In this document: in pieces, positions 1 to 64,000 of the stretch | Position numbering within the stretch: position 1 is the first letter of the stretch | Layout: every line of letters starts with the position of its first letter | Origin: Alphaproteobacteria bacterium | GTDB lineage: Bacteria; Pseudomonadota; Alphaproteobacteria; UBA7887 | Direction of reading: 5' to 3' | Assembly (NCBI GenBank): GCA_965216755.1 | Contig: CBDCGL010000011.1 | Coordinates: 1,344,001-1,408,000 of the forward strand | Length of the DNA: 64,000 bases | Translations under genes and position numbers: made by a program | The notes under the pieces: model-generated | Seen by the model: the letters and a program-made list of their open reading frames with translations, nothing else | Told to the model about the DNA's origin: nothing | The model's database searches: none

Positions 1-198
1 GGCCGGGATTAGGCGAGCGACCGCCGCTTCAATGAAGGCGGCTTCTGCGTCGGTAAAAAATGTATACGTCTTGTCCATCGTACCTAGATCGGCACGATGA
101 ACGCGCGCCTCTGTGTGTGGCGCCGAGGCGACAACGTCCGACGCGGCCACGGATGCGACCGTGCCCGCGAGTATCTGTAGGAACCTTCGCCGGTCCAT
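1..198 (-). CDS. Gluconate 2-dehydrogenase subunit 3 (gamma) family protein, Tat-exported; 5' part only, runs off the window
   Basis: Not in the ORF track. Manual translation from ATG at 198: MDRRRFLQILAGTVASVAASDVVASAPHTEARVHRADLGTMDKTYTFFTDAEAAFIEAAVARLIPA. Twin-arginine motif, the family-typical YxFFxxxEAAFIEAAVARLIP segment, and a GGGAGG RBS upstream. Confidence 0.8.
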   Translation of the reverse strand, partial: MDRRRFLQILAGTVASVAASDVVASAPHTEARVHRADLGTMDKTYTFFTDAEAAFIEAAVARLIPA

Positions 199-692
199 CT
201 TGGGTTTTCCTCCCTAAAAGGACCGCGCAGCGGATCGTAAACGGTCGGCGGAAAGACTTTGTCGTCAGCCCTGCCCCCCGGCCGGACACCCGCGACACGA
301 TCCGTGATTCTTGAGTCGAACCAAAAGCGTAGCTGGCGTCCGTTTGCGGTTCAAACCGAAAATGCCGCCGATTCAGTTTGTTGCAGCGCAAACTAACGAT
401 CAACCATGCGCAAACGCACATGGCTGCTTGTCAATACGGGCACCGGATGAAACGACATCCGTCTATGAATTCAAGGCTGTAGAGACACCCGGCATACGCT
501 TTAGACGTTCCGAACAAGGTGCCGGTGCGTCGAAATGCAGGTCACCGCGACGTGCCGGTGGATTGCCATGCGCGCCCGAGTCGATGCCAATTTCCAAGAA
601 ACTTGAGATTGACTAGAACATTTGTAGTCCGAAACGCCGTGCGATTCGCAGGTTTCGTCGCGCGTCGCCCCTACCTATTGCTGACACGGCGC

Positions 693-1709
693 TTACGTGT
701 AAAGCCGCTCGCCTCTTATACCCTCATATAGATGGGCGACCTGATCCGCGTATCCGTTGAAGAGCAATGTTGGTATTTTCTCTTTCGACCCCAACCGCTT
801 CTCAGTCCGTTGACTCCAACGCGGGTGGCGGACTTTAGGATTGACGTTCGCCCAAAAGCCATACTCGTTCGGTTGGACGTCCTCCCAAAACGTCTGCGGC
901 CTGTCTTCCACCAGCGTGAATCGCGTGATGGACTTGATGTGCTTAAAGCCATATTTCCAAGGCACCGCGAGACGCAACGGCGCCCCATTCTGTTCCGGCA
1001 AAGGCTTGCCATAGGCGCCGACAACGACGAAGGCGAGTTCATTGGTCGCCTCGTCAATAGTCAAAGCCTCCGTATACGGCCACGGATACCACGCCTGGCG
1101 TTGGCCAGGCGCGATATCGCTGTCGAAGAAGCTTTCCATGCGAAGAAACTTGGCGTCGCTCAAAGGGCGCGCCATGGCGATCAGCTCGCTAAGCGGAAAT
1201 CCGCTCCAGGGCACCACCATCGACCAGGCTTCGACACAACGATGCCGATATACCCGCTCCTCGAGCGGCATTCTGTGAACCAAATCATCGAATGAAATCG
1301 AGATCGGTTTTTCGACCAATCCGTCGATGGTGACATCCCAGGGGCTGGTCTGAAGGTTGACGGCCGTTTTCCATATGTTCTTGTGCGAGCCGAACTCGAG
1401 AAAATTGTTGTACCGAGTCACCAACTTTTTCTCCGTGATCGAGTCGTCAGCCACGTACGCGGCATTGCGCATGACCGGGAGAAGCTCGGCAACCGAGCGT
1501 GCCCCCGCGGTCGATATTTCCGGTGCATCCGGCGCTGCCGATTGTTCGCCTTCGTCGCCCGTATCACACGCGGCGATAAGTCCCGTTACCGACACCATCG
1601 TGGAGGCTATCGCCAACCCGCGCAGAAACTTACGGCGTTCCCGGAATGTATGCTCGGGAGTCACGGCGCTCTCGTCGATCGCCCATCCGGGCCGCACACG
1701 CACCAGCAT
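693..1709 (-). CDS. msrP: Protein-methionine-sulfoxide reductase catalytic subunit MsrP (YedY), Moco-dependent
   Basis: VTPE..F..RRKFL Tat signal; YNNFLEFG, RHRCVEAWSMVVPW (Mo-ligating Cys), QNGAPLRLAVPWKYGFKHIKSI and EYGFWANVNP..HPRWSQ motifs. Confidence 0.95.
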   Translation of the reverse strand: MLVRVRPGWAIDESAVTPEHTFRERRKFLRGLAIASTMVSVTGLIAACDTGDEGEQSAAPDAPEISTAGARSVAELLPVMRNAAYVADDSITEKKLVTRYNNFLEFGSHKNIWKTAVNLQTSPWDVTIDGLVEKPISISFDDLVHRMPLEERVYRHRCVEAWSMVVPWSGFPLSELIAMARPLSDAKFLRMESFFDSDIAPGQRQAWYPWPYTEALTIDEATNELAFVVVGAYGKPLPEQNGAPLRLAVPWKYGFKHIKSITRFTLVEDRPQTFWEDVQPNEYGFWANVNPKVRHPRWSQRTEKRLGSKEKIPTLLFNGYADQVAHLYEGIRGERLYT

Positions 1710-1843
1710 ATCCTTACATCACCTGCCCGGCCCGAAGTACCAGATCCGAAGTCAACATATGCCGTGTACATAGCGTATATCGCGACAGCCACGCCATAAA
1801 CAAATTTGTGCGCCACGCAGTCATACCAATCCCGAGCGGCATT

Positions 1844-2266
1844 CTATTGTGAGGCAAGTGGATAAAGTATCAACGCGCCATTTGGCGCGATCCAATACCA
1901 CCCGTGAGCGCCCGCATGGATCTCAGTTGGTTCACCCGCCTCGGCCATACCAAAGAAACCCGGCACGTTCGGGACCATCGGCATAGCCGGCATACCCACC
2001 ATGCCGACCATCCCCGCTTGCGGCATGGTCGGCCCCGACGGATACAGGGCCAACTGACCCGTGGTCAGGATTCGATACCATCCCGTTGACCCCAGGACAC
2101 CCCCAGCAGTGTAGCCGCGCGTCGCAGGATCCAAGCTCGATTGGCTTGCCGCAACCGTCCCCCCTGCGACCATCAAGAAAAGACACGCCAAAACTAGGCC
2201 ACCGTAAGCCTTTAGCTTGTAGCTACCGCACCTGTCCGGTGCCACCCTCGTGCCCAGCGTGTTCAC
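1844..2266 (-). CDS. Small secreted Met/Gly-rich protein with two copies of a G[WF][YF]x[IV]xxxGx[LI]xLYP motif
   Basis: Hydrophobic signal-like segment; GWYRILTTGQLALYP and GWYWIAPNGALILYP flank MPQAGMVGMVGMPAMPMVP. GTG start overlaps the stop of the regulator gene. Confidence 0.7.
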   Translation of the reverse strand: MNTLGTRVAPDRCGSYKLKAYGGLVLACLFLMVAGGTVAASQSSLDPATRGYTAGGVLGSTGWYRILTTGQLALYPSGPTMPQAGMVGMVGMPAMPMVPNVPGFFGMAEAGEPTEIHAGAHGWYWIAPNGALILYPLASQ

Positions 2267-3624
2267 GTCGAACCCGACGACTCCTCATGCAAACCATATT
2301 TTCGGATCAGACGGTACGTGTTTCGCTCACTTATTCCAAGTGTGGCCGCAACTTTTACCCTATGACCCGAGTATTTTTCCAAGAGATGCTTCAGATAATC
2401 TTGCTCTATTTCTTTCAAGCTCGGTTCGTGATCAAATGACAAGACCAACTCCTCGGCCTTCGGCGACTGCTCGGTCGACAGAACGACATGCTCTTCATGA
2501 ATGGTCGGATGTGCACCGGACAGAATTATCGCGCGCTCCACTACATTCTTCAGCTCTCGCACGTTACCCGGCCAATCATATGCCATCATTCTTTTCATGG
2601 CGCGCCGCGATACGCGCTTGTCAATCCGTCTTGAAAAATCGTGATTGCTAATGAAATGATTAACCAAGTCTTCAATGTCCTCTCGACGTTCACGCAATGG
2701 CGGTACCGTTATGACAAAGGCACTGAGTCGATAAAACAAATCTGAACGAAACCGGCCGTCCCGACTGAACTTCTCTAGATTGGCATTTGTCGCGGCAACA
2801 ATTCGAACATGCGCTGTCAGGTCCTTTGTGCCGCCGACGCGCCGGAATTGACCGGATTCAAGAACGCGCAGCAACTTTGCCTGGATGGACGAAGTGATTT
2901 CGCCGATCTCATCGAGAAAGAGCGTGCCGCCTTCGGCCCCCTCGATTAACCCTTTCTTCTGTCGATCAGCACCGGTAAAGGACCCACGCTCATGGCCGAA
3001 AAGTTCCGATTCGAACAACGTTTCCTGTAAGGTACAGCAGTCCAACGCGACAAAATTGCGATTTAGTCGCGCGCTGCGTTCGTGGATTTCGTGGGCGACA
3101 AGCTCCTTGCCGACACCGCTTTCGCCTTGGATCAAAACGGTCATATCCGACGGCGCCACAGCATCGATCAGACGATTGACCTGCTCCACCGCCGTGCTGT
3201 TGCCGACCAAAAAAGTTCGCCGACTGGTGCGCAACCGATCTTCAACAAACTGCAAATTGCGGCGCAGCGCGGCATTCTCCAAGACTCGGTCGACAACGAC
3301 TTCCAATTCTTCCAAGTTGACGGGCTTGGAGAGATAGTCGGCAACGCCCAACTGCATGGCCTTCACGGCTTTCTGCACAGACGCATATGCCGTTAATATG
3401 ATGACCGGTTGCTGCGCGACGAGATCCGAAAGGAATTCGTACCCGTCAGCATCAGGTAGTCGTGGATCAAGAACGATCAGGTGTGGCTCGTACGCTGTCA
3501 GATAGTTTTCCGCAGCCGCCCAACAATCGACGCCCTCGGTTGCATAGCCGACTTGGTTGAGTTGCTTGACAAGCAAACTATTCAGAACTTGATCGTCCTC
3601 AATGATCAATATGTTCGGCTTCAA
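2263..3624 (-). CDS. Sigma54-dependent response regulator (NtrC/AtoC family: REC-AAA+-HTH)
   Basis: ILIIEDD receiver, GESGVGKE Walker A, ESELFGHERGSFTGA, LFLDEIGE, WPGNVREL, C-terminal Fis-type HTH. Probable TTG start at 3624 with GGGAG RBS. Confidence 0.95.
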   Translation of the reverse strand: MKPNILIIEDDQVLNSLLVKQLNQVGYATEGVDCWAAAENYLTAYEPHLIVLDPRLPDADGYEFLSDLVAQQPVIILTAYASVQKAVKAMQLGVADYLSKPVNLEELEVVVDRVLENAALRRNLQFVEDRLRTSRRTFLVGNSTAVEQVNRLIDAVAPSDMTVLIQGESGVGKELVAHEIHERSARLNRNFVALDCCTLQETLFESELFGHERGSFTGADRQKKGLIEGAEGGTLFLDEIGEITSSIQAKLLRVLESGQFRRVGGTKDLTAHVRIVAATNANLEKFSRDGRFRSDLFYRLSAFVITVPPLRERREDIEDLVNHFISNHDFSRRIDKRVSRRAMKRMMAYDWPGNVRELKNVVERAIILSGAHPTIHEEHVVLSTEQSPKAEELVLSFDHEPSLKEIEQDYLKHLLEKYSGHRVKVAATLGISERNTYRLIRKYGLHEESSGST

Positions 3625-5512
3625 CGCAGGCTCCCTGATCGACAACTGCCTGATATCCGGCGCGCGGCAACCGAATCTCAAATAGGGTTCCGACGCCGAC
3701 ACCACTCCTTACCTCGATCGTGCCCCCGTAGCGCTCGATGATAGCTTTGGCAATCGAAAGGCCCAATCCGGTCCCTTTTTCACCATCTGCCCGGCGGCTG
3801 AAAAATGGATCATAAATGTGAGGAAGGTCTCCAGGCTGGATCCCACAGCCCGTATCCTCGAATATGATTTCTACGTTGTCTTGCGTCTCCGAAGTCGCGA
3901 TTCTGAGTTCGTCGCCCGGCGACATGGCGTGAAACGCGTTTTGCACAAAATTCAGGACAATCATTCGAATCTCGCTGTCGCTGCACAGTACGCGCGGTTG
4001 CCGCGGATCCAGATCAAGCTCTATGCGATGTTCATGCGACTTGGATTCAAACGACAATAGAGACACGGTGTCGCTGATCGCACGGTTGACATCGACCAGT
4101 TCCGGGGACCTGCTTGGTGGTGCGCTCAACTTCATCAAGCGCTCTGTCACTTCGATGCATTTATCGATCTCAGTATCGACAGTACTCAGATACTGACCTA
4201 TGTCATCAAGGGACTTATCTTCCCGCCCCGTTGCTCGGAGCGCCGCTTGCAGCGCCAACCTGATAGAGCTCAGCGGATTGTGGATTTCGTGCGCGACACC
4301 CGTGGCGAGTTGGTCCAATTCCTTCAACTTCTGCTCTTGGGAAATTTGCATCTCGTTTGATAGGTCGCGAATGGACTCAACGACCAGCGTCTTCGGCCGT
4401 CCCTCTTCTTCCAACATAAGTGGTGCGGCGTAAACCTGCACCCGCGACAGGGACCCGTCGTTTAGAACATGCTGGTGGATCGTCTTTACGGGTTTCCCTG
4501 TGCGCGCGATTTCAGTCAACGGACAAATGACCAATCCAGCCGGACAGGGGCTTTCGCGGCGATGACTTGACTCATAGCAGGGTATGCCGACCACGTCGGT
4601 CATATGAACGCCAAGATGGCGACAATAGGCCGAATTCGCCGTGACGATCGCGTGGTCCGAATCGATCACACGCAATGGATCTGGATTTGCTTCCAACAAT
4701 GCTTGCAGAAATTGCCCTCGCCTTTGCGATTCCCGGATACTTGTCGCCAGATTGTGTGCCATTTCGTTGAAACGGTTTTCAAGCTCGGCCATTTCGTCAC
4801 GCCCACGTACGGCGACTCGGCTATCAAGCTGTCCCGAAGACAGTTTGCGCGTCGCCGTCGCCAACTGGCGAACTGGGCGAACCACGTTGTTGCGGACAAA
4901 CCACCATCCAGCACCAACCGTCAACAACACCACGAGCGCGCCCGAACCGGTTAACATAAAGGCCAGCATACGGGCATCCCGACGCACCGGCGCGGCGTCA
5001 TAGTCGACAAAGATGACACCATTGACCGGATGCGCTTCGACCGAACCATGACACCCGATACAAGCAGGGCGGTTCCGGATCGGGTTCACGCTGCGCAACA
5101 CCTCCCGTCCCTGCGCATCAACAGTAAAAACACTGCGCGGCCGGGACGCCGTCTCCGATGCGTGACACCCGGCGCAGGCAGGATCGGTGCCGCGGTCAAA
5201 CCGTATTCCGACACGATCTCCTGACGATGCAAACCTCACTTCACCCGCCGGGTTCACAATCATGACGCCGCTAATCCCCTGCTGCTGACCGAGGCGTACG
5301 ACAATATCCCGCAATCCACTCAGGTCTCTTTTCAGCATCGCATTCTCTAGCGATGCTTGGAGCAAGCGATTGATCTGTGTTGAGGCCTCCGTGCGTTCGC
5401 GCTCCAGTTGCGCGCGATACATGCCGACAAACAGCACTAAGAAAATAAGCGACGCGGCAACCAGACCAATCGTCATAATGACGGTAAATCTACGATCTAG
5501 TCGCGATATCAA
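3599..5512 (-). CDS. Membrane sensor histidine kinase with periplasmic diheme-c domain, HAMP, PAS, HisKA and HATPase domains
   Basis: Two TM segments flank CAGCH (5162-5176) and CIGCH (5048-5062); HAMP (GRDEMAEL), Cys-rich PAS (CYESSHRRESPC..CP), AHEIHNPL H-box, DTGCGI and GTGLGL boxes. Start uncertain (ORF extends to 5587; TTG at 5512 has an RBS). Confidence 0.92.
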   Translation of the reverse strand: MISRLDRRFTVIMTIGLVAASLIFLVLFVGMYRAQLERERTEASTQINRLLQASLENAMLKRDLSGLRDIVVRLGQQQGISGVMIVNPAGEVRFASSGDRVGIRFDRGTDPACAGCHASETASRPRSVFTVDAQGREVLRSVNPIRNRPACIGCHGSVEAHPVNGVIFVDYDAAPVRRDARMLAFMLTGSGALVVLLTVGAGWWFVRNNVVRPVRQLATATRKLSSGQLDSRVAVRGRDEMAELENRFNEMAHNLATSIRESQRRGQFLQALLEANPDPLRVIDSDHAIVTANSAYCRHLGVHMTDVVGIPCYESSHRRESPCPAGLVICPLTEIARTGKPVKTIHQHVLNDGSLSRVQVYAAPLMLEEEGRPKTLVVESIRDLSNEMQISQEQKLKELDQLATGVAHEIHNPLSSIRLALQAALRATGREDKSLDDIGQYLSTVDTEIDKCIEVTERLMKLSAPPSRSPELVDVNRAISDTVSLLSFESKSHEHRIELDLDPRQPRVLCSDSEIRMIVLNFVQNAFHAMSPGDELRIATSETQDNVEIIFEDTGCGIQPGDLPHIYDPFFSRRADGEKGTGLGLSIAKAIIERYGGTIEVRSGVGVGTLFEIRLPRAGYQAVVDQGACVEAEHIDH

Positions 5513-5647
5513 CGGCGTGACCCTCAGCCAGAAACCCCTTTTGACAATGTCACAAATCGGACATTTCAATTGGGCCCAAAAAAGCACATAGTTATAAGGG
5601 TTTTTGGGACGTAACGCCAGCGCGGCGCCCTCCCAACGCGAGTCGTC

Positions 5648-6700
5648 TTATGCCAAGACTTGAAAGAGATTGAGCTTTCGTCCGGTTTCACGACATACCC
5701 AACACGTCGCGGACTCAAGAGCCTGGTCGCCCGGCATGTGAAACGGCGTACCACAGCGCGCACAGACCTGGCGCCGCAACGGCAATTGAAGCTGCGTGGG
5801 CGCGATGTCGGTCCCGATCGATATGGCGTGCTGTCTGCAAACATCCACACACAGCATACACCCACTGCATCGGTTCGCCTTCAGCCCATAGTGCGTATTG
5901 TCACCGTCACGCCGCAGAGTGATCGCGCCATGTGCGCACAAGCGCACGCAGGCGTCACAGCCCGAGCACCGTTCGCTGTCGATCTCCGGGACAAAGGGAA
6001 GTAGAGCCGTATCGCCATCCGCGAACAGAGGTGGCCTGTGCTTTGGCCGTGGCGCCTCGTCCGCGACCGTCTGTCGCTCGACGCGATCGATAAGTGTACT
6101 AACCATACCCTTCAGGAGCGAACGACGGCCGAGCCCGTTGTCGCGCCGGCGCACTTCGGCGCCGTCACGCGCCGCCCGCCACTTGCCGACGGGCAGCAAG
6201 CGAATGGCCAAAGCCGGCTGGTCCCGCGCCGACAAATACTGGTTCACGGTATCAACGACAGACTCAAGGCGCATACACGCCCCCCGCCGGCATGTGTCAC
6301 ATGGTGCCTCGGCGACCCACAACGTATAGATTCCGCGGTCGTGAAGTTGGAACAAAGCACGCATCGAAATTGCATGGACACATGGCACGACGCCTGCGCC
6401 GTCGTCGCTTGTCGCAGTATCGCAGGCGACGAACGCGACGCCTTGCCCGCGCACATCACGCATTGTTGTGGCAAATTTGGCCTCGATCGCGGATTCTGGG
6501 CATACTGCCGCGCACAGGCCGCAGCCGTCGCAACGGCCGACGTCGATCATCAAGCCATCATCGCACAACGACAAAGCGCCTTCGGGGCAGGCCTTGACAC
6601 AGGCGGTGCATGTCGCATCGACCGTACGCCCGTGGACGCATAAGTTGCCATCAATCTCGGGACATTGATCGTGCGCCGCATCCCTCGGCGAATCCGCCAT
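5648..6700 (-). CDS. Polyferredoxin / multi-[4Fe-4S] protein associated with the molybdoenzyme
   Basis: CTACVKACP, CDGCGLCAAVCP, CSGCDACVRLC, CSGCMLCVDVC plus further CxxC pairs. Confidence 0.85.
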   Translation of the reverse strand: MADSPRDAAHDQCPEIDGNLCVHGRTVDATCTACVKACPEGALSLCDDGLMIDVGRCDGCGLCAAVCPESAIEAKFATTMRDVRGQGVAFVACDTATSDDGAGVVPCVHAISMRALFQLHDRGIYTLWVAEAPCDTCRRGACMRLESVVDTVNQYLSARDQPALAIRLLPVGKWRAARDGAEVRRRDNGLGRRSLLKGMVSTLIDRVERQTVADEAPRPKHRPPLFADGDTALLPFVPEIDSERCSGCDACVRLCAHGAITLRRDGDNTHYGLKANRCSGCMLCVDVCRQHAISIGTDIAPTQLQLPLRRQVCARCGTPFHMPGDQALESATCWVCRETGRKLNLFQVLA

Positions 6701-6714
6701 TTCCAATCGACCAA

Positions 6715-7488
6715 TCACCAACTCGGCGCGGTGCCAGGTAGATAAGTTGGGCCCAATTCGCCGCAGTCTTTTGAAAATCTCTTGTTGGCGCGTAGCTGCT
6801 CGTAGTTGGGCTTGGGCTGATCAAGTGCAAGTGCGAACAATTCACGTGCGCGATGAAGATAGGCTGCAGTCGTTCCCGCCAAACCCGCGTAGAAAGGCAT
6901 TTCGCACCGCGCCATGACGCGCTCCGCGAAAGCGTCGATCCAGAGCAGGAGGTGCTGATCCAAAAACGCTGCCGCGTCTCTCACCGCCTGCAAATCGCGT
7001 CCATCCGTCAGCAACCGGCCAACAAACTGCAGTTGCAAAACCAGGTGATCATCCGCGCGACTTGCCCAGTCTTGAACACAAACACCGTGGCGCCGGTACC
7101 AAGCCCGCACTTCAAACATCGGTTGCTGACGTTCCAATCCATCTTCGTCCAGCCACACCGATTCGTAAGGGGACGCGCGGTAGCCATGCGTCAAATAGAT
7201 TTCGCCATATTCGACCGCGAGCCGATCCAGTACGTCATCACCAGGTGTATCTGGCAACGCCGCCACCGCCTGATCGAATATATCGAGTGCGGCGCGTCCC
7301 GCCGCCGTCTCCAGTCGAAGACCCAGGCTTTGGGCAAGCCCTTCTTCACGCAGCGCTGCTAGGGTCTTCGCCTCTGGCTCCTTGTCATGAAGCATGGCCA
7401 AGAGCTTGAGATCCGCGGCCACACTCGTCCGCAGTTGGTCGAGCAAATCACGACCCCCGGGCATCTCGGACGCCACGGCCGATGCCAT
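6715..7488 (-). CDS. dmsD: TorD/DmsD-family molybdoenzyme maturation chaperone
   Basis: SPYESVWL and ADDHLVLQLQF motifs, FLDQHLLLW; directly downstream of the dmsB-like gene. Confidence 0.88.
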   Translation of the reverse strand: MASAVASEMPGGRDLLDQLRTSVAADLKLLAMLHDKEPEAKTLAALREEGLAQSLGLRLETAAGRAALDIFDQAVAALPDTPGDDVLDRLAVEYGEIYLTHGYRASPYESVWLDEDGLERQQPMFEVRAWYRRHGVCVQDWASRADDHLVLQLQFVGRLLTDGRDLQAVRDAAAFLDQHLLLWIDAFAERVMARCEMPFYAGLAGTTAAYLHRARELFALALDQPKPNYEQLRANKRFSKDCGELGPTYLPGTAPSW

Positions 7489-7489
7489 T

Positions 7490-8161
7490 TCAGCCGGCAT
7501 CGACGCGGCCTTTGCTGTGCGCCACAAAAGCAATCGACGGTCTGGTTAACGCTGGATCCGCCAAATTCTTGACTTGCTGCGTCACTTTGTCCGCCGGACC
7601 CAACGCCTTAGTCTCATAGCCACCCGCTACGATCTGGTCAATCGGCCCAACATCCAGCACGCGCATCATGCAAGCCATGACGCAATAGGGTTTTCGACCC
7701 GCATCAATTTCGTCGACGCACATATTGCATTTCTTGACCAGGTTATCTTCCGGATCAAATTGCGGTGCACCATAGGGGCATGCGGCCTCGCATCGCCGAC
7801 ACCCAATGCACAGCGTCGAGTCGATATCAACGATGCCATCTTTCTTGCGCTTGAATATGGCCCCGGTCGGACATGTCGGCAAACATGCCGGTTCTGCGCA
7901 ATGGTTGCATGACATATTAACCTTGTACGCATAAACGTCCGGGAACTGGCCGCCTTCGATGTATTGCACTCGGCGAAATCGAGGCCCTGGGCCAAGACCA
8001 TTCTTGTCTTTACAAGCAATTTCGCACGCGCGGCACCCGATACAATCAACGTTGTGATGCACGAATCCGAGTTGCGTATCGGGCACGACCGGCTTGTAAA
8101 CTTCGCGCTTGCGCCTCTTGACTGCTTCTTTGACCCGTGCCTTATCGATCTGGTTCGTCAT
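7490..8161 (-). CDS. dmsB: DmsB-like four-cluster [4Fe-4S] electron-transfer subunit
   Basis: CIGCRACEIACK, SCNHCAEPACLPTCPTGA, CIGCRRCEAACPYGAPQF, KCNMC...PYCVMAC. Confidence 0.9.
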   Translation of the reverse strand: MTNQIDKARVKEAVKRRKREVYKPVVPDTQLGFVHHNVDCIGCRACEIACKDKNGLGPGPRFRRVQYIEGGQFPDVYAYKVNMSCNHCAEPACLPTCPTGAIFKRKKDGIVDIDSTLCIGCRRCEAACPYGAPQFDPEDNLVKKCNMCVDEIDAGRKPYCVMACMMRVLDVGPIDQIVAGGYETKALGPADKVTQQVKNLADPALTRPSIAFVAHSKGRVDAG

Positions 8162-8184
8162 GGAACAACTCCCCCTAAAACGTT

Positions 8185-10725
8185 TTAGTTGTCACGCCGG
8201 AAAACGTGGCCACGTGCCGTGGCAAGCTTGTCCCATCCGGGCCTGTGGGTGAGCTCTGTCTTGGACATGTTGACCAGAATCGTATTGTACGCGAACGCGC
8301 CCGCCGGACTCGGTTCGTCGGCTGTCAAGAAGTCCGGATTGCCCGAGCGGTCGACCCCTGTTTCATCGAGATCCATCCAGGCCCCTTCGTGCAGAACGAC
8401 GACGCCGGGCATGCACCTTTCGGTCACATAGGCCGGCACAACCGTGGCACCACGATCGTTCCAAACATAGACGGCGTCACCAGTCTTGATACCCAACCCC
8501 TCGGCGTCTTTCGTGTTGATCGTCACCTCTTGCTCGTAGGTCTCGCGCAACCAAGGAATGTTGTTGAAGATCGAATGGGTGCGCCACCGGGGATGCGGCG
8601 TGATCATGTGGAACGGATACTTCTCCGCTTTCGGGTGATTGAGCGACTCCCACGGCTCAATCCATTTCGGGATGTAAGGGATCGGCGCGCCAAACTGCGT
8701 CTTCTTCCAATCCGTGACCGACGCCAACTGTGTCGAGAAAATCTCAACCTTTCCTGACGGAGTCGAGAACGGTTGACCTTTCTCGACTTGATCCCGGAAC
8801 GCAACGTGTGGTTCGTCGAGCTCAAATTTGTAGACCCCACGTTTCTTGAACTCATCCCACGATATCTCGACGTGGTGGTGATGCCGTACTTTGGTCTCCC
8901 ACCACTCACTGAGATACGCTTCGTCGACAGCGTCGTCATTGTAGAAATAGTCGCGCGTGGCCTTCGGATTGAAGACGTTTCCAAATCCCAATCGGAAGCC
9001 GAGCTCGGTGAAGATCTGCAAGTCGCTTTTGCTTTCCCCCAACGGCTCAATGACTTTCGGCCGATGAATGTAGTAATGCCCCTTGTACCAAGGTAGGGCC
9101 ACGTCGTGCCGTTCGAAATGCGTGGCTACCGGTAGTAACACGTCGGCCCAAATCCCGGACGGGGTTATCGTGGAGTCTTGGCAAACCACGAGATCAAGCT
9201 TCTTTATGGCTTCGATCTCTTTGTTGATATTCGTCAACTGATTGAACCAATCGGATGCCTGCCACCAAATTGCACGGATATTCGGAATCACGCCGTCCAT
9301 TGGCCCAGGTTTTGGCCACAATCCAACATCCTCGCGCCGCACATACGGGTAGTTCAACACACAATGCGCCCACCGATCGGACTTAATCGCAGCCGCGTGC
9401 ACGTTAGCATATTGATCGTATGGGCCGGCGACGCTTTCCATATGCCAGCCCTTGCCGACACCTTCACTCGAACCGCCCAAAACACCGATGTTCCCGGTTT
9501 GCGCTTGCAGCGCCGCGGCCATACGGCTGTATTGTTCCCCATAGGCGGCGCGCCCGGGCGCCCAAGACGCCTTGAGCGCGGCTGGCTTGGTTGTGCCATA
9601 CATTTCGGCCAATTTCTTGATGTCCGCGGCGGACACACCGCAAATGGGTTCGGCCCACTCCGGTGTTTTTGGTTGACCATCATAACGGCCATAAATGTAG
9701 TCGCGGAAGTTCTCCATATTGGCCGCCCAGGGCGGCATGGTGCCCTGATCCATTCCCAAGCAGAATCTATCGATGAAATCTTGATCCTGCCAATTATTCT
9801 CAAAAATGTGGAAGGCCATGGCGGCAAGCATCGCCGCGTCTGTGTTCGGCTTGATCGGAATCCACCATGCGTCGTAGGCGGCTGCCGAGTCCGTGTACTG
9901 AGGATCGACGACGACAAATTTGCAGCCGCGTTGCTTCGCCAGCCGCATATAGTAGAACGTATTGCCGCCATGAAATGTGTAAGCCGGATTCCAGCCCCAC
10001 ATAATGATCAATTTGGAATGAGCGAACGCGTCATCCTCGTTGCCGTCTTCGATTGTTCCGAACGTCTGTAGTGAACTAAATGTTGTACCTTGATAGGATG
10101 GCACGGACCATGACACGGTGCGGCAGCCAAATATGCCGAGGAACCGACCCAGAGACCCTTCGATCTGATCCGACTTGTGCAGGGCACCCCAAGACGCACC
10201 CGCATAGGACTGATCGAGAATGGCCGTCGGGCCGTATGTATTCTTCAGGTGCAACATGCGCTCGGCGAGATAGTCAAGGGTATAGTCCCAAGACGCGCGT
10301 TTGAACTTGCCCTCACCACGTGCGCCGACCCGGATCATTGGGTAAAGCAACCGTTCCGGCGAATAAATACGCGATCGATACGATCGGCCACGCAAGCAAG
10401 CCCGCACTTGCGGCACCGCTTCCGTGTCAGTGTTAAACGCATCGCCTTGATAGGTTCCGTCGTCCGTCGACAAGCGAACGATCACATTGCCCTTTTTGTG
10501 CGCAACCAGCATATGGCGCGAACCACAGTTGTGTGCGCAGCTGGTGACAACCGTGGTGAGCTCATCATCCGTGTAATAGGGCTCATAAGCGAACGCGTCA
10601 GCCTGTTGGCTCTGTGCGGTGCTCACCAAGCCGGCCGTCGCGCCGGCGGCGGCCGATTGCAGAAAGCCCCGCCGCGAAACATTGAACGCTGATCTCAATT
10701 CATCCAGGCGATTTTGTTTAGTCAT
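8185..10725 (-). CDS. dmsA: Tat-exported DMSO-reductase-family molybdoenzyme catalytic subunit (DmsA/YnfE-like); substrate unknown
   Basis: SRRGFLQ Tat motif; N-terminal CAHNCGSRH..RACLRGR resembling E. coli DmsA CTVNCGSRC..RACLRGR; RLLYPM.RVG.RGEGKF, WGWNP, PIKPNTDAAM, ADVLLP, RWRTHS and C-terminal molybdopterin-binding domain. Confidence 0.85.
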   Translation of the reverse strand: MTKQNRLDELRSAFNVSRRGFLQSAAAGATAGLVSTAQSQQADAFAYEPYYTDDELTTVVTSCAHNCGSRHMLVAHKKGNVIVRLSTDDGTYQGDAFNTDTEAVPQVRACLRGRSYRSRIYSPERLLYPMIRVGARGEGKFKRASWDYTLDYLAERMLHLKNTYGPTAILDQSYAGASWGALHKSDQIEGSLGRFLGIFGCRTVSWSVPSYQGTTFSSLQTFGTIEDGNEDDAFAHSKLIIMWGWNPAYTFHGGNTFYYMRLAKQRGCKFVVVDPQYTDSAAAYDAWWIPIKPNTDAAMLAAMAFHIFENNWQDQDFIDRFCLGMDQGTMPPWAANMENFRDYIYGRYDGQPKTPEWAEPICGVSAADIKKLAEMYGTTKPAALKASWAPGRAAYGEQYSRMAAALQAQTGNIGVLGGSSEGVGKGWHMESVAGPYDQYANVHAAAIKSDRWAHCVLNYPYVRREDVGLWPKPGPMDGVIPNIRAIWWQASDWFNQLTNINKEIEAIKKLDLVVCQDSTITPSGIWADVLLPVATHFERHDVALPWYKGHYYIHRPKVIEPLGESKSDLQIFTELGFRLGFGNVFNPKATRDYFYNDDAVDEAYLSEWWETKVRHHHHVEISWDEFKKRGVYKFELDEPHVAFRDQVEKGQPFSTPSGKVEIFSTQLASVTDWKKTQFGAPIPYIPKWIEPWESLNHPKAEKYPFHMITPHPRWRTHSIFNNIPWLRETYEQEVTINTKDAEGLGIKTGDAVYVWNDRGATVVPAYVTERCMPGVVVLHEGAWMDLDETGVDRSGNPDFLTADEPSPAGAFAYNTILVNMSKTELTHRPGWDKLATARGHVFRRDN

Positions 10726-10795
10726 TACTGAGTTCCTGTCTGGTGTCGCCTACTGCACAACTTGTCGTTGCTATTTCCTGCCATGACGTTTGACG

Positions 10796-11596
10796 TCACT
10801 GCGCGTTGATGCGAAAGCGTGACGCCGACTCGGTCGGGCGATCGACCGCCCATTCCGGCGTTTCTTCCGGCATGTCCGGCCAAGGATGTCGCGGGTATGG
10901 ATACGATGTCGCGTACCACGCACGGCCACCATGACAGCCGTAGCAAACATCTGAGCTCTCTCTTGCCAGTTCTTCTATGGCATCTGCCTTGAGGTAGTTG
11001 ACGTTGTGCCGAACCGTACGGAACAGTTCCTCATGACACAGCTGGCATCCATTGGGTGTCGCCTCATCCTCCAGATCAACACGAACTTCTGGCCAAGGCC
11101 CCTCGACGCCGAGCATCAGTTCGTTTGGAAAACGCCCATGACACAACAAGCACGTTTCTTGAGGGACCACCGACTTACGTAAACTAAATCCAGCGTCAGC
11201 GGCGGTCGGTGGTATGGGTGCTTCTTCACGGGGATCGTGACCCAGGTGGCAGGTGTTGCATTGCAAATCCATAACCTGCGTCGCGTATGGGGTTATCAAA
11301 TGCCTCCGATGAAAAGTTTCTTGATCTCCCTGATATGTATCCAATGTCTGATACCACGCCGTTGATTCCACAGCTTCAACGCCTGCCGGCGACTCGCTTA
11401 GAACGCGGCGGTCGATAATTTCCTGGTGACAGGACAAACATTGATCGTTCGTTGCTGACTCGATTGCCGGCCGGAAATGAATTGGATCCCAGATGGCGCT
11501 CTCATAGTCGATCTCCGCGGCACTAGCACCGGACGCCGCCCACAACCCGACATACATGGCAGTCAACGGCCGCACGATGGCCATCACCTTATTCAT
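10796..11596 (-). CDS. Periplasmic pentaheme cytochrome c
   Basis: Sec signal (ASA-A) and five CxxCH motifs: CLSCH, CNTCH, CLLCH, CQLCH, CYGCH. Confidence 0.9.
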   Translation of the reverse strand: MNKVMAIVRPLTAMYVGLWAASGASAAEIDYESAIWDPIHFRPAIESATNDQCLSCHQEIIDRRVLSESPAGVEAVESTAWYQTLDTYQGDQETFHRRHLITPYATQVMDLQCNTCHLGHDPREEAPIPPTAADAGFSLRKSVVPQETCLLCHGRFPNELMLGVEGPWPEVRVDLEDEATPNGCQLCHEELFRTVRHNVNYLKADAIEELARESSDVCYGCHGGRAWYATSYPYPRHPWPDMPEETPEWAVDRPTESASRFRINAQ

Positions 11597-11967
11597 TGTT
11601 GCCCCACCACTTGTTGCGTCGCCCCACTCATGGAGGCCGTTTCTTCATTGGATATCTCGCTGTGGCTCTGGTGCCATCCACGAATGTCGTACGGTCCGGT
11701 CATGCCTGGACGTGTAAAAGGCGTGAACCAGGCCCCCTGATCTTCGAGAAAACGGAGACTATAGGGATAAGGACTGTCGACGCCTGTGAGGGCGTGGTCA
11801 TACCAAGCCCCATTCTTTTCCAACTCATGGACCACCGGCGCGTCTGCCGGCCGCTGATCTGGCTTGGTTCCAGCGACTGAAAGAGTTGTTTGGCTGGCTT
11901 GCGCGCCTACATGTCCGAGACTGGCCAGAACGACACCCGCCAGCGGCACAAGTTTCCACAGTGTCAT
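11593..11967 (-). CDS. Small secreted hypothetical protein co-transcribed with the cytochrome and molybdoenzyme
   Basis: Signal peptide MTLWKLVPLAGVVLASLGHVGAQA; aromatic core PYPYSLRFLEDQGAWFTPFTRPGMTGPYDIRGWH; stop overlaps the cytochrome start (ATGA). Confidence 0.75.
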   Translation of the reverse strand: MTLWKLVPLAGVVLASLGHVGAQASQTTLSVAGTKPDQRPADAPVVHELEKNGAWYDHALTGVDSPYPYSLRFLEDQGAWFTPFTRPGMTGPYDIRGWHQSHSEISNEETASMSGATQQVVGQQ

Positions 11968-12082
11968 GCTATTTCTCACTCTTCTTTTTCTTGCCCGCAC
12001 GCGTCGTCCCTCCCGGCTGGTAAACGCTGTCAAAGAAAATCCTGAACTCTTGGTCATCCTGCCAGTCGCTGGCCTCATCCGG

Positions 12083-12541
12083 CTAGTTTGTCACGTCGGA
12101 GTTATCCTGATCCACATTGCTCGGTCCCGCCATCGGTTGTGTGGCAGTCGGTGCCTGGCCATGCATCCACGGCATGGAGCGCGGTCCTTGTTGGCCAAAT
12201 AACAAGCCCGCCGGTGCGTAAAGCAGCAGCCCACCATCTGGCGCGACCCGAAAGAACCCGCGGGAATTGACCAGATTTGTGCTGCCGAACATGCCCAGGA
12301 TCGTGTACATCACCTCAGGCGGCACGACTTGGCTCACAGGATAAAGGACGATCCCCCCATTTGGCATAAACTGAAAGAAGCCATGGGCGTCCACCAACGA
12401 ACCAACGGCGATCGGCTGATCTGGATTAGCCGGCACAAGCGACTGACCATCTTGCGCGAGAACTTGCATCGGTTTGGCCGCCATGAATGCTGTCATGAGC
12501 AAGACGACGCCAAAACTTGTCACACGCCTAATTACAATCAT
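12083..12541 (-). CDS. Small secreted protein with two copies of the aromatic GFFxxxP[ND]GGxxLY motif
   Basis: Signal peptide ending VLA-Q; GFFQFMPNGGIVLYP and GFFRVAPDGGLLLYAP. Confidence 0.72.
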   Translation of the reverse strand: MIVIRRVTSFGVVLLMTAFMAAKPMQVLAQDGQSLVPANPDQPIAVGSLVDAHGFFQFMPNGGIVLYPVSQVVPPEVMYTILGMFGSTNLVNSRGFFRVAPDGGLLLYAPAGLLFGQQGPRSMPWMHGQAPTATQPMAGPSNVDQDNSDVTN

Positions 12542-12612
12542 TGTCTAACTCACAATGTTCCGATCGTGCCATCATGCGTGAAGGTCGCAATCGGGAAGAA
12601 AGAGGCTTCGCG

Positions 12613-12670
12613 GTGAGTGTCCGGAAAACAACTGACTCGACTTCTGTCGGCGTTCACCGGACACATACAC
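12613..12670 (-). other. Long imperfect intergenic hairpin just downstream of the Met-rich gene
   Basis: gtgtccgg (12617-12624) pairs with ccggacac (12657-12664), with inner aac/gtt and ctgac/gtcgg pairing. Confidence 0.45.
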
Positions 12671-12690
12671 CATGCTAGCGCTTTAGCGTT

Positions 12691-14088
12691 TTAGCGCGGC
12701 GGTTCCCAGTTGCGGGCTGCCATACCTGGCATACCTTGCATGCCCCACATGCCGGGCATACCCTGCATGCCCCACATTCCGGGCATACCCTGCATGCCCC
12801 ACATTCCGGGCATACCCTGCATGCCCCACATTCCGGGCATGCCCTGCATACCCCACATTCCGGGGTAGCTGGCGTACATCCCCCACATGCCGGGGTTCAT
12901 CCCCCACATACCAGGCATACCTTGCATGCCCCACATACCGGGCATGCCGTACATGCCGCCCATGCCCCACATGCCAGGGTTCATGCCCCACATACCGGGC
13001 ATACCTTGCATGCCCCACATACCGGGCATGCCGTACATACCGCGCATGCCCCACATGCCAGGCATTCCGTACATGCCGCCCATACCGGGCATGCCGTACA
13101 TGCCGCCCATGCCCCACATGCCAGGCATTCCGTACATGCCGCCCATACCGGGCATGCCGTACATGCCGCCCATGCCCCACATGCCGGGGTTCATCCCCCA
13201 CATGCCGCGCATGCCATACATGCCGGGCATTCCGTACATGCCACCCATGCCGCGCATGCCCCACATGCCGGGCATTCCGTACATGCCGCCCATGCCGGGA
13301 TAGTTCGCGTACATGCCATACATACCGCCCATACCGGGCATTCCGTACATACCGCCCATGCCCCACATGCCGGGGTTCATCCCCCACATGCCGCGCATGC
13401 CATACATGCCGGGCATTCCGTACATGCCACCCATGCCGCGCATGCCCCACATGCCGGGCATTCCGTACATGCCGCCCATGCCGGGATAGTTCGCGTACAT
13501 GCCATACATACCGCCCATACCGGGCATTCCGTACATACCGCCCATGCCGGGCATGCCGTACATGCCGCCCATACCGGGCATGCCGTACATGCCGCCCATA
13601 CCGGGCATTCCGTACATGCCGCCCATGCCCCACATGCCGGGGTTCATCCCCCACATGCCGCGCATGCCATACATGCCGGGCGTTCCGTACATGCCGCCCA
13701 TGCCGGGATAGTTCGCGTACATGCCGCCCATGCCCCACATGCCGGGGTTCATCCCCCACATGCCGCCCATGCCGGGATAGTTCGCGTACATGCCGCCCAT
13801 GCCCCACATGCCGGGATTCATCCCCCACATGCCGCGCATGCCATACATGCCGCCCATGCCCCACATGCCGGGGTTCATCCCCCACATGCCGCGCATGCCA
13901 TACATGCCGGGCATTCCGTACATGCCACCCATGCCGGGATAGTTCGCGTACATGCCGGGCATGCCTTGCATGCTCCACATGCCGGGATACATCCCCTGCA
14001 TACCTTGGCCGGCGGATGGCTGTGACATCATTAGCATCGCGCCAATGACCATCGCCGTACCGGCCACTCTCCTTAGCTGCTTCAACAT
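12691..14088 (-). CDS. Secreted methionine-rich (Gly-Met-Xaa)n repeat protein 1 (465 aa)
   Basis: GAGGAAGG RBS, Sec signal [27 protein letters not shown], then about 430 aa of [18 protein letters not shown] triplets with GMNP and ANYP interruptions. Confidence 0.85.
12720..14000. repeat. Coding tandem repeat (9-bp-based units) including a near-exact 186-bp duplication
   Basis: Recurrent catgccgggc / ccccacatg units; tagttcgcgtacatgccatac recurs at 13301 and 13487, 186 bp apart. Confidence 0.9.
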
Positions 14089-14413
14089 TTAACGAACCTT
14101 CCTCATAACAATTGTTCGGTCGGCTTAGACTTCACTCAATCCTCGAATCCCAGTTGCAAGTGCCGCCGTTCAAGGTCCGACACCGACAAATCTCGATCTT
14201 GGACCGGCGTTGCGGACAGAACATCAGCTATGCATCGTTGTTCCGTGAACCCTATCCATTTGTTCGCACTGCAACCTTTCGCCGTTTTATTGACGGCATT
14301 GAATAAAAAGATCTGTGGCTTACGCCCCGTTCTTGAGGGAACGGCCCAGTTGCTCTGTCAGAATTCCCAAGCCATGGTGGGCGCTCTGTTGCGCCCACCA
14401 TGCTGCAGTCGAC

Positions 14414-15451
14414 TTAGCCGTCTTTATCGTCGTCGGACTCACCCGACATGCCTTCCATGCCGGACATACCTTCCATGCCGGTCATGCCGGACATACCGCT
14501 CATGCCGGACATACCTTCCATGCCGGACATACCGCCCATGCCGGACATACCTTCCATGCCGGACATGCCTTCCATGCCGGTCATGCCTTCCATGCCGGTC
14601 ATTCCGGGCATCCCCGTCATACCCATTCCAGGCATGCCGTACATTCCGCCCATGCCGGGCTGTAACGCAGCCAAGTTTGCCGGATAGAGCGTGATGACGT
14701 TACCAGGGCCAACGGTGAAGTAGCCGGCGAAGACCGCGCCACCACTCATGCCTTGCATGCCGCCCATACCGGGCATGCCTTGCATGCCGCCCATACCGGG
14801 CATGCCTTGCATTCCCCACATACCGGGCATGCCTTGCATACCCCACATACCGGGCATGCCTTGCATACCCCACATGCCGGGCATGCCTTGCATTCCCCAC
14901 ATGCCGGGCATGCCTTGCATTCCCCACATACCGGGCATGCCTTGCATTCCCCACATGCCGGGCGTGCCTTGCATTCCCCACATGCCGGGCATGCCTTGCA
15001 TTCCCCACATGCCGGGATAGTTGGCATACCGTTGGCCTTGCATGCCCCACATGCCGGGGTTCATCCCCCACATGCCGGGCATACCTTGCATACCCCACAT
15101 ACCGGGATAGTTCGAATACTGTTGACCTTGCATGCCCCACATGCCGGGGTTCATCCCCCACATGCCGGGCATACCTTGCATACCCCACATGCCGGGCATA
15201 CCTTGCATACCCCACATACCGGGCATACCTTGCATACCCCACATACCGGGCATGCCTTGCATACCCCACATGCCGGGATAGTTCGAATACTGCTGACCTT
15301 GCATGCCCCACATACCGGGCATACCTTGCATACCCCATTGATTGGGCATAGTTTGCTGGCTATGTGCCGTGCTTGTCGCGCTCAGTGACGCCATCGCAAC
15401 AACGGCAACGAGGCCAACAACCCTCCCAATCTTTTTTAGCGTACTAATCAT
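14414..15451 (-). CDS. Secreted methionine-rich (Gly-Met-Xaa)n repeat protein 2 (345 aa) with aromatic motif and acidic tail
   Basis: GAGG RBS, signal peptide ending TAHS-Q, (GMQGMPGMW)n block, one GYFTVGPGNVITLYP motif, then (GMEGMS/T)n and GESDDDKDG. Confidence 0.85.
   Translation of the reverse strand: MISTLKKIGRVVGLVAVVAMASLSATSTAHSQQTMPNQWGMQGMPGMWGMQGQQYSNYPGMWGMQGMPGMWGMQGMPGMWGMQGMPGMWGMQGMPGMWGMNPGMWGMQGQQYSNYPGMWGMQGMPGMWGMNPGMWGMQGQRYANYPGMWGMQGMPGMWGMQGTPGMWGMQGMPGMWGMQGMPGMWGMQGMPGMWGMQGMPGMWGMQGMPGMWGMQGMPGMGGMQGMPGMGGMQGMSGGAVFAGYFTVGPGNVITLYPANLAALQPGMGGMYGMPGMGMTGMPGMTGMEGMTGMEGMSGMEGMSGMGGMSGMEGMSGMSGMSGMTGMEGMSGMEGMSGESDDDKDG
14445..15340. repeat. Coding tandem repeats (27-bp GMQGMPGMW units and 18-bp GMEGMS units)
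   Basis: Repeated ccttgcat(a/t)ccccacat(a/g)ccgggcat(g/a) and ccttccatgccggacat units. Confidence 0.9.
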
Positions 15452-15622
15452 TCGTACCTCTATGTCGCCGTCTCCCGTGGAGACAGCGGTCCTTTAATGT
15501 GCTGACCGAGAAAAGACGCCGCAGCACCCGGGATGAACATTTCCTAGGTACTGTGGCTCGAATTCCCACCTAACTGCTTGCCTTCCCGTTGACGCCGCTG
15601 ATTGCGGCGCCGGCTTTTTAAT

Positions 15623-15640
15623 AAGCAGATTTCGTGCCAG
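15623..15640 (-). promoter_or_regulatory. Sigma54 (-24/-12) promoter of the Met-rich protein/molybdoenzyme cluster
   Basis: Minus strand reads CTGGCACGAAATCTGCTT, with GG-N10-GC spacing and TGGCACG matching consensus, about 170 bp upstream of 15451. Confidence 0.85.
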
Positions 15641-15656
15641 CCTTAGCGTGCAAGCG

Positions 15657-15669
15657 TAAGTATTTGAAA
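15657..15669 (-). promoter_or_regulatory. Putative IHF site
   Basis: TTTCAAATACTTA versus consensus WATCAANNNNTTR (one mismatch), between the promoter and the upstream palindrome. Confidence 0.5.
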
Positions 15670-15716
15670 TTTTGTATGAATTCGACTTCGGCCACGTTCA
15701 AGGGCCTGTCTCTAAC

Positions 15717-15731
15717 CTGCCAAATTGGCAG
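15717..15731. promoter_or_regulatory. Putative upstream activator (enhancer) site
   Basis: Perfect palindrome CTGCCAA-A-TTGGCAG about 80 bp upstream of the -24 element. Confidence 0.55.
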
Positions 15732-15869
15732 ACAAATCGGAGACCGAAATTAAGAATCTCTTGTTTTCAGCAGCTTGGAACCTGACATAATGTCAGCGTC
15801 GCGCCGAATGCAATGCGTTATCTGTGGCGAGGGCTCGGCGCGGCGTCAGTCCAGTGCGCGCCGACGGCG

Positions 15870-16943
15870 TCAATTGGCATCGACAAATCCGCGTTTGATG
15901 GTGTCCGTCGTCAACCCTGTTGCTTGGGCCGCGTCTGACACTTGCTGCCGTGTCTTTGGGTCCAACGGAATGCCGTTCGCCAGGCGCTCTGTTTTGGTCC
16001 GCCGCTCAACCATGCCCGGCAACAATACCTCAGCGTCATCTGACACAGGCGGTGAAGCCGTAATAAAATCAACGAAGCGATCCATATCGCCGCCCATGGC
16101 AGCCGTACCGGCCAAGCGCTCTGGATCAATCAAGATTGCCAACAGATTGTTGATTGGTCGGTCAGCGCTTGGATTGTCCGGATGGCCCGTGCCGCCGCCG
16201 ACCATGGCACCCGCAAATAATTCCACAAATATCGACAGCCCATGACCCTTGTGCCCGGCTGCGGTCGTCAGTGCACCCGGTGGATCCGTATAGAACGCTT
16301 CCGGATTTCGACTCGGTTGGCCCCGGTTGTCGATGATCGCCCCTTCAGGTAGCCGCGCGCCGCGGTTGCGGGCCACGCGGATTTTGCCTGCTGCGATGGC
16401 GCCGGTCGACATGTCGTGAATGATGGGGTCGTGATCCGGACGCGGCACACCCAGTGCAATCGGATTCACCGACAGGCGACGGTCGCTGCCGCCGTAGGGC
16501 GCAACTTGAATGCCATAGCCAGTTGTATTGACGAAATGAAGCGAGGCGAATCCCGCGACCGCGGCCTGTTCGGCCCAAGCTCCGATACGGCCCATATGGC
16601 CACTGTTGCGCACGCCAATCACTGAAACGCCATGCCGACGCGCCCGATCAATGCCGAGGTCGATCGCCTCCTTCGCGATCACTTGGCCAAATCCTTGCCG
16701 ACCATCAACAGTAACAGTGGCACCGCCGTCCGCAACAATCTCGATATGCTGATTTGCGGTCAGCTTGCCATCTTTCATCAAGCCGACATAAGGCGCGACG
16801 CGGATCACACCATGGCTGTCATGGCCCATCAGATTCGACTCGATCAAATGGAGCCCGACAAGTCCGGCCTCCTCTGAGGAGCAACCGGCACACTCGAAAA
16901 TTCGACAAACCAGATCCTGGAGGGGTTCTGCGGCAACGTTCAT
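15870..16943 (-). CDS. Ldh2/Mdh2-family oxidoreductase (malate/lactate/ureidoglycolate dehydrogenase, YbiC/HcxB-like)
   Basis: NLMGHDSHGVIR, DGRQGFGQV, RNSGHMGRIG, GHKGHGL motifs; ATG at 16943 with AAGGA RBS. Confidence 0.9.
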   Translation of the reverse strand: MNVAAEPLQDLVCRIFECAGCSSEEAGLVGLHLIESNLMGHDSHGVIRVAPYVGLMKDGKLTANQHIEIVADGGATVTVDGRQGFGQVIAKEAIDLGIDRARRHGVSVIGVRNSGHMGRIGAWAEQAAVAGFASLHFVNTTGYGIQVAPYGGSDRRLSVNPIALGVPRPDHDPIIHDMSTGAIAAGKIRVARNRGARLPEGAIIDNRGQPSRNPEAFYTDPPGALTTAAGHKGHGLSIFVELFAGAMVGGGTGHPDNPSADRPINNLLAILIDPERLAGTAAMGGDMDRFVDFITASPPVSDDAEVLLPGMVERRTKTERLANGIPLDPKTRQQVSDAAQATGLTTDTIKRGFVDAN

Positions 16944-17150
16944 GGGTAGCCATTCCTTGTCGGCATTGACATCGGCAGAATACGCGACGCCAAGACGGTA
17001 TTCGTCAAACCACTGGGCGGTCGAAGAGCCTACATGATCTGAGGCGTCGAGAGGAGGGTATCGTGGTTGAGTGATTGAGATTTCGCCGAGCGCGCGCGGC
17101 ATGTTGGAAATAGGTTCGCCCCAACCGCCCGGCTCGGCTACCATCGGCCT

Positions 17151-18293
17151 ATGATGGGTCAAGCATCGACCGGGCAATCAGTCGCGCGCTCAAGAGCGGG
17201 TTGTTTTCATACGCTGAATCCGTTGCGGCGGCGCGTTGCTTGTTGCGCTGTGATTGCGGTAAGTCTGGCGCGATCGGCTCTGGCACAAGACCCAGTCCCC
17301 GTGGAAGTCGTGGTCCCCCAACAGATCGAACGTGCGGCAACATTACGTCTCACCGGTACGTTAACAGCCGCGCGACATGCTTCCCTTTCCGCGCGGGAAG
17401 GCGGTTTGGTGACGGCCGTTATGGTCGATGCCGGCGATCGCGCGACCCACGGTGAGCCGTTGGTGCGCTTGGATGCTTCTCTGGTGGAGATCGAGCTTCG
17501 ACGCGCCGAAGCGGCCCTTGATGAAGCATTGACGCGTCTCGCCGAAGCGCAACGCCTCCGCGACGAAGCCCATGCCCTCGGCGCCAACATTCCGCAAAGC
17601 ACGCTGCGCACCCGCGAGGCACAGGTCGCCATCGAGCAAGCGGCCCTGGCGCGACTTGACGCGGAGAAACAACGCCAGGAAGAACTCGTCGCGCGCCATG
17701 AAGTTTTGGCGCCGTTTGATGGCGTCGTGAGCCGCAAACGGACCGAAGTTGGAGAATGGGTGACACCCGGCGAACCGGTTCTGGATTTCGTGGCCACCGA
17801 TCAGTTGCGGCTCGATGTGCAGGTCCCGCAGGACCACTTCGCCGGGATACTCGTCGGCGGGTCGGTACGGGTGCGGCTGGATGCTTTCCCTGAAAAGCAT
17901 TTTGTCGGATCGGTCGCAGCGAAAGTGCCGGTCGGCGATGCCTCGTCGCGAACGTTCCTGGTTCGCGTGGTCCTGGACAATCCTTCCGGCGAGATCAGTG
18001 CCGGTATGTCGGGCGAGGTCGCCTTTGACACGCAACACAGCGCCGGCGGCTTGGTTCTGCCCCGCGATACCTTGAAGAGGTATCCTGATGGAACAACAAC
18101 CGTATGGATCGTGCGCGATGCAAGTGATGGGCTGAGCGCATATGAACGCGAGATCCAAATCGGTCCGCGCATTGGCGCAACGATCGAAGTGTTGGATGGA
18201 CTGGACGCGGACGTTCGGGTCGTGGTGCGCGGGAACGAAACGCTGAGCGAGGGCGTGGCAGTGCGGATCGTCGACACGACCACGATGCGCTAG
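17151..18293 (+). CDS. RND efflux periplasmic adaptor (membrane fusion protein)
   Basis: Lipoyl-like halves (VDAGDR..GEPLVRLD; APFDGVV..VGEWV), coiled-coil hairpin, SRTFLVRV, AGMS motif. Confidence 0.9.
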   Translation: MMGQASTGQSVARSRAGCFHTLNPLRRRVACCAVIAVSLARSALAQDPVPVEVVVPQQIERAATLRLTGTLTAARHASLSAREGGLVTAVMVDAGDRATHGEPLVRLDASLVEIELRRAEAALDEALTRLAEAQRLRDEAHALGANIPQSTLRTREAQVAIEQAALARLDAEKQRQEELVARHEVLAPFDGVVSRKRTEVGEWVTPGEPVLDFVATDQLRLDVQVPQDHFAGILVGGSVRVRLDAFPEKHFVGSVAAKVPVGDASSRTFLVRVVLDNPSGEISAGMSGEVAFDTQHSAGGLVLPRDTLKRYPDGTTTVWIVRDASDGLSAYEREIQIGPRIGATIEVLDGLDADVRVVVRGNETLSEGVAVRIVDTTTMR

Positions 18294-18302
18294 CAGATTG
18301 CA

Positions 18303-21300
18303 ATGATCCGCGGGGCAATAAACCACGGAACGCAACTGGCGGTCGTCGTATTGGTTGTCTGCGTTCTGGGCTTGATCGCGGCGCTTCGTGTTCCGGTGCA
18401 GATGATTCCAGATCTGGAAGTGCGCACAATCAGTGTCCGGACCAGCTGGCCCGGGGCAACGCCCCAGGATGTTGAGAATGAGATTCTCATCGAGCAGGAA
18501 GACTACCTCCGAACCATCCCCAATGTGCAGCGCATGACGGCAACCGCCGAACGCGGCAGTGCGCGCATCGAATTGGAGTTTCCATTCGGCGTCGATATCA
18601 ATGATGCGCTGATTCGTGTCAACAACGCCCTCAGCCAAGTTTCCGACTATCCCGAGAATGTCGACGAACCGCGCGTCTTCGCGAGCGCTTTTTCGCAGAA
18701 CGCATTCATTTTTTTCCGAATCGAACCCCGGCCCGGACGCGCGGTGACTTTGGACCTGGACATGATGCGCGACTTCATCGACGACAATGTCCGCGCGCGC
18801 ATGGAACGGGTCCCCGGCGTGTCGGAAGTACGTGTCGGCAGCGGCGCCCGTCGAGAGATCCGGGTTGCGATTGACGCCGGTCGGATCGCCGCGATGGGCC
18901 TGACGCTAACCGATGTTCGCGACGCCATCCGGGCACGCAACCGCGACATTTCTGCCGGCGACATCGACAGCGGCAAACGTCGATACCTGTTACGCACGGT
19001 CGGTCGCTTTAGCGATACCAAGGATCTTGCCGATTTGATCGTCGCGCGACAAGGCGAGTCAATTGTCAGACTAAGCGACGTTGCCGCCGTGACATTGGAT
19101 CATGCCGAACTGACCAACCACACCTTTGTCAACGGCCAACGAGTGGTCATCCTATCGGTCAGGCGAGAGATCGGATCCAACGTGATCGACGTCAAAAACG
19201 CGATGATGGAGGTTACCGCAAATCTCAATCGCGACGTTCTGCACCCCATCGGCTTGCAAATTACGTTGACCAGCGACGACGTCCGCTATGTGCGGGCGTC
19301 GATCTACAACGTATGGAAGAATCTGGCGATCGGTGCCGTACTCGCCAGCGCAGTCATGTTCCTGTTTTTGCGCACGGTGCCCGCGACGATGATTGGCGTA
19401 ATGGGTATTCCCGTGTGCACGTTGGCCGCATTCATCGGTTTGCTCGCCGCAGGGCGGACCGTAAACGTTATCTCGCTGGCGGGCATCGCATTCGCGATTG
19501 GAATGACGCTCGATAACAGCATCGTCGTTTTGGAAAGCATACGCCAAGAACTGTCGCGAACTGGCGATCGCGCCGCCGCGGCGTGGGCCGGCGTGCGCCG
19601 CGTGTGGCCCGCGGTTCTTGCCGCAACGATGACCACCGTGCTGGTATTCGCACCTGTCTTGTTTGTACGCGAAGAAGCCGGCCAACTGTTTTCCGACATA
19701 GCCATCGCCATTTCAGCCGCAATTGCCGCGTCAATGCTGATGGCGATCAGTGTCGTACCTTCAGCGAGCGCGCACGTCGCTTTGGTTCGCAAGAACGCGC
19801 GTCTGGGTGACGGCTATTTGAAAGCAACCACGGTCGCCAGCGTCCGTTGGCTTGTCGCGACTTGGCCGCGGCGACTGCTTGGAATTGGCCTGCCACTGGC
19901 TGCGACAATCGTGGCAATTGTGCAGCTGACCCCGCCCGCAGCATATCTTCCGGAAGGCGAAGAAGCGAAAACGTTTTCGCGTATGATCGCGCCGCCCGGC
20001 TACAACCTCCAGGCAATGCAAGCTGTTGCCGACAAGGTGCATGAAATTGTGCTGCCGCATATTGGCGCCGATCCGGGTCCCTTCGTGCGGGGCGAAACAC
20101 CGTTTCCCCCAATTGCATGGTTCTTGATGTCAATCAGCGCGCAACGGCTGTTCGTGGTTTCCGAGACCGCCGATCCAAAAGACATCAATCAACTAATGAA
20201 CGCACTCAACGATGTCTTTCGAAGCTATCCCGGCATGCGCGCCTTTTCGTCCCGCGGTTCGATCATTAGCAGCAATGACGGCGGCACGCGCAGTGTCAAC
20301 GTAGACATCGCTGGAACCGATTTGCGAACCATCTATGACGTGGCGTTGGCCGCTTATCGCCGGGCCGAACTGGCTTTCGACGAGCCGCAAATTAACTCGG
20401 ATCCGTCTTCTCTGGTTCTTGAACAGCCGATGATTGAGTTTCGTCCCCGTTGGACACGCGCGGTTGAGCTTGGCTTCAGCCACGAGCAAATCGGTTTCGC
20501 CATCGCGGCATTGAGCGACGGTGCATATGTCGACGAAGCGATCCTCGACGGACGTCGAGTCGACATTTTCCTGTACAGCCAAGCGGGCACCGCACAATCG
20601 CTGAACAACTTGGCGGAACTTCCACTCTACACGCCCCAGGGAACGGTCGTGCCGTTGGGCGCCGTCGCCGATTTGGTCGAACGTGCCGACACCGACAGCG
20701 TGCGCCGAGTCGATGGTCAAAGGTCGGTCACGCTAAATATCATACCGTCACGCGATATCGCTTTGGAAACGGCGGTCAATATTGTCCAAGGCGATGTTAT
20801 TGATCAAATGCGCCAAGAAGGGCTGCCCGCTGGCGTGACAATGGACATCTCGGGCGCAAGCGACCAGATGCACGCCACACGGCAGGCTCTGGCCCGAAAT
20901 TTTGCGGTCGCATTATTGCTCTGCTATTTGGTTATGGTCGCGATATTCACACATTGGGCGTTGCCCTTGGTTATTCTAACGTCCGTTCCACTGGGTATTG
21001 CCGGCGGTGTCATTGGCCTTTCGCTCCTGAACCTCGTTGGTGGAGCCCTACCAAGTTTCGGACTGGCCGCCATCCATCAGCCCTTTGACATGATCACCAT
21101 GCTTGGATTTTTGATCTTGCTCGGCACGGTCGTCAACAATCCGATCTTGATCGTTGATCAGTCGCTGCGCAACGTCCGCGATGAAGGCATGGCGCCGCGC
21201 GACGCGGTTCCGGCGGCCGTACGATCGCGACTTAGGCCGATGATGATGTCGACGATTACCACGGTGTTTGGGATCTCGCCACTCGTCCTATTGCCTGGCG

Positions 21301-21506
21301 CAGGCACTGAGCTCTATCGCGGCGTCGGGGCCATCGTGCTGTTCGGATTGCTATTCGCGTCCGCCATTACGATTGTCTTCCTGCCCCCGTTGCTCGTGTC
21401 GCTCTTGGAGATCTTTCGCGGCCGTAAAGCGCATGCCGTCACGCCGCAAGTGGGACCGACACTCCACGCACTCGACGACGAGAACCAAACGGAAGCGGCC
21501 GAATAG
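18303..21506 (+). CDS. RND efflux permease (AcrB/AcrD/AcrF family)
   Basis: 1067 aa; WPGATPQDVE, NVISLAGIAFAIGMTLDNSIVV, RLRPMMMSTITTVFG motifs. Confidence 0.93.
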   Translation: MIRGAINHGTQLAVVVLVVCVLGLIAALRVPVQMIPDLEVRTISVRTSWPGATPQDVENEILIEQEDYLRTIPNVQRMTATAERGSARIELEFPFGVDINDALIRVNNALSQVSDYPENVDEPRVFASAFSQNAFIFFRIEPRPGRAVTLDLDMMRDFIDDNVRARMERVPGVSEVRVGSGARREIRVAIDAGRIAAMGLTLTDVRDAIRARNRDISAGDIDSGKRRYLLRTVGRFSDTKDLADLIVARQGESIVRLSDVAAVTLDHAELTNHTFVNGQRVVILSVRREIGSNVIDVKNAMMEVTANLNRDVLHPIGLQITLTSDDVRYVRASIYNVWKNLAIGAVLASAVMFLFLRTVPATMIGVMGIPVCTLAAFIGLLAAGRTVNVISLAGIAFAIGMTLDNSIVVLESIRQELSRTGDRAAAAWAGVRRVWPAVLAATMTTVLVFAPVLFVREEAGQLFSDIAIAISAAIAASMLMAISVVPSASAHVALVRKNARLGDGYLKATTVASVRWLVATWPRRLLGIGLPLAATIVAIVQLTPPAAYLPEGEEAKTFSRMIAPPGYNLQAMQAVADKVHEIVLPHIGADPGPFVRGETPFPPIAWFLMSISAQRLFVVSETADPKDINQLMNALNDVFRSYPGMRAFSSRGSIISSNDGGTRSVNVDIAGTDLRTIYDVALAAYRRAELAFDEPQINSDPSSLVLEQPMIEFRPRWTRAVELGFSHEQIGFAIAALSDGAYVDEAILDGRRVDIFLYSQAGTAQSLNNLAELPLYTPQGTVVPLGAVADLVERADTDSVRRVDGQRSVTLNIIPSRDIALETAVNIVQGDVIDQMRQEGLPAGVTMDISGASDQMHATRQALARNFAVALLLCYLVMVAIFTHWALPLVILTSVPLGIAGGVIGLSLLNLVGGALPSFGLAAIHQPFDMITMLGFLILLGTVVNNPILIVDQSLRNVRDEGMAPRDAVPAAVRSRLRPMMMSTITTVFGISPLVLLPGAGTELYRGVGAIVLFGLLFASAITIVFLPPLLVSLLEIFRGRKAHAVTPQVGPTLHALDDENQTEAAE

Positions 21507-21544
21507 CTGATCATACGCACGGTCGGCGACCGCTGAACCACCAC

Positions 21545-22213
21545 TTATGCCGTGCCGGCGGCCGTCGACGCTTTGCGCGCCACGATATGGTACAGATGCC
21601 AACATTTGGTCGTACCCCGCGGCGTCGTCGACGTGGTCTCCTCTTCCTCGAATTTTTCGACCTGCAATTCGGCCAGAATGCGGTCCAGTTCCGTGCGGCT
21701 GAAGAATGTGATAGTCGGGTCGCCCACCCAACCATCGCGTTCGCCAAACAGCTGACCGGAAAAACGCCCATTGACCCGAAGTGAAGTGATCAAGCGCGAC
21801 CACATAGAGCGAAAGGCGACCGGTGGGCACAACGGCAACGCAAAGCTGGAGTTGATCAGGTTCGCACGTGGCCACGTCGCGCTTTCAAATCGCGCGACTT
21901 TGGTCTGTAGACTCGGGTTCGTCGGCAGATCCGGCCTAGCCAGCAAGGACTCGATCGCCGTGGCTTGCGCATCTATGGCGAGAACCGACCATCCGCGCCG
22001 CAACAGTTCGACCGTGTCGCGCCCCCCGCCGCACCCGAGGTCGACCGCGAAGCGCCGCCCGTCGGACGTAGGCTCGGCATCGAACCGATCGAGCGCAAAC
22101 AAAAGCGTGTCACGCGGCGGCCGCTCGCCCGTGTTTACGTAATACTGCCGCCACTTTTCGGCGCGTTCACGTGTGGTCACGTGAAAAGCCGGCGTTCTAC
22201 GATCGCGTCCCAA
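21545..22213 (-). CDS. Class I SAM-dependent methyltransferase (TehB-like)
   Basis: AVDLGCGGGRD motif I, GWSVLAID; C-terminal WHLYHIVARK. Confidence 0.8.
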   Translation of the reverse strand: MGRDRRTPAFHVTTRERAEKWRQYYVNTGERPPRDTLLFALDRFDAEPTSDGRRFAVDLGCGGGRDTVELLRRGWSVLAIDAQATAIESLLARPDLPTNPSLQTKVARFESATWPRANLINSSFALPLCPPVAFRSMWSRLITSLRVNGRFSGQLFGERDGWVGDPTITFFSRTELDRILAELQVEKFEEEETTSTTPRGTTKCWHLYHIVARKASTAAGTA

Positions 22214-22234
22214 AGTAGCAACCGCGTCGATGCA

Positions 22235-23059
22235 TCAATACACATGCCCAAATCGGCGCATGGCGCGCCGTGTTTGTTGTTTCGCGTATTGCACCACCCC
22301 AACTTGCTCATGGGTCGGCGATCCCCGAAACACATCGAGATGGTCGACGCTATTGATGACAGCCGGATTGTCGGCCGCGTGGCGGATATCCCACGCCGGG
22401 ATTCTGTTGTTGCCGGTAAGCATCACGCAAGACCATTGGCCATCGGTCAAGAGCGGTTGCAATGAGATCATGACAGCGTGTTTCGAAGGAACTTTGTGAC
22501 GCAACTTCTGTGATGCCGACGCAAACAGCGTGGCAACAATATCTTTTTCGTAGGGATTGACGAGAAAGATCGACTCACCCGAACCGCTGGCGTTATGCCA
22601 TCGGCAGCCGGACCGCGTGAGACAAAACCGGCTCACCGTCTGCATCTGCTCGATAATTATCGGCCGCGCAAATTTCGCGTCGGGAATAACCGTCACGGTA
22701 CCGTAACCGGGAACGCGCATGATACCGTAGCCAACCGGAAGGTCGATCCGCCGAAAAATCGCCTCTCCGGCCGACAAAGCAATTTCTACAAATCCCGTGG
22801 CGCCAAGCCGATACTGCGACCAATCAGTGTCGATGTCCGATTGGCCACCGCGTACTGAAATCGCCTTTTTGCCGCCATCCGCGTGCTTGCCATCGCGAAA
22901 GACATTGGTTTCGACCAGCAACTCGCCGGTAAATGGCTCCTTTGTCCGGCTATCCAATATTTTTTGTACGTTTAGACCAATCGTTATCGTTCCCTCCGAA
23001 ACCGGAAACAGAGGAAACAACAACGGCGTGAGATAGGGAAACAACAATGGCTCAGACAT
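22235..23059 (-). CDS. Hypothetical protein, probable distant paralog of the adjacent BFD-domain protein
   Basis: 274-aa ORF with GAGG RBS; IFLVNP..HKVPSKHAVMISL..NSVDH resembles the neighbour's C-terminus. Confidence 0.6.
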   Translation of the reverse strand: MSEPLLFPYLTPLLFPLFPVSEGTITIGLNVQKILDSRTKEPFTGELLVETNVFRDGKHADGGKKAISVRGGQSDIDTDWSQYRLGATGFVEIALSAGEAIFRRIDLPVGYGIMRVPGYGTVTVIPDAKFARPIIIEQMQTVSRFCLTRSGCRWHNASGSGESIFLVNPYEKDIVATLFASASQKLRHKVPSKHAVMISLQPLLTDGQWSCVMLTGNNRIPAWDIRHAADNPAVINSVDHLDVFRGSPTHEQVGVVQYAKQQTRRAMRRFGHVY

Positions 23060-23076
23060 AGCCGGCCCTCAAACCG

Positions 23077-23994
23077 CTAGTTCGGAAAATGGTCTACACT
23101 CCATGACCCATCGCGATGTTCGTTGATGATATGTTTGCGTGTAGGCCGCGCACTTCGCACTGTAACAAAAACAGGTTCGTCCTTCGGCGCTTCGGGAAAG
23201 AGTATATCCAAGTCTTCGATCGCGGCGCCGCGCGGCGGCAGATCTTGATGCACGGTGCGCTGAAAGCCGCCGGCGGCGGACGACACCTCGATCTCCAATC
23301 CCGTGCGCCGTTCCACCGCATTGATGATCGAAACGCGCGTCGCCAACCTTTCACCATCGCCGGCCGTCACCACCGAATAGCGGTACCTGTCACGCGTCGC
23401 CATGGCATGAGGTTGCGTGTGGTACGATGCAGTCCAGCCCTTCCCTGACAGCGCAATCTGCGGTCGTAATGTTCCAAAAAAGCCTTCGTCGAGGGCATGG
23501 AGTGCAATCAAGAACCAACCTCGATCGATACCCGGCACAAGCTTGTTAAGATCGATCGTGCAATCCGTGTTGGAGTCAATACGACCTGCTTGTCGACTGA
23601 CAAGCTGACCGGACTCTGCGAACACGAGAACATTGTAGTTGAAATCGATCAATGCAAATTCGTCGTCATACATTTGGCCAAAGTTAGACAAGTGCAGCGT
23701 CGTTTTCACGTTGTCGTCACACACAAAAAAACCTGAATCGGCAAAGTCAGAAATGAGAAGTTGGCCAAATCGCCGACGCGCCCGTTCCTTGGGCCCGATC
23801 ATTACCTTGGCGTGGCCTTGGTGAATCGATTCCATGACAATGTCGAGATCGAACAAACACGCCGTGCATTTGGTGCCTATGGCGGTGTCCCGCACAAGGT
23901 CCTCATACGTGGCGCCTGGCTTGGCAAAGTGGGCACGAATGTCCGTTTCAGTCACGTTGAAGCAATAGCAAAGCGGCTTCGTATCGGTCATCAA
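23077..23994 (-). CDS. BFD-like [2Fe-2S]-binding domain protein with uncharacterised C-terminal domain
   Basis: N-terminal LCYCFNVT...IGTKCTAC BFD signature. Confidence 0.75.
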   Translation of the reverse strand: MMTDTKPLCYCFNVTETDIRAHFAKPGATYEDLVRDTAIGTKCTACLFDLDIVMESIHQGHAKVMIGPKERARRRFGQLLISDFADSGFFVCDDNVKTTLHLSNFGQMYDDEFALIDFNYNVLVFAESGQLVSRQAGRIDSNTDCTIDLNKLVPGIDRGWFLIALHALDEGFFGTLRPQIALSGKGWTASYHTQPHAMATRDRYRYSVVTAGDGERLATRVSIINAVERRTGLEIEVSSAAGGFQRTVHQDLPPRGAAIEDLDILFPEAPKDEPVFVTVRSARPTRKHIINEHRDGSWSVDHFPN

Positions 23995-24776
23995 TTCACC
24001 CGTTTTTCTTCCACACGCATGGCTTTGATCATATCGTTGTGGGCGGCTCGAGATTCCGTGCTCAGGTCATCTTGCCAATCGGTAAGTCGCACATATGACA
24101 AACCAGCATTCGTGCACATCGATTGCATCAAACCTGATGGATATTGGTAGTCCTTGACATTCGATCGCGCAACGCGCGTACCGTCGGCCTTGGCGAAATT
24201 GAACAGAAACAATCCGCTGGGACGCAACACCCGACGAACCGCCTTCATGAAGATCTCTGTTTCGCGCTGCGGCATGTGAGTCAAGACCGATTGCGCCCAA
24301 ACCATATCAACGCTCTGGTCATCCAGATAGGGCAGCGCATTATCGAATGCGACAATCCACGTCGGTTGTTTGACATCCAAACGCTCCCGTGTGGTCCAAT
24401 CGCGGGCTAACCGAATACGTTCCTTTGAAATTTCCACACCGATGTAGCGGCCGGGTCCCAAAAACTTGATGAGCGGAATGCCCGTTCGACCGAAGCCACA
24501 GCCAAAGTCAAGAATTGTGAGATCGGGCTTCAAGCCATGTCGGCACAGATAATCCACGTGATAGGTGCCACGCGAAAGATCGTAAAGGCCCTTGTCTTCT
24601 CGTGCGGCCTGAACTTTCGCGCTGCGCTGGAGAATCGACGCGATGCTGTTGCGCTTCTCTTGCCGGTCGAGCATCCAACCATAAAAATGATTCCACTCCC
24701 TGCCGACATAGTGGAAGGCCACTTCCACCAACGGCAGCGACTTCCACAACAGCCCCCCTTGGCCGCGCAGCTTCAT
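23991..24776 (-). CDS. Class I SAM-dependent methyltransferase
   Basis: ILDFGCGFGR, YIGVEIS, DMVWAQSVLTHM, RRVLRPSG. Confidence 0.9.
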   Translation of the reverse strand: MKLRGQGGLLWKSLPLVEVAFHYVGREWNHFYGWMLDRQEKRNSIASILQRSAKVQAAREDKGLYDLSRGTYHVDYLCRHGLKPDLTILDFGCGFGRTGIPLIKFLGPGRYIGVEISKERIRLARDWTTRERLDVKQPTWIVAFDNALPYLDDQSVDMVWAQSVLTHMPQRETEIFMKAVRRVLRPSGLFLFNFAKADGTRVARSNVKDYQYPSGLMQSMCTNAGLSYVRLTDWQDDLSTESRAAHNDMIKAMRVEEKRVN

Positions 24777-24866
24777 GGATTCCCACCGTGCTCTCAGAAT
24801 GGCCGCCGCAGCAGCGCGACGTAATCTCTCAATCGTCCCGCGATCATAGGGCGCCCGCCTTGGACG

Positions 24867-25952
24867 TCAACCACGCGACGGCTCCTGGTCGTATCGTTCG
24901 GGAAATACGATCTTCATTTCAGTATGATAGGGGTCGGTACGGTAGCCTTCGCTGCCCTGGCCTGTTTGCAACCATTTCTCAAAACGCTTGCGGATGAACG
25001 GATCTTCAAGAAAGCCGTACATCGCATCCCAATCTGCCTTAGATGGAAAATGATTATCAGCCTCATATCCGTATCGGGCAAGATGCGGTTGGGTGACCAG
25101 CTCGACGAACATTGTCTCAGCGGGCGTCATCACATCGCGCCAGCGCTGCGTGGCCGGCGCAAATCCGACCATCGCGCCACCAAACGACGTATTATCGTGC
25201 CACGTCTCGCCAATCGTTACGCCATAGCTGTCCGGATCGAGCATACGATCTGAATAGTCGATGTTCAGGAACGCGCAGATCCGATCGACCGCGGCCCGTG
25301 GATTCGCGGCGACATCCTCGGCGCGGAGCATCATCACGCGCTCCGGTCCGAGCAATGCCTGATACCGGTCAATCGAGTCGATGGCGTGCACCGTGTTGAA
25401 AGCGGCATCCAAATACGTGTATCCCGGCTCGTTGGTCATCATTTTGTAGGATGCGGTAACACTGCGCGGGTCACGCAAGACGTGGATCACTTTGCCGTGG
25501 GGAAACATGGCCAGGAATTCGGGAATGCGGCTCCACATCAACGCGATCTTCTCGATCCATGATGTGCCGCTGGCACCATGGGCCGCCAGCAGGTGCGCCA
25601 TGATGCTGTCGTACAGGACCGCATATGAAACGCCGCGCGACTCGGCGTCGCCCAAGACAGCATCGACATCGAATCGCATTCGCCACCGGGCTTCGACCCG
25701 CCGATGAGTTTCGCGGACGAGCCGCACATAGTTTTCTTTGACCGTGATCGGGTCATACCGACCAATGCAAAATCGCAAATATTTGACTACCGACGACGTC
25801 GCGGTATAGGTCGGATGGCAGCCGATCACGCCGGCCAGAAACGTCGAATTTGATCGGTACAAGCTGGAAAGAAACAGCGGCCGCACCTCTTCGACCGTTC
25901 CGAGGTAATCACGCAGGTCGTCCAGACTTGCGCCAGCGTCATCGCGACCCAC
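24867..25952 (-). CDS. Sulfotransferase family protein
   Basis: PLFLSSLYRSNSTFL (degenerate 5'-PSB loop), WIEK, KVIHVLRDPRSVTAS (3'-PB), RAEDV..NP...RICAFL. Confidence 0.85.
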   Translation of the reverse strand: MGRDDAGASLDDLRDYLGTVEEVRPLFLSSLYRSNSTFLAGVIGCHPTYTATSSVVKYLRFCIGRYDPITVKENYVRLVRETHRRVEARWRMRFDVDAVLGDAESRGVSYAVLYDSIMAHLLAAHGASGTSWIEKIALMWSRIPEFLAMFPHGKVIHVLRDPRSVTASYKMMTNEPGYTYLDAAFNTVHAIDSIDRYQALLGPERVMMLRAEDVAANPRAAVDRICAFLNIDYSDRMLDPDSYGVTIGETWHDNTSFGGAMVGFAPATQRWRDVMTPAETMFVELVTQPHLARYGYEADNHFPSKADWDAMYGFLEDPFIRKRFEKWLQTGQGSEGYRTDPYHTEMKIVFPERYDQEPSRG

Positions 25953-25954
25953 GG

Positions 25955-26749
25955 CTATCCTAGCCCCACGCGCTCGGTTTCGTCGCTTCGCTTGAACGTT
26001 TCGGAATATGCGTCCGACAGCGTTTCAAACGGTTGGTGGCGAAGCCCCCGTTCAACGATCAAGAAATACTCATAGAACTTTGGTGGCTTGTGCTTCACAA
26101 ACTTGAACTTGGCGAAATCGCCCCGTTTTTCGAAATAGTACGCGTCCAACAACTTGTGTCCGCGATGCTTTAATTGCGCAAGCAATTGATCAACGTCAGT
26201 GAAATAATTTGGATGGCCTTTCTTACGCGCGCCCAATTCGGCATCCAGCGCCAAGTCATCGTCTTCACGATAGGAACAGTTCTTGCCGGTTACGTAGAGC
26301 CGCCCGCCGGGCCGCAGCACACGAGAAAACTCCGTCAACGCTTCGGCTTGGTAGGTCGCGTCAAACACGGCCAGACACGTGACGTTGTCGAAGCTCTCAT
26401 CAGCAAAAGGAAGCTCTTCCGCCTCGGCTTCTCTAAGATCGTCGACCGCCGCATCCCCTTGCCATTGGTCACGTGCCATTCGGATCATCGCGTCCGAAAT
26501 GTCAACACCGGTGACGCGCAGGCCACAGCCTTTGAAAAGTGCGAACATGCGCCCCCAGGCACAGCCCACATCAAGCAGGCTGCCCGCCGAGAACGGCGTC
26601 GCAGCAAAGATCCGTTCGTAAATCTCGTCACCCTCGGTCTTGGCGTCGCCGGCCACAACCGAACTCTCGGTCCCCCTCTCGGTTGATTCGGCAACGCGAT
26701 CGCGCCAATAGGCAACGTAGGTATCGTTCCAATACTGTTTTCTATCCAT
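25955..26749 (-). CDS. Class I SAM-dependent methyltransferase
   Basis: LLDVGCAWGR, GVDISDAM, AEELPFADESFD, RVLRPGG. Confidence 0.9.
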   Translation of the reverse strand: MDRKQYWNDTYVAYWRDRVAESTERGTESSVVAGDAKTEGDEIYERIFAATPFSAGSLLDVGCAWGRMFALFKGCGLRVTGVDISDAMIRMARDQWQGDAAVDDLREAEAEELPFADESFDNVTCLAVFDATYQAEALTEFSRVLRPGGRLYVTGKNCSYREDDDLALDAELGARKKGHPNYFTDVDQLLAQLKHRGHKLLDAYYFEKRGDFAKFKFVKHKPPKFYEYFLIVERGLRHQPFETLSDAYSETFKRSDETERVGLG

Positions 26750-27469
26750 CGACACCTGCGACTTGTCTGCGACAGCGGCACGCGGGGAATGCGAGAGCGC
26801 TTTGACGCACATGGCGGCCGCGGCTGGACAAGAGCAAATTTATCGTTTGGACGCGCCAGGTCAACGGCGGCAGCACGGCGACGCGATGTGCAACACTGAG
26901 TGCCACAACGACTCCCGCCAGCAATCCGGCTATATGCGCCCCCATATGCGGCGGCCACGCCAAGTTGCCCGAGACGATCGGCCCGAACGATATTTCCCAA
27001 ACGATCTTGGCAACCCCGATACCGAACATCGCCAGCCACAAACTGGCCCTCGTGCGACGCCACGATCGTAGAGTCAGCGCGGCATAGAGAGCGTTCAAGA
27101 TTGCCGAAAGACCACAAAAATACGAAACGTTGGGTGTCCCGACAAAAATGGTTGCCGAGATCATCGTGCCGGACAATCCGAGTATGCCAAACGCCAGTCT
27201 ACGGGAAGTACCGCCCTCGGCGGTTTCATAGGCCAGACCCAGCATCAGCCATGCGCCGACGTTGTAGGCCATGTGTTGTGCGTCCAATTGACCAAGTGCC
27301 CGGTCATGAGCCGCCAGATTTGGCCATCCAGAATGCGAGCGCGATCGTAGACCAACAAGTCCGGCGTGGCACCAAACACCACGTGCAAACAGATGCAAAC
27401 CGTCGCAACACCAAGAGTGACCCACGGCACGAAGATCGTGCCGCGGGTCGCTAGAAGGTTGTTATTCAC
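26742..27469 (-). pseudogene. rrtA: Rhombosortase (rhomboid protease), frameshifted near 27288
   Basis: N-terminal half (LVYDRARILDGQIWRLMTGHLV, GTG start overlapping the VIT stop) and C-terminal half (QHMAYN..YFCGLS..KIVWE..AHIAG) are in different frames. Adjacent to a GlyGly-CTERM protein. Confidence 0.75.
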
Positions 27470-29559
27470 GGTGTCGCCCGTGATCGCCGCATCCAGAAGA
27501 CAGCGAATCCGGTAAAAAGACACCAAACGAGCCCCGGCCAACCAAGCGCACCGGACCCCGTCGCACCGCCGCCATAGGTTGGACGCGGCTGCGTAAATAG
27601 CGGCTGCGCCGCGTCAACCCGCACCGGTGCAGCAGATTGGCCTTGGCGCAAAGCTTGTGCCGCGCTTTCTATGGCGAGACGGTCGCGATTGTTTCGCTTC
27701 AGTGCCAACTCTTGGAACCGCTCGTCGCGCACCACGAGCATCGCAGTATAGGGAGAGAGTATGCCGTACTCTTTTGAAGTATCCACAATCGAAGTCTTGA
27801 TGTCGGCATCGTCACCCATCAATGCCATTTCATGAAGACCGCGTTCGATTTCCGCAAATCCCCACAAACGCTCGATCTCAGGATTGCGATTGGCGACGTC
27901 TGGAAATGCGAACTTCGTGCTGTACGACACGTCTTTGCCGGAAATCTGCCCCGACAGGCTCAAAGCAGCATCGCCCTGCCCCCAATAATGCCCAAACAGA
28001 ACCAACTGCTCGCCGCGATAGAGCGTCCGTATCGCGTCGCGCCGAATGTCGTCGATGCGCAAATTCGCCTCGGTACCGACAATGTCGAGCGAGAGACCGT
28101 GCAAAGCTTCGTAATTTACTTTTGTGGCGGCCTGCAGCAATACGCCCGGAATGTCGTCCGCATTCGACACGATCATCGCAAATCCGTTGGACGCGAGCGT
28201 CAGCGGCTCCAACAGTGGCACGTTTGCGCTGTTACCCATGATGGCAGTGAACAAACGGACGTCATTTCTTTGCATAAGGTCGAAAAAATCGCGTGTTTGT
28301 GTTTTGCCAATGTTTGCGACCCCGTCGGTGACCAAGACGATCGATCCAGTACGGTCGGCATCCAGAGCTGCTAAACCTCTCTCTAGACCAGCGAATAGGT
28401 TTGTCCCGCCGTCCGCCGAGACGTTGCGCAGCTCATCGATTGTTGCGGATACATTGTCCGACGTCGCGGGTGTGTAACCGTTTGTGACCTCGTAGGCGTC
28501 CTCGCTGAAGCAGATGATTCGGAAACGATCGCCCCCGGGCAACTTGCGCAACGCGCGCGCAACACCCTCGGCGAGAGTTGCCAACTTGCCGCTCATCGAC
28601 CCAGACTGATCGAGCACAAAGACCCAATCCCGACCTTCTGAAATCGGCTGCAAATCCATGCCGGGCGTTAGTGTGAGCATGAATGTCCCGCGTGCGGCAC
28701 TATCAGGCTTATGTACAACCGTATCGACGCGCGCCGGCTCGTCCGCCATTTGACGCCAATAAACAACGATATCGGTATCCAACCGTACCGGCCGTTGTCG
28801 CACTGATTTAGCCTCGCTGGCTTCCGGATCTATCGCATTTGCTGCATCCGGCACGGCGGCATTGTCAATGTGAACACGCCAGGTACCATCTTGGGATTGA
28901 GAGATCGTGGCGGTCGGATGCGCTGGCAGCCGAAGTGCCTCCACCACATAGTCCGTCTTCAAATGCAGGTCGAAAGAGAACGTCTCCGAAACCTCCTCGT
29001 TAGCGACCCAGAACGCCAGTTTCTCCTCATCGACACCTCCTTCTTCGAGGGGATAGGCAAACCGGCCAATTCCCGTTTCCAAGCTGACCGGTTGGATATA
29101 GGCAAGGCGAACGCGAACGTGATCTTGGGCATGTACCGGCCACACGCTTATGTCGAACGTTCGATAACTATCTTGTTCCGCAAGTCCGGTTTCACGACCT
29201 GCCGCCTTCTCGTCGTCATAGATCTGACGAGCCGTCTCCTTTTCCAACACTTCGGCTGTCACCGGCGCGCCATCAATCCAATACGTGAATTCGGAAACCG
29301 CCCCTTTTTTCGGAACTGGGAACGAGTAAATTGCCTCAAGATCCCGGGTGTGGGGATTGGCAAAAGTCTGTTCGACCGTAGTGATGGCATAGCCGTCTTC
29401 GACGACCACCCGGACAGCGTGATCTCGTATTTGAAGAACCTTTCCGCCATCTGTGGGCGACAACAATCCGGCCGCAGCGGCTGGCCAGGCTGCCAGTCCG
29501 AGGCTCGCGAAGCTCACGCATGCGCCTGTTACGATTGATTTGATGGTCATTTCATTCAT
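27466..29559 (-). CDS. VIT + vWA domain protein (inter-alpha-trypsin inhibitor-like) with GlyGly-CTERM-like sorting signal
   Basis: Signal peptide, VIT (EQTFANP..LEAIYSFP), vWA MIDAS DQSGSMSG, TDGVAN; C-terminus GGGATGSGALG-hydrophobic-RRSR. Confidence 0.9.
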   Translation of the reverse strand: MNEMTIKSIVTGACVSFASLGLAAWPAAAAGLLSPTDGGKVLQIRDHAVRVVVEDGYAITTVEQTFANPHTRDLEAIYSFPVPKKGAVSEFTYWIDGAPVTAEVLEKETARQIYDDEKAAGRETGLAEQDSYRTFDISVWPVHAQDHVRVRLAYIQPVSLETGIGRFAYPLEEGGVDEEKLAFWVANEEVSETFSFDLHLKTDYVVEALRLPAHPTATISQSQDGTWRVHIDNAAVPDAANAIDPEASEAKSVRQRPVRLDTDIVVYWRQMADEPARVDTVVHKPDSAARGTFMLTLTPGMDLQPISEGRDWVFVLDQSGSMSGKLATLAEGVARALRKLPGGDRFRIICFSEDAYEVTNGYTPATSDNVSATIDELRNVSADGGTNLFAGLERGLAALDADRTGSIVLVTDGVANIGKTQTRDFFDLMQRNDVRLFTAIMGNSANVPLLEPLTLASNGFAMIVSNADDIPGVLLQAATKVNYEALHGLSLDIVGTEANLRIDDIRRDAIRTLYRGEQLVLFGHYWGQGDAALSLSGQISGKDVSYSTKFAFPDVANRNPEIERLWGFAEIERGLHEMALMGDDADIKTSIVDTSKEYGILSPYTAMLVVRDERFQELALKRNNRDRLAIESAAQALRQGQSAAPVRVDAAQPLFTQPRPTYGGGATGSGALGWPGLVWCLFTGFAVFWMRRSRATP

Positions 29560-29574
29560 CTTTTTTTGTCCTAC

Positions 29575-29629
29575 TGAACATCGTTCATGAACGATGTTCA
29601 TACACTATCCGAAAAATGAACGATGTTCA
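29575..29629. promoter_or_regulatory. Three TGAAC-N3-GTTCA operators (probable TetR sites) in the divergent promoter
   Basis: Perfect 26-bp palindrome TGAACATCGTTCATGAACGATGTTCA at 29575-29600 and a third copy at 29617-29629. Confidence 0.8.
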
Positions 29630-29690
29630 ACTCGAATGGAAAAATGCGCCCATTTCAGCTATTTCTTCGGTCGGGGAGGCTGCGGACCAG

Positions 29691-30311
29691 ATGACAGGAT
29701 CCACAAATGGCCGCCGGCGGGGTGTCGGCCTCAAAACACAAATGATTGAAATCGCTTCGGAAATCATCAGCGAGGAAGGGATTTCTGCGCTCACGGCGCG
29801 ACGCCTGGCCGCCGACAGCGGGGTTGCCCTTGGCACCACCTACAACGTTTTCGCAAACCTTGGCGAGCTGATCGCCGAAGTGAACGCCCGCACATTGGCG
29901 GATTTGGTGGCCGTCCTATCGGGCGTTGCCGTCGACGACCGCTCTACCAAGGACGTGTTGTTAAATTTTGCGCTCGCATATTCGGATTATGTTGCTGGAA
30001 ACCGAAACAGGTGGTTGGCTCTGTTCGAGGTTGAATTAGCCGCACCCGGCCAATCAACGCCAAACCAAGCCCTCGTTGATCAGTTGTTTACCCAACTCGA
30101 GGCCGTGATTCAAAGCCATGACGATCGGATCGACACGGATACCGCCCGCGGTTCGGCGCGCGGCCTATGGGCTGCCGTGCACGGCTTGCTCATGCTTTCC
30201 GACAGCGGTCGGCTCGGCGTCGTCCGACTGGCATCGGTCGAACCGACCATCGACCATTTGATCACCTGCCACCTTCTCGGATTGGAAGCTCTCGTTGAAC
30301 CCTCCGGGTAA
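29691..30311 (+). CDS. TetR/AcrR-family regulator with WHG C-terminal domain
   Basis: LTARRLA...GVALGTTYNVF HTH; LWAAVHGL; GGGGAGG RBS before 29691. Confidence 0.9.
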   Translation: MTGSTNGRRRGVGLKTQMIEIASEIISEEGISALTARRLAADSGVALGTTYNVFANLGELIAEVNARTLADLVAVLSGVAVDDRSTKDVLLNFALAYSDYVAGNRNRWLALFEVELAAPGQSTPNQALVDQLFTQLEAVIQSHDDRIDTDTARGSARGLWAAVHGLLMLSDSGRLGVVRLASVEPTIDHLITCHLLGLEALVEPSG

Positions 30312-30398
30312 AAGACACTGCTTTGGCCGGTCCTAAATCCGCAAGACGCAATCGACGATACCCACCAGGGTTGACAATTTCGCGCGATCTCCGAAAAA

Positions 30399-30411
30399 TG
30401 AACAGTGTTCA
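30399..30411. promoter_or_regulatory. Fourth TGAAC-N3-GTTCA operator upstream of the hydrolase
   Basis: TGAACAGTGTTCA preceded by the same ccgaaaaa flank as the 29617 copy. Confidence 0.75.
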
Positions 30412-30439
30412 TACTTTGGCAATGGAACGACTCATCGCA

Positions 30440-31411
30440 ATGAAAAAGGTGCTTGTTGGCGCGATGGCGGCGCTATTGACGGGCCTGATCGTTAACGGCA
30501 CGCACACACTCAGCGCGCAGCCGATCTCCGATCCGTTTCACAAGCCCATTGTCGGCAGAGGCGGTTTGGAAGTCTGGATCGATACCCGATTTCACGCCGG
30601 TCGGCGCCTACAGAAAAACACCATTACCGGACATGGTCGGATAATTGATAACAACGAACAGGTGTTATGTTGGGGCGCGTTCGACACCATTGAACGTTCG
30701 TTCCAAAATTCCATGGATACCCAAAAAGACGCGGTAAGCAGTGACCATTTGGTGGTTTTGGTGCACGGTCTTGCGGCGACGCCCAGAACATTTGAAGCGA
30801 TGAAAACCGCGCTCCTAGCTGCCGGATACAGCGCCGTCGCGGTAAGCTACCCCAGCACCCGCGGTACCTTGGAGCAGCACGCATTCCGGTTGGAGCAGCT
30901 TTTGGATCAGACCAGGGGCGCGACCACAGTGTCTTTCGTGACCCACAGCATGGGCGGTTTGGTCGTTCGTCACCTGCTTGCGCGTCAAGGCTCTTGGCGC
31001 CAACGGCTAGAATTGGGACGTATCGTTCAGATTGCACCGCCCAACCGGGGGTCAATGCTCGCCCGATGGATCATGGACGTCCCTTTGTACGATGCGACCC
31101 TGGGTCCAGCCGCCAAAGAGATCGCCGTGGCCAAGCACAAAACACCCGCCTTGCCGTTGGGGCGTTTTGCCATCGTCGCCGGAGGACAGAGGGATGGCGG
31201 TGGCTACAATCCATTCCTGCCAGGCGATGACGACGGACTTCTGCGCGTCGACGAAACAAGACTCGCTGGCGCGCGCGACTTTCTGGTTATACCGGCCTTC
31301 CACACGGAAGTCGCCGGCACGCCCGAAGCGATCAAGGCCACGCTGGCATTCCTTCAAGACGGCACCTTCGATGTACAACCAGCCGAATCCGAGCCCGCGC
31401 CCAATCGTTGA
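30440..31411 (+). CDS. Secreted alpha/beta-hydrolase (lipase/esterase-like)
   Basis: VVLVHGL oxyanion motif, THSMGG nucleophile elbow, APPNRGS, DDGL, His near C-terminus. Confidence 0.88.
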   Translation: MKKVLVGAMAALLTGLIVNGTHTLSAQPISDPFHKPIVGRGGLEVWIDTRFHAGRRLQKNTITGHGRIIDNNEQVLCWGAFDTIERSFQNSMDTQKDAVSSDHLVVLVHGLAATPRTFEAMKTALLAAGYSAVAVSYPSTRGTLEQHAFRLEQLLDQTRGATTVSFVTHSMGGLVVRHLLARQGSWRQRLELGRIVQIAPPNRGSMLARWIMDVPLYDATLGPAAKEIAVAKHKTPALPLGRFAIVAGGQRDGGGYNPFLPGDDDGLLRVDETRLAGARDFLVIPAFHTEVAGTPEAIKATLAFLQDGTFDVQPAESEPAPNR

Positions 31412-32662
31412 TCATTGACGGACAATGGTCACACCATCGGTTTTCAGATCGCGATCGCCATTGCCACCACCCGCCAGGTCATCTGCGAACAGCTTTCCAT
31501 CGCCGGCCGCCTCTTGGACAATTCTAAGACCCGCTTTGCCGCTGTTGGTCACGTCGGCTGACGTTACGTTCACAGTCACGTCTCCAACCCCGAATTCCTC
31601 CAATCGAATCCCGTCGTCGCCATTGCCGTCGACGACGATTCGCGACAAGTTGGCAACCAAATGCCCGTCTCCGTCGCTTTCATCGGGTGTCTCTTCAACA
31701 TCGGCATCCTCACTCAGCTTGATGCCCTCGTCGGTATTGCCGGACGCGACAAGATTGGCAGCAAACAGGTATGTACTGCCCGCACCCGCCTCATCCAAGT
31801 CGACGCCTTCGTCGGAATTTCCGTTGACGGTGACGTTGTTCAAAACGACAACAAGATCGCCACCGTCCGCTTCATCAACATCCAGCCCATCCTCGAGGTC
31901 TTCGGTGTTCTGCGGTTGCGTGCCGTTCTCGTCAAAATGGCTGTCGCTGGCCGTCAGATAAGCGTCGCCTGGGCCCTTTTCGTCTAGTTCTATGCCCTCC
32001 GCACGATTACCGTTCATGCGCGTCGCAACTACATTGACGACAATGCCGCCAACGCCACCTTCGTCAACCCGGATGCCATCCTTATCGTCTGCGTCGGGCG
32101 CAAGACTCTCATGGTTGTTGTTGGTCACAACGCTCTTGATGACTACTAGGCGCAGGCTCGCGGGCGAATCCGCACCCGCACCATCCCCCTCGGCTTGGTC
32201 ATCGAAATGCAGGCCGTAGTGGCCATTGCCGTCCAGCGTGGTGTTATAGAGCACCACCCCTTGCTCGCCAGTGCGATCGACCGGAACATTGACGGTAAGC
32301 GCCGTTTCCGGCGCGCCCGAAAACTTGATGTTGGCGAACCGTAGGTCGCCACCGCCATCTGCCACAAACAAGTCACGCGCACCACCACTGGTAATCGTGC
32401 TGCCGCCGCCCTCGATCGACAGAGCTTGCGCGCCCCGGAAGCAAATCGGTTCACTTAGTTTGATCGGCCTCTTGACGTGTCGAATGACGATCGTGTCGAT
32501 ATCGCTATCGGCATTGGCTTCGCCGATCGCCGCGCGCAATGTCGCAGGCCCGCTGTCGGCAGCGTTTGAAACCCATACCGTTTTTGCGATTGCCGGCGCT
32601 GCACTCATCGTGAGCCACAGGAAGACCATCACCGCAAAGCGGCCAGTAGTCGACGCAGTCAT
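31412..32662 (-). CDS. Secreted acidic right-handed beta-helix repeat protein
   Basis: Signal peptide, NAADSGPATLRAAI cap, repeated N.xx[DE]G[IVL]x[LV][DE]E.G.G units. Confidence 0.75.
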   Translation of the reverse strand: MTASTTGRFAVMVFLWLTMSAAPAIAKTVWVSNAADSGPATLRAAIGEANADSDIDTIVIRHVKRPIKLSEPICFRGAQALSIEGGGSTITSGGARDLFVADGGGDLRFANIKFSGAPETALTVNVPVDRTGEQGVVLYNTTLDGNGHYGLHFDDQAEGDGAGADSPASLRLVVIKSVVTNNNHESLAPDADDKDGIRVDEGGVGGIVVNVVATRMNGNRAEGIELDEKGPGDAYLTASDSHFDENGTQPQNTEDLEDGLDVDEADGGDLVVVLNNVTVNGNSDEGVDLDEAGAGSTYLFAANLVASGNTDEGIKLSEDADVEETPDESDGDGHLVANLSRIVVDGNGDDGIRLEEFGVGDVTVNVTSADVTNSGKAGLRIVQEAAGDGKLFADDLAGGGNGDRDLKTDGVTIVRQ

Positions 32663-32876
32663 TCTCGACCTCCAACGTGTGAAGTTGTGTTTGTCACCTC
32701 ACCGATTGGGCATCGCTAGCACGCTGCGCATTGCGGTCGCATGTGAAACTCATGACAGTTAAGCGTCACTGTCCGGCCGAGACACGGCGCTTCGTGTCAG
32801 GCCGGCAACTACCGAGAACGTACTGACTTCTGGCGTTGGGCGCGCCCAACTAGGCTCTTCCCGTAACGCGCTGCAC

Positions 32877-33473
32877 CTACTGCCACTGGCGCACGCGGCC
32901 GATGTCGACATGAATAAAGTCCGATTTCGGATAATATCCGACGCCACCCGATTCGAGGCTTATCGCAGCCGCCCGAAGATCGGGCAACTGGCTTCCGGGC
33001 AAACGAAGGTCAATGGCTTTTCCAAGCATGTGCAGGCTCTTCTTGGCGACGCCCGAGCTCTTCTCCCGCAGCGCCGCGTTGGTCTTGGGCGAGCGGTAGC
33101 CGCTGATCACTTCGTACGCCGCGTCGGACTCCATGACCGAGCGCAGCGCAAACAATAGATTCAACAACCCCAGATCGATCGGCGCGACATCACCGGATCT
33201 GTGATCGCGTAACAGAAAATCGATCTCCGCCAGCGCATCATCGCGATAGACGCCATCATCCCAATAGGTGCGTGTCAGAGACTCACCCGTATGGGTGTTG
33301 TAGAAAGCCAACCACCGTGGCGCGCCTGCTGCCCAAGCGGCCGGTGCGTGCGCCAGCAAGGCACCCGCGCCGAGCCATCCGAGGATTTGGCGACGGCCGA
33401 GCATTCCAGGCTCCGTCCCGATCACCGCTTTTTGCTGTTTTCTTGGTTTCAACAAATTCAAAGCCTCCAGCAC
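32877..33473 (-). CDS. mepK: YcbK/MepK (DUF882, peptidase M15A) murein endopeptidase, Tat-exported
   Basis: RRQILGW Tat-like motif, NTHTGE, LRDHR, SGYRSPKTN, SLHMLGKAID, FIHVDIGRVRQW. Confidence 0.9.
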   Translation of the reverse strand: MLEALNLLKPRKQQKAVIGTEPGMLGRRQILGWLGAGALLAHAPAAWAAGAPRWLAFYNTHTGESLTRTYWDDGVYRDDALAEIDFLLRDHRSGDVAPIDLGLLNLLFALRSVMESDAAYEVISGYRSPKTNAALREKSSGVAKKSLHMLGKAIDLRLPGSQLPDLRAAAISLESGGVGYYPKSDFIHVDIGRVRQWQ

Positions 33474-33523
33474 AAGAAACTATCTCGAACTCAGCCGGCG
33501 CCAAGCGCACGTCACGCCGACGC

Positions 33524-33555
33524 CCCCATCGGCCCCATCGGCCCCATCGGCCCCA
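33524..33555. repeat. Intergenic 9-bp tandem repeat (ccccatcgg x3.5)
   Basis: Read directly between the transpeptidase and mepK genes. Confidence 0.8.
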
Positions 33556-33559
33556 CGTG

Positions 33560-34777
33560 CTACGGTTTCGCCGACCAATCGTCAATATGACAGCCCTCGC
33601 CCTCGGCGATCACGTCGGCGCCGGCGCCAATCTGATCGCGCCGGTAGATGTCGTCCCGAAAGCTCACAATCCCGTCGGCGCCGGCCCACGCTGTCAGATA
33701 CGCAAAAACCACAGGTACCGGCGTCTTCAAGGGTACAGTGGTCGGCGAACCTTGGGCGGCCTTGCGTCGTACTCGCTCTGTATCCGTCGCCGTATCGCGT
33801 TTAACGAGCCAACGCGCCAGATCATCGGCACGCTCCAGGCGCACGCAACCGGAGCTAAACGCGCGGGTTATCTCATCGAACAAATCATGGTTCGGCGTGT
33901 CGTGCAGATAGACGTCATAGGGATTCGGAAACAAGAACTTAACCGCGCCGAGCGCGTTCATGGGCCCCGGTTCCTGGCGCAACTTGATCGTTGTTGGCAA
34001 GGCCTCCCAATCAACGCCACCAGGCTCGATTTCCGGGGCATTGGCCGCCCAGCTCGCGAACACGCGAATGCCCTGTCGGTGCAAATAGTCAGGATCTTGC
34101 CGAACTTTCGGCGCGATATCGCGGCGCGCGATTTTTGGCGGCACATTCCAATATGGGTTGAAGACGATGTCTTCAATGGCCGAGCGGAACGCCGGTGTCT
34201 GACGCGTCGGACGGCCGACAATGGCACGGCTGTAAACCGCCATGGAGCCGTTTTCCATGGCCGCCGCCTCGAACGCCGCCACGTGGACAAGCACAAAGCG
34301 GTCTGGCCAAGGTAATAGATTGGTTAGGCGTGTCAGGTTGAGTCGCAACAGTGCCGCGCGTCGTTCAGCTGGAACATTTAATGCGGCGCGCGTGCGCGGA
34401 CCAACGACGCCGTCGACCGCCAGCCCGTGCCGCGCCTGAAAACGTCGAATGCCCCGCACCAGTTTCGAATCGTACAAGAATTCCACGGAATTGCTCATGT
34501 GACGATAGTAGTCTCGGGTCGCGTGAAGGCGGACACGCAAGACCGCTACGCGCGTATCGGTCATGCCGGGTTCAAGCGTTGGACCGTCCGGAAACGCGGG
34601 CCATCCACCGTTCGACGCGATAAACGAATACCGGGCGATGGCGGCTTCGGTTTGCCCGATATCCGGCACGACCGAGTTAGTTGCGGTGAGTGCGCTAGCC
34701 GTGCCGTTCCAAAAAAGGCAAAAAAGGAAAGCGGCAACAACTAACGCGGCCCGCGCCGGAACACGGCGGCGTTTCAT
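33560..34777 (-). CDS. L,D-transpeptidase (YcbB/LdtD-like) with peptidoglycan-binding domain
   Basis: FQARHGL..DGVVG PG-binding, NPYWNVP, YLHDTP, SSGCVR catalytic motif. Confidence 0.92.
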   Translation of the reverse strand: MKRRRVPARAALVVAAFLFCLFWNGTASALTATNSVVPDIGQTEAAIARYSFIASNGGWPAFPDGPTLEPGMTDTRVAVLRVRLHATRDYYRHMSNSVEFLYDSKLVRGIRRFQARHGLAVDGVVGPRTRAALNVPAERRAALLRLNLTRLTNLLPWPDRFVLVHVAAFEAAAMENGSMAVYSRAIVGRPTRQTPAFRSAIEDIVFNPYWNVPPKIARRDIAPKVRQDPDYLHRQGIRVFASWAANAPEIEPGGVDWEALPTTIKLRQEPGPMNALGAVKFLFPNPYDVYLHDTPNHDLFDEITRAFSSGCVRLERADDLARWLVKRDTATDTERVRRKAAQGSPTTVPLKTPVPVVFAYLTAWAGADGIVSFRDDIYRRDQIGAGADVIAEGEGCHIDDWSAKP

Positions 34778-34793
34778 TGGTTGAACAATCAAT

Positions 34794-35621
34794 TCAAGGG
34801 CCCAGAACGACCGTGCGTTGATGGAGGGTCGGCATAAGCTCAAAATATGGCCTTATGACAGGCGATTCGGAAGCCTCGAATTTTACAAAAGGACCGTCAA
34901 ATAGCACGCGACCTTCGTGCAGCATTACGATTCGTGGTGCAAGGCGACTCAACAGGTCTTTGTCGTGGGTGACAATGACAGTCGTACGTGCAGGCTGCCC
35001 CGGCCGACTGTCGGAATGCGCGGCGTAAATAAGGTCTTGGATATGTGAGGCGCTGGTCGGATCCAGGCCGCTCGTCGGTTCATCATAAAAGATCACAACT
35101 GGATCCATTGCCAGCGCGCGAGCCACGGCCAGGCGTTTGGCCATGCCACCGGACAGACTTGCAACTGACGTTCGGAGAAAGACATCGTCGGTGGGCAGCG
35201 CGACTGAGTCGAGGACGGCGCGCGCAATGGGTCGAATTTGGTCCGTCTCAAGCCCTTGAACTTCACGCAACCACAGCGCGATATTCTCGAAAACGCTACT
35301 GGAAAATAAGGCGTTGCGTTGGAAGACGACACCCCAATGAGAATGCACGCCGTCCAACCCGCGGCCGCTCAGTTCATCCAAGTCGATCAACGGTGCGCCT
35401 GGCAAGTCGTGATCGGCGATCAAAATATGACCGGCATCGGCATCTAAGAGTCCCAGGACGACGTTGAGCAACACCGTCTTGCCGCAGCCGGAACCGCCCA
35501 CAATTGCGACAACTTCGCCACGCGCGACCTCAAGATCGACACCTCTCAAGACTTCGTTGTCGCCAAAGGCTTTGTGCAGCCCGACAACCCGGATCTCAAG
35601 ATCGGCGCGCGCGGCGGCCAT
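34794..35621 (-). CDS. ABC transporter ATP-binding protein (MlaF/Ttg2A-like)
   Basis: GGSGCGKT, FQRNALF, LSGGMAKR, YDEPTSGLDP, VTHD; GAGGAG RBS. Confidence 0.88.
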   Translation of the reverse strand: MAAARADLEIRVVGLHKAFGDNEVLRGVDLEVARGEVVAIVGGSGCGKTVLLNVVLGLLDADAGHILIADHDLPGAPLIDLDELSGRGLDGVHSHWGVVFQRNALFSSSVFENIALWLREVQGLETDQIRPIARAVLDSVALPTDDVFLRTSVASLSGGMAKRLAVARALAMDPVVIFYDEPTSGLDPTSASHIQDLIYAAHSDSRPGQPARTTVIVTHDKDLLSRLAPRIVMLHEGRVLFDGPFVKFEASESPVIRPYFELMPTLHQRTVVLGP

Positions 35622-35706
35622 AGTCTCCTCGCCAATGTTGGGTCGTACCGTCAAGAAGCGGCGCCCGCGGGTCAAAAGCCTGGTTGGCGTTCCGCAACTT
35701 GGCCAA

Positions 35707-36168
35707 TCAACCGTCAGGTTCGACCCGCAAACTTCCGCGCGACCCGATGATTCGAACGGCGGTCCCCGGCGGTAGCGGCTGCGCGCCATCTTTGGCGGCG
35801 ACCACAATGGCGTATTCTTCACCGGTCTCGCTGTCACGCATCACATATTCATGCCCCGCGCGCGTATCGGCCGCTTCCTCAATCAAATAACCGAGTCCCA
35901 GCCCAATGACCGCAGCGCCCAGGACAATGGCGCTCTCCGCACCAGCAATGTCAGCACCGACCCCGGCGACCGTCGCGCCAGCGACGGGCCCATACCAATT
36001 GTTTTCGAAACCCGGATCCTCGGTCACGGTCACTTGCCGGCTAGACAGAACGATAGCTTGTTCAACCTGCAATTTGCGGCCGGTTTCGCTGACCCGGTAC
36101 GTATCTCCGGAACCATAGGTGCAGCCAAACAGCGCCACCACCGCAATCGCCATTGCCAAAACTTTCAT
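35707..36168 (-). CDS. SlyB-like glycine-zipper outer membrane lipoprotein
   Basis: Lipobox LFGC, glycine-zipper GATVAGVG..GAAVIGLGLG; GGAGG RBS. Confidence 0.75.
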   Translation of the reverse strand: MKVLAMAIAVVALFGCTYGSGDTYRVSETGRKLQVEQAIVLSSRQVTVTEDPGFENNWYGPVAGATVAGVGADIAGAESAIVLGAAVIGLGLGYLIEEAADTRAGHEYVMRDSETGEEYAIVVAAKDGAQPLPPGTAVRIIGSRGSLRVEPDG

Positions 36169-36447
36169 TGAACCTCCAATTGGGTGTCGGCCTAAAACAG
36201 ACCTATCGAGGTGCCCGCCAACCGTCATTGAGGTGGATCAACCCGTCGGACTGGATTTTGCCGGTCAAGTGCGTCCCAACTTCTGCTTATGTGAGACGGC
36301 CGTGCTCAGAACCAAGGTGTCACGACCACAATGGCCGCCACGCACGGACGCGCCTGCGCCATAGCCCCTCAAGCGGCACGTGCCCTATCTACTTGATATT
36401 GATCAATTTAACTTCGTTCGAATGACTCCTTTTGAACGAGGATGGAT

Positions 36448-37239
36448 CTAGCTGATTGCAACCACCACGATCATCAGTACGATAATCTCCGTGACTTGCT
36501 GGGCGGTGCCCAGCACATCGCCGGTATAACCACCAATCTGGCGCCGCGCCAACGCGCCGACGCCGACGGCCACCAGGGCCGCCGCGATCAACGCCGCGAC
36601 CATTGCGGCAAAGCTGAACGCCAATAATCCGCATGCGGCGACGATCGACAATGCCACCGCAACCGCCGTCGTATCAGCCGCCGGGCGCCCAGCCGTCACG
36701 GCAAGTCCGTCGACCCGCGCCGGCGAGGAAAACCTCATGATGGCGACCATGACACTGCGCGACAGGGCGCCGGCCGCGACCAAAGCCACCACCACGGGGA
36801 TAGCAGCACCAATCGTGCCGAGCGCGCCGACGCGCGCCATCAATGCGACCACGATCGCAATGGTGCCGAACGTACCAATCTGGCTGTCACGCATGATTTC
36901 AAGCTTGCGGGTGGCCGATGCGCCACCGCCAAATCCGTCAGCTAGGTCGGCAAGGCCGTCTTCGTGCAGCGCACCGGTAATAAGAAGTTGCGCGACCACA
37001 GCGGCGATGGCTGCGAGCCACGGCCCCAGACCAAGAATCTCACCAAACCAAAAAACCACCCCACCAACAACGCCAACCAATACGCCAACGATGGGAAAAG
37101 CCCACATGGCGTTCGCGAGAGAGCCAACGGCATGCGCACCTGCAAGCGGAACGCGGGTCAGGAATATCAGGGCGTGCAGCAGACCCGCCCACAAATCATC
37201 GCCCGGGGTCTTTTCTGTTCGGTCGCCGCTGTCGCCCAT
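36448..37239 (-). CDS. cobS: Adenosylcobinamide-GDP ribazoletransferase (cobalamin synthase)
   Basis: FLTRVP, TGALHEDGLADLADG, IMRDSQIG, GGYTGDVLG. Confidence 0.95.
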   Translation of the reverse strand: MGDSGDRTEKTPGDDLWAGLLHALIFLTRVPLAGAHAVGSLANAMWAFPIVGVLVGVVGGVVFWFGEILGLGPWLAAIAAVVAQLLITGALHEDGLADLADGFGGGASATRKLEIMRDSQIGTFGTIAIVVALMARVGALGTIGAAIPVVVALVAAGALSRSVMVAIMRFSSPARVDGLAVTAGRPAADTTAVAVALSIVAACGLLAFSFAAMVAALIAAALVAVGVGALARRQIGGYTGDVLGTAQQVTEIIVLMIVVVAIS

Positions 37240-37347
37240 ATCTCGACTTCCGTTCGCCAGAATTCCTCGCAGATGGCGCCTCGGTTGGTTATAGGATACC
37301 AGGCCATATCCGGCATCCATGACACCAATCGTAAGGAATCGCGCGCG

Positions 37348-38358
37348 TTGGATCATTGGCGCAAAATTGTCAGCGAATTTCCCACCGGAGACCGGGCCGC
37401 GCGCGACGCCGCCACGGCCCGTCAACAAGTCCTGACCAAGCCCCTTGGGTCCCTTGGCCGTCTCGAGGAGTTGGCCATTTGGGCGGCGACGTGGCAGGGT
37501 CGCGCGGTGCCGCGTGAAACGCCCATACAAGTGCTCGTCTTCGCCGGCAATCATGGCGTCGCGGCGCGGGGCGTGTCGGCCTACCCGACGGAAGTCACGG
37601 CGCAGATGGTGGCGAACTTCAGCGCCGGCGGCGCCGCCATCAACCAGCTTTGCGGCATCGCGGGCGCGCGCCTTGACGTACACGCGATCGAGCTAGACCG
37701 CCCGACCGAAGATTTCACGAAAGTTCCAGCGATGTCCGCCGCCGAGTGCGCTCGGCACATGCAGTTCGGCCTCGAGAGTGTCGATTCCGACGCAGCTTTG
37801 TTGTGCGTCGGCGAAATGGGCATCGCCAACACGACCGCAGCAGCCGCACTCGCCAATGCCCTTTTTGGTGGCACACCCAACGATTGGGTCGGACGCGGCA
37901 CAGGCGTTGACGACGATGGTCTGGATCGCAAGCGGGCAACCGTCGCCGCCGCCTTGCACAAGCATCAAACGCAAACCCACGATCCGTTGGAAGCGTTGCG
38001 CCGAGTCGGCGGTCGCGAATTGGCCGCGATGGCCGGCGCCGTTGCTGGCGCCCGGCAAAGACGCATCCCCGTCTTGCTAGACGGCTATGTCGCGACAGCG
38101 GCGGCCGCTGTGTTGGCGCGTCTGACCACCGGGGGGCTGGACCATTGCCGCGCGGCCCACTGCTCTGCGGAGGCCGGACATCGGCATTTGCTGGAAGCGC
38201 TCGGACTTAGCCCCATTCTCGACCTGGGGATGCGCCTCGGGGAAGCTTCTGGCGCGGCGTTGGCTGCCAATATTGTTCGCGCCGCGATCTCCGCCCACAA
38301 CGGCATGGCGACATTTGGCGAAGCGGGCGTGAGCGAAAGCAGTAAGAAACAGATTTAG
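37348..38358 (+). CDS. cobT: Nicotinate-nucleotide--dimethylbenzimidazole phosphoribosyltransferase
   Basis: LTKPLGSLGRLE, GEMGIANTT, LGMRLGEASGA, MATF; probable TTG start. Confidence 0.95.
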   Translation: MDHWRKIVSEFPTGDRAARDAATARQQVLTKPLGSLGRLEELAIWAATWQGRAVPRETPIQVLVFAGNHGVAARGVSAYPTEVTAQMVANFSAGGAAINQLCGIAGARLDVHAIELDRPTEDFTKVPAMSAAECARHMQFGLESVDSDAALLCVGEMGIANTTAAAALANALFGGTPNDWVGRGTGVDDDGLDRKRATVAAALHKHQTQTHDPLEALRRVGGRELAAMAGAVAGARQRRIPVLLDGYVATAAAAVLARLTTGGLDHCRAAHCSAEAGHRHLLEALGLSPILDLGMRLGEASGAALAANIVRAAISAHNGMATFGEAGVSESSKKQI

Positions 38359-38365
38359 CAGCGTC

Positions 38366-38893
38366 TTATGTCGCTGGTTTAAGCACACACGGCAAGCCTG
38401 CGGTCATGAACACCACTCGGTCTGCCAAGGCCGCAACTGCCTGGTGAAGGCGACCCGCTTCGTCACAGAAGCGCCGCGCTAACGCGTTATCGGGTACAAT
38501 TCCCTGCCCAACTTCGTTCGACACGACGACGATCGGCCCCGCGCGCTGGCCGAACGCCGCGAGTAGTTCGTGTACGGCACTCTCTAAGGGCCGCTGGGCG
38601 AGCATGATGTTGGTTAGCCACAGCGTGAGGCAATCGACCAGCAGTGGCGAACCCGATGCACTTTTACCTCGGATCACATTGGCCAATTCCAACGGCGCCT
38701 CGATCGTTCGCCAATGTCGCCCGCGCCGCGCTTGATGCTTATGAATACGCGTTGCCATTTCAGAATCACCGGCCGCCGCGGTGGCGACATAGATTGGTGT
38801 TCCCCCCATCGAATCGATAATGTATTCCGCATAGACGCTCTTGCCCGATCGCACGCCCCCAAGAACGAACATGAACGTGTTGCCCGATATCAT
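38366..38893 (-). CDS. cobU: Bifunctional adenosylcobinamide kinase/guanylyltransferase
   Basis: GGVRSGKS, RIHKHQARR, DCLTLW, SNEVG.G.VP. Confidence 0.95.
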   Translation of the reverse strand: MISGNTFMFVLGGVRSGKSVYAEYIIDSMGGTPIYVATAAAGDSEMATRIHKHQARRGRHWRTIEAPLELANVIRGKSASGSPLLVDCLTLWLTNIMLAQRPLESAVHELLAAFGQRAGPIVVVSNEVGQGIVPDNALARRFCDEAGRLHQAVAALADRVVFMTAGLPCVLKPAT

Positions 38894-39127
38894 TGCCGCC
38901 TCAGCCCTTATTTGACATGCACGGTGCTTACGGTACGGGGATTTCGTGACAGTTGCTACCATGCGTCGGTCGAGAAAATTCGTGTAGGAAAAAGCCCACG
39001 ACCGCTGGTCGGGCAGTCATGTTGGGCCGCGATAGCTAGGGCGGCGGATGTAAGCTTTACGTTCGCGCAACTCCTTATTACCATCCGAACGCCGCGTCAT
39101 TGGCACCAGTCTCAGGAGGAAGCGCAG

Positions 39128-39316
39128 ATGGCCCATCCCCAAACACACGCTACGACATCGATAGTCGATCGGAGCGGGACCGGCACGCTCAGCGCGGTGG
39201 CGGTGGCGGCGTTGCTTGGTGTTGCAATCATTTTCTTGGTCGGATTTGCGCAACCCAGTCTCTTGCATAACGCAGCGCACGACACACGTCACGGTTTGGT
39301 TTTTCCCTGCCATTGA
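39128..39316 (+). CDS. cbtB: Cobalt transporter subunit CbtB
   Basis: One TM segment followed by HNAAHDTRH..FPCH. Confidence 0.92.
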   Translation: MAHPQTHATTSIVDRSGTGTLSAVAVAALLGVAIIFLVGFAQPSLLHNAAHDTRHGLVFPCH

Positions 39317-39323
39317 GCCGAAG

Positions 39324-40013
39324 ATGCTAGGGCGAATTGCCGTCGCGGCTCTGTTGGCCGGGCTCGTTGGTGGGCTGGTCGTCACTGTCATCCAAAGTTT
39401 TGAAATCCTCCCGCTGATCGCGGAAGCGGAGATGTATGAAGTCGACGCCGGTCACACAAGGGAAACCGCCGAAGGCCACACCCACGATCATGGCGGGCCG
39501 TGGGCACCGTCGGACGGACTGGAGAGGTTTTCGCTGACCGCACTCTCCAATGTGTTGGTGGGAATCGGCTTCGCCCTCTTGCTTTGTGCGGGCGCCGTGC
39601 TGCGGGGCGGACTAGATTGGCGCCAGGGCCTGGTTTGGGGCCTTGCCGGCTATGCCGCAGTCAACTTGGCGCCAGCCCTGGGTTTACCACCGGAATTGCC
39701 GGGAATGCGCGCTGCCGGTCTAGCCGAACGTCAGCTGTGGTGGGTCATGACCGCGGTGGGAACAGCGGGTGGACTAGCGCTGATCGCCTTTGGGCGCGCG
39801 GTCTTGTGGAAAGCCCTTGGTACCGCGTTGATTGTCTTGCCGCATGCCATCGGCGCGCCTCATGTGGAAACCGTCGGATCAGGCACGGTCCCGGCCGAGT
39901 TGGTGGCTGCCTTTGTGACCGCTACTTTGGTCGCCAACCTGTTCTTCTGGCTCGTGATTGGTGCCGTCGCAGGCTACGTGCTCAACCGGGCGGCGGCTAC
40001 CGTGAGTCAATAA
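39324..40013 (+). CDS. cbtA: Cobalt transporter subunit CbtA
   Basis: PLIAEAEMYE, His-rich loop, W.P.DG.ER, LGLPPELPG, RQLWW. Confidence 0.93.
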   Translation: MLGRIAVAALLAGLVGGLVVTVIQSFEILPLIAEAEMYEVDAGHTRETAEGHTHDHGGPWAPSDGLERFSLTALSNVLVGIGFALLLCAGAVLRGGLDWRQGLVWGLAGYAAVNLAPALGLPPELPGMRAAGLAERQLWWVMTAVGTAGGLALIAFGRAVLWKALGTALIVLPHAIGAPHVETVGSGTVPAELVAAFVTATLVANLFFWLVIGAVAGYVLNRAAATVSQ

Positions 40014-41304
40014 CGTGGAGGAATGACCCCGCCACCAAACCACGCACCGCCCCATGGCCGCCTTGAGGTGTGCCGCGTGCGTCTCGCGCGGCAAATAATG
40101 GCGTATTGCCCCGCTCACGAATAACGCTTGCAAAATGGAACTCATGCCCGGCAAAGCGCTGACCGGCCGGTCCCAGAGGACTCTCGACACACGTTTCCAT
40201 GTTTCGGTAGCCAAGATGCAAACGACGCGACGCAAACGTCGTCTCGACCGGCAACAGATCTGCCATCCGGTGCGCAACGCCGTCGGCGTCGGTCAATGAC
40301 GCGCCGAGCACCATATAGCCGCCGCATTCACCATAAACGCTGACGCCGGCTTCCCCCGCACGTCGTAGTCCCGTCAAGAATGTTTGATTGGCCGCGAGCT
40401 GGCCGGCATGAAGTTCCGGATAACCGCCCGGCAAATAGATGGCGTCCACGGAAGATGACGGCGATTCATCTGCCAGCGGAGAGAACATTTGGATATCGGC
40501 GCCGGCCGCACGCCAATCATCGAGTAAATGGGGATAGGCGAACCCAAATGCTGCATCGCACGCCACCGCGACACGTTGCCCCAGCGGCCGCAAATGGCCG
40601 CCCATTCGCGACCCGCGCTCCATCTGAGTCGGTCTTGCCAAGCTGAGCAATAAGTCGGTGTCGACGTGAGACCCAATCATAGTCGCGGCGCGATCCAGGA
40701 ATTCTTCGAGTTCGGGATGCTCGCCGGCTTGGACCAGACCAAGATGGCGGCTGGGCAAGGCACACTCCAGATTGCGCGGCACGAAGCCGAGTTGTTTCAG
40801 ACCCAGCGGCGCACATGCGTCATTCAGAATGCGCACGTGGCCAGTGCCACCAACTTGATTGAAGATTACCCCAGCAATATTGACGCCTGGACGATGGTTC
40901 ATGAATCCCTGGATTAAGGCCGCCGCCGACGCCGCCTGGCCGCGCGCATCGACCACCAACACGATCGGCCAACCGATCGCCAGCGCTGCATCCGCCGTGC
41001 TGCCCGTACCGTCGGTGGCACCATCGAACAACCCCATGGTGCCTTCGCCGATGACAAGTTCGGCACCCTCGGCGGTGGCGTCAATGACGCGCGCGATCGT
41101 CTCCGGCCGCATGGCCCAAACATCGATATTTCGGCTCGGCCGACCGGTGGCCGCGGCATGAAATGCTGGATCTATATAGTCGGGCCCGATTTTGACCGAC
41201 CCGACGGCGGTGCCGGCACGGCTGAAATGACGCAAAAGGCCCAAAGTGAGAGTTGTCTTACCTGCGCCGGAGGCCGGCGCCGCGACGATGACTCCAGGAA
41301 CCAT
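39997..41304 (-). CDS. cobB: Cobyrinate a,c-diamide synthase
   Basis: SGAGKT, KIGPDYIDP, LPSRHLGL, PGGYPEL, ECGGYM, GHEFH. Confidence 0.95.
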   Translation of the reverse strand: MVPGVIVAAPASGAGKTTLTLGLLRHFSRAGTAVGSVKIGPDYIDPAFHAAATGRPSRNIDVWAMRPETIARVIDATAEGAELVIGEGTMGLFDGATDGTGSTADAALAIGWPIVLVVDARGQAASAAALIQGFMNHRPGVNIAGVIFNQVGGTGHVRILNDACAPLGLKQLGFVPRNLECALPSRHLGLVQAGEHPELEEFLDRAATMIGSHVDTDLLLSLARPTQMERGSRMGGHLRPLGQRVAVACDAAFGFAYPHLLDDWRAAGADIQMFSPLADESPSSSVDAIYLPGGYPELHAGQLAANQTFLTGLRRAGEAGVSVYGECGGYMVLGASLTDADGVAHRMADLLPVETTFASRRLHLGYRNMETCVESPLGPAGQRFAGHEFHFASVIRERGNTPLFAARDARGTPQGGHGAVRGLVAGSFLHVIDSR

Positions 41305-41308
41305 GGCA

Positions 41309-41772
41309 CTAGAGCCGTGTCCGATAATATAGAACCATTCTGCCGGAGCGCCTTTTCGTCAAGATCAAGTCGCTGTCCGCAGGGCGTATCAGGCATACGG
41401 CCAAGGACAGCGCCGCCGAGATTGGCGAAAAGGCGCCCGGCCCTGCGGGTTCGCAACCGGCGGGCGACCCCCGATGGGAATCCATGTGGACGACCACATT
41501 GGTCGGACGGCTTGCCCGATGCGCTCGTGCGGTGGATCGGACGTTCGCTTGATCTCGCATCGAGCACCGGAGCGAACGTCCGATCCGTGAACCGCACGAG
41601 ATGCGAACAATCGGCTCGTGTCCTGACGAAGCCGAAGTTCGTAAGGCGCCTGGGGTCAGACGTGACGAACTTCGGTTTCGGGACACGAGCATCGCGCGGC
41701 ACCGCCCTTCGCGTGGATCGCCACGCCGGGCCGCGAACAGAATTGATTCAATATTGTCGGACACGGCTCTAG
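41309..41772. mobile_element. Non-autonomous MITE-like element with ~34-bp terminal inverted repeats
   Basis: Left CTAGAGCCGTGTCCGATAATATAGAACCATTCTG versus right reverse complement CTAGAGCCGTGTCCGACAATATTGAATCAATTCTG. CTAG/TA ends, no transposase, inserted between cobA and cobB. Confidence 0.8.
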
Positions 41773-41783
41773 CCCGTTGCCGC

Positions 41784-42623
41784 TCAGCCGGTCTCGTCGC
41801 GGATCCCAACACCGAGTGGATCCGGTTCGAGCTGGCGGCCGGCCATAGCGCCAATCCAATCCAACCCGGCGCGCAAGCGAACGGCGTCGCCAATCACGAG
41901 CAGCGCGGGCGGCGGCATGCCGGCGTCAGCGGCGGCGCGTGCCGCAGAGCTTAGGTTGGTCTCCAAAACGTACTGGTTCGGCAATGTGGCGTTGGAGACT
42001 ATTGCCGCCGGCGCATCTGCAGCAACGCCGCCTGCGATCAGTTGGTCGGTTATGTCAGCGAGGTTCTTGAGCGGCATGTAAACCACGATGGTTCCGGTGA
42101 GACCGGCAACGGCCCGCCAATTGACACCATCGGGGACGGCACCACCGGCGGCATGCGCCGTGACAAACGTAACGGCCGAATTGCTTTCACGAAATGTCAG
42201 CGGGATACCCGCATAGGCAAGCCCGCCCACGCCAGACGATATGCCGGGCACGACACGGAATGGAATATTCGCCGCCACTAACGACAGGGCTTCTTCGACG
42301 CCGCGCCCAAAAACAAACGGGTCGCCACCTTTGAGCCGCAAGACCCTGTGGCCTTGGCGCGCCAGCTTTATCAAGCGGCGGGATATATCCACCTGGCGCG
42401 GCGACGGTTTACCGCCACGTTTGCCGGCATATTCGCGCGTGGCGTCTGGACCGGCGATGTCCAGGACCTGGTGACTCACCAACGCATCGTGAATGATGTA
42501 GTCCGCATGCTTGAGAGCGTGCAGGGCGTGAAGTGTCAATAGGCCAGGATCACCCGGGCCGGCGCCAACCAGCCACACCGAACCGGGCGCAAATTCAGGA
42601 AGATCCGGGACATTATCGACCAT
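41784..42623 (-). CDS. cobA: Uroporphyrinogen-III C-methyltransferase
   Basis: VWLVGAGPGDPGLLT, GKRGG, RLKGGDPFVFGRG.EE. Confidence 0.95.
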   Translation of the reverse strand: MVDNVPDLPEFAPGSVWLVGAGPGDPGLLTLHALHALKHADYIIHDALVSHQVLDIAGPDATREYAGKRGGKPSPRQVDISRRLIKLARQGHRVLRLKGGDPFVFGRGVEEALSLVAANIPFRVVPGISSGVGGLAYAGIPLTFRESNSAVTFVTAHAAGGAVPDGVNWRAVAGLTGTIVVYMPLKNLADITDQLIAGGVAADAPAAIVSNATLPNQYVLETNLSSAARAAADAGMPPPALLVIGDAVRLRAGLDWIGAMAGRQLEPDPLGVGIRDETG

Positions 42624-42683
42624 AGGCGCAAAGTACACGTTCGGTCCTGGCCAACCAAGCGACCTTCTCTCTATCATCGCACC

Positions 42684-43769
42684 ATGAATGCCCCCCAAAA
42701 CAAGCCCTTGCGGCGTGGCTGGACGACCGGCGCTTGCGCTGCCGCCGGGGCAAAGGCCGCATACACGGCGTTGCTGACTCGTGCGTTCCCCGACCCAGTG
42801 TCGATTAGACTACCAAACGGTCAGGAACCGGCATTCGCGCTCGCCCATCAGGGGCTGGGGCCCGATTGGGCGGAAGCCGCGATCGTCAAGGACGCCGGCG
42901 ATGATCCGGATGTCACCCATGGCGCTCTGGTGGTCATTCGCGTGCGGCCCGGCCGCGTGGGCACCGGGGTCACGTTTTCTGCCGGCGACGGGGTCGGCAC
43001 AGTGACCAAGCCGGGGCTGCAACTCGAAGTCGGCGAACCGGCGATCAACCCCGCGCCGCGGCGGATGATTACCCAGGTGATAGCGGACGCGGCGGCGATT
43101 CACGGTGTGCGGGCGGACATCGATGTCCAGATTTCCATCCCAGGCGGTGCGACGCTGGCAGAACGCACTCTCAATAGGCGCCTGGGAATCGAAGGCGGGT
43201 TGTCCGTGCTCGGCACGACCGGCGTCGTGGTTCCCTATTCCTGCGCCGCGTGGATCCACGCCATCCATCGGGGCATCGACGTGGCACGGGCCGCCGGTCT
43301 GAAACATATCGCCGCGGCCACCGGCTCCACCTCAGAAGCCGCGGTCAAGCGCCACTACGGCCTGTCTGACACTGCGTTGATCGAGATGGGTGATTTTGCC
43401 GGCGGCCTTATAAAATATCTCCGGACACATCCGGTTGCACAACTCACCATTGCGGGCGGAATTGGCAAGATCACTAAACTCGCACAAGGCTATTTGGACT
43501 TGCATGCGCGACGCAGCGTCGTCGACATGAACTGGCTGGCCGAAGCCGCCGCAGACGCGGGTGCGGACCAAGCTTTGATCACGGCAATACGCCAACAGCA
43601 AACAGCACGTGGCGCACTCGCTTGCTCCCGCGTGGTCCATGTGCCGTTGGCGGACGTCGTCGCCAGCAGGGCGCGGATGAAGGCGCTGGAGCATCTATCT
43701 GAGAAAGCCGCCGTCGAGGTGCTGATATTCGATCATCAGGGCCAGTTGGTCGGTCAGGGCGATGGTTGA
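42684..43769 (+). CDS. cbiD: Cobalt-precorrin-5B C1-methyltransferase
   Basis: LRRGWTTGACAAA, KDAGDDPDVTHG, N.RLGI.GGLSVLGTTG. Confidence 0.95.
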   Translation: MNAPQNKPLRRGWTTGACAAAGAKAAYTALLTRAFPDPVSIRLPNGQEPAFALAHQGLGPDWAEAAIVKDAGDDPDVTHGALVVIRVRPGRVGTGVTFSAGDGVGTVTKPGLQLEVGEPAINPAPRRMITQVIADAAAIHGVRADIDVQISIPGGATLAERTLNRRLGIEGGLSVLGTTGVVVPYSCAAWIHAIHRGIDVARAAGLKHIAAATGSTSEAAVKRHYGLSDTALIEMGDFAGGLIKYLRTHPVAQLTIAGGIGKITKLAQGYLDLHARRSVVDMNWLAEAAADAGADQALITAIRQQQTARGALACSRVVHVPLADVVASRARMKALEHLSEKAAVEVLIFDHQGQLVGQGDG

Positions 43770-44535
43770 CGCCCACCGGGTGCTGATCCTTGGCGGCACA
43801 GCCGAAGCCATGGCTCTCGCTCATCTTCTTCATAGCCAAGGATCCTTTCAGGTGACCACATCGCTCGCCGGCGTGACCAGCGCACCCCGTCGGCCCAAAG
43901 GCTGCGTGCGCACCGGCGGGTTCGGCGGTTCGGAAGGACTGGTCCGCTATTTGTGTGACCAAGGCATTGAAGCGATGGTCGATGCCACACACCCGTTTGC
44001 TGCGCAAATGAGTCGCCAAGCCGTCATCGCCGCGGGCCGTCTAGACTTGCCTTTCCGCCGATTGACACGGCCGGCATGGTCCCCGCAACCGGCTGATCGG
44101 TGGATCGGCGTCGCCGATATCGAGGCCGCAGCCGCATGGCTGCCCCGCATCGGCCAAAGGGCCTTTCTAACCATCGGACGCAAAGGGTTGGCCGCCTTTG
44201 CACGCTGCGCGGATACTTGGTTTTTGGTTCGCATGGTCGATTCGCCGACCGCGGGCGTGCCGCTGCAAAATGCGCAACTCGTCCTTGCGCGCGGACCGTT
44301 CCGACAAGCCGATGAAGCGGCACTGATGCGACAGCACAAGATTGATGTTGTGATCGCAAAAAACAGCGGTGGATCCGCGACATTTGGCAAGATCGGCGCA
44401 GCCCGTCAGCTCGGTCTTCCTGTCATCATGATCGCGCGCCCGGTCTTGCCGGCCGCACTGGAAGTCAGCTCGGTGGCGGATGCCGCCGCGTGGCTAACCC
44501 AAACAAATAGCAAGCAGGGCACGCGGCCGTTTTAG
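43762..44535 (+). CDS. cobK: Precorrin-6A / cobalt-precorrin-6A reductase
   Basis: LILGGTAEA, GGFGG, DATHPFA, KNSGG. Confidence 0.95.
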   Translation: MVDAHRVLILGGTAEAMALAHLLHSQGSFQVTTSLAGVTSAPRRPKGCVRTGGFGGSEGLVRYLCDQGIEAMVDATHPFAAQMSRQAVIAAGRLDLPFRRLTRPAWSPQPADRWIGVADIEAAAAWLPRIGQRAFLTIGRKGLAAFARCADTWFLVRMVDSPTAGVPLQNAQLVLARGPFRQADEAALMRQHKIDVVIAKNSGGSATFGKIGAARQLGLPVIMIARPVLPAALEVSSVADAAAWLTQTNSKQGTRPF

Positions 44536-45299
44536 GATTTGCTACCGCCGCGACGGAATAGATGGGTGTGATCGGTAGCATATAGCCGACTATCGGTCGC
44601 GCCGGCAGGATCGAGCGCTCGGCCGACGAGGATAAGCCCGGTCCGGGTTAGTTTGGCCGCACGCACCTTTTCGCGAATATCGGCGAGCCTACCCCAGATC
44701 ACAAGTTGGTCCGGCCAACTCGCTCGGTAGACCACGACAGCCGGACAGTCGGCCCCATAGGCCGGCGTTAGCTCGGTCACCACGTGGCGCAAATTCCGGA
44801 TCGAAAGGTGAATGGCCAACGTCGCGTGTGTCGCCGCGAATGCGGCCAGCGTCTCACCGCGAGGCATGGGCGACGATTTCATTGCGGTCCGGGTCAATAT
44901 TACGGTTTGGCTTATGCCTGGCACCGTCAATTCGAGACCAAGTGTCGCCGCGGCCGCCGCGAATGCCGGTACGCCCGGCACAATCTCGTAGGCGATCCCT
45001 AGCTTGTCGAGGCGACGGATCTGCTCGCCGATCGCACCATAAAGCGACGGGTCGCCGGAATGAACGCGTGCGACGTCCACCCCTCTGCGATCGGCCGATT
45101 GGAACTCCGCAATGATCTCGTCCAGCGTCATCCCTGACGTGTCGACAACCCTAGCAGCATCCGGCGCATGGGCTATCACGTCGCGCGGAACCAAGGAGCC
45201 GGCGTAAAGACAAACCGGACATTTCGAAATTACCCGGCGCCCGCGCACGGTGATCAGGTCGGGCGCGCCCGGCCCCGCACCAATGAAATGTACGGTCAC
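44532..45299 (-). CDS. cobM: Precorrin-4 C11-methyltransferase
   Basis: VHFIGAGPGAPDLITVRG, YAGSLV, RVHSGDPSLYG. Confidence 0.95.
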   Translation of the reverse strand: MTVHFIGAGPGAPDLITVRGRRVISKCPVCLYAGSLVPRDVIAHAPDAARVVDTSGMTLDEIIAEFQSADRRGVDVARVHSGDPSLYGAIGEQIRRLDKLGIAYEIVPGVPAFAAAAATLGLELTVPGISQTVILTRTAMKSSPMPRGETLAAFAATHATLAIHLSIRNLRHVVTELTPAYGADCPAVVVYRASWPDQLVIWGRLADIREKVRAAKLTRTGLILVGRALDPAGATDSRLYATDHTHLFRRGGSKS

Positions 45300-47104
45300 G
45301 AGCTCTCCACCTCGCTTATGGCGTAGCCCCGTGGCGTGTACATGGATACCTGGTCGTGATTTGTGAACGTGCGCGTTTGCGACGACCCCACCACAACAAT
45401 TGTCAGCATATCAATATTATCGGCGCTCACCGATGCAAGTGAGACAACACGCACATCTTCGTTTTCCCGGCCGAGATTGCGGGCCAATACGACGGGCGTT
45501 TCCGGTTCACGCCGTTGCAAAAGAATGTCGCGCGCTCGGCCAATATGTGCTTGGCGGCGACGAGAGACTGGATTGTAAAGGGCGACGACGAAATCACCCT
45601 CTGCGGCCGCACGCAACCGGCGTTCAATGACCGACCACGGCGTCATGAGGTCGGACAGCGAAATAGCACAGAAGTCGTTTCCAAGAGGCGCTCCGACGCG
45701 CGCGGCTGCGGCCTGCAATGCGCTGACGCCCGGCGTCGTGACCACTTCAATGCGTCGCCATGCAATCACCGCAGTTTGATCGATCAACTCCCAAACCAAT
45801 GACGCCATGGCGTATATTCCCGCGTCGCCCGAACACACAAGCGCCACTGAACGACCCTGGCCGGCAAGATCGAGTGCACGGCGCACCCGCGCCTCCTCGT
45901 CACCAAGATCAAATCTATGACAAGCTTGATTGGCCGCCAAAGGTCCGATCAAATCCAAATAGAGGCGATAGCCAACGATATCCGTGGCTTCGACGATGAA
46001 CCGTTCGGCTTCCGGCGTACGCCAATTTGCCGCGCCTGGTCCGAGCCCGACGATTGCCAGTCGCCCGCGCGCGCGGCCAACGCGTGTTCCGTCGAACGGC
46101 AACTGTGCTTCGGCCACAGCCACCGTCGCTTGGGCCCCACGCTGCTTCTTCACCACCAGATGTGCCTCAGGGCCCGCGGCCGCGAGCGCGGCGGCTTCAG
46201 CCACACCATGAGCGCCGACCGCCCGATAGACCGTCTCGGAAGGGTTGGCCAAGCGCGGCGTTTCTTGCTCCAATCGTTCGGCAGTGAAAAAACGCGCTGG
46301 AACCTTCAGCGCGGCTGCGACGGCGTGGACGGCCGGTTCGTCCAACTTCAAGTCTATCGAGTACATACCGGCTACCGCCCGTTCGGCAAGACCGGCATCG
46401 ACCAGTGTCGCGCGAACAAACGCGATGACCTTTTCGGGTGGCGCGCCGCGTTCGGTGCCGACCCCTACCGCAAGGACGCGCGGATGATAGACAAGATGTG
46501 ACGGTGATCCTTCATCCTGCCGCGACGTAATGGTCAGGGCCAAAGCCCCCTCACCCCGACGGAGCGACAATGTCGCCAATGCCGGCCACATTTGCGCGCC
46601 CGCAACACGCACATTTGAGCCATTGAGCAACGCGGTCGCAAACGCTTTATGATCGTCCGGGTTGGCAAGCGTGATGCCGGCTGGCGGATCGTCTAACGCC
46701 ACCCCAAACATCGCGTCAGTTGCCGTCGTGGTCGTCGCCTTAACACCTAAAACGGCAGCGATATGTTTGCTTATGACGTTTGCACCATGGTGCCCACCCA
46801 GCACCGGCACGACGGCACCGCCGTCCTCGCCGACGGCAATGACCGGCGGCTCCGCCACTTTGTTGTGCACGCAGGCGCCTAGAATACGAACCAGTATGCC
46901 CACGGCTCCGATTCCGACGATGGGTTGGCCAGACCGAAAGATGGCCCGCAAATGATCGCCCGGCTGGTCAATCCGTTTGTCCGTACCGTCAACACTTGTC
47001 GGACCATGAATTTCCGCACCATCTAGGGCGTTCGCGATTTTCCGTGCCAACGGCAATGCGCGTTCCGCCCAGACAAAAATTATTGGTGGGGTCACATGCG
47101 CCAT
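45296..47104 (-). CDS. cobJ: CbiG-CobJ/CbiH fusion (ring-opening hydrolase plus precorrin-3B C17-methyltransferase)
   Basis: N-terminal CbiG motifs (GGHHGAN, TTATD, GVAEAAAL) and C-terminal VGLGPG, SGDAGIYAMA, ISLSDLMTPW, TPRGY. Confidence 0.92.
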   Translation of the reverse strand: MAHVTPPIIFVWAERALPLARKIANALDGAEIHGPTSVDGTDKRIDQPGDHLRAIFRSGQPIVGIGAVGILVRILGACVHNKVAEPPVIAVGEDGGAVVPVLGGHHGANVISKHIAAVLGVKATTTTATDAMFGVALDDPPAGITLANPDDHKAFATALLNGSNVRVAGAQMWPALATLSLRRGEGALALTITSRQDEGSPSHLVYHPRVLAVGVGTERGAPPEKVIAFVRATLVDAGLAERAVAGMYSIDLKLDEPAVHAVAAALKVPARFFTAERLEQETPRLANPSETVYRAVGAHGVAEAAALAAAGPEAHLVVKKQRGAQATVAVAEAQLPFDGTRVGRARGRLAIVGLGPGAANWRTPEAERFIVEATDIVGYRLYLDLIGPLAANQACHRFDLGDEEARVRRALDLAGQGRSVALVCSGDAGIYAMASLVWELIDQTAVIAWRRIEVVTTPGVSALQAAAARVGAPLGNDFCAISLSDLMTPWSVIERRLRAAAEGDFVVALYNPVSRRRQAHIGRARDILLQRREPETPVVLARNLGRENEDVRVVSLASVSADNIDMLTIVVVGSSQTRTFTNHDQVSMYTPRGYAISEVESS

Positions 47105-47799
47105 GCGCCGCCCCGGCAATGGACGAGAATCATGGAGAAATACGGCACCTCGTCTGCACACACTTGATCGATCGGCAGAACGCGTTGATTGGACATGGTT
47201 GCTCGCTCTATGTAGTGGGCGCGATCGATCAAACCGCGGCGCCGCAGGATCCCCTGGACTTTCTCGAAGTGACGGCCGAGCTTGACAAGCGCGACGGCTT
47301 CGGCCCTTTCAAACCGCGCATCAATTTCGTCTTCGGACAACGTCGCGGGCACAATCGTCAAGACATCGTTGCGCGCCGACAATGGCGCACCGAGCGCAGC
47401 GGCGCATGCGGTCAATGAAGACACGCCCGGCACCACCTCAACGCGATAGTCCATGGCCATGCGCCCAAAGAGATAAAGGAACGAGCCGTAGAAAAACGGA
47501 TCGCCTTCGCATAACACGGCGGCGTCGCGCCCCGCGACAAGATGATCGCCGATCTCACGCGTCGCTCGATCGTAAACTTCCTGCGCCGGAAATCGGGCTT
47601 CGACCATGGGCATGCGCATGGCAATTTCAATTTGGTCGCCAGGCAGATGCTCAGCGACAATTTGCCGCGCCAAACTGTCACCATGCTCGGGGCTCGGATA
47701 GGCAATAACCGGGACGGTCGTCAGCACACGCAACGCCTTCAGCGTCAAAAGCTCAGGATCGCCGGGACCGACCCCGAGCCCATAGAGTGTTCCGGTCAT
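47092..47799 (-). CDS. cobI: Precorrin-2 C20-methyltransferase
   Basis: LYGLGVGPGDPELLTLKA, EGDPFFYGSF, PYFS. Confidence 0.95.
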   Translation of the reverse strand: MTGTLYGLGVGPGDPELLTLKALRVLTTVPVIAYPSPEHGDSLARQIVAEHLPGDQIEIAMRMPMVEARFPAQEVYDRATREIGDHLVAGRDAAVLCEGDPFFYGSFLYLFGRMAMDYRVEVVPGVSSLTACAAALGAPLSARNDVLTIVPATLSEDEIDARFERAEAVALVKLGRHFEKVQGILRRRGLIDRAHYIERATMSNQRVLPIDQVCADEVPYFSMILVHCRGGAWRM

Positions 47800-49001
47800 G
47801 ATTTGATAATTTCCCATTGCGTGACCGGCACCAGCGCCTGCCACACTTCAAACCGGCCGCTCGGTGCCGCGCGCGTGACCGCGATCCGACGCAACGCGCC
47901 GCCTTTCGTGCCATGCCATTCCGCAAGCCTTTGCTCACCCTCGACCGTGACGGCATTCGCGACCAATCGGCCGCCAGACTTGAGCGACTGCCAACATGTT
48001 TCGATCAGGTTGGCTGTCGTCAGCCCGCCACCGACGAAAACTGCGTCAGGCGGCTCAAGCCCCGAAAGCACAGCCGGCGCTTCACCACAAACGACGCTGA
48101 GGGTCGGTGCGCCCAATGCGACGGCATTCTCCCGAATATACGCGACACGATCTTCATTGCTTTCAATGGCGATCGCTGCCGCATAGGGCTCCATGCGCAG
48201 CCATTCGATGCCAATCGAGCCACAGCCAGCGCCCACGTCCCACAGCCGTTGTCCTGGCCCGGGGCGAAGCGCCGCCAAAGTCATGGCACGCACTTCGCGC
48301 TTGGTTAGCTGACCGTCATGACGGAACACGTCGTCCGGTAGACCAGGCGACCGCGAAAGCATTTGGACGCCGTCCGCCGGATGACACACAACGGCGACCG
48401 TGTTGAGATCCGCGATCGACGTGTCAGTCCAATTCTCCGCCGTGCCATCCACACGACGTTCGCGGCCGCCGCCCATATGTTCGAAAACCGACAGACGGCT
48501 CGGCCCAAATCCGCGTTCCCGTAGTAGAGAGGCGATTTGAGCGGGACTGCCGCCGTCGTTACTTAGAATTAGTAGTCGCGCATATGGTTGGACAAATGGA
48601 TGAATCATCTCGATCGGACGACTGTGCACGGTCAAGCAGCTACAGTCTGGTCTTGACCACCCCATTCGCGCCGCAGCCAAACTGAACGCCGATGGCGACG
48701 GTACAATCAGCATTTCGGATATCGGAAGCTGGCGCGCTAGCTTTGTGCCGATGCCGAAATCCATCGGGTCGCCCGTCGCCAGCACACAGACTCGACGACT
48801 GCGACACCGCTTGATGTCCTCGACCGTCTTTTGTAGTGGTGAAGCCCAAGTGAGACGTTGCGCGCCTGCGTCTGGGACCAAATCCAGATGGCGTTGGCTA
48901 CCGACCAAAACCTCCGCCTCGGCAATGAGTTCGCGGCCGACCGCGGGCAGATCGTCGAATCCGCCCTCACCAAGGCCAACCACACTAAGCCACCGTTTCA
49001 T
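47796..49001 (-). CDS. cobL: Precorrin-6Y C5,15-methyltransferase (decarboxylating), CbiE-CbiT fusion
   Basis: ATGDPM..GIG, DGQLTKREVR, WDVGAGCGSI, GGRLVANAVT. Confidence 0.95.
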   Translation of the reverse strand: MKRWLSVVGLGEGGFDDLPAVGRELIAEAEVLVGSQRHLDLVPDAGAQRLTWASPLQKTVEDIKRCRSRRVCVLATGDPMDFGIGTKLARQLPISEMLIVPSPSAFSLAAARMGWSRPDCSCLTVHSRPIEMIHPFVQPYARLLILSNDGGSPAQIASLLRERGFGPSRLSVFEHMGGGRERRVDGTAENWTDTSIADLNTVAVVCHPADGVQMLSRSPGLPDDVFRHDGQLTKREVRAMTLAALRPGPGQRLWDVGAGCGSIGIEWLRMEPYAAAIAIESNEDRVAYIRENAVALGAPTLSVVCGEAPAVLSGLEPPDAVFVGGGLTTANLIETCWQSLKSGGRLVANAVTVEGEQRLAEWHGTKGGALRRIAVTRAAPSGRFEVWQALVPVTQWEIIKS

Positions 49002-49615
49002 TCGCCTGCAGTCAGCGAATTGACGCCCGCCGCCGCCAGCGCACTGCCACCACGCCGGCCACGTAGAGTCACGAATGGCACGCCGGTTCCACTCTCAATA
49101 AGCGCCTGCTTAGATTCGGCGGCACCGACAAATCCGACGGGAAACCCGAAAATGGCCGCGGGTTTCGGCGCACCATCCCACAGCATCTCCAAAAGCCGAA
49201 ATAAGGCCGTCGGCGCGTTACCAATTGCCACCACAGCACCGAGCATATGCGGGCGCCATAGTTCCACCGCGGCAGCCGACCGGGTCGCGCCGCGCCTTTT
49301 GGCATCGATCTCCGTGACATCATCAAGCATGCACAAGACGGAATTGTCGGCCGGCAGGCGACGGGCAGTGATCCCGGCCTTGACCATTGCACAGTCAACC
49401 AATATCGGCGCGCCCGCACGAAGTGCCGCGCGTCCGGCACCTACCACGTCCCCGCGGTGCTCCAATCCAGAGATGATGTCGGGCATTCCACACGCGTGCA
49501 CTAGTCGCGTGACCAAACCAGCAAGTTCCGCTGGTAGATCGCCAAACGCGGTTTCGCGGCGAACGATCTCAAACGAGCGCCGCGTAATCTCGCCCGGGTC
49601 GCGAATGTAGTTCAC
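48998..49615 (-). CDS. cobH: Precorrin-8X methylmutase
   Basis: YIRDP..I..RSF, RLVHACG, IGNAPTAL, PVGFVGAAESK, GRRGGS. Confidence 0.95.
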   Translation of the reverse strand: MNYIRDPGEITRRSFEIVRRETAFGDLPAELAGLVTRLVHACGMPDIISGLEHRGDVVGAGRAALRAGAPILVDCAMVKAGITARRLPADNSVLCMLDDVTEIDAKRRGATRSAAAVELWRPHMLGAVVAIGNAPTALFRLLEMLWDGAPKPAAIFGFPVGFVGAAESKQALIESGTGVPFVTLRGRRGGSALAAAGVNSLTAGE

Positions 49616-50652
49616 CGGTGGCTCCCGAGTTTCTTCAAGGTCACCGGCCCCAATGGATGGTCAGCATGCGGATAAGGGTGGTGGTGACCACCATGGCTAT
49701 GGCTATGGCTATGGCTATGGCTATGGCTATGGCTATGAGTATGCTTATTATCAGTGTTGTCCAGAGCCGTCGGACCGGTTCCAATCCCTTCAACATGATG
49801 GTGATGGCTTTCTTGAGCCAAGCCGACTTCCGCCTCAAATCCCAAGATCTGTTCGCGATATTTGCACATCTGGCAGTTCATGTTGGGCGAACCATCGAGG
49901 CATTCGTGAACGCGCTCGATCACCGTGTCGACAACCAAAGGATGGTCGTTCAAGTAGGGTGCCTTGATAAACTCAATTTCCGGATGACGGGCGGCGACCA
50001 GATCCGTGTGATCGTAGATTCGCCGAACCAACACACCCGTAAACAGAAAATAGGGAAACACGATGATGCGGCGAAAACCCAAACGCGCGACCTGTTCAAG
50101 CGCCGGTTCGACGAGCGGAAACGTGACGCCGGAATAGGCCGTCTCCCCCCACCCGAATCCAAATCCTTCCCACAGTAGGCGAGTCACTTTGGCAACATTG
50201 GAATTGGCATCAGGATCAGAAGCCCCCCGACCAACGACCACCAAAAGTGTTTCGTGCGCCGGCACATCGCCTGCAGCGCTTTGAAGTGCTTGCTGAACCC
50301 GATCTCCCGCCGCCTGAATCATTCGCGAATCGATGCCCAGATCGCGGCTATATGAAATGGCGATACCAGTATTCTGCGCCATGTAGGTGTTGAGCACGGA
50401 CGGTACGTCATTCTTGACGTGGCCGGCAGCGAATAACATGCCGGGAACGGCAACAATCCGACGAACACTTTGCTCGCGCAGTGCGTCTAGACCATCGCGT
50501 ATAACCGGCGTCGCGAATTCGAGAAACCCATGGGTTACACGGAAATCGGGGAGTCTTTTCGCGACATGTTCTGCCAGATTTCCGAATTCCATAACGGCCT
50601 GCTCGTCGCGACTGCCATGCCCGACTACAAGAATTCCTGTGCTCTGAGTCAT
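49612..50652 (-). CDS. cbiX: Sirohydrochlorin cobaltochelatase CbiX with MxCxxC motif and His-rich tail
   Basis: GHGSRD, FLEFA.P, AGHVKND, GRGASDPDAN, MNCQMCKYR, HHHH and (HS)7 tail. Confidence 0.93.
   Translation of the reverse strand: MTQSTGILVVGHGSRDEQAVMEFGNLAEHVAKRLPDFRVTHGFLEFATPVIRDGLDALREQSVRRIVAVPGMLFAAGHVKNDVPSVLNTYMAQNTGIAISYSRDLGIDSRMIQAAGDRVQQALQSAAGDVPAHETLLVVVGRGASDPDANSNVAKVTRLLWEGFGFGWGETAYSGVTFPLVEPALEQVARLGFRRIIVFPYFLFTGVLVRRIYDHTDLVAARHPEIEFIKAPYLNDHPLVVDTVIERVHECLDGSPNMNCQMCKYREQILGFEAEVGLAQESHHHHVEGIGTGPTALDNTDNKHTHSHSHSHSHSHSHSHGGHHHPYPHADHPLGPVTLKKLGSHR
49693..49734. repeat. Perfect hexanucleotide microsatellite (atggct)7 encoding the His-Ser tract of CbiX
   Basis: Read directly from the sequence. 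Confidence 0.9.
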
Positions 50653-50753
50653 TATGACCGTGCCCTCCTCGCACCCGATCGCGACACACGCCACAGCGCC
50701 GCCGGAATATCATCGAGATTGACCGTGGATCGCCACGCCGACAAAGTTGCCCG

Positions 50754-51719
50754 ATGATTTTCTACTGTGACGCACTTTGGATCTTGGTTGCCGCCATGAT
50801 TTTGGACGCACTGATCGGCGATCCATCGTGGCTCTACACCCGCGTACCCCATCCCGTGGCCCTGATCGGTCGCGGCATTGGGGCACTGGAACGTGCCTTG
50901 TACGGCCCCACTGTTGGCAGACGCGCCCGCGGCTTGTTGGTTGTGGCACTTGCGCTTGTCGGCGTCGCATGCATATCGGCAAGCCTGACCATTGCTTTTC
51001 ACACGCTCGGCGGCGCGTGGGGCCCGATCCTCGAAGCTACGGTCGCCAGCAGCTTTCTCGCCGGACGTTCGCTTCATGATCACGCGCAAACTGTGGCCAG
51101 CGCCCTCGCTGATGGCGTTGCGGCGGCACGGAACGCCGTTGGCCACTTGGTCGGACGCGACGTCCAATCTTTGGACAATAGTGGTGTCGCCCACGCTGCA
51201 ATCGAATCCATGGCTGAGAACTTGTCCGACGGTTTGGTCGCGCCCCTTTTTTGGTACGTGCTGATGGGGCTGCCGGGACTTGCTATCTACAAGACGATCA
51301 ACACACTCGACAGCATGATCGGCTATCGCAATGCACGCTATCGCGACTTCGGCTGGGCGGCGGCGCGGCTCGATGACATTGCCAACTGGATTCCTGCACG
51401 ACTGACGGCTGTGCTGCTGGTGATGGCAGCCTTCGCCATGCCGAACTGCGATGGACGCGGCGCCACCAAAGCCGCCATGCGCGACGCCCGTTTTCACAGA
51501 TCGCCCAATGCCGGCTGGCCCGAAGCGGCCGTAGCCGGCGCGCTCAACCTGCGGCTCGGCGGACCGCGCGCCTACGACGAGAAATGGGTCGACGCCCTGT
51601 GGCTTTTTGGCGAAGGTGCCGCCCCTGGACCAACCGATATCAGCCGTGCCCTGTCGCTCTACCGTGCCAGCTGGGCATTGACCGCTTTGATCATTGTTAT
51701 CTTGGCAGCAATTCTGTAA
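50754..51719 (+). CDS. cbiB: Adenosylcobinamide-phosphate synthase CbiB/CobD
   Basis: GDP...HPV, ESMAENLSDG, NTLDSMIGY, ARLDD..NWIPAR, SPNAGWPE. Confidence 0.95.
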   Translation: MIFYCDALWILVAAMILDALIGDPSWLYTRVPHPVALIGRGIGALERALYGPTVGRRARGLLVVALALVGVACISASLTIAFHTLGGAWGPILEATVASSFLAGRSLHDHAQTVASALADGVAAARNAVGHLVGRDVQSLDNSGVAHAAIESMAENLSDGLVAPLFWYVLMGLPGLAIYKTINTLDSMIGYRNARYRDFGWAAARLDDIANWIPARLTAVLLVMAAFAMPNCDGRGATKAAMRDARFHRSPNAGWPEAAVAGALNLRLGGPRAYDEKWVDALWLFGEGAAPGPTDISRALSLYRASWALTALIIVILAAIL

Positions 51720-51723
51720 AGGG

Positions 51724-53193
51724 TTACGCGGCACAAGCAAGATCCCAAATACGATCCAGATCGAGGTGCGTTTCCAGATGTACTGCCAATTTGTCCAACG
51801 TCTCATCCACTAGCGATTCATAAACCATGCCGGCATCCGTTCGGGATCGCAGCTTGTTTAGAAACCCGTGGCGAAATTGATCGGATGCGAACAGCCCGTG
51901 GACATAGCAACCCATGACAAGCCCATCTGCACTGATCGCACCGTCCCGTCGACCGTTGTCCAGTCGTAGCATGGGTGTCGCCAACGCGGGGCCATTGCTC
52001 TGGCCAACATGCATTTCGTAGCCCCGAACCGACATCCCGGTTTGGCATTCAACGCCCGATACCGGGATCAACATCTTCTCATCATGCAGTTCTGTCGATA
52101 GATCGAGCAGGCCGAGGCCAGCCGTTTCGCCGGGTGTCCCCTCAACACCGTGTGGATCCGCGACCAATCTGCCCAGCATCTGATAGCCGCCGCAGATCCC
52201 CAATACAGCGCCGCCCCGGCGCCGATGCGCCAGCAAATCGACATCCCAACCGTTTTCACGAAAATGCACGAGATCGGCGCGCGTCGCTTTCGTACCCGGC
52301 AGGATCACGATATCCGCGTCACCCGGCAAAGCTTCACCTGCACGTACAAAGCGCACCTCCACGTCTGGTTCACTCGACAACGGATCAAGATCATCGAAAT
52401 TCGCAATGCGACTTGGCACCGGCACGGCGACGCAAATGGCCCGGTCATTTGCGGGTCGGCGACTTTCCAAAGTCATGGCATCTTCGGCCGGCAAATGAAT
52501 CGCATCGGCAAGATGCGGCACGACGCCCAAGCCGCGCATGCCCGTTCGTTGTTCGATAATGCGCATGCCCGAGGCGAACAGCTCAGGGTCACCGCGAAAT
52601 TTATTGATGATGAATCCTTTCAGGCGCGCTTGTTCCTCAGCGGGCAGCAGCACCCATGTGCCGACCAAGCTAGCAATGACGCCACCGCGATGAATATCTC
52701 CGACCAAAACCACTGGCACATTGGCCGCTTCGGCGAAGCCCATATTGGCGATGTCGCCAGAACGCAAATTGACCTCGGCTGGACTACCCGCGCCTTCCAC
52801 CAAGATCAGATCCGCCTCGCAAGCCAAGCGCGCAAAGCATGCGGTTACTGACGGCAACAACTCTGCGCGTAGCGCATGGTATTCGCGCGCCTGCGCGTTG
52901 CCCCAAACACGTCCTTGAAGAACCACCTGTGCACCGATGTCGGTTTGGGGCTTGAGCAATACTGGGTTCATGTCCGCTGTCGGCGCCACGCCGCACGCGC
53001 GCGCTTGCAATGCTTGGGCGCGCCCGATCTCGCAACCATCGGGCGTAACCGCGGCGTTGTTCGACATGTTCTGGGGTTTGAACGGCCGCACTTGCAGGCC
53101 CCGTCGCACGAAGGCGCGGCACAGGCCAGCGACAAGCAGCGACTTGCCCACATCGGAGCCGGTACCTTGGAACATGAGCGCCGGTACCGTCAA
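51724..53193 (-). CDS. cobQ: Cobyric acid synthase
   Basis: [46 protein letters not shown]. Confidence 0.96.
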
Positions 53194-53825
53194 AACTCGA
53201 TGCCCTTCTGCGCCTTGACGCCGCCACGAAAGGGATGTTTGACCATGGTCATTTCGGTCACCAAGTCAGCCGCCTCGATCAATGTCTCTTTGGCGTTTCG
53301 CCCGGTTACCACAACGTGCAAATCGGCCGGGCGATCGGCGAGATACGATACAACTTCGTTAAGTGGCAAATAATCATAGCGCAGCACGATATTGAGTTCG
53401 TCCAAGATAATCATATCGTACTGCGGCGACGAACCACGGCTTGCCTCCACCATGTCCTTTGCCGCTGACCATGCCGCCTGGGCGGCACGAATATCGCGGG
53501 CGCGGTCCTGCGTTTCCCAAGTAAATCCTTCGCCCATCGTTCTTATGGTGACTTGATCAGGGAACTTTTCCAGGACGGCACGCTCACCGGTTTGCCATTT
53601 GCCTTTGACGAATTGCACAACGCCGACGCGCAGCCCATTGCCGATCGCCCTTACGGCGAGTCCGAACGCGGCCGTCGATTTGCCCTTGCCCGTGCCGGTA
53701 TGAACAATCAGCAAACCTTTCTCGATCGTTTTGCCAGCCAGCATCTTGTCCCGAGCGGCTTTCTTTTTGCGGGCCTTCTCGTTGGCGCGATGATTGATGT
53801 CGTCTTCGTTCTGTATTTCACTCAT
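53190..53825 (-). CDS. cobO: Cob(I)yrinic acid a,c-diamide adenosyltransferase
   Basis: [40 protein letters not shown]. Confidence 0.96.
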
Positions 53826-56800
53826 GAAGTTTCTCGTGATTTCTGCCCCGCCAGCGCGCGCAGCCGGATCGGCGCCCGATTAGACCTCGGCTTCCACAAT
53901 CCGCGTTCCTGCGCCTCGGTCAAACGTTCGGCAACTTCACGCGCGGCTGCCGGGTTTGCCCTATCCATAAATCCTCTGACCGTTTTGTCTTCGACAAAGG
54001 CGTCGTAGACAAGGTCGAAATGGTGGTCCGCCACCATGCGGGTGGTCGCGGCAAACGCAAATAAATAGTCCACGGTAGCGGCGATCTCGAACGCACCCTT
54101 GTACCCATGGCGCATCACACCGGCGATCCATTTTGGGTTGACAACGCGCGCGCGCACGACCCGGCCAATCTCATCCTGCAGTGTCCGAATGCGCGGGCGC
54201 TCCGGTCGGGAGTGGTCGTTATGGTAAACGACCGGTTGTTCGCCTGACAAATGCCGGATTGCCGCGGTCGCACCACCTTCGAATTGGTAATAGTCGTCGG
54301 AATCGAGCAAATCATGCTCGCGATTGTCTTGGTTATGGACAACGATCTGCGCGCCTGCCAAGCGGCGTTCAAACATGCGGTGCTCCGCGCGCCCGTCCGC
54401 GCCGCCGCCATACGCGTACCCGCCCCAGGCCAGGTAAGCGCGGGCGAGATCGACATCGCTTTCCCAGCAACGCTCATCAATCAGCGCCTGGAGGCCCGCG
54501 CCGTACGCGCCGGGCATGGATCCGAAAATCCGGTGCGCCGCGCGGCTTGCCGCTACCTCGGCGTCCGTACCCTCGGCGATCAATCGCTTCGTATCAGCTT
54601 GGACTCGCGCGACCATCGGATTGTCACGCGGCGGTTCGTCCAAGGCCGCTACCGCGCGCGCTGCCGAATCCAGCAAATCCAACTGTGTGGGAAACGCGTC
54701 ACGGAAAAAACCCGACGCACGCAAAGTCACATCGACACGCGGGCGGCCCAATACCCGAACAGGAAGGATTTCGAACGCGGTGACCCGGCGCGACGCGCTA
54801 TCCCATGTCGGCCGCACGCCCATCATGGCCAACGCTTGCGCGATATCTTCACCACCCGTGCGCATGTTGGCTGTACCCCATGCGCTCACCACAAGCGCCT
54901 CGGGCCAGCTGCCTTCTCGTTGACGGTAGTCGTCTATCAACAAGTTTGCCGATTTCCAGCCCAATTGCCACGCGGCCGGCGTTGGCACAGTCCGATTGTC
55001 GACAGAATAGAAGTTGCGCCCGGTCGGCAAGACATCGAGTCGACCGCGCGTCGGCGCGCCGGATGGACCGGGCGTCACGAATCGGCCATCGAGCCCGGCA
55101 AGCAGGCCATCGATTTCAGCAACGCCGGATTGTTCAACGTTCTGACGCACTGTTTCGGAAACATGATCCAGCACTGCGCGGGTCCGCGACCATGTGCGCG
55201 GAGAGTCGAATTCGCCCGATATGAGGGCCGCCGAGAGAAGCTCGATGCGCTCAACTGTGTCGCCACATGTCCGCCATGGTCCGTCGGAAATCCCGGTCAA
55301 AACGGCGGGCCGTCGTCCCACCCAACGTGACGCCATCTCGCAATCGAGCGGATCAAATCCGTCGAAACCCAGATCTGCCGACAAAGCCCGAGCCAAACTC
55401 GCATCGGCGCCTTCGCCGGCGTTGCGCGGCACGCGCACAAGCGCGGTCAGAAGGTCATCGCGCTGCCGGCCGGTCGGCGCATGTCCAAAAATGTGCAGTC
55501 CATCGCGAATCTGCATTTCTTTAATTTCGCATAAATAATTATCAAGCTGAGACAAAGCGGACTCATCATCAGTGTCTTCACCAAATCCACAATCATGATC
55601 GAGCCCCAAATACCGGGCGAGTTCGAGAATCTGAGTTCGCAAGAGTCCCAGCCGCCGCGTATCGACGCCCGCGGCCTCGTAATATTCGTCGACCAAGGCC
55701 TCCAGGTCCTTTAGCGGACCATAGGAGTCTGCCCGGGTCAGGGGCGGTGTCAGGTGATCGACGATCACCGCTTGAGCGCGACGCTTGGCCTGGGTGCCCT
55801 CCCCAGGATCGTTGACGATAAAAGGGTACAGATGCGGCACGGGGCCCAAGGCAGCTTCCGGGAAGCAATCCTCAGACAATGCGACCGCCTTGCCGGGAAG
55901 CCATTCCAAATTGCCATGCTTGCCGACGTGCACAATGGCGTGGGCGCCGAACTCCTCCCGCAACCACCCATAGGTTGCGAGATAGCCGTGCGGTGGCACC
56001 AACGCCGGGTCGTGATAACTTTTCACCGGATCGACGTTGTAGCCGCGGCTCGGCTGGACGATAACGACGACATTGCCAAAGGCCACGACCGGCACTGCAA
56101 ACCGACCGTCAATGACGGACGGATCATTTTCGGGTTCGCCCCAGCGCGCCGTGACAGCATCGCGAACGGCGCCCGGAAGGCTCACAAAAAAACGGCAATA
56201 GTCCTCAAGAGCGTAACCTCGCGCGCCGTGCGCCCGCGGATCACCTGGGCGGCTGATCACACTTTGGGCCAAACGAATAAGTTCAGCACCGTCACGCGGC
56301 ATGCCTTCAACGCAGTACCCCGCCTGCGCCAATGCCTGCAAAATCGCTATTGTGCTCGCCGGTGTATCCAGGCCAACACCATTGCCGACACGGCCCGCCC
56401 GATTGGGATAGTTCGCGAGCACCAACGCAATTTTGCGCTGAGGTCGCCGATTTCGTCGCAGGCGCGCCCAGGCTCTGGCCAGTTCGGCAACAAACGCCAC
56501 GCGATTGGTGACCGGCGCGTATGTCGCCACCGAATGTTCGGTCCGCGCATCAAAGCGGGCTTCTGCCTTAAACGAAATCGCGCGGCTGAAAATCCTGCCG
56601 TCGACTTCGGGCAACACGACGTTCATTGCCAGGTCGCGGGGGAGCAAGCCCCGCGCGCTTTCGCGCCACGTCGCTTCATGTCCGCCGGAGAAGACAACCT
56701 GTAGCACCGGACAGTCTGCCGCTTCAAACGGAGTCGGGACCCGCGCCGCGCCGGGACGCGAAACGGCAAAACCCGTGGCGTTGAGAATGACATCCGGCGG

Positions 56801-57571
56801 AAATTCTTCGAACGCTCGTGCAATAAGTGCCGCCGATGTTGGATCTTTCAAACTCGATACATAGATCGGTAACGGGTTGAGGCACCGATCGGCAAGCGCG
56901 GTGATGAGCGCGTCGACCGGCGCCGTCGCGCCACCTTGCACAAGCGCGCGGTAGAAGATGAGACCGGCCACGGGCGCCGCCTCCCGCCACTGTTGCGCGA
57001 TGGAATCAAGGTCGGGTCGATCCAAACTCGGCCAATAGAGTGCCGTGCGCAGCAGCGGACGCGCTGGCGCCGCCTCCAACTCGTAGCCAACGCGCTGCGC
57101 CGCCGTCGCCATTAAATTGCGTCCGTTTTCGACGCCACCGTGAACCATATACTCCCAAAAACCGTGAACCGCGTCTGGCCCAACGGTCGAAAGAGATTGA
57201 AGCTCAGCGTCAGGCTGATCGTCACCTGGCACAAACACAACCGGAATATTCGCGGCGCGGCAGGCACCGCTGATTCGTTCGACGCCATAGGGCCAGTAGG
57301 CCACGCCTCCCAACAGCCGGACGATGACAATACGTGCATGGCAAACGACTTGTTCGACATATAAGTCAACGGACAGATTGTGGCCAAGCTGCATCAAATT
57401 GGCCAATCGCACGCTGGGAAATTCATCGCCAAGGTTTTGCCGGGCCGCGGCTAGGCAGGCGAGTTCGCTATCAGCCGCGGAGAGGATGACGATCTCCCCC
57501 GGACTTTGTCCGAGGTCGACGGCCTCGTTGCCGTCAGAGATTGCGCCGGCCTGGGTCGCCAGAAGATGCAT
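53822..57571 (-). CDS. cobN: Cobaltochelatase large subunit
   Basis: MHLL start, GKHGNLEWLPGK, DPGEGTQAKRR, LPTGRNFYSVD, NPKWI.G...HGYKG. Confidence 0.96.
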   Translation of the reverse strand: MHLLATQAGAISDGNEAVDLGQSPGEIVILSAADSELACLAAARQNLGDEFPSVRLANLMQLGHNLSVDLYVEQVVCHARIVIVRLLGGVAYWPYGVERISGACRAANIPVVFVPGDDQPDAELQSLSTVGPDAVHGFWEYMVHGGVENGRNLMATAAQRVGYELEAAPARPLLRTALYWPSLDRPDLDSIAQQWREAAPVAGLIFYRALVQGGATAPVDALITALADRCLNPLPIYVSSLKDPTSAALIARAFEEFPPDVILNATGFAVSRPGAARVPTPFEAADCPVLQVVFSGGHEATWRESARGLLPRDLAMNVVLPEVDGRIFSRAISFKAEARFDARTEHSVATYAPVTNRVAFVAELARAWARLRRNRRPQRKIALVLANYPNRAGRVGNGVGLDTPASTIAILQALAQAGYCVEGMPRDGAELIRLAQSVISRPGDPRAHGARGYALEDYCRFFVSLPGAVRDAVTARWGEPENDPSVIDGRFAVPVVAFGNVVVIVQPSRGYNVDPVKSYHDPALVPPHGYLATYGWLREEFGAHAIVHVGKHGNLEWLPGKAVALSEDCFPEAALGPVPHLYPFIVNDPGEGTQAKRRAQAVIVDHLTPPLTRADSYGPLKDLEALVDEYYEAAGVDTRRLGLLRTQILELARYLGLDHDCGFGEDTDDESALSQLDNYLCEIKEMQIRDGLHIFGHAPTGRQRDDLLTALVRVPRNAGEGADASLARALSADLGFDGFDPLDCEMASRWVGRRPAVLTGISDGPWRTCGDTVERIELLSAALISGEFDSPRTWSRTRAVLDHVSETVRQNVEQSGVAEIDGLLAGLDGRFVTPGPSGAPTRGRLDVLPTGRNFYSVDNRTVPTPAAWQLGWKSANLLIDDYRQREGSWPEALVVSAWGTANMRTGGEDIAQALAMMGVRPTWDSASRRVTAFEILPVRVLGRPRVDVTLRASGFFRDAFPTQLDLLDSAARAVAALDEPPRDNPMVARVQADTKRLIAEGTDAEVAASRAAHRIFGSMPGAYGAGLQALIDERCWESDVDLARAYLAWGGYAYGGGADGRAEHRMFERRLAGAQIVVHNQDNREHDLLDSDDYYQFEGGATAAIRHLSGEQPVVYHNDHSRPERPRIRTLQDEIGRVVRARVVNPKWIAGVMRHGYKGAFEIAATVDYLFAFAATTRMVADHHFDLVYDAFVEDKTVRGFMDRANPAAAREVAERLTEAQERGLWKPRSNRAPIRLRALAGQKSRETS

Positions 57572-57572
57572 G

Positions 57573-58661
57573 CTACCTGGCGCAAATCGCCTGCGTGATA
57601 CCGACCCGGTCTAACCCGGCAAAGCCGATCACAACCAGCCGACCGTGGCGCGGTTCGCCGTCGCGCCACGCGCGGTCGAAGTAGTGCTGAACTCTGTCAC
57701 CAACCGCCTGTACCAACAGGCGCATATCCTTACGGTCGACGGCAACAAACCCCTTCAGCCGCAGAATTTGGTGTTCCGCCATAATCCGGCGCAATCGATC
57801 CGTAAGCCCATCCGCCGATCGAACAGGCGCGAGATCTACGACAAAACTGTCGAACTCGTCATGCTCGTGATCACCCTCGTCATCTGTGTGCGAGGGACGC
57901 GACGCCAAATCGTTCTCTGCCGCGGCATCGATACCCAGCAGCACCGATGGATCGATGGCGCCGTGACGGGTCATCGCGATCTTCACAGCCGGGCGTAGGT
58001 TCTTCGTAATCGCCGCTTCGATCGCCGACCGCTGGTTCTGATCGACGAGGTCGGACTTGTTGACTACGACCAAATCCGCGCAAGCCAGTTGATCGGTGAA
58101 CAGCTCTTCCAGTGGGCTCTCGTGGTCCAGCGACGGGTCAAGCCGTCGTTGTTCATCGACCGCGCCCGGATCGCTGGCGAATTGGCCGGCGGCCACAGCT
58201 GGCGCGTCGACCACCGCCACCACACCGTCGACCGTGACTCGCGTGCGCACCTCTGGCCACGCAAACGCCTGCACCAAGGGTTTTGGGAGAGCAAGCCCAG
58301 AAGTTTCGATGACGATATGTTCGGGGCACGGGACACGTGCCAGCAACGCTTCGATCGTCGGCAGAAAATCGTCGGCAACAGTGCAGCAAATGCAGCCATT
58401 GGCGAGCTCGACGATGTCGTCCTCGCGACACACACTGCTACCACAGGATTTCAGCACCTCTCCATCAACGCCCAGATCGCCGAACTCGTTGATGATCAAC
58501 GCAATGCGCCGACCGGCCGCGTTTTCCAGCAAATGCCGGACTAGACTTGTTTTGCCCGCCCCGAGAAAGCCCGTGATGATCGTCGCCGGGATCTTCCCCG
58601 CGTTCTCGGACGAAAATGGCGCATGGTCACCGGCCAACGCAGGTACACGAAATTCGTTCAT
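57573..58661 (-). CDS. cobW: Cobalamin biosynthesis GTPase/metallochaperone CobW
   Basis: TGFLGAGKT, NEFG, ANGCICCTV, ETSGLALP, NKSD, His/Asp-rich linker. Confidence 0.96.
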   Translation of the reverse strand: MNEFRVPALAGDHAPFSSENAGKIPATIITGFLGAGKTSLVRHLLENAAGRRIALIINEFGDLGVDGEVLKSCGSSVCREDDIVELANGCICCTVADDFLPTIEALLARVPCPEHIVIETSGLALPKPLVQAFAWPEVRTRVTVDGVVAVVDAPAVAAGQFASDPGAVDEQRRLDPSLDHESPLEELFTDQLACADLVVVNKSDLVDQNQRSAIEAAITKNLRPAVKIAMTRHGAIDPSVLLGIDAAAENDLASRPSHTDDEGDHEHDEFDSFVVDLAPVRSADGLTDRLRRIMAEHQILRLKGFVAVDRKDMRLLVQAVGDRVQHYFDRAWRDGEPRHGRLVVIGFAGLDRVGITQAICAR

Positions 58662-58699
58662 CGATCCTCCCTCCGAGGATTGGGCTGGTGCCCAATCTG

Positions 58700-58870
58700 C
58701 CGAGCGGGTCTCCTGGCTCCGGATCTTTGGCCGACGGCGCCTTCCCAGCGCGTTCCGCGCCAGTGGCTTCGTGCCGCAGCCTAGCCGTTACAGTTGCGGG
58801 GGCAGCGCCGGCTTTTCCCATATCGCGGGTGGCACCGGCTTCCCTCATCTCGACGCGCCGACCCTATCAC
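58700..58870 (-). ncRNA. Cobalamin (B12) riboswitch upstream of cobW
   Basis: Minus strand has AGGGAAGCCGGTG...CCGGCGCTGCCCCCGCAACTGT...GCCACTGG...GGGAAGG...GAGCCAGGAGACCCGC (B12 box). Confidence 0.92.
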
Positions 58871-59001
58871 GCGCTCCCGTGCATGTAAAAGCTCGCCGGC
58901 GTCCATGAACTCGGCCACCTTATCGATGGCTTGAGGTGCTTCATTCGCCTAATAATGGCGCCGAAGGTCTGTAGGGAATAGTTGACGATCGGAGCGAGAT
59001 T

Positions 59002-60801
59002 ATGCCCCCAGCGCGACGCACTACGTGGATCATTGGGACGATGTTGTTGACGGTGGCGGCGCGTGCCTGGGCCGCGCCGGTGGACGAAACGCGGCTTCTT
59101 GCGGCAGCAGACGATGTCACAAATTGGCTGACCTTTGGCCGCGATTACTCCAACCAGCGCTTTAGCAAGCTTGATCAGATCAACCGCGAGTCGGTCAGCG
59201 GGCTCACCGTCGTTTGGGAACATCACACGGGCCTCAACGGTCCGTTCCAGACACAGCCACTGGTGGCCGACGGCATGATGGTGATCACCACGCCGCACAA
59301 CAACGTGACGACCCTAGACGCCGCCAGTGGCAATGTGTTGTGGCATTACGAACACGTCAAACGCGTTGAGAAAACGCGTGGCGGGCCGAGCAATCGCGGT
59401 CCCGCCATGGGTCACGGCAAGGTTTTCCAAGCAACAAACGATGGTCGCCTGATCGCGCTCGACCGAGACGATGGCACCTTGTTGTGGGACAGTCTTCTCG
59501 CCAGCCCAGCCCCTGGTGAAATCGAATCACTCGCCGCTTTCGGTGCGGAGTTTCAACAAGCCTTCGCGGCCGGCGTCGGATCATTCCCGGGAAAAATGCC
59601 GCCGCTTGTCGCCGACGGCAAAGTAATCGCGGGCGTGATCTCAGCGGGTTATGGAATCTATCAGGACCTTGCCGCAGATCTCGGGCTTGGCGGCCCACCC
59701 GAAGTGGAGACACGTAACGGGCGGCGCGGCTATCTGGCCGCTTTTGATGTCGAAAACGGCGCTGAACTTTGGCGCTGGCACACGACAAAGCCTGACGGCT
59801 GGGAAGGTGATTTCCGGGCGTCAACGGGCGATGGCGATGCCTTAAACCGCAACATCGAGGCTGAAAAAGCGGCCGCCGCCGACCATCGCGACGCGTGGCG
59901 CCGCGGCGGCGGCTCGACTTGGATGACGCCAGCCTACGACCCTGAATTGGGTTTGATCTTTGTCGGCACCGGCAACCCGTCGCCAGCCGATGCAGATCAA
60001 TTCCGACCGGGTGACAATTTGTACACAAGCGCGCTGGTAGCGCTTGACATCAAGACCGGCGCGGTTCGCTGGTACTACCAGATCGTGCCGCACGACATGT
60101 GGGGCTACGACGTCGCCGGCCCGCCAATTCTGTTTTATGTGCCGTCGGGTTATGATTCGCGGCCGGCCGTCGGCGTTGGCGCCAAGAACGGCTGGTTCTA
60201 TGCCTTCCAGCGCGAGACAGGCGGGCTGATCTTCAGATCGGGGGCGCTCGTGCCACAAAGCAATATGTACAGCCGCGGCACGGTTGACGGCGTGACATAT
60301 GCGCCAGGGTCTTTCGGCGGTGCATCATGGTCACCCAGCGCCTACCACGCCGGTACAGGGTTCATCTATGTGCCGGCTATTCACAAGCCGGCAACAATTT
60401 TCGAAAGATCGATCACCGACGAAGCGACCGGCAAATCCCTGAGGTTTAGCCTTACCGAATATGACGACGACATCGAGACGTGGGGAACTTTGAGCGCCAT
60501 CGATACCCGAGCCGCCGGCAAGATCGCGTGGCAGATCGAAACGCCGCAACCGCTGGTTGGCGGAGTCCTCGCCACCGCCGGAGATCTGGTCTTCTATGGC
60601 CAGGGCGACGGACATTTTGTCGCCGTCGATGCCGAATCCGGCAATCGGTTATGGTCCTTTGATTGCCGCGCGGGAGTCAACGCGCCACCGGTCACCTATG
60701 CGGTTGGCGGGCGCCAATATGTCGCTGTTGCGGCCGGCGGCAGCCGGTTCTTTGGATTTCCGCCCGGTGATTCAGTATTTGCTTTCGCCCTGCCCAACTA
60801 A
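59002..60801 (+). CDS. PQQ-binding beta-propeller dehydrogenase (quinoprotein alcohol dehydrogenase-like, non-canonical active site)
   Basis: Signal peptide, NWLTFGRDYSNQRFS.L.QIN, W-docking motifs, YDPELGLIFVGTGNP, RPGDNLY, GRQYVAVAAGG. Confidence 0.88.
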   Translation: MPPARRTTWIIGTMLLTVAARAWAAPVDETRLLAAADDVTNWLTFGRDYSNQRFSKLDQINRESVSGLTVVWEHHTGLNGPFQTQPLVADGMMVITTPHNNVTTLDAASGNVLWHYEHVKRVEKTRGGPSNRGPAMGHGKVFQATNDGRLIALDRDDGTLLWDSLLASPAPGEIESLAAFGAEFQQAFAAGVGSFPGKMPPLVADGKVIAGVISAGYGIYQDLAADLGLGGPPEVETRNGRRGYLAAFDVENGAELWRWHTTKPDGWEGDFRASTGDGDALNRNIEAEKAAAADHRDAWRRGGGSTWMTPAYDPELGLIFVGTGNPSPADADQFRPGDNLYTSALVALDIKTGAVRWYYQIVPHDMWGYDVAGPPILFYVPSGYDSRPAVGVGAKNGWFYAFQRETGGLIFRSGALVPQSNMYSRGTVDGVTYAPGSFGGASWSPSAYHAGTGFIYVPAIHKPATIFERSITDEATGKSLRFSLTEYDDDIETWGTLSAIDTRAAGKIAWQIETPQPLVGGVLATAGDLVFYGQGDGHFVAVDAESGNRLWSFDCRAGVNAPPVTYAVGGRQYVAVAAGGSRFFGFPPGDSVFAFALPN

Positions 60802-60869
60802 AGCCCTTTGCGGCCTGGTTCACGGTCCGGTGCGACAATCCACGCCCGGAATCACGCGCCGCCACCTTC

Positions 60870-62009
60870 TTAGGTCGACGGTTCAAACCATGTTGTCCCG
60901 GGAACCTGATAGCGTTGCGCGATAGCTTCATCGAGATCAACGCCAATCCCCGGCCGGTCGCTCATCGCGATGTAGCCATCTTGAATGATGTCAGATTTGT
61001 CGGTGATGATCGTCGTCCAGAAATCGCGGTGTAGCCAATGGAACTCAATGATCAGGAAATTCGGAATGCTGGCGCACACATGGCAGGACGCCATCGTGCC
61101 GATTGGCGAAGCGACATTGTGTGGCGCAAACGGCATGTAATAGAGCTCGGCCAGGTTGGCGATTTTGCGGCATTCCGAAAGCCCGCCGCATTTGGGAATG
61201 TCGGGCATGACGATGTCGACAGCCTGATGCTCAATGAGGCGCCGAAAACCGTGTCGGAGATAGAGATTTTCGCCCGCGCAGATCGGTGTTGTGGTCGTGC
61301 GTTTGACCTCACGCATGGCCTCCACATTCTCCGGTGGCACCGGCTCCTCCAACCAAAGCAGTGAAAACGGCTCGCAATCTTTTGCCAGCCGGATGGCGCT
61401 GCCGATGTCGAGTCGCGTGTGCACGTCAACCGCTACCGCTATATCAGGGCCCGCAGCGCGGCATGTCCGTTCGATGAGGGCCAACATGCGATCATGCTCG
61501 AATCGACTGGCGCTATGGTTGAATCGATCCTTGTGAGGAGCATCACCACCATCGACATCGATCTTGAGCGCGCTAAACCCTTTCGACAGCACGCTTTCGA
61601 CGATGCGATCCACATCGTCGATTGGGGTTTGCGGATCGATCTGACAATCGGCGTACACTCGAATGCGATCCCGGAATTTGCCGCCAAGCAACTCGTACAC
61701 CGGCACCTTGAGCGCCTTGCCTTTGAGATCCCATAACGCAAGTTCGATTCCGGTTAGCGCGGTAATCAAGGCGCCGGCAAAGCCACCATTGAAAACTTGT
61801 GATCTGCGCATTTCCTCGAACAGCGCGTCAATAGCGAACGGATCGTGCCCAATCAAGCGTGGGCGCAAGTCATGAATGATCGCAATTGCTTGCTTTTCCC
61901 CATGCACACACTCACCGAGTCCGGTGATGCCGGCATCCGTATCAACCTTGACCCACAAATGCATGCCATGACCCTGGCTCGCCGCCGTTCGCACATCTGT
62001 TATCTTCAT
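60870..62009 (-). CDS. Mandelate racemase/muconate lactonizing enzyme family protein (acid-sugar dehydratase-like)
   Basis: ALWDLKGK, KID, VDVH, WLEEP, GEN, PHN metal and catalytic motifs. Confidence 0.92.
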   Translation of the reverse strand: MKITDVRTAASQGHGMHLWVKVDTDAGITGLGECVHGEKQAIAIIHDLRPRLIGHDPFAIDALFEEMRRSQVFNGGFAGALITALTGIELALWDLKGKALKVPVYELLGGKFRDRIRVYADCQIDPQTPIDDVDRIVESVLSKGFSALKIDVDGGDAPHKDRFNHSASRFEHDRMLALIERTCRAAGPDIAVAVDVHTRLDIGSAIRLAKDCEPFSLLWLEEPVPPENVEAMREVKRTTTTPICAGENLYLRHGFRRLIEHQAVDIVMPDIPKCGGLSECRKIANLAELYYMPFAPHNVASPIGTMASCHVCASIPNFLIIEFHWLHRDFWTTIITDKSDIIQDGYIAMSDRPGIGVDLDEAIAQRYQVPGTTWFEPST

Positions 62010-62361
62010 GCTACCGTCTTTCGCCGAATGTTACGCTCACGCGCCCACTTCAGGTCTTTCAATCCATGTTACGACGATGCGACGCAACTATACCAGGCCA
62101 ACGCGGCTGGCCGCCGACCTTCGTCTATATTGCGTCGTCCAACCGGTACAACCGGCCAGGTTAATGCCATCGCCATGTGTCAGTCGGGAAACTATTTTTG
62201 TTTGTCATTTACTTATTGGTTAAGCAATATCTACCTACAAAAGTAAATCGGCATCTTTGTACCACCCCACTCCAAATCGTGTTCAAGACGTTTTGTGTTT
62301 CGGGCTTTTCTCGTGTCGCACATGGACCCGGGGGCGTTTGGCAACTTTGAAAGACCCACGA

Positions 62362-63756
62362 TCACGAAGGACCGGGCGTCGTGTGGTCGCGGCCGTGGCG
62401 ACGCGGCATATTGAGGGCGGCACGCCGGAAACCGCCGACATAGTGATCAAGCAGAATTGCATACATGAACAGCCGGTAACTACCAAGCACGTTGCCTTGC
62501 TTCTGCATAATGAAGAAGTGAAATACAAACAAAAGCCCGACGAGAAGACCGACCGTGCGCTCATAACCGGTCATCCATTGATTACGAAGCAAGATGTTAA
62601 AATTCGAGAACGTGTACGCAACAATACTCCAAAACAGAACGCTGCCAACAACGCCATGCTCTACAAGAATTTGCACTGGGATATTTTCAGGATACCATCT
62701 GACGTGACCGCCCGATTCCTCCAATCCGATGCCGAATACCATCGCGCCAAGGTCACGCGACCAGAATTTCAATAACCCCAATATCATTTTTAGTCGAATG
62801 TCGGCGTGTTCAATGAGCCGCTCACTCGAATAGCGGTCAGCCCAAACATCGACAATGCCGATACGATCCACCCAAACCGCAGCACCATGTAGCAGCTCCA
62901 ATGCAGTGGTCCGAACAATGAACGCCAGCACCACCACGCAGAGCAGAAAAAACATTGTGCCGAAAACAGACCACCCGATGCGTGCAATTAAAAACCAAAT
63001 CAAAAGGCACAGAACGAGAGCAAAAAGTTGACCCCGCGACTGAGAGTTTATAAGAACGATCAGTCCAAGGGCGATAGCGCCAATCTGCAGCAGTCGGTGT
63101 TTTATCGTTTTGGCTGGGATCGCGACGGCAATCAATACTGCCGTACCCGCAAATGTTCCGAACTCCAACGGATTTCCAATGAAACTGGGCTGGCCGCCAG
63201 TCAATACTTGAATGCGCCGGTTGCCCCAGTCCGCATCGATCACTAACAGCAACAGCAACGTGGCTGCGAATGGCAGAAAGATGTCGAATGCGCGGGCATA
63301 GTGTTCTGGCCGGCTGAGGAGCGAAGGAATGAATACCGTCGCCATCAGGATGCCGGGGACAATCTGTGTTTCAATGCTGTCGAGTGTCTTGTAGCCATCG
63401 CTCCAGGAAAGACTTCCGAATACATAACCACAAAAGAATAAAGTTACAATAAATACGCGATTATATGGAACATGAAGATTTTCTTCTTTTTGATACTTGG
63501 AAATAACAGCGATTAGGATTAAGCAGAAGAAAAATACATTTGTTATGTAGGAGTGCTCATACAGGTAAATAATTTTCGTCTGGGACCAAGTTTCAAATGA
63601 AAAAAGCACCAAGAGCGCGGCCAAGCCTACCGCCGGAACCCGAATGGCCGCAAACAAAAGACCTGACAGATACAGTGCAGAAACTGCTAGGGCCACAATT
63701 GCACGCCTCACATTGGGCACCGCCGGTTGATGCGCGAGGCATCGATGCGACGGCAA
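62362..63756 (-). CDS. O-antigen ligase/polymerase-like membrane protein
   Basis: About 11-12 TM segments, NPLEFG, SQSRG, R..MI...FGIG...PENI..QILVEHGVVG; lower GC; start uncertain. Confidence 0.72.
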   Translation of the reverse strand: MPSHRCLAHQPAVPNVRRAIVALAVSALYLSGLLFAAIRVPAVGLAALLVLFSFETWSQTKIIYLYEHSYITNVFFFCLILIAVISKYQKEENLHVPYNRVFIVTLFFCGYVFGSLSWSDGYKTLDSIETQIVPGILMATVFIPSLLSRPEHYARAFDIFLPFAATLLLLLVIDADWGNRRIQVLTGGQPSFIGNPLEFGTFAGTAVLIAVAIPAKTIKHRLLQIGAIALGLIVLINSQSRGQLFALVLCLLIWFLIARIGWSVFGTMFFLLCVVVLAFIVRTTALELLHGAAVWVDRIGIVDVWADRYSSERLIEHADIRLKMILGLLKFWSRDLGAMVFGIGLEESGGHVRWYPENIPVQILVEHGVVGSVLFWSIVAYTFSNFNILLRNQWMTGYERTVGLLVGLLFVFHFFIMQKQGNVLGSYRLFMYAILLDHYVGGFRRAALNMPRRHGRDHTTPGPS

Positions 63757-64000
63757 ACGTTACGGACCCAGTAATATCAAAGATCGCACGGAAATACCAC
63801 TAGTGGGTGTAAATTGTCGCACGTATGCTCGGGAAACTGGCGATTGGCGCTCACGAATACAGTTTTTTTCTCGGCACGTTGCTACTCGAGCTAACGCGAC
63901 ACGTACCGCTCCGAGCGACGCGTCCCAGTCCAACTGACTATGCCTCGCGGAAGTCTAAGCGCGGACCGTCGGCACCGTTGGCGCATTGCCGCAAGGCAGA

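Follow-up and report, generated by a model that had tools for sequence, protein, structure and literature searches.

A widespread DmsAB-like module paired with secreted (Gly-Met-X)n proteins and its enlarged copy in an alphaproteobacterial genome

Results

Organization of the locus

The 64-kb window, that is, the whole stretch of DNA that was analyzed, contains 13 genes in a single run, all on the minus strand and in the order given by the original prediction. The run is preceded on the same strand by a sigma-54-type -24/-12 promoter element (15624..15639), about 170 nt upstream of the start of its first gene, and by two palindromic boxes of the pattern CTG[A/C]CA-N3-TG[G/T]CAG, located 91 nt (proximal, 15717..15731) and 156 nt (distal, 15782..15796) upstream of the -24 element. 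The cluster had been bounded at 15731, but with the second box its regulatory region reaches approximately 15796. The first two genes encode the pair of secreted (Gly-Met-X)n, or GMx, proteins that had been proposed, GM345 (14414..15451; 345 aa, 83 Met) and GM465 (12691..14088; 465 aa, 136 Met). They are followed by LYP152 (12083..12541), a small secreted protein of 152 aa with two G-aromatic-aromatic...LYP motifs; hyp161 (ORF 11593-12078, likely start at 11970), a small Sec-exported hypothetical protein of an unnamed family; a pentahaem cytochrome c with a signal peptide and five CxxCH motifs (10796..11596); a Tat-signal-bearing DmsA/YnfE-like molybdopterin catalytic subunit (8185..10725); a DmsB-like four-cluster ferredoxin subunit (7490..8161); a TorD/DmsD-family maturation chaperone (6715..7533); and a cytoplasmic, NapF-like polyferredoxin (5648..6721), with the catalytic subunit, chaperone and polyferredoxin assigned by family profile matches. 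The remainder of the run comprises a sensor histidine kinase with periplasmic haem-c, HAMP, PAS, HisKA and HATPase domains (3599..5587), an NtrC-type sigma-54 activator with receiver, AAA+ and Fis-type HTH domain matches (2263..3705), LYP140 (1844..2266), a second small secreted LYP-motif protein of 140 aa whose start overlaps the activator stop, and MsrP, the catalytic subunit of the periplasmic protein-methionine-sulfoxide reductase (693..1709; matching NF003767 at 420 bits, cut-off 207). A divergent gene for a CusB/HlyD-type adaptor (17151-18293) adjoins the cluster.

Conservation of the module across genomes

The cluster is an enlarged, lineage-specific copy of a widespread, conserved and unnamed module consisting of hyp161, a GMx protein, the pentahaem cytochrome c, the DmsA-like, DmsB-like and TorD-like proteins, the polyferredoxin, the haem-c sensor kinase and the sigma-54 activator. 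A search with the DmsA-like protein identified 566 relatives, the best 80 of which are 74-78% identical and belong to alpha-, beta- and gammaproteobacterial records. Loci were considered informative if the sequence ahead of the pentahaem gene was 1000 nt or longer, and GMx ORFs were defined as those presenting at least six GMx triplets. Of the 56 informative loci, 53 carry a GMx ORF in that upstream stretch, and a truncated one is still visible at the contig edge in 19 of the 23 loci with shorter upstream sequence; the loci are phylogenetically linked, and these tallies exceed the number of independent observations. The enzyme genes are present and the GMx gene absent in three informative loci (L019, L045 and L083), while L055 and L082 encode GMx peptides of only about 60 aa, indicating that the enzyme can exist without a large polymer. 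According to record titles, carriers include lucinid and tubeworm symbionts, Sedimenticola, Competibacter/Contendobacter, Azonexus, Dechloromonas, Rhodobacterales and Hyphomicrobiales, as well as Paracoccus and Castellaniella. In five Thiodiazotropha genomes the module DmsA stands far above every other DmsA-like gene, at 613-630 bits versus no more than 225 for the best gene outside the module.

The original prediction had tied methionine polymers to a DmsAB-like enzyme, a pentahaem cytochrome, a haem kinase and sigma-54 control, and this association is borne out by a gene order that is conserved in distant Proteobacteria. The neighborhood survey that it proposed recovered the GMx genes; MsrP adjoins the module in 2 of the 80 loci of the best DmsA relatives. 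The locus had also been thought undescribed. The literature search returned no paper describing the module, in agreement with that view; the locus is not unique, however, but one instance of a widespread module.

MsrP, which had been put forward as a partner in the system, is therefore not a core component, and the window copy is an accessory to the module. Instances of MsrP beside the module are found in the window, at L020 and L029, and at metagenome locus L131. The window genome harbors three MsrP copies, and MsrQ could be detected neither in that genome nor beside the window MsrP. Other reductases occur elsewhere: a Pfam scan identified an MsrA-MsrB fusion at L011, with members of the same blastp cluster at L021, L079 and L086. 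A thioredoxin-NHL protein and an extra monohaem cytochrome c were each found in 15 related loci. This distribution suggests that Met-sulfoxide reductases and thiol-redox proteins joined the module independently.

GMx and LYP-motif proteins

Both GMx proteins begin with signal-peptide-like segments and are encoded by DNA built of 9/27/54/81-nt tandem repeats, and no further ORFs resembling them were found in the 5.0-Mb genome. GM345 contains 24% Met and 28% Gly, with mostly Q, W, P or S in the X position; it carries a single LYP-type motif and ends in an acidic GM(S/E/T) tail. GM465 contains 29% Met and 34% Gly, with mostly Y, W, P or G in the X position; it has no Cys or His, K, D and E are nearly absent, and its longest unbroken GMx runs span 23-24 triplets. 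His and Cys are absent, and Asp nearly so, from the window GMx proteins in general, whose unbroken Gly-X-X runs reach 23-31 triplets and in which the presence of Met at every third residue generates M-x-x-M spacing throughout, also a Cu(I)/Ag(I)-binding pattern. Both proteins match the Pfam Collagen model above its cut-off (81.9 and 99.1 bits vs 27.2), a match that reflects repeat periodicity only, and score far under the cut-offs of collagen-like adhesin models. They are probably disordered. GMx relatives elsewhere are mostly (Gly-Met-Ser/Gly)n proteins without Pro. Runs of (GMx)8 also exist outside the module: module genes were identified in only 7 of 80 metagenome loci retrieved with a GMx DNA pattern, although many of these 80 lay on short contigs.

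LYP152 is a lineage-specific accessory of the module: in a word-based search it matched only itself, and the LYP motif pattern hits only LYP152 and LYP140 in the genome, both within the cluster (the GM345 copy escapes the pattern). LYP140, which had been described as another Met-rich motif protein, is Met-rich only locally, with a short Met-rich linker and 8 Met in all. Its family is rare: a search of 1.84 billion representatives yielded seven further matches, of which one was judged spurious and four are likewise Met-rich.

Catalytic subunits and their putative partners

The best family match of the DmsA-like protein is DmsA/YnfE (TIGR02166, E 4.5e-182), at 607 bits against a cut-off of 777.7, and the DmsB-like protein scores 190.5 bits against a cut-off of 214.1 for TIGR02951. 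The nearest named families yield 443 (YnfE), 416 (YnfF) and 437 (DmsA) bits, all far under their cut-offs. Since both subunits fall below the curated family cut-offs, their family assignment is no guide to substrate specificity. Ser210 and Tyr174 of the DmsA-like protein align with Ser147, the Mo ligand, and Tyr114 of Rhodobacter DorA, and the WSVPSY motif is invariant in 81 of 81 homologs. The retention of a Ser and a Tyr typical of S-oxide reductases is consistent with the sulfoxide-reductase-type enzyme originally predicted. The FS0 motif reads C-x3-C-x3-H...C, with His replacing the third Cys in all 81 members.

All five CxxCH motifs of the pentahaem cytochrome are invariant among homologs. 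The protein, soluble or lipid-anchored, falls under the NapC/NirT model cut-off (19.5 vs 24.1 bits) and has no TorC match among the family models. The module encodes no quinol dehydrogenase and the cluster no DmsC/YnfH anchor, the only DmsC match in the genome being about 1.8 Mb away. The polyferredoxin, matched by 52 ORFs across the 80 related loci, probably helps maturation or Fe-S loading.

The hyp161 family search returned 375 clusters, every one labeled "hypothetical" and devoid of Pfam domains, and hyp161 is usually the first gene of the module in related loci. Modeling of a hyp161-DmsA complex resulted in an ipSAE of 0.71, versus 0.00 for the best control. That mark was attained in 58 of 80 solved complexes, compared with 2 of 110 mismatched pairs; these counts apply only roughly here because the analysis used its own alignments. 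At least 37% of contacts agree among model runs, with partner pLDDT of at least 51. The models predict that hyp161 binds DmsA through a conserved C-terminal motif (residues 87-99), and hyp161 is probably a third subunit of the DmsAB-type enzyme.

Regulatory elements

The predicted sigma-54 promoter ahead of the cluster was confirmed. The element at 15639-15624 is one of only two sites in the 64-kb window with a single mismatch to the -24/-12 consensus, and 28 of 47 related loci have a similar motif ahead of their first module gene, compared to 0.032 per kb elsewhere. The palindromic box, allowing up to one mismatch, was found in 23 of 27 promoter-upstream regions, compared to a background of 0.016 per 280 nt, making these boxes candidate binding sites for the sigma-54 activator. 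The window kinase has the two CxxCH motifs expected of a diheme sensor, but only the one at residue 176 is conserved; that at residue 138 is extra, and 53 of 55 kinase homologs have a single CxxCH. The best family matches of the kinase and the activator are not of the CusRS/CopRS type.

Discussion

The reading that we favor, to which we assign about an even chance, is that the GMx polymer is a macromolecular substrate of the DmsAB-type enzyme in a periplasmic Met/Met-sulfoxide cycle. In its favor are the conserved linkage of GMx and enzyme genes, the enzyme type, the recurrent arrival of other Met-sulfoxide reductases and thiol-redox proteins, the module's own regulation, the hyp161-DmsA model and, as a lead on expression, the Thiodiazotropha scores; the loci that lack a large GMx gene, the rarity of adjacent MsrP, the sub-cut-off family scores, the M-x-x-M spacing, the (GMx)8 runs elsewhere and the lack of an encoded quinol dehydrogenase speak against it. 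Sec-exported (Gly-Met-X)n chains, carrying some 80-135 thioethers each, would be oxidized to sulfoxides by HOCl, chlorite-derived species, peroxide or peroxynitrite. The sulfoxides would be turned back by the DmsA-DmsB-type S-oxide reductase, a soluble enzyme exported by the Tat route, matured by the TorD-like and NapF-like proteins and probably including hyp161, with the pentahaem cytochrome c presumably delivering the electrons. The periplasmic haem-c kinase, responding to a putative inducing signal, and the sigma-54 activator would turn on the operon from the -24/-12 promoter with its two upstream palindromic boxes, and the physiological role would be protective. The enlarged version in the window comprises a pair of very long GMx proteins rich in aromatic residues, the LYP-motif proteins LYP152 and LYP140, and an MsrP, which could take the sulfoxide diastereomer left by the DmsA-type enzyme. 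DorA acts on protein-bound MetO, reducing it (PMC7402097), MsrP is reported to prefer unfolded substrates and clustered Met (bioRxiv 10.1101/243626), and hypochlorite is scavenged by MrpX together with YedY (PMC4436054). The proposed cycle would be analogous to MrpX-MsrPQ, but assembled from unrelated parts.

The same parts could instead have an energetic role, with polymer sulfoxides acting as a periplasmic electron-acceptor reserve that is discharged through the cytochrome and DmsAB once oxygen or nitrate is depleted, and replenished either by oxidants or by reverse operation of the enzyme with high-potential acceptors. We consider such a store unlikely. O2 itself does not oxidize methionine, no enzyme of the DmsA family is known to oxidize protein methionine in vivo, and, by a rough estimate, a protein store could hold little relative to respiratory flux. 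The carriers nevertheless come mostly from oxic-anoxic interfaces or cyclic regimes, as judged from record titles, and the enzyme appears wired to c-type cytochromes, including the extra monohaem protein of 15 loci. Lucinid symbionts are moreover reported to express a DMSO-reductase-like gene, a candidate for the module dmsA, at high levels together with an aerobic oxidase (PMC6872982).

About as unlikely, in our view, is a reductase that respires or detoxifies a small molecule, such as DMSO, free Met-sulfoxide, selenate/tellurate or another oxyanion, with the GMx protein binding or scaffolding the product, for instance Se(0)/S(0) particles or a volatile sulfide. The nearest named families do include the selenate/tellurate reductases YnfE/YnfF and DmsA, many carriers are sulfur oxidizers storing S(0), a lucinid symbiont dmsAB is described near soxY-S1c and dsrAB (PMC11237559), and L045 and L083 have the enzyme without GMx. 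Paracoccus, Azonexus, Castellaniella and Hyphomicrobiales, among others, are however not known sulfur-globule formers; Cys and charged residues, which a particle-capping protein should have, are missing from the GMx proteins; and the recurrent neighbors are Met-sulfoxide reductases and thioredoxin-like proteins rather than selenium or sulfur-globule genes. That the enzyme is almost always paired with a poly-thioether follows more simply if this thioether, or its sulfoxide, is what it acts on.

Sequestration of periplasmic Cu(I), Ag(I) or Hg by M-x-x-M thioethers, with an unrelated or auxiliary enzyme, would account for the spacing seen throughout the GMx proteins and for the adjoining CusB/HlyD-type adaptor gene (17151-18293), yet it is very unlikely: the conserved module contains no copper or silver resistance genes, the GMx chains are devoid of His and Cys and nearly so of Asp, the regulators (haem-c kinase and sigma-54 activator) have best family matches outside the CusRS/CopRS type, and the conserved partner is an S-oxide-reductase-type enzyme. 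Both the Cu/Ag-sponge and the globule-scaffold alternatives raised originally are weakened. Finally, a collagen-like triple helix or a GroEL-tail-like holdase or gel tuned by Met oxidation, suggested by the above-cut-off Collagen match, the unbroken Gly-X-X runs of 23-31 triplets, the Gly-Met repeats of chaperonin tails and LYP-motif domains that could mediate assembly, is the least probable reading, given that the match is one of periodicity, adhesin models score far under cut-offs, relatives are mostly Pro-free (Gly-Met-Ser/Gly)n proteins, and the conserved reductase, cytochrome and sensor are left unexplained.

Comparison with known systems

The closest parallel to the proposed cycle is MrpX-YedY1Z1 (MsrPQ) of Azospira suillum PS, in which a secreted Met-rich protein is encoded beside a periplasmic Mo MetSO reductase under a dedicated stress-sensing regulator (PMC4436054). 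The idea proposed for both is that methionines are sacrificed to oxidants and then restored by an enzyme, and the window likewise has an MsrP. MrpX, however, is a small protein (20% Met, 44% charged residues) controlled by the ECF sigma pair SigF/NrsF (PMC4436054), whereas the window GMx proteins are nearly uncharged chains of 345-465 aa with 24-29% Met and 28-34% Gly under a haem-c kinase and a sigma-54 activator. The conserved reductase is also different, being DmsAB-type with a pentahaem cytochrome instead of MsrPQ, and MsrQ is undetectable in the window genome.

For the catalytic and Fe-S subunits, the highest family scores are to E. coli DmsABC/YnfEFGH, which reduce S-/N-oxides and selenate and share with the module the Tat signal, Ser Mo ligand, FS0-type N-terminal motif and TorD/DmsD-family chaperone. 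They are membrane-bound, while the module cluster lacks the DmsC/YnfH anchor, scores below both cut-offs (607 vs 777.7 and 190.5 vs 214.1), has a pentahaem cytochrome c as electron partner and hyp161 as an extra small secreted one, and carries His for the third FS0 Cys in 81 of 81 members. Rhodobacter DorCA (PMC7402097) and Haemophilus TorZ/MtsZ-TorY (PMC5122715) combine a periplasmic DMSO-reductase-family enzyme with a pentahaem cytochrome and reduce Met sulfoxide. The resemblance lies in the pairing of a soluble periplasmic Mo-bisMGD S-oxide reductase with a pentahaem c-type cytochrome, the presumed electron donor in the module, and, for DorA, in the equivalents of Ser147 and Tyr114. In contrast to DorA, TorA and TorZ, the module enzyme has an FS0 domain and a DmsB subunit; its cytochrome is under the NapC/NirT cut-off (19.5 vs 24.1) with no TorC match, and it has the GMx protein where these systems have no dedicated Met-rich protein.

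In UPEC, the OrhK/OrhR two-component system reportedly controls a Met-rich protein with MsrPQ-like genes, likewise an envelope methionine-redox operon under two-component control, but with a different sensor, regulator class (not sigma-54) and enzymes. The bacterial collagen-like proteins Scl1/Scl2 and Lcl share Gly at every third residue and the above-cut-off Pfam Collagen match, but GMx proteins have neither an LPXTG anchor nor a globular head and are far under the cut-offs of adhesin models. The Gly-Gly-Met C-terminal tails of GroEL are also flexible Gly/Met-only repeats; they comprise a few repeats on a cytoplasmic chaperonin, whereas GMx repeats span hundreds of residues in a secreted protein.

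Results

As the original prediction had anticipated, an open reading frame (ORF) listing of window positions 1-18000 resolved a single co-oriented gene run on the minus strand, most members of which were named by family scans. These scans identified MsrP (693-1709; NF003767, 420 bits against a cut-off of 207), an NtrC-type sigma-54 activator (2263-3705), a HAMP-PAS histidine kinase with two CxxCH motifs in its periplasmic part (3599-5587), a polyferredoxin that is at best NapF-like (5648-6721), a TorD/DmsD-family chaperone (6715-7533), a DmsB-like protein (7490-8161), a Tat-signal DmsA/YnfE-like molybdoenzyme (8185-10725) and a cytochrome c with five CxxCH motifs (10796-11596). Three small proteins on the same strand matched no family: the secreted protein hyp161 (11593-12078) and two proteins sharing a motif termed here LYP (140 aa, 1844-2266; 152 aa, 12083-12541). 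The cluster is flanked by genes for an Ldh_2-family dehydrogenase (15870-17177, minus strand) and a CusB/HlyD-type membrane-fusion protein (17151-18293, plus strand), neither of which recurs beside related loci in other genomes. An Rfam search of positions 1-20000 at gathering threshold gave zero matches, and hence no Moco or other riboswitch, and scans for sigma-70 promoters and terminators yielded no excess over shuffled sequences.

The run also encodes the two secreted (Gly-Met-X)n proteins that had been predicted, designated GM345 (14414-15451) and GM465 (12691-14088) and referred to collectively as GMx proteins. The 465 residues of GM465 include 136 Met (29%) and 34% Gly, with 1 K, 0 D and 1 E, and the 345 residues of GM345 include 83 Met, 3 K, 4 D and 7 E. 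Both have signal-peptide-like N-terminal segments and contain unbroken Gly-Met-X runs as long as 23-24 triplets, encoded by tandem DNA units of 9, 27, 54 and 81 nt, with one 27-nt array being 95% regular. The Pfam Collagen model (PF01391) matches both proteins (81.9 and 99.1 bits, cut-off 27.2) because Gly occupies each third residue, and the only NCBIfam matches are to collagen-like adhesin models, all far below cut-off; the Collagen match is therefore read as periodicity, not kinship, and a true collagen fold was set aside. No other ORF of this kind was found in a scan of the whole 5.0-Mb genome. Two other secreted Met-rich ORFs, of a different, Met/His/Gly-rich type and possibly metal-related, are present on the same contig (C11:26240-26944 and C11:2891414-2892073).

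A conserved gene module across Proteobacteria

Within the organism's own family, a close DmsA was detected in one of 22 other genomes, with 78% identity and on a 3.4-kb contig. A scan of one genome per species returned 566 DmsA relatives, of which the best 80 (loci L008-L087) are 74-78% identical and lie in records labelled as alpha-, beta- and gammaproteobacteria, plus one labelled Desulfobulbus. The carriers among these best 80 of 566 include Ca. Thiodiazotropha, other lucinid and tubeworm symbionts and Sedimenticola; Competibacter/Contendobacter, Azonexus, Dechloromonas agitata and Castellaniella; and Paracoccus, Rhodovulum imhoffii, Hyphomicrobium and other Hyphomicrobiales. Cultivable isolates among them are Rhodovulum imhoffii DSM 18064, Zhengella mangrovi, Ruixingdingia sedimenti, Thermopetrobacter sp. 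TC1 and Dechloromonas agitata, which has no GMx gene, and others. An alignment of 25 of the best 80 DmsA sequences has a mean column identity of 83%. The ORFs of the 80 loci were searched with the 13 proteins of the window cluster, revealing a recurrent order of hyp161, GMx protein, pentahaem cytochrome, DmsA, DmsB, TorD-like chaperone and often polyferredoxin, with the kinase and sigma-54 activator genes last; the regulators of the Thiodiazotropha/Sedimenticola group stand upstream of the module in divergent orientation. In 13 loci of this group (L014, L034, L041, L044, L047, L050, L053, L054, L056, L057, L063, L080 and L087), a conserved 275-aa ORF without a Pfam family separates hyp161 from the divergent kinase gene. 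Some genomes hold two pentahaem-DmsA-DmsB copies, as in L080, whose second copy (16790-20941) is found some 7 kb downstream, and in genome G042, on contigs C37 and C118.

The original prediction held that Met-rich ORFs should co-occur with DmsA-cytochrome clusters, and the neighborhood survey supports this: a GMx ORF of at least 6 triplets lies upstream of the cytochrome gene in 53 of the 56 loci having at least 1000 nt of sequence there, the exceptions being L019, L045 and L083. The GMx ORF is on the opposite strand, at a contig edge, in L048, and amounts to only a ~60-aa peptide in L055 and L082; L009 was left out of the tally as too short to judge. Among the 23 loci with less than 1000 nt upstream, 19 contigs stop inside the GMx ORF, which indicates that GMx repeats break short-read assemblies, and GMx genes are for this reason probably under-reported. 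Judging from the first 45 residues of each ORF, GMx proteins of the relatives are mostly (Gly-Met-Ser/Gly)n repeats devoid of Pro, with a length of about 120-430 residues. The window pair is unusual in having a third position rich in W, Y, P and Q, and in comprising two large genes upstream of hyp161. The window cluster is thus an enlarged form of a conserved module, aromatic-rich and equipped with MsrP and LYP proteins. Searches of open-access papers and bioRxiv found neither the module nor the GMx proteins nor hyp161 described.

A search for the DNA pattern of (GMx)8 in metagenome contigs identified 80 loci, seven of which carry module genes (L098, L131, L141, L142, L146, L150 and L158); the remainder are mostly short GM runs in unrelated, often long proteins, or contigs too short. 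Hence, GM runs by themselves are not diagnostic. Five metagenome loci (L105, L121, L162, L163 and L165), several of them from one metagenome, have dense GMx-repeat ORFs with no recognizable module genes nearby, and these ORFs may represent other Gly-Met protein families, possibly eukaryotic.

The hyp161 protein

An hyp161 homolog was identified in 50 of the 80 loci and in 49 of the 56 informative ones. It is kept in L045 and L083, both of which lack a GMx ORF, implying that hyp161 goes with the enzyme and not with the polymer. The family comprises at least 375 sequence clusters, all named hypothetical and none with a Pfam domain, and the ESM Atlas returned just unnamed clusters. When modeled alone with AlphaFold2, hyp161 is poorly predicted and mostly coil (pLDDT 70.4, pTM 0.35). 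The model of its complex with DmsA, computed with our own alignments of 25 and 34 rows, reached an ipSAE of 0.71, versus 0.00 for the best of three controls; 58 of 80 solved complexes score this high, as do 2 of 110 mismatched pairs, counts that apply only roughly to runs with own alignments. Contact agreement in the complex runs was at least 37%, and partner pLDDT at least 51. The predicted contact joins the most conserved stretch of hyp161 (residues 87-99) to DmsA residues 78-81, 121-143, 520-525 and 559-565, and further to segments 721-724, 783-785 and 828-832. The complex model lends support, short of proof, to hyp161 being a third subunit of the enzyme.

Promoter architecture and the haem-containing sensor

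The window cluster has a one-mismatch -24/-12 element at 15639-15624, some 170 nt ahead of its first gene. The two-mismatch sigma-54 pattern occurs 38 times in the whole window versus 38.2 expected, so that the pattern alone is uninformative and the weight rests on position and cross-locus conservation only. Of 47 testable loci, 28 have the -24/-12 motif directly ahead of their first module gene, against 0.032 instances per kb elsewhere in the same loci, which bears out the sigma-54 promoter originally proposed. The 260 nt upstream of this motif were then searched for shared boxes in 26 of the 28 loci and the window, with L055 and L079 excluded owing to an ambiguous or distant motif position. 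In 23 of these 27 regions, the palindrome CTG[A/C]CA-N3-TG[G/T]CAG was present with at most one mismatch (background, 0.016 per 280 nt), usually near -103 and again near -160 to -180, and the window holds two perfect copies (15731-15717 and 15796-15782). Promoter and boxes are arranged as would be anticipated for control by an enhancer-binding protein, the module's own sigma-54 activator being the obvious candidate for binding the boxes. The kinase had been predicted as a diheme sensor; this stands for the window, given its two CxxCH motifs, but not for the family, in which 53 of 55 homologs have a single CxxCH. The conserved motif has the context N-P-x-x-N-x-x-x-C-x-x-C-H-G, and the second, present in the window and L013, lies 37-38 residues ahead of it.

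The molybdoenzyme and its electron carrier

The catalytic subunit contains PF00384, PF01568 and a Tat motif. Its best family is TIGR02166 (DmsA/YnfE; E 4.5e-182), with 607.1 bits, below the cut-off of 777.7, and the YnfE, DmsA and YnfF exception models give 416-443 bits against cut-offs of 1600-1675. The best match of the DmsB-like protein, TIGR02951, is likewise below cut-off (190.5 versus 214.1 bits). The nearest solved structures to the DmsA-like protein are Rhodobacter DMSO reductases and TMAO reductases. In an alignment to 1eu1, Ser210 stands opposite Ser147, the Mo ligand of DorA, and Tyr174 opposite Tyr114. The motif around Ser210 is invariant in 81 of 81 homologs. All 81 clade members (the window and 80 loci) also have an N-terminal FS0-type motif, C-x3-C-x3-H...C (residues 63-71 of the window protein, which the Pfam Fe4S4-domain model scores at 19.3 bits, below its cut-off of 22.7). 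The third FS0 position is Cys in DmsA where the clade has His, and this His could be the sign of an atypical cluster or set of ligands. There is no DmsC/YnfH-type anchor among the 13 cluster proteins. The sole DmsC (PF04976) match in the genome, at C11:3201429-3201920, lies about 1.8 Mb away, which suggests that the genome also encodes a distinct DmsABC-like enzyme with an anchor.

The pentahaem cytochrome has five invariant CxxCH motifs and several invariant His residues. A NapC/TorC-like quinol dehydrogenase was considered for this protein and set aside: the NapC/NirT model PF03264 scores 19.5 bits, below its cut-off of 24.1, the TorC model is absent from its NCBIfam matches, and the N-terminus resembles a cleavable signal, with a possible lipobox in 4 of 80 homologs. 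The below-cut-off score and cleavable-looking N-terminus point instead to a soluble or lipid-anchored carrier, and no quinol dehydrogenase is encoded in the module itself. The AlphaFold2 model of the cytochrome is weak (mean pLDDT 61.9), and a Foldseek search of this weak model against the PDB returned no match at E <= 0.001. In 15 loci, a gene for an additional monohaem cytochrome c stands between those for the chaperone and the polyferredoxin. The cytochrome ORF has six CxxCH motifs in 10 of 80 homologs, and in L019 (186-1850) its N-terminal extension bears an extra monohaem cytochrome c motif.

MsrP, other redox neighbors and the LYP proteins

MsrP had been put forward as a partner within the cluster. 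Among the 80 related loci, it adjoins the module in only two, L020 and L029, in both of which the msrP and hyp161 genes are divergent; in the window it is adjacent in a different position, and metagenome locus L131 is a further instance. The genome encodes three full-length MsrP paralogs (C11:1344708-1345703, corresponding to window positions 693-1709; C11:3781049-3782026; and C11:3088015-3088965). None has an MsrQ-type neighbor, and the MsrQ-type PF01794 has no match in the whole genome (99.8% complete), an E. coli control being positive. Other recurrent neighbors were identified by blastp clustering of flanking ORFs and Pfam scans of cluster representatives. They comprise an MsrA-MsrB fusion (PMSR and SelR) in L011, with blastp cluster-mates in L021, L079 and L086 (the Pfam scan covering L011 only), a thioredoxin-like-plus-NHL protein in 15 loci and another thioredoxin-like protein in three. 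Such recruitments are small in number and lack phylogenetic independence, but they show varied arrangements and all involve sulfoxide or thiol redox repair, so that methionine sulfoxide is the theme indicated by the accessory genes. Genes for copper, silver, selenium or sulfur globules are not among the recurrent neighbors.

Both small proteins carry the LYP motif (G-aromatic-aromatic-x-hydrophobic-x-P-x-G-x-hydrophobic-x-L-Y-P) twice, and GM345 carries it once. A pattern scan of the genome detected it nowhere beyond the two small proteins, the GM345 copy falling outside that pattern, and it is absent from the 80 related loci. A word-based homolog search with the 152-aa protein returned only itself, and the 140-aa protein, searched exhaustively with HMMER, had only 7 further matches among 1.84 billion representatives. 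One of these, P0006, was judged spurious. Four others (P0004, P0005, P0007 and P0009) are small, secreted proteins combining two LYP motifs with Gly/Met-rich repeats, identifying LYP as an uncommon domain that accompanies Met-rich repeats.

Discussion

The simplest account of the module is that the sulfoxide form of the GMx polymer would be the substrate of the adjacent enzyme, since a poly-thioether gene is almost always found directly beside the gene for an S-oxide-reductase-type enzyme. Within the module, the enzyme is accompanied by a dedicated electron carrier, maturation factors and a sensor. The literature supports the feasibility of such a cycle. DorA is stated to reduce protein-bound methionine sulfoxide (MetO), Dms- and Dor-type enzymes to have opposite stereospecificities for MetO, and chemical Met oxidation to produce both diastereomers (PMC7402097). 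MsrP is described as acting best on unfolded proteins with clustered Met, with several catalytic cycles per substrate molecule (bioRxiv 10.1101/243626), and MrpX and YedY as forming a hypochlorite-scavenging cycle (PMC4436054). A stereospecific DmsA-type enzyme and the non-stereospecific MsrP in the window would be complementary, because chemical oxidation yields both diastereomers.

In lucinid clam symbionts, DMSO reductase is reported to rank with the most strongly expressed genes when conditions are oxic (PMC6872982), and a 2025 preprint makes the same point (10.64898/2025.12.05.692423). In five Thiodiazotropha genomes, the module DmsA is by far the best match to the DmsA/YnfE model, with 613-630 bits versus at most 225 for the next non-module gene; DmsC-like genes are present in three of the five, on other contigs. 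The module DmsA may be the expressed lucinid DMSO-reductase-like gene, a possibly important lead. A bolder reading, which we regard as unlikely, equates this lucinid "DMSO reductase" with a system in which poly(Gly-Met-X) is a rechargeable redox polymer, linked through DmsA-DmsB-hyp161 and the pentahaem cytochrome to the respiratory chain and serving as oxidant buffer and electron sink. A hundred-odd thioether/sulfoxide groups would be charged and discharged in the periplasm by a dedicated three-subunit enzyme, and the buffer and sink role would operate in bacteria shuttling between oxic and anoxic conditions.

Were the polymer-sulfoxide cycle to hold, it would constitute a third independent way to keep periplasmic methionine reduced, besides thiol-based MsrA/B and MsrPQ, and many environmental and symbiotic Proteobacteria would possess a respiratory-type DmsAB enzyme with a purpose-built polymeric substrate. 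A clade of very high conservation, whose members are routinely labeled anaerobic DMSO reductase, would need reassignment, which could explain the high expression in lucinid symbionts under oxic conditions reported in PMC6872982, and three unnamed protein families (GMx proteins, hyp161 and the pentahaem cytochrome) would acquire a context. GMx proteins are a systematic blind spot: with their presumably few Lys/Arg residues they would be missed by tryptic proteomics, and this, together with the assembly breaks, means that their abundance may go unseen.

Comparison with known systems

In its proposed logic the module resembles MrpX-MsrPQ, and its parts are related to DmsAB/YnfEFG with a Dor/Tor-like cytochrome partner; it falls outside each family compared. 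As in MrpX-MsrPQ, MsrP (YedY) is encoded with a Met-rich protein in the window. MrpX is described as having ~20% Met and ~44% charged residues (PMC4436054), whereas the GMx proteins lack this composition, GM465 being almost uncharged. Moreover, the membrane haem-b partner MsrQ (YedZ) was not found in the genome of the window, and a histidine kinase, a sigma-54 activator and a -24/-12 promoter take the place of the ECF sigma/anti-sigma pair SigF/NrsF. The Tat signal, the molybdopterin domains and, by alignment, the Ser ligand to Mo are shared with DmsABC/YnfEFGH, but the catalytic subunit scores below the DmsA/YnfE subfamily cut-off and the cluster lacks the membrane quinol-oxidizing anchor DmsC/YnfH. 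In contrast to TorCA/DorCA, whose enzymes are monomeric with no Fe-S cluster or beta subunit, the module has an FS0-type domain and a DmsB-like gene, and its pentahaem cytochrome falls short of the NapC/NirT/TorC family models. The likeness to collagen-like proteins, a Gly-X-Y repeat matched by Pfam Collagen, is one of periodicity only. In kind, the combination of a Met-rich sacrificial protein with a molybdenum sulfoxide reductase is known, and the module would be a variant of that theme.

Follow-up and report, generated by a model that had tools for sequence, protein, structure and literature searches.

A predicted secreted protein of 465 residues in which nearly every third residue is glycine, and the residue after it is almost always methionine, raises the question of what it does: whether its glycine periodicity makes it a collagen-like fiber, or whether its methionines are the working part. 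The protein, P1, is encoded in the stretch of 64,000 nucleotides analyzed here (the window).

12691..14088, minus strand: P1, 465-aa predicted secreted Gly-Met-X protein (open reading frame list and composition count)

By count over its 465 residues, P1 contains 156 Gly (33.5%), 136 Met (29.2%), 43 Pro, 37 Tyr and 29 Trp, with 14 Asn, 12 Gln, 12 Arg and 12 Ala as minor residues and no Cys, His, Asp or Phe; its one Glu lies in the C-terminal NWEPPR and 14 residues (3%) are charged. An earlier, sequence-only reading of this DNA had described about 30% Met, richness in Trp and Tyr, no Cys and a single acidic residue near the C-terminus, all of which the count bears out. The Gly-X-Y register comprises 13 runs of 3–23 triplets each and covers 372 of the 465 residues. 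Met occupies X in 123 of the 124 triplets, in agreement with the earlier proposal that Met is fixed at position 2, while the Y position holds Tyr (28), Trp (26, giving 54 Trp/Tyr), Pro (24) or Gly (22). Across all 130 GM dipeptides, the following residue is Tyr (31), Trp (28), Pro (24), Gly (22), Gln (8), Arg (8), Asn (8) or Ala (1). The register is broken 12 times: by a single Pro (seven times), by ANYP (four times, an interruption that had already been noticed) and by one longer stretch. The N-terminus, read by eye as a signal, has K/R residues, a hydrophobic stretch and then SAG/Q, and the C-terminus, WEPPR, resembles W-x-P-P ends found elsewhere among related proteins. P1 thereby belongs to a Gly-Met family with Sec-type N-termini and Gly-Met-X repeats (21–45% Gly, 16–30% Met).

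The DNA of P1 is built of arrays with periods of 9, 27 and 69 (12721–13984, Tandem Repeats Finder), and three of the six frames over its span are nearly open (frame -2 has no stop, +2 has one and the Gly-Met frame has only its own), so openness alone proves no gene. We consider the Gly-Met frame to be real because it is the only one of these frames having an ATG with GAGGAAGG ahead, and because of its signal-type N-terminus, its variety of Gly codons (GGC 104, GGT 28, GGA 15 and GGG 9; all four are used, in proportions as in the neighboring genes) and the same operon position of its relatives in other loci. The flanks of P1 and many pieces of the repeat were matched without a differing letter in short-read contigs (four runs from two samples of one study); none of the short-read contigs from these runs crosses the whole repeat, and the repeat number is this assembly's alone. 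On this sequence evidence, P1 is a real gene, extremely Met-rich, Gly-X-Y-periodic and predicted to be secreted, as the earlier reading had it.

P1 is accompanied on the minus strand by a paralog and several small, putatively secreted proteins. The sequence-only reading had overlooked the paralog, the operon and the wider Gly-Met family.

14414..15451, minus strand: P2, 345-aa secreted Gly-Met paralog of P1 (open reading frame list, composition)
12083..12541, minus strand: sm152, secreted protein of 152 aa in which a short helix connects two hairpin-type motifs (GFFQFMPNGGIVLYP, GFFRVAPDGGLLLYA)
11593..12078, minus strand: sm161, secreted protein of small size and unnamed family, a marker of the cassette (homologs in other loci)
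1844..2266, minus strand: o140, secreted protein of 140 aa that combines two hairpin-type motifs with a Met-rich linker

P2 lies just upstream of P1 on the same strand, its ATG is preceded by AGAGG, and it is 94% identical to P1 over about 100 aa. It has 28% Gly and 24% Met (83 Met, 80 GM dipeptides, one His); a single hairpin-type motif (GYFTVGPGNVITLYPAN) departs from the repeat, and the tail is acidic, with GME/GMS. AlphaFold2 models sm152 as two beta-hairpins and a helix, at a mean pLDDT of 55 and with values of 70–90 for 35 residues; a Foldseek comparison of this model with the PDB gave no match at E ≤ 0.001, and homologs were found only in the closest metagenome relatives. The HMM of the sm152 family matches o140 (E 2.7e-31). 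The GTG start of o140 overlaps the TGA stop of the cassette's regulator (GTGA), an arrangement by which the two appear translationally coupled. The true start of sm161 is likely Met38 at 11967. This protein had no match in Pfam, NCBIfam or the PDB and, in the ESM Atlas, only clusters of unnamed 'hypothetical protein'; a profile search of 1.84 billion representatives returned 278 clusters (E ≤ 1e-3). We identified 50 homologs in the loci compared, which include fusions to a five-heme cytochrome (L171 and L191) and to a one-heme cytochrome (L129).

Downstream of sm161 the same strand encodes a cytochrome, a molybdenum enzyme with its probable maturation factors, and a two-component regulatory system.

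10796..11596, minus strand: periplasmic cytochrome c, 266 aa, with five CxxCH motifs (Pfam Cytochrome_C7, 41.6 bits)
8185..10725, minus strand: Tat-exported DmsA/YnfE-like molybdopterin S-/N-oxide reductase catalytic subunit, 846 aa (TIGR02166, PDB)
7490..8161, minus strand: DmsB-like four-cluster ferredoxin subunit, 223 aa (TIGR02951, Pfam Fer4_11)
6715..7533, minus strand: TorD/DmsD-type Tat-proofreading chaperone (Pfam Nitrate_red_del, 81 bits)
5648..6721, minus strand: NapF-like polyferredoxin, 357 aa, with no signal peptide and no membrane segment
3599..5587, minus strand: sensor histidine kinase (HAMP-PAS-HisKA-HATPase) whose periplasmic domain has two CxxCH heme-c motifs
2263..3705, minus strand: NtrC-type sigma-54-dependent response regulator (Sigma54_activat, 219.7 bits)

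The gene order is thus P2-P1-sm152-sm161-cytochrome-DmsA, with the cassette genes on one strand and short gaps between them, and P1 has the position typical of the family, on the same strand as and upstream of sm161, the five-heme cytochrome and the DmsA-like gene. The DmsA-like subunit scores 607 bits against TIGR02166 (cut-off 777.7) and its best PDB matches are DorA DMSO reductase and TMAO reductases, the closest solved structure being DorA (1eu1, E 1.5e-70). Residues C63, C67, H71, C110, S210 and Y174 do not vary across the clade (90 of 90 members), and Ser210 aligns with the residue that we take to be the Mo ligand of DorA. By these active-site residues the enzyme is predicted to be of the S-/N-oxide reductase type. 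The DmsB-like subunit similarly scores below the cut-off of its model (190.5 bits, cut-off 214.1), as does the chaperone against the NCBIfam TorD model (70 bits), and the polyferredoxin is probably a cytoplasmic maturation factor. The cytochrome has its CxxCH motifs at residues 53, 113, 149, 184 and 218; apart from the signal peptide it lacks a hydrophobic anchor, and the PDB holds no relative. No quinol-oxidizing membrane subunit is encoded in the cassette. Among homologs of the sensor kinase, at least one CxxCH is present in 41 of 41 aligned N-terminal domains, and this conserved periplasmic heme-c motif would suit a redox or oxidant signal. The regulator is 58% identical over 447 aa to that of another cassette (L058), and its true start is probably near 3624.

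A candidate promoter precedes the first Gly-Met gene.

15624..15639, minus strand: sigma-54-type promoter-like site, TGGCACGAAATCTGCT, 173 bp upstream of P2

This site is the sole exact match to the pattern in the window; near matches are no more frequent than expected by chance (9 versus 10.5) and the case for the site therefore rests on its position. In other loci, six of 11 sigma-54-type sites in 810 kb fall 32–111 bp upstream of the cassette's first gene. Our scan of the minus strand of 10600–15900 found neither a sigma-70 promoter nor a terminator; no terminator-like site was detected between P2 and the cytochrome.

At the far end of the array is an enzyme of relevance to oxidized methionine.

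693..1709, minus strand: MsrP, periplasmic protein-methionine-sulfoxide reductase catalytic subunit (NF003767 equivalog, 420 bits versus 207)

MsrP lies 11 kb downstream of P1, with o140, a relative of the Gly-Met proteins, directly upstream of it (gap 134 bp). The genome has three MsrP copies, and no MsrQ-type Ferric_reduct gene was found in it (completeness 99.8%). With three copies in 5 Mb, the chance of an MsrP falling within about 11 kb is roughly 1 in 100, and no MsrP was found near the cassette in the 80 metagenome and 118 genome loci that we compared. We regard the adjacency of MsrP, together with o140, as a lead and not as proof. An array that carries both an S-oxide reductase cassette and MsrP suits the earlier suggestion that Met oxidation matters for P1.

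The cassette recurs in Alpha-, Beta- and Gammaproteobacteria; carriers include Thiothrix caldifontis DSM 21228, a Paracoccus isolate (L121) and Thiodiazotropha (L060, L079). We collected 80 metagenome loci chosen only by the identity of their reductase (74–84%). Upstream of the reductase, 55 of these have a Gly-Met ORF on the same strand (30 of the ORFs run into a contig end), 14 could not be decided and 11 have none, that is, 11 of 66 decidable loci. For eight of the 11 the upstream sequence available is 1 kb or longer; among these eight, L135 does have a Gly-Met ORF, located at its contig end and on the other strand. Cytochrome homologs, 49–72% identical, adjoin the reductase in 79 of the 80 loci; in L130 the homolog is a fragment, encoded on the opposite strand. 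In the opposite search direction, 23 genome loci with a strong Gly-Met run were found by DNA pattern alone, and at 16 of them sm161, the cytochrome or the reductase lies no more than 8 kb away; searching whole genomes confirmed a further two. The pattern scan also matched GroEL-like ORFs of about 560 aa, identified as such from their length and the position of the tail, which have no connection with the cassette. Three Thiodiazotropha genomes contain no close DmsA-type gene other than that of the cassette enzyme.

From the other loci we obtained 36 complete Gly-Met ORFs, all with signal-type N-termini and in the same operon position, which lends support to P1 as a real gene. Their third position is mostly Ser or Gly and they have 0–22 aromatic residues per protein, versus 66 in P1. 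The Gly-Met dipeptide alone thus appears to be conserved family-wide and the Trp/Tyr array to be a lineage trait, and the sequence-only proposal of that array as a functional core is not sustained. About 10 of 38 members have W-x-P-P ends, as does a close relative (SWEPP in L128). Elements of the family also occur within cytochromes: in L047 two cytochrome c domains are connected by Gly-Met linkers, and a cytochrome c ends in a hairpin motif in L060. Between its Gly-Met gene and its cytochrome, the latter locus has an ORF of 268 aa that, by eye, looks like a Crp/FNR-type regulator, which would hint at anaerobic respiration.

Protein searches with P1 itself were useless for finding the family, probably because of composition-bias filters and a ceiling of 8000 candidates: within that ceiling, 10 matches came from 5.8 billion clusters, with P1 and P2 not among them. 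Six that we inspected resemble P1 in composition only; they include a collagen-like protein of phage type, Gly-Met-Pro tails of eukaryotic appearance and an adaptor similar to CusB. Similarly, in the genomes of 60 relatives P1 found, outside its own genome, only weak matches (26–30% identity, two genomes), a weakness that is no evidence for absence of a Gly-Met protein. We found no published description of the family or the cassette in the literature on methionine-rich periplasmic proteins, DMSO reductase, Gly-Met repeats and the carrier genera (DMSO is not mentioned in PMC6461927), and a Gly-Met family linked to a periplasmic molybdenum sulfoxide-reductase operon appears to be undescribed.

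Our preferred reading, to which we give about an even chance, is that the Gly-Met polymers are a putative periplasmic Met/Met-sulfoxide redox buffer that is held reduced by the molybdenum enzyme. P1, P2, sm152 and o140 would be disordered periplasmic proteins whose thioether side chains do the work, P1 and P2 carrying 136 and 83 Met that are set by Gly at every third residue. A sigma-54 promoter controlled by the heme-c sensor kinase would co-express the Gly-Met proteins with sm161, the five-heme cytochrome c and the DmsA/DmsB-type reductase. Periplasmic oxidants would turn exposed Met into Met sulfoxide, and the molybdenum enzyme would reduce it back with electrons that we infer to arrive via the cytochrome, here probably aided by the adjacent MsrP, making the polymer a renewable oxidant sink or redox buffer. 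This reading is based on the one-strand cassette with its short gaps and no terminator-like site detected from P2 to the cytochrome, and on the co-occurrence of Gly-Met ORFs and the reductase cassette in both search directions. The fact that the family keeps Gly-Met and not the third residue points to Met as the functional group. Further support comes from the type of the enzyme, in which the Ser and Tyr positions of DorA are invariant (90 of 90), from the conservation of the kinase's heme-c motif (41 of 41) and from o140, directly upstream of MsrP and coupled to the cassette's regulator. The chemistry also has precedent. Excerpts of PMC10653797 describe the reduction of protein-bound Met sulfoxide by periplasmic enzymes of the DMSO reductase family, namely BisA of C. 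concisus, in concert with a soluble cytochrome c, and DorA of R. sphaeroides, and those of PMC4436054 describe a Met-rich periplasmic peptide of Azospira that scavenges hypochlorite and is recycled by a Mo enzyme.

Several observations count against the redox buffer. The link between Gly-Met ORFs and reductase is not obligatory and the adjacency of MsrP is unique to this window; the cassette has no quinol-oxidizing subunit and contains nothing that points to a direction of electron flow, the M-x-x-M spacing is also Cu(I)-like, and P1 has far fewer charged residues than MrpX. Since 11 of 66 decidable loci have no same-strand Gly-Met ORF, the enzyme must work polymer-free in some genomes, and it may have another main substrate.

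Such a substrate is central to an alternative that we consider rather unlikely, in which the reductase respires a small S- or N-oxide or an oxyanion (candidates are DMSO, TMAO, free Met sulfoxide, chlorate and selenate) and the polymer is a shield that soaks up by-products or stray oxidants and is recycled by MsrP or another enzyme. The cassettes lacking a Gly-Met ORF, the Crp/FNR-like ORF of L060 and the status of the cassette enzyme as the only close DmsA-type gene of three Thiodiazotropha genomes are all consistent with a shield, as is MsrP within this array, but MsrP is unlinked to the cassette in other loci. In excerpts of the literature, MrpX guards perchlorate reducers against by-products of a Mo reductase (PMC4436054), and a DMSO-reductase-like gene, taken as respiratory by the authors, is among the highest expressed of a lucinid symbiont (PMC6872982). 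For the oxyanions, however, the annotated genes of the window and 74 flank proteins of 10 loci include no chlorite dismutase or other oxyanion-handling gene.

It is distinctly unlikely, in our estimation, that the polymer is instead a sponge for soft metals, its poly(M-x-x-M) chain binding Cu(I), Ag(I) or related thiophilic metals in the periplasm. M-x-x-M spacing has the look of Cu(I)-binding Met motifs and the Met-only ones fit the spacing in P1; the Met-rich domains of CueO, which reportedly recruit Cu(I), would be a precedent, and Trp could supply a cation-pi contact to the metal as it does in CusF. The CusB-like adaptor among the low-complexity matches of P1 (P0009) also has Gly-Met-rich ends. 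P1 has no His and P2 one, though, and P1 matches no copper-protein family in Pfam or NCBIfam. Neither the cassette nor the 74 flank proteins of 10 loci include a copper or silver gene, and the genome's multicopper oxidase, two CusF-domain proteins and PCuAC lie elsewhere (C11:2.885–2.898 Mb). The RND pump neighboring the cassette is nearer to a multidrug permease model (485 bits) than to CusA/CzcA (280 bits), both scores being below cut-off, and regulation is by a heme-c kinase and sigma-54 activator, not of the CusRS or CueR type.

An entropic or chaperone-like polymer that tethers the reductase, the cytochrome or unfolded clients, its hairpins perhaps cross-linking a gel or condensate, seems improbable. 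Gly-Met stretches and hairpin motifs within cytochromes c (L047, L060) and the hairpins predicted by AlphaFold2 would suit it, and the 66 aromatic and 12 Arg residues of P1 could serve as stickers; moreover, in excerpts of PMC12571646 the Gly/Met tails of GroEL populate polyproline-II and bind clients. Most family members have few aromatics, however, and tethering would leave the invariance of Met over Ser or Ala unexplained.

Equally doubtful is a more ambitious form of the redox buffer, in which the polymers work as a battery in the periplasm, a redox store made of protein-bound thioether/sulfoxide pairs. Each chain would offer about 100 two-electron sites. Oxidants or high-potential acceptors would charge it by turning Met into Met sulfoxide, and the stored sulfoxide would be respired during anoxia, the DmsAB-like enzyme and five-heme cytochrome working reversibly. 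The users would be cells at oxic-anoxic interfaces, e.g., sulfur oxidizers and animal symbionts, and the Trp/Tyr-rich variant found here could add hole-hopping or a self-association that tunes access to the store.

The structural role in a collagen-like triple helix or polyglycine-II bundle that the sequence-only reading had proposed is highly improbable. P1 and P2 do pass the Pfam Collagen model (PF01391; 81.9 and 99.1 bits, threshold 27.2), with unbroken Gly-X-Y runs of up to 23 and 31 triplets, respectively, but the score of P1 reflects Gly periodicity only. Collagens have long uninterrupted Gly-X-Y with Pro- or charge-rich X and Y; in P1 there are 12 breaks, X is Met and never Pro, and Y is aromatic in 54 and Gly in 22 of 124 triplets, residues of a kind that destabilize triple helices in host-guest studies. 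No trimerization domain flanks the repeat, and the scores for NCBIfam models of collagen-like adhesins, 73.7 and 63.6, fall far short of the respective cut-offs of 500 and 325. Gly/Met stretches do favor polyproline-II according to excerpts of PMC12571646. P1 is more likely, judged from its sequence and context, to be a rechargeable Met sponge for oxidants than a collagen-like fiber.

That P1 is no gene at all, being a simple-repeat assembly artefact or wrong-frame reading, could be argued from the second fully open frame, the contigs that stop short of spanning the repeat and the absence of P1 from the 5.8-billion-protein search results, but is hardly credible given its start codon, ribosome-binding site, signal peptide and synonymous Gly codon variation, the paralog next door, the 36 complete homologous ORFs of other assemblies and the repeat pieces reproduced at 100% in other runs.

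If the redox buffer is real, many Proteobacteria, including free-living sulfur oxidizers and symbionts of lucinid clams and tubeworms, would run a dedicated Met/Met-sulfoxide cycle, powered by the respiratory chain, on a purpose-made polymer of up to 136 Met. According to excerpts of PMC6872982, a 'DMSO-reductase-like' gene is among the most highly expressed of a lucinid symbiont alongside aerobic oxidases, and such a cycle may explain this expression if that gene is the cassette enzyme. Because the polymers have few Lys/Arg and their genes break short-read assemblies, they would often escape tryptic proteomics and metagenome annotation. For the role of the third residue, a natural comparison is offered by the aromatic-rich form found here, with its four paralogs and adjacent MsrP.

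Among known systems, the bacterial collagen-like proteins (PF01391; Scl, Lcl) share with P1 Gly at every third residue and a match to the Pfam model, while P1 differs in its interrupted register, Met at X, aromatics or Gly at Y and the lack of a trimerization or anchoring domain. GroEL's C-terminal tails are likewise Gly/Met repeats with Met at every third residue, and a partial polyproline-II conformation has been shown for them (PMC12571646, in excerpts). Those tails are cytoplasmic, about 13 residues long and borne on a folded chaperonin, whereas P1 would be a free-standing polymer of about 437 residues in the periplasm.

Of the NCBIfam models, those of E. coli DmsABC and YnfEFGH match the catalytic and Fe-S subunits best, although with the scores below cut-off given above, and a TorD/DmsD-type chaperone is common to all. 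The third position of the first Fe-S motif is Cys in DmsA and His in 90 of 90 members of the clade described here. The membrane anchor, DmsC or YnfH, is absent here and the soluble five-heme cytochrome and sm161 are in its place. DorA and BisA/BisB are, like the window enzyme, Tat-exported Mo-bisPGD S-oxide reductases with a periplasmic cytochrome c donor (PMC10653797, in excerpts). The window enzyme has the N-terminal Fe-S motif and DmsB-like subunit of DmsAB, and DorA, TorA and BisA are without them; its cytochrome, having five hemes and no PDB relative, is unlike those of the DorA and BisA systems, for neither of which has a dedicated Met-rich partner been described.

The closest parallel in concept is MrpX with YedY1/YedZ1 (MsrPQ) of Azospira suillum PS, which like P1 is a signal-bearing Met-rich polypeptide; it is encoded beside a periplasmic molybdenum Met-sulfoxide reductase, the role proposed here for the cassette enzyme, and for MrpX sacrificial oxidation by hypochlorite and re-reduction have been demonstrated (PMC4436054, in excerpts). 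P1 shares with it a signal-type N-terminus and at least 20% Met, and is neither small nor highly charged: the excerpts describe MrpX as small, with 20% Met and 44% charged residues, compared to 465 aa, 29% Met and 3% charged in P1. This distinction is based on described size and composition and on the strict Gly-Met-X repeat. The partner of MrpX is an MsrP of the sulfite oxidase family under the control of SigF/NrsF, whereas the cassette has a DmsAB-like enzyme of the DMSO reductase family with a five-heme cytochrome, and a heme-c kinase with a sigma-54 activator. If our reading is correct, it would carry the MrpX-MsrP idea over to another, unrelated family of enzymes, with a buffer of far greater capacity.

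P1, the 465-aa secreted Gly-Met-X protein, is encoded by a minus-strand ORF (12691-14088) and contains 156 Gly, 136 Met, 43 Pro, 37 Tyr and 29 Trp residues, with one Glu as its sole acidic residue and no Cys, His, Asp or Phe by composition count. This bears out the composition that the sequence-only reading had judged by eye (about 30% Met, rich in Trp and Tyr, no Cys, one acidic residue). The Gly at every third residue with Met fixed second that it had described is also real: the register covers 372 residues in 13 runs of 3-23 triplets each, the second position is Met in 123 of 124 triplets, and there are 130 Gly-Met dipeptides in total. The breaks are a lone Pro (seven times) and, as had been noticed, ANYP (four times).

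The P1 DNA is a 9/27-base repeat, as a result of which further reading frames are open over the gene, and one alternative frame has zero stops across the span. We accept the Gly-Met frame because its ATG is preceded by GAGGAAGG, its N-terminus is of signal type (judged by eye), its Gly codons vary synonymously in proportions like those of neighbouring genes, and homologous signal-peptide ORFs occupy the same position in other genomes. Short-read contigs, drawn from two samples in a single study, agree exactly with the flanks and with parts of the repeat; that P1 is an artefact and no real gene is scarcely credible. No contig from these samples bridges the repeat, and the repeat count thus depends on this assembly alone.

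P1 stands second in an array of minus-strand genes.

Features of the array around P1 (window coordinates)
15624-15639, minus: sigma-54-type promoter-like site
14414-15451, minus: P2, upstream paralogue of P1, 345 aa, 80 Gly-Met
12691-14088, minus: P1, 465-aa Gly-Met-X protein
12083-12541, minus: sm152, two hairpin-type motifs
11593-12078, minus: sm161, small secreted protein, unnamed
10796-11596, minus: soluble cytochrome c, five CxxCH
8185-10725, minus: DmsA-like, Tat-exported DmsA/YnfE-like molybdoenzyme
7490-8161, minus: DmsB-like Fe-S subunit
6715-7533, minus: TorD-like chaperone
5648-6721, minus: NapF-like polyferredoxin
3599-5587, minus: sensor kinase, periplasmic domain with two CxxCH
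about 2290-3624, minus: regulator, NtrC-type sigma-54 activator
1844-2266, minus: o140, two hairpin-type motifs and a Met-rich linker
693-1709, minus: MsrP (NF003767, 420 bits versus a cut-off of 207)

The GTG start of o140 overlaps the stop codon of the regulator gene. Outside the array, the window carries genes for cobalamin synthesis and an RND pump, along with others that are unrelated. Directly after the P2 stop there is a perfect 13-bp GC-rich inverted repeat (CCATGGTGGGCGC ... GCGCCCACCATGG; 14360-14400, minus) with no T-run after it, which may form an mRNA stem-loop between P2 and P1.

Comparison of P1 and P2 with 36 complete ORFs from other loci revealed signal-type N-termini in all 38, with Gly contents of 21-45% and Met contents of 16-30%. 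Elsewhere in the family, Gly-Met is followed mostly by Ser or Gly; Tyr, Trp or Pro takes this place only in the window and in L127, L128 and L135, the metagenome relatives closest to it. The P1 C-terminus, WEPPR, matches the W-x-P-P ends of about ten family members. A 15-residue hairpin-type motif (one copy is GFFQFMPNGGIVLYP) has four copies in the window, divided between sm152 and o140, with none in 20 shuffles or elsewhere in the genome, while 29 copies were found in 19 other loci, usually within Gly-Met proteins; AlphaFold2 predicts, with modest confidence, that each copy is a beta-hairpin. Gly-Met linkers and the motif are evidently reused in periplasmic cytochromes, based on a membrane-anchored cytochrome c with two domains linked through Gly-Met repeats (L047:2946-4103, minus) and a cytochrome c with two hairpin-type motifs at its end (L060:6530-7369, plus). 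The window's genome also encodes a different kind of Met-rich protein (G000 C11:26255-26944; L207:6255-6947), of 230 aa and 17% Met with MGMM-type repeats and an SRRHFL N-terminus; the neighbouring genes encode two cytochromes c, a two-component system of the OmpR type and a YHS-domain ABC transporter.

Protein-level searches with P1 were uninformative because of its composition. A DNA pattern of eight consecutive Gly-Met-X codons, applied to one genome per species, matched at least 118 loci, many of them ~560-aa ORFs with a short Gly-Met run that we take, from their length, to be GroEL C-tails. Among the matches listed, at least 23 loci have sm161, the cytochrome or the reductase (44-78% identity) beside the Gly-Met ORF, and 16 of 23 strong-run loci have a cassette marker less than 8 kb away; at two more (Paracoccus, Phyllobacteriaceae) the reductase lies slightly beyond the retrieved stretch. 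Among the carriers are Ca. Thiodiazotropha, Sedimenticola, a tubeworm symbiont, Thiothrix caldifontis, Thiobacillus, Hyphomicrobium, Rhodobacterales and Paracoccus. In the cultured T. caldifontis strain (L104; G069 C12:116161-118703) the DmsA-like gene is split in two by a TAA, which reflects either pseudogenisation or an error in the sequence. One Thiodiazotropha genome and the tubeworm symbiont (G067, G070) have two copies of this gene (70-75% identity to the window's), those of the symbiont 5 kb apart on one contig. In three gammaproteobacterial loci (L058:3700-4455; L079:6823-7590, minus; L021:5571-6374, minus) the cassette has beside it a secreted protein of 251-267 aa that repeats G-W-x-x-x...D-G-S motifs and lacks a counterpart in the window.

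As a reverse, unbiased test, metagenomes were scanned with the reductase, yielding 575 relatives, the best 80 of which (74-84% identity) were examined. A cytochrome match was found at 79 of these 80 loci and a same-strand upstream Gly-Met ORF at 55; 30 of the 55 ORFs run off the contig end, indicating that the repeat breaks assemblies. Another 14 loci were undecidable for the ORF, which was absent from three with 300-1000 bp of upstream sequence and absent from the same strand at eight with at least 1 kb; of these eight, L135 carries a Gly-Met gene in the opposite orientation. The association between Gly-Met proteins and the cassette holds in most cases rather than in all, and it extends beyond sulfur oxidisers. 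Profile searches show a patchy distribution of the cassette among the window's relatives: sm161 matched in one of 22 same-family genomes and none of 38 other same-class genomes, and sm152 in none of the 60. This patchiness, flanks of 10 long loci with nothing in common outside the cassette, and 70-84% identity over three proteobacterial classes suggest lateral spread.

The nearest solved structures to the DmsA-like subunit are DMSO and TMAO reductases, and a Ser and a Tyr aligned to two DorA residues, which we take to be the Mo-ligand Ser and an active-site Tyr, are shared by all 90 clade members. The enzyme does not reach the DmsA/YnfE family cut-offs, and its first Fe-S motif (C-x3-C-x3-H-x38-C, residues 63-110) has in third position a His, kept in 90/90 members, where E. 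coli DmsA presumably has Cys; based on these two features we assign it to a separate clade. The cassette encodes no membrane quinol oxidase, and its five-haem cytochrome c is without a membrane anchor. Fusions of sm161 to the five-haem cytochrome (L171:979-2058 and L191:6850-7971) and its fusion behind a one-haem cytochrome c domain (L129:816-1631) indicate that sm161 is probably a cytochrome partner; its profile found 278 clusters in 1.84 billion representatives, and its model has short helices (mean pLDDT 71.6). At six loci a sigma-54-type site precedes sm161 by 32-111 bp (11 sites in total in 810 kb), and sigma-54 activators adjoin six of the 10 long loci. The window's kinase, with CAGCH and CIGCH at about residues 140-190 of its periplasmic domain, is a putative haem-c-based periplasmic sensor; none of the 41 aligned homologues lacks a CxxCH in the sensor domain.

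We give an even chance to the Gly-Met polymer being a Met/Met-sulfoxide buffer maintained by the cassette enzyme, based on three points: the thioether is the polymer's only invariant side chain, it shares an operon with an S-oxide reductase, and precedents exist. Polymer Met would be oxidised to Met sulfoxide and then reduced by this reductase, and o140-MsrP would be a second Met-rich protein/reductase pair in the window. Enzymes of the cassette-reductase kind reduce protein-bound Met sulfoxide (PMC10653797). The buffer reading is weakened by cassettes without the polymer, and also by the MsrP linkage, which is not conserved in the other loci retrieved (genome and metagenome), the three MsrP genes above the equivalog cut-off in the genome, and the lack of a detectable Ferric_reduct (MsrQ-type) gene in this 99.8%-complete genome.

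First among the alternatives, and unlikely, is that the polymer shields a respiratory reductase of small oxides. A copper or silver sponge, which the M-x-x-M spacing would fit, ranks next and is quite unlikely: His is absent from the polymer, the flanks of the 10 long loci hold no metal gene, and the genome's copper locus sits elsewhere. A chaperone, tether or gel follows as a distinctly doubtful role. The collagen-like helix raised by the sequence-only reading is very improbable, as the Pfam match to P1 holds but 12 register breaks and Met, not Pro, at second position make its register and composition a poor fit.

In the literature searched, no paper on the Gly-Met family or its cassette was found. 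For the proposed Met/Met-sulfoxide buffer the analogue is MrpX-MsrP of Azospira, in which a Mo enzyme recycles a Met-rich scavenger of the periplasm (PMC4436054); new at the window's locus are the aromatic Gly-Met-Tyr/Trp/Pro variant, the four paralogues in a single array, the MsrP neighbour and the two-haem sensor.
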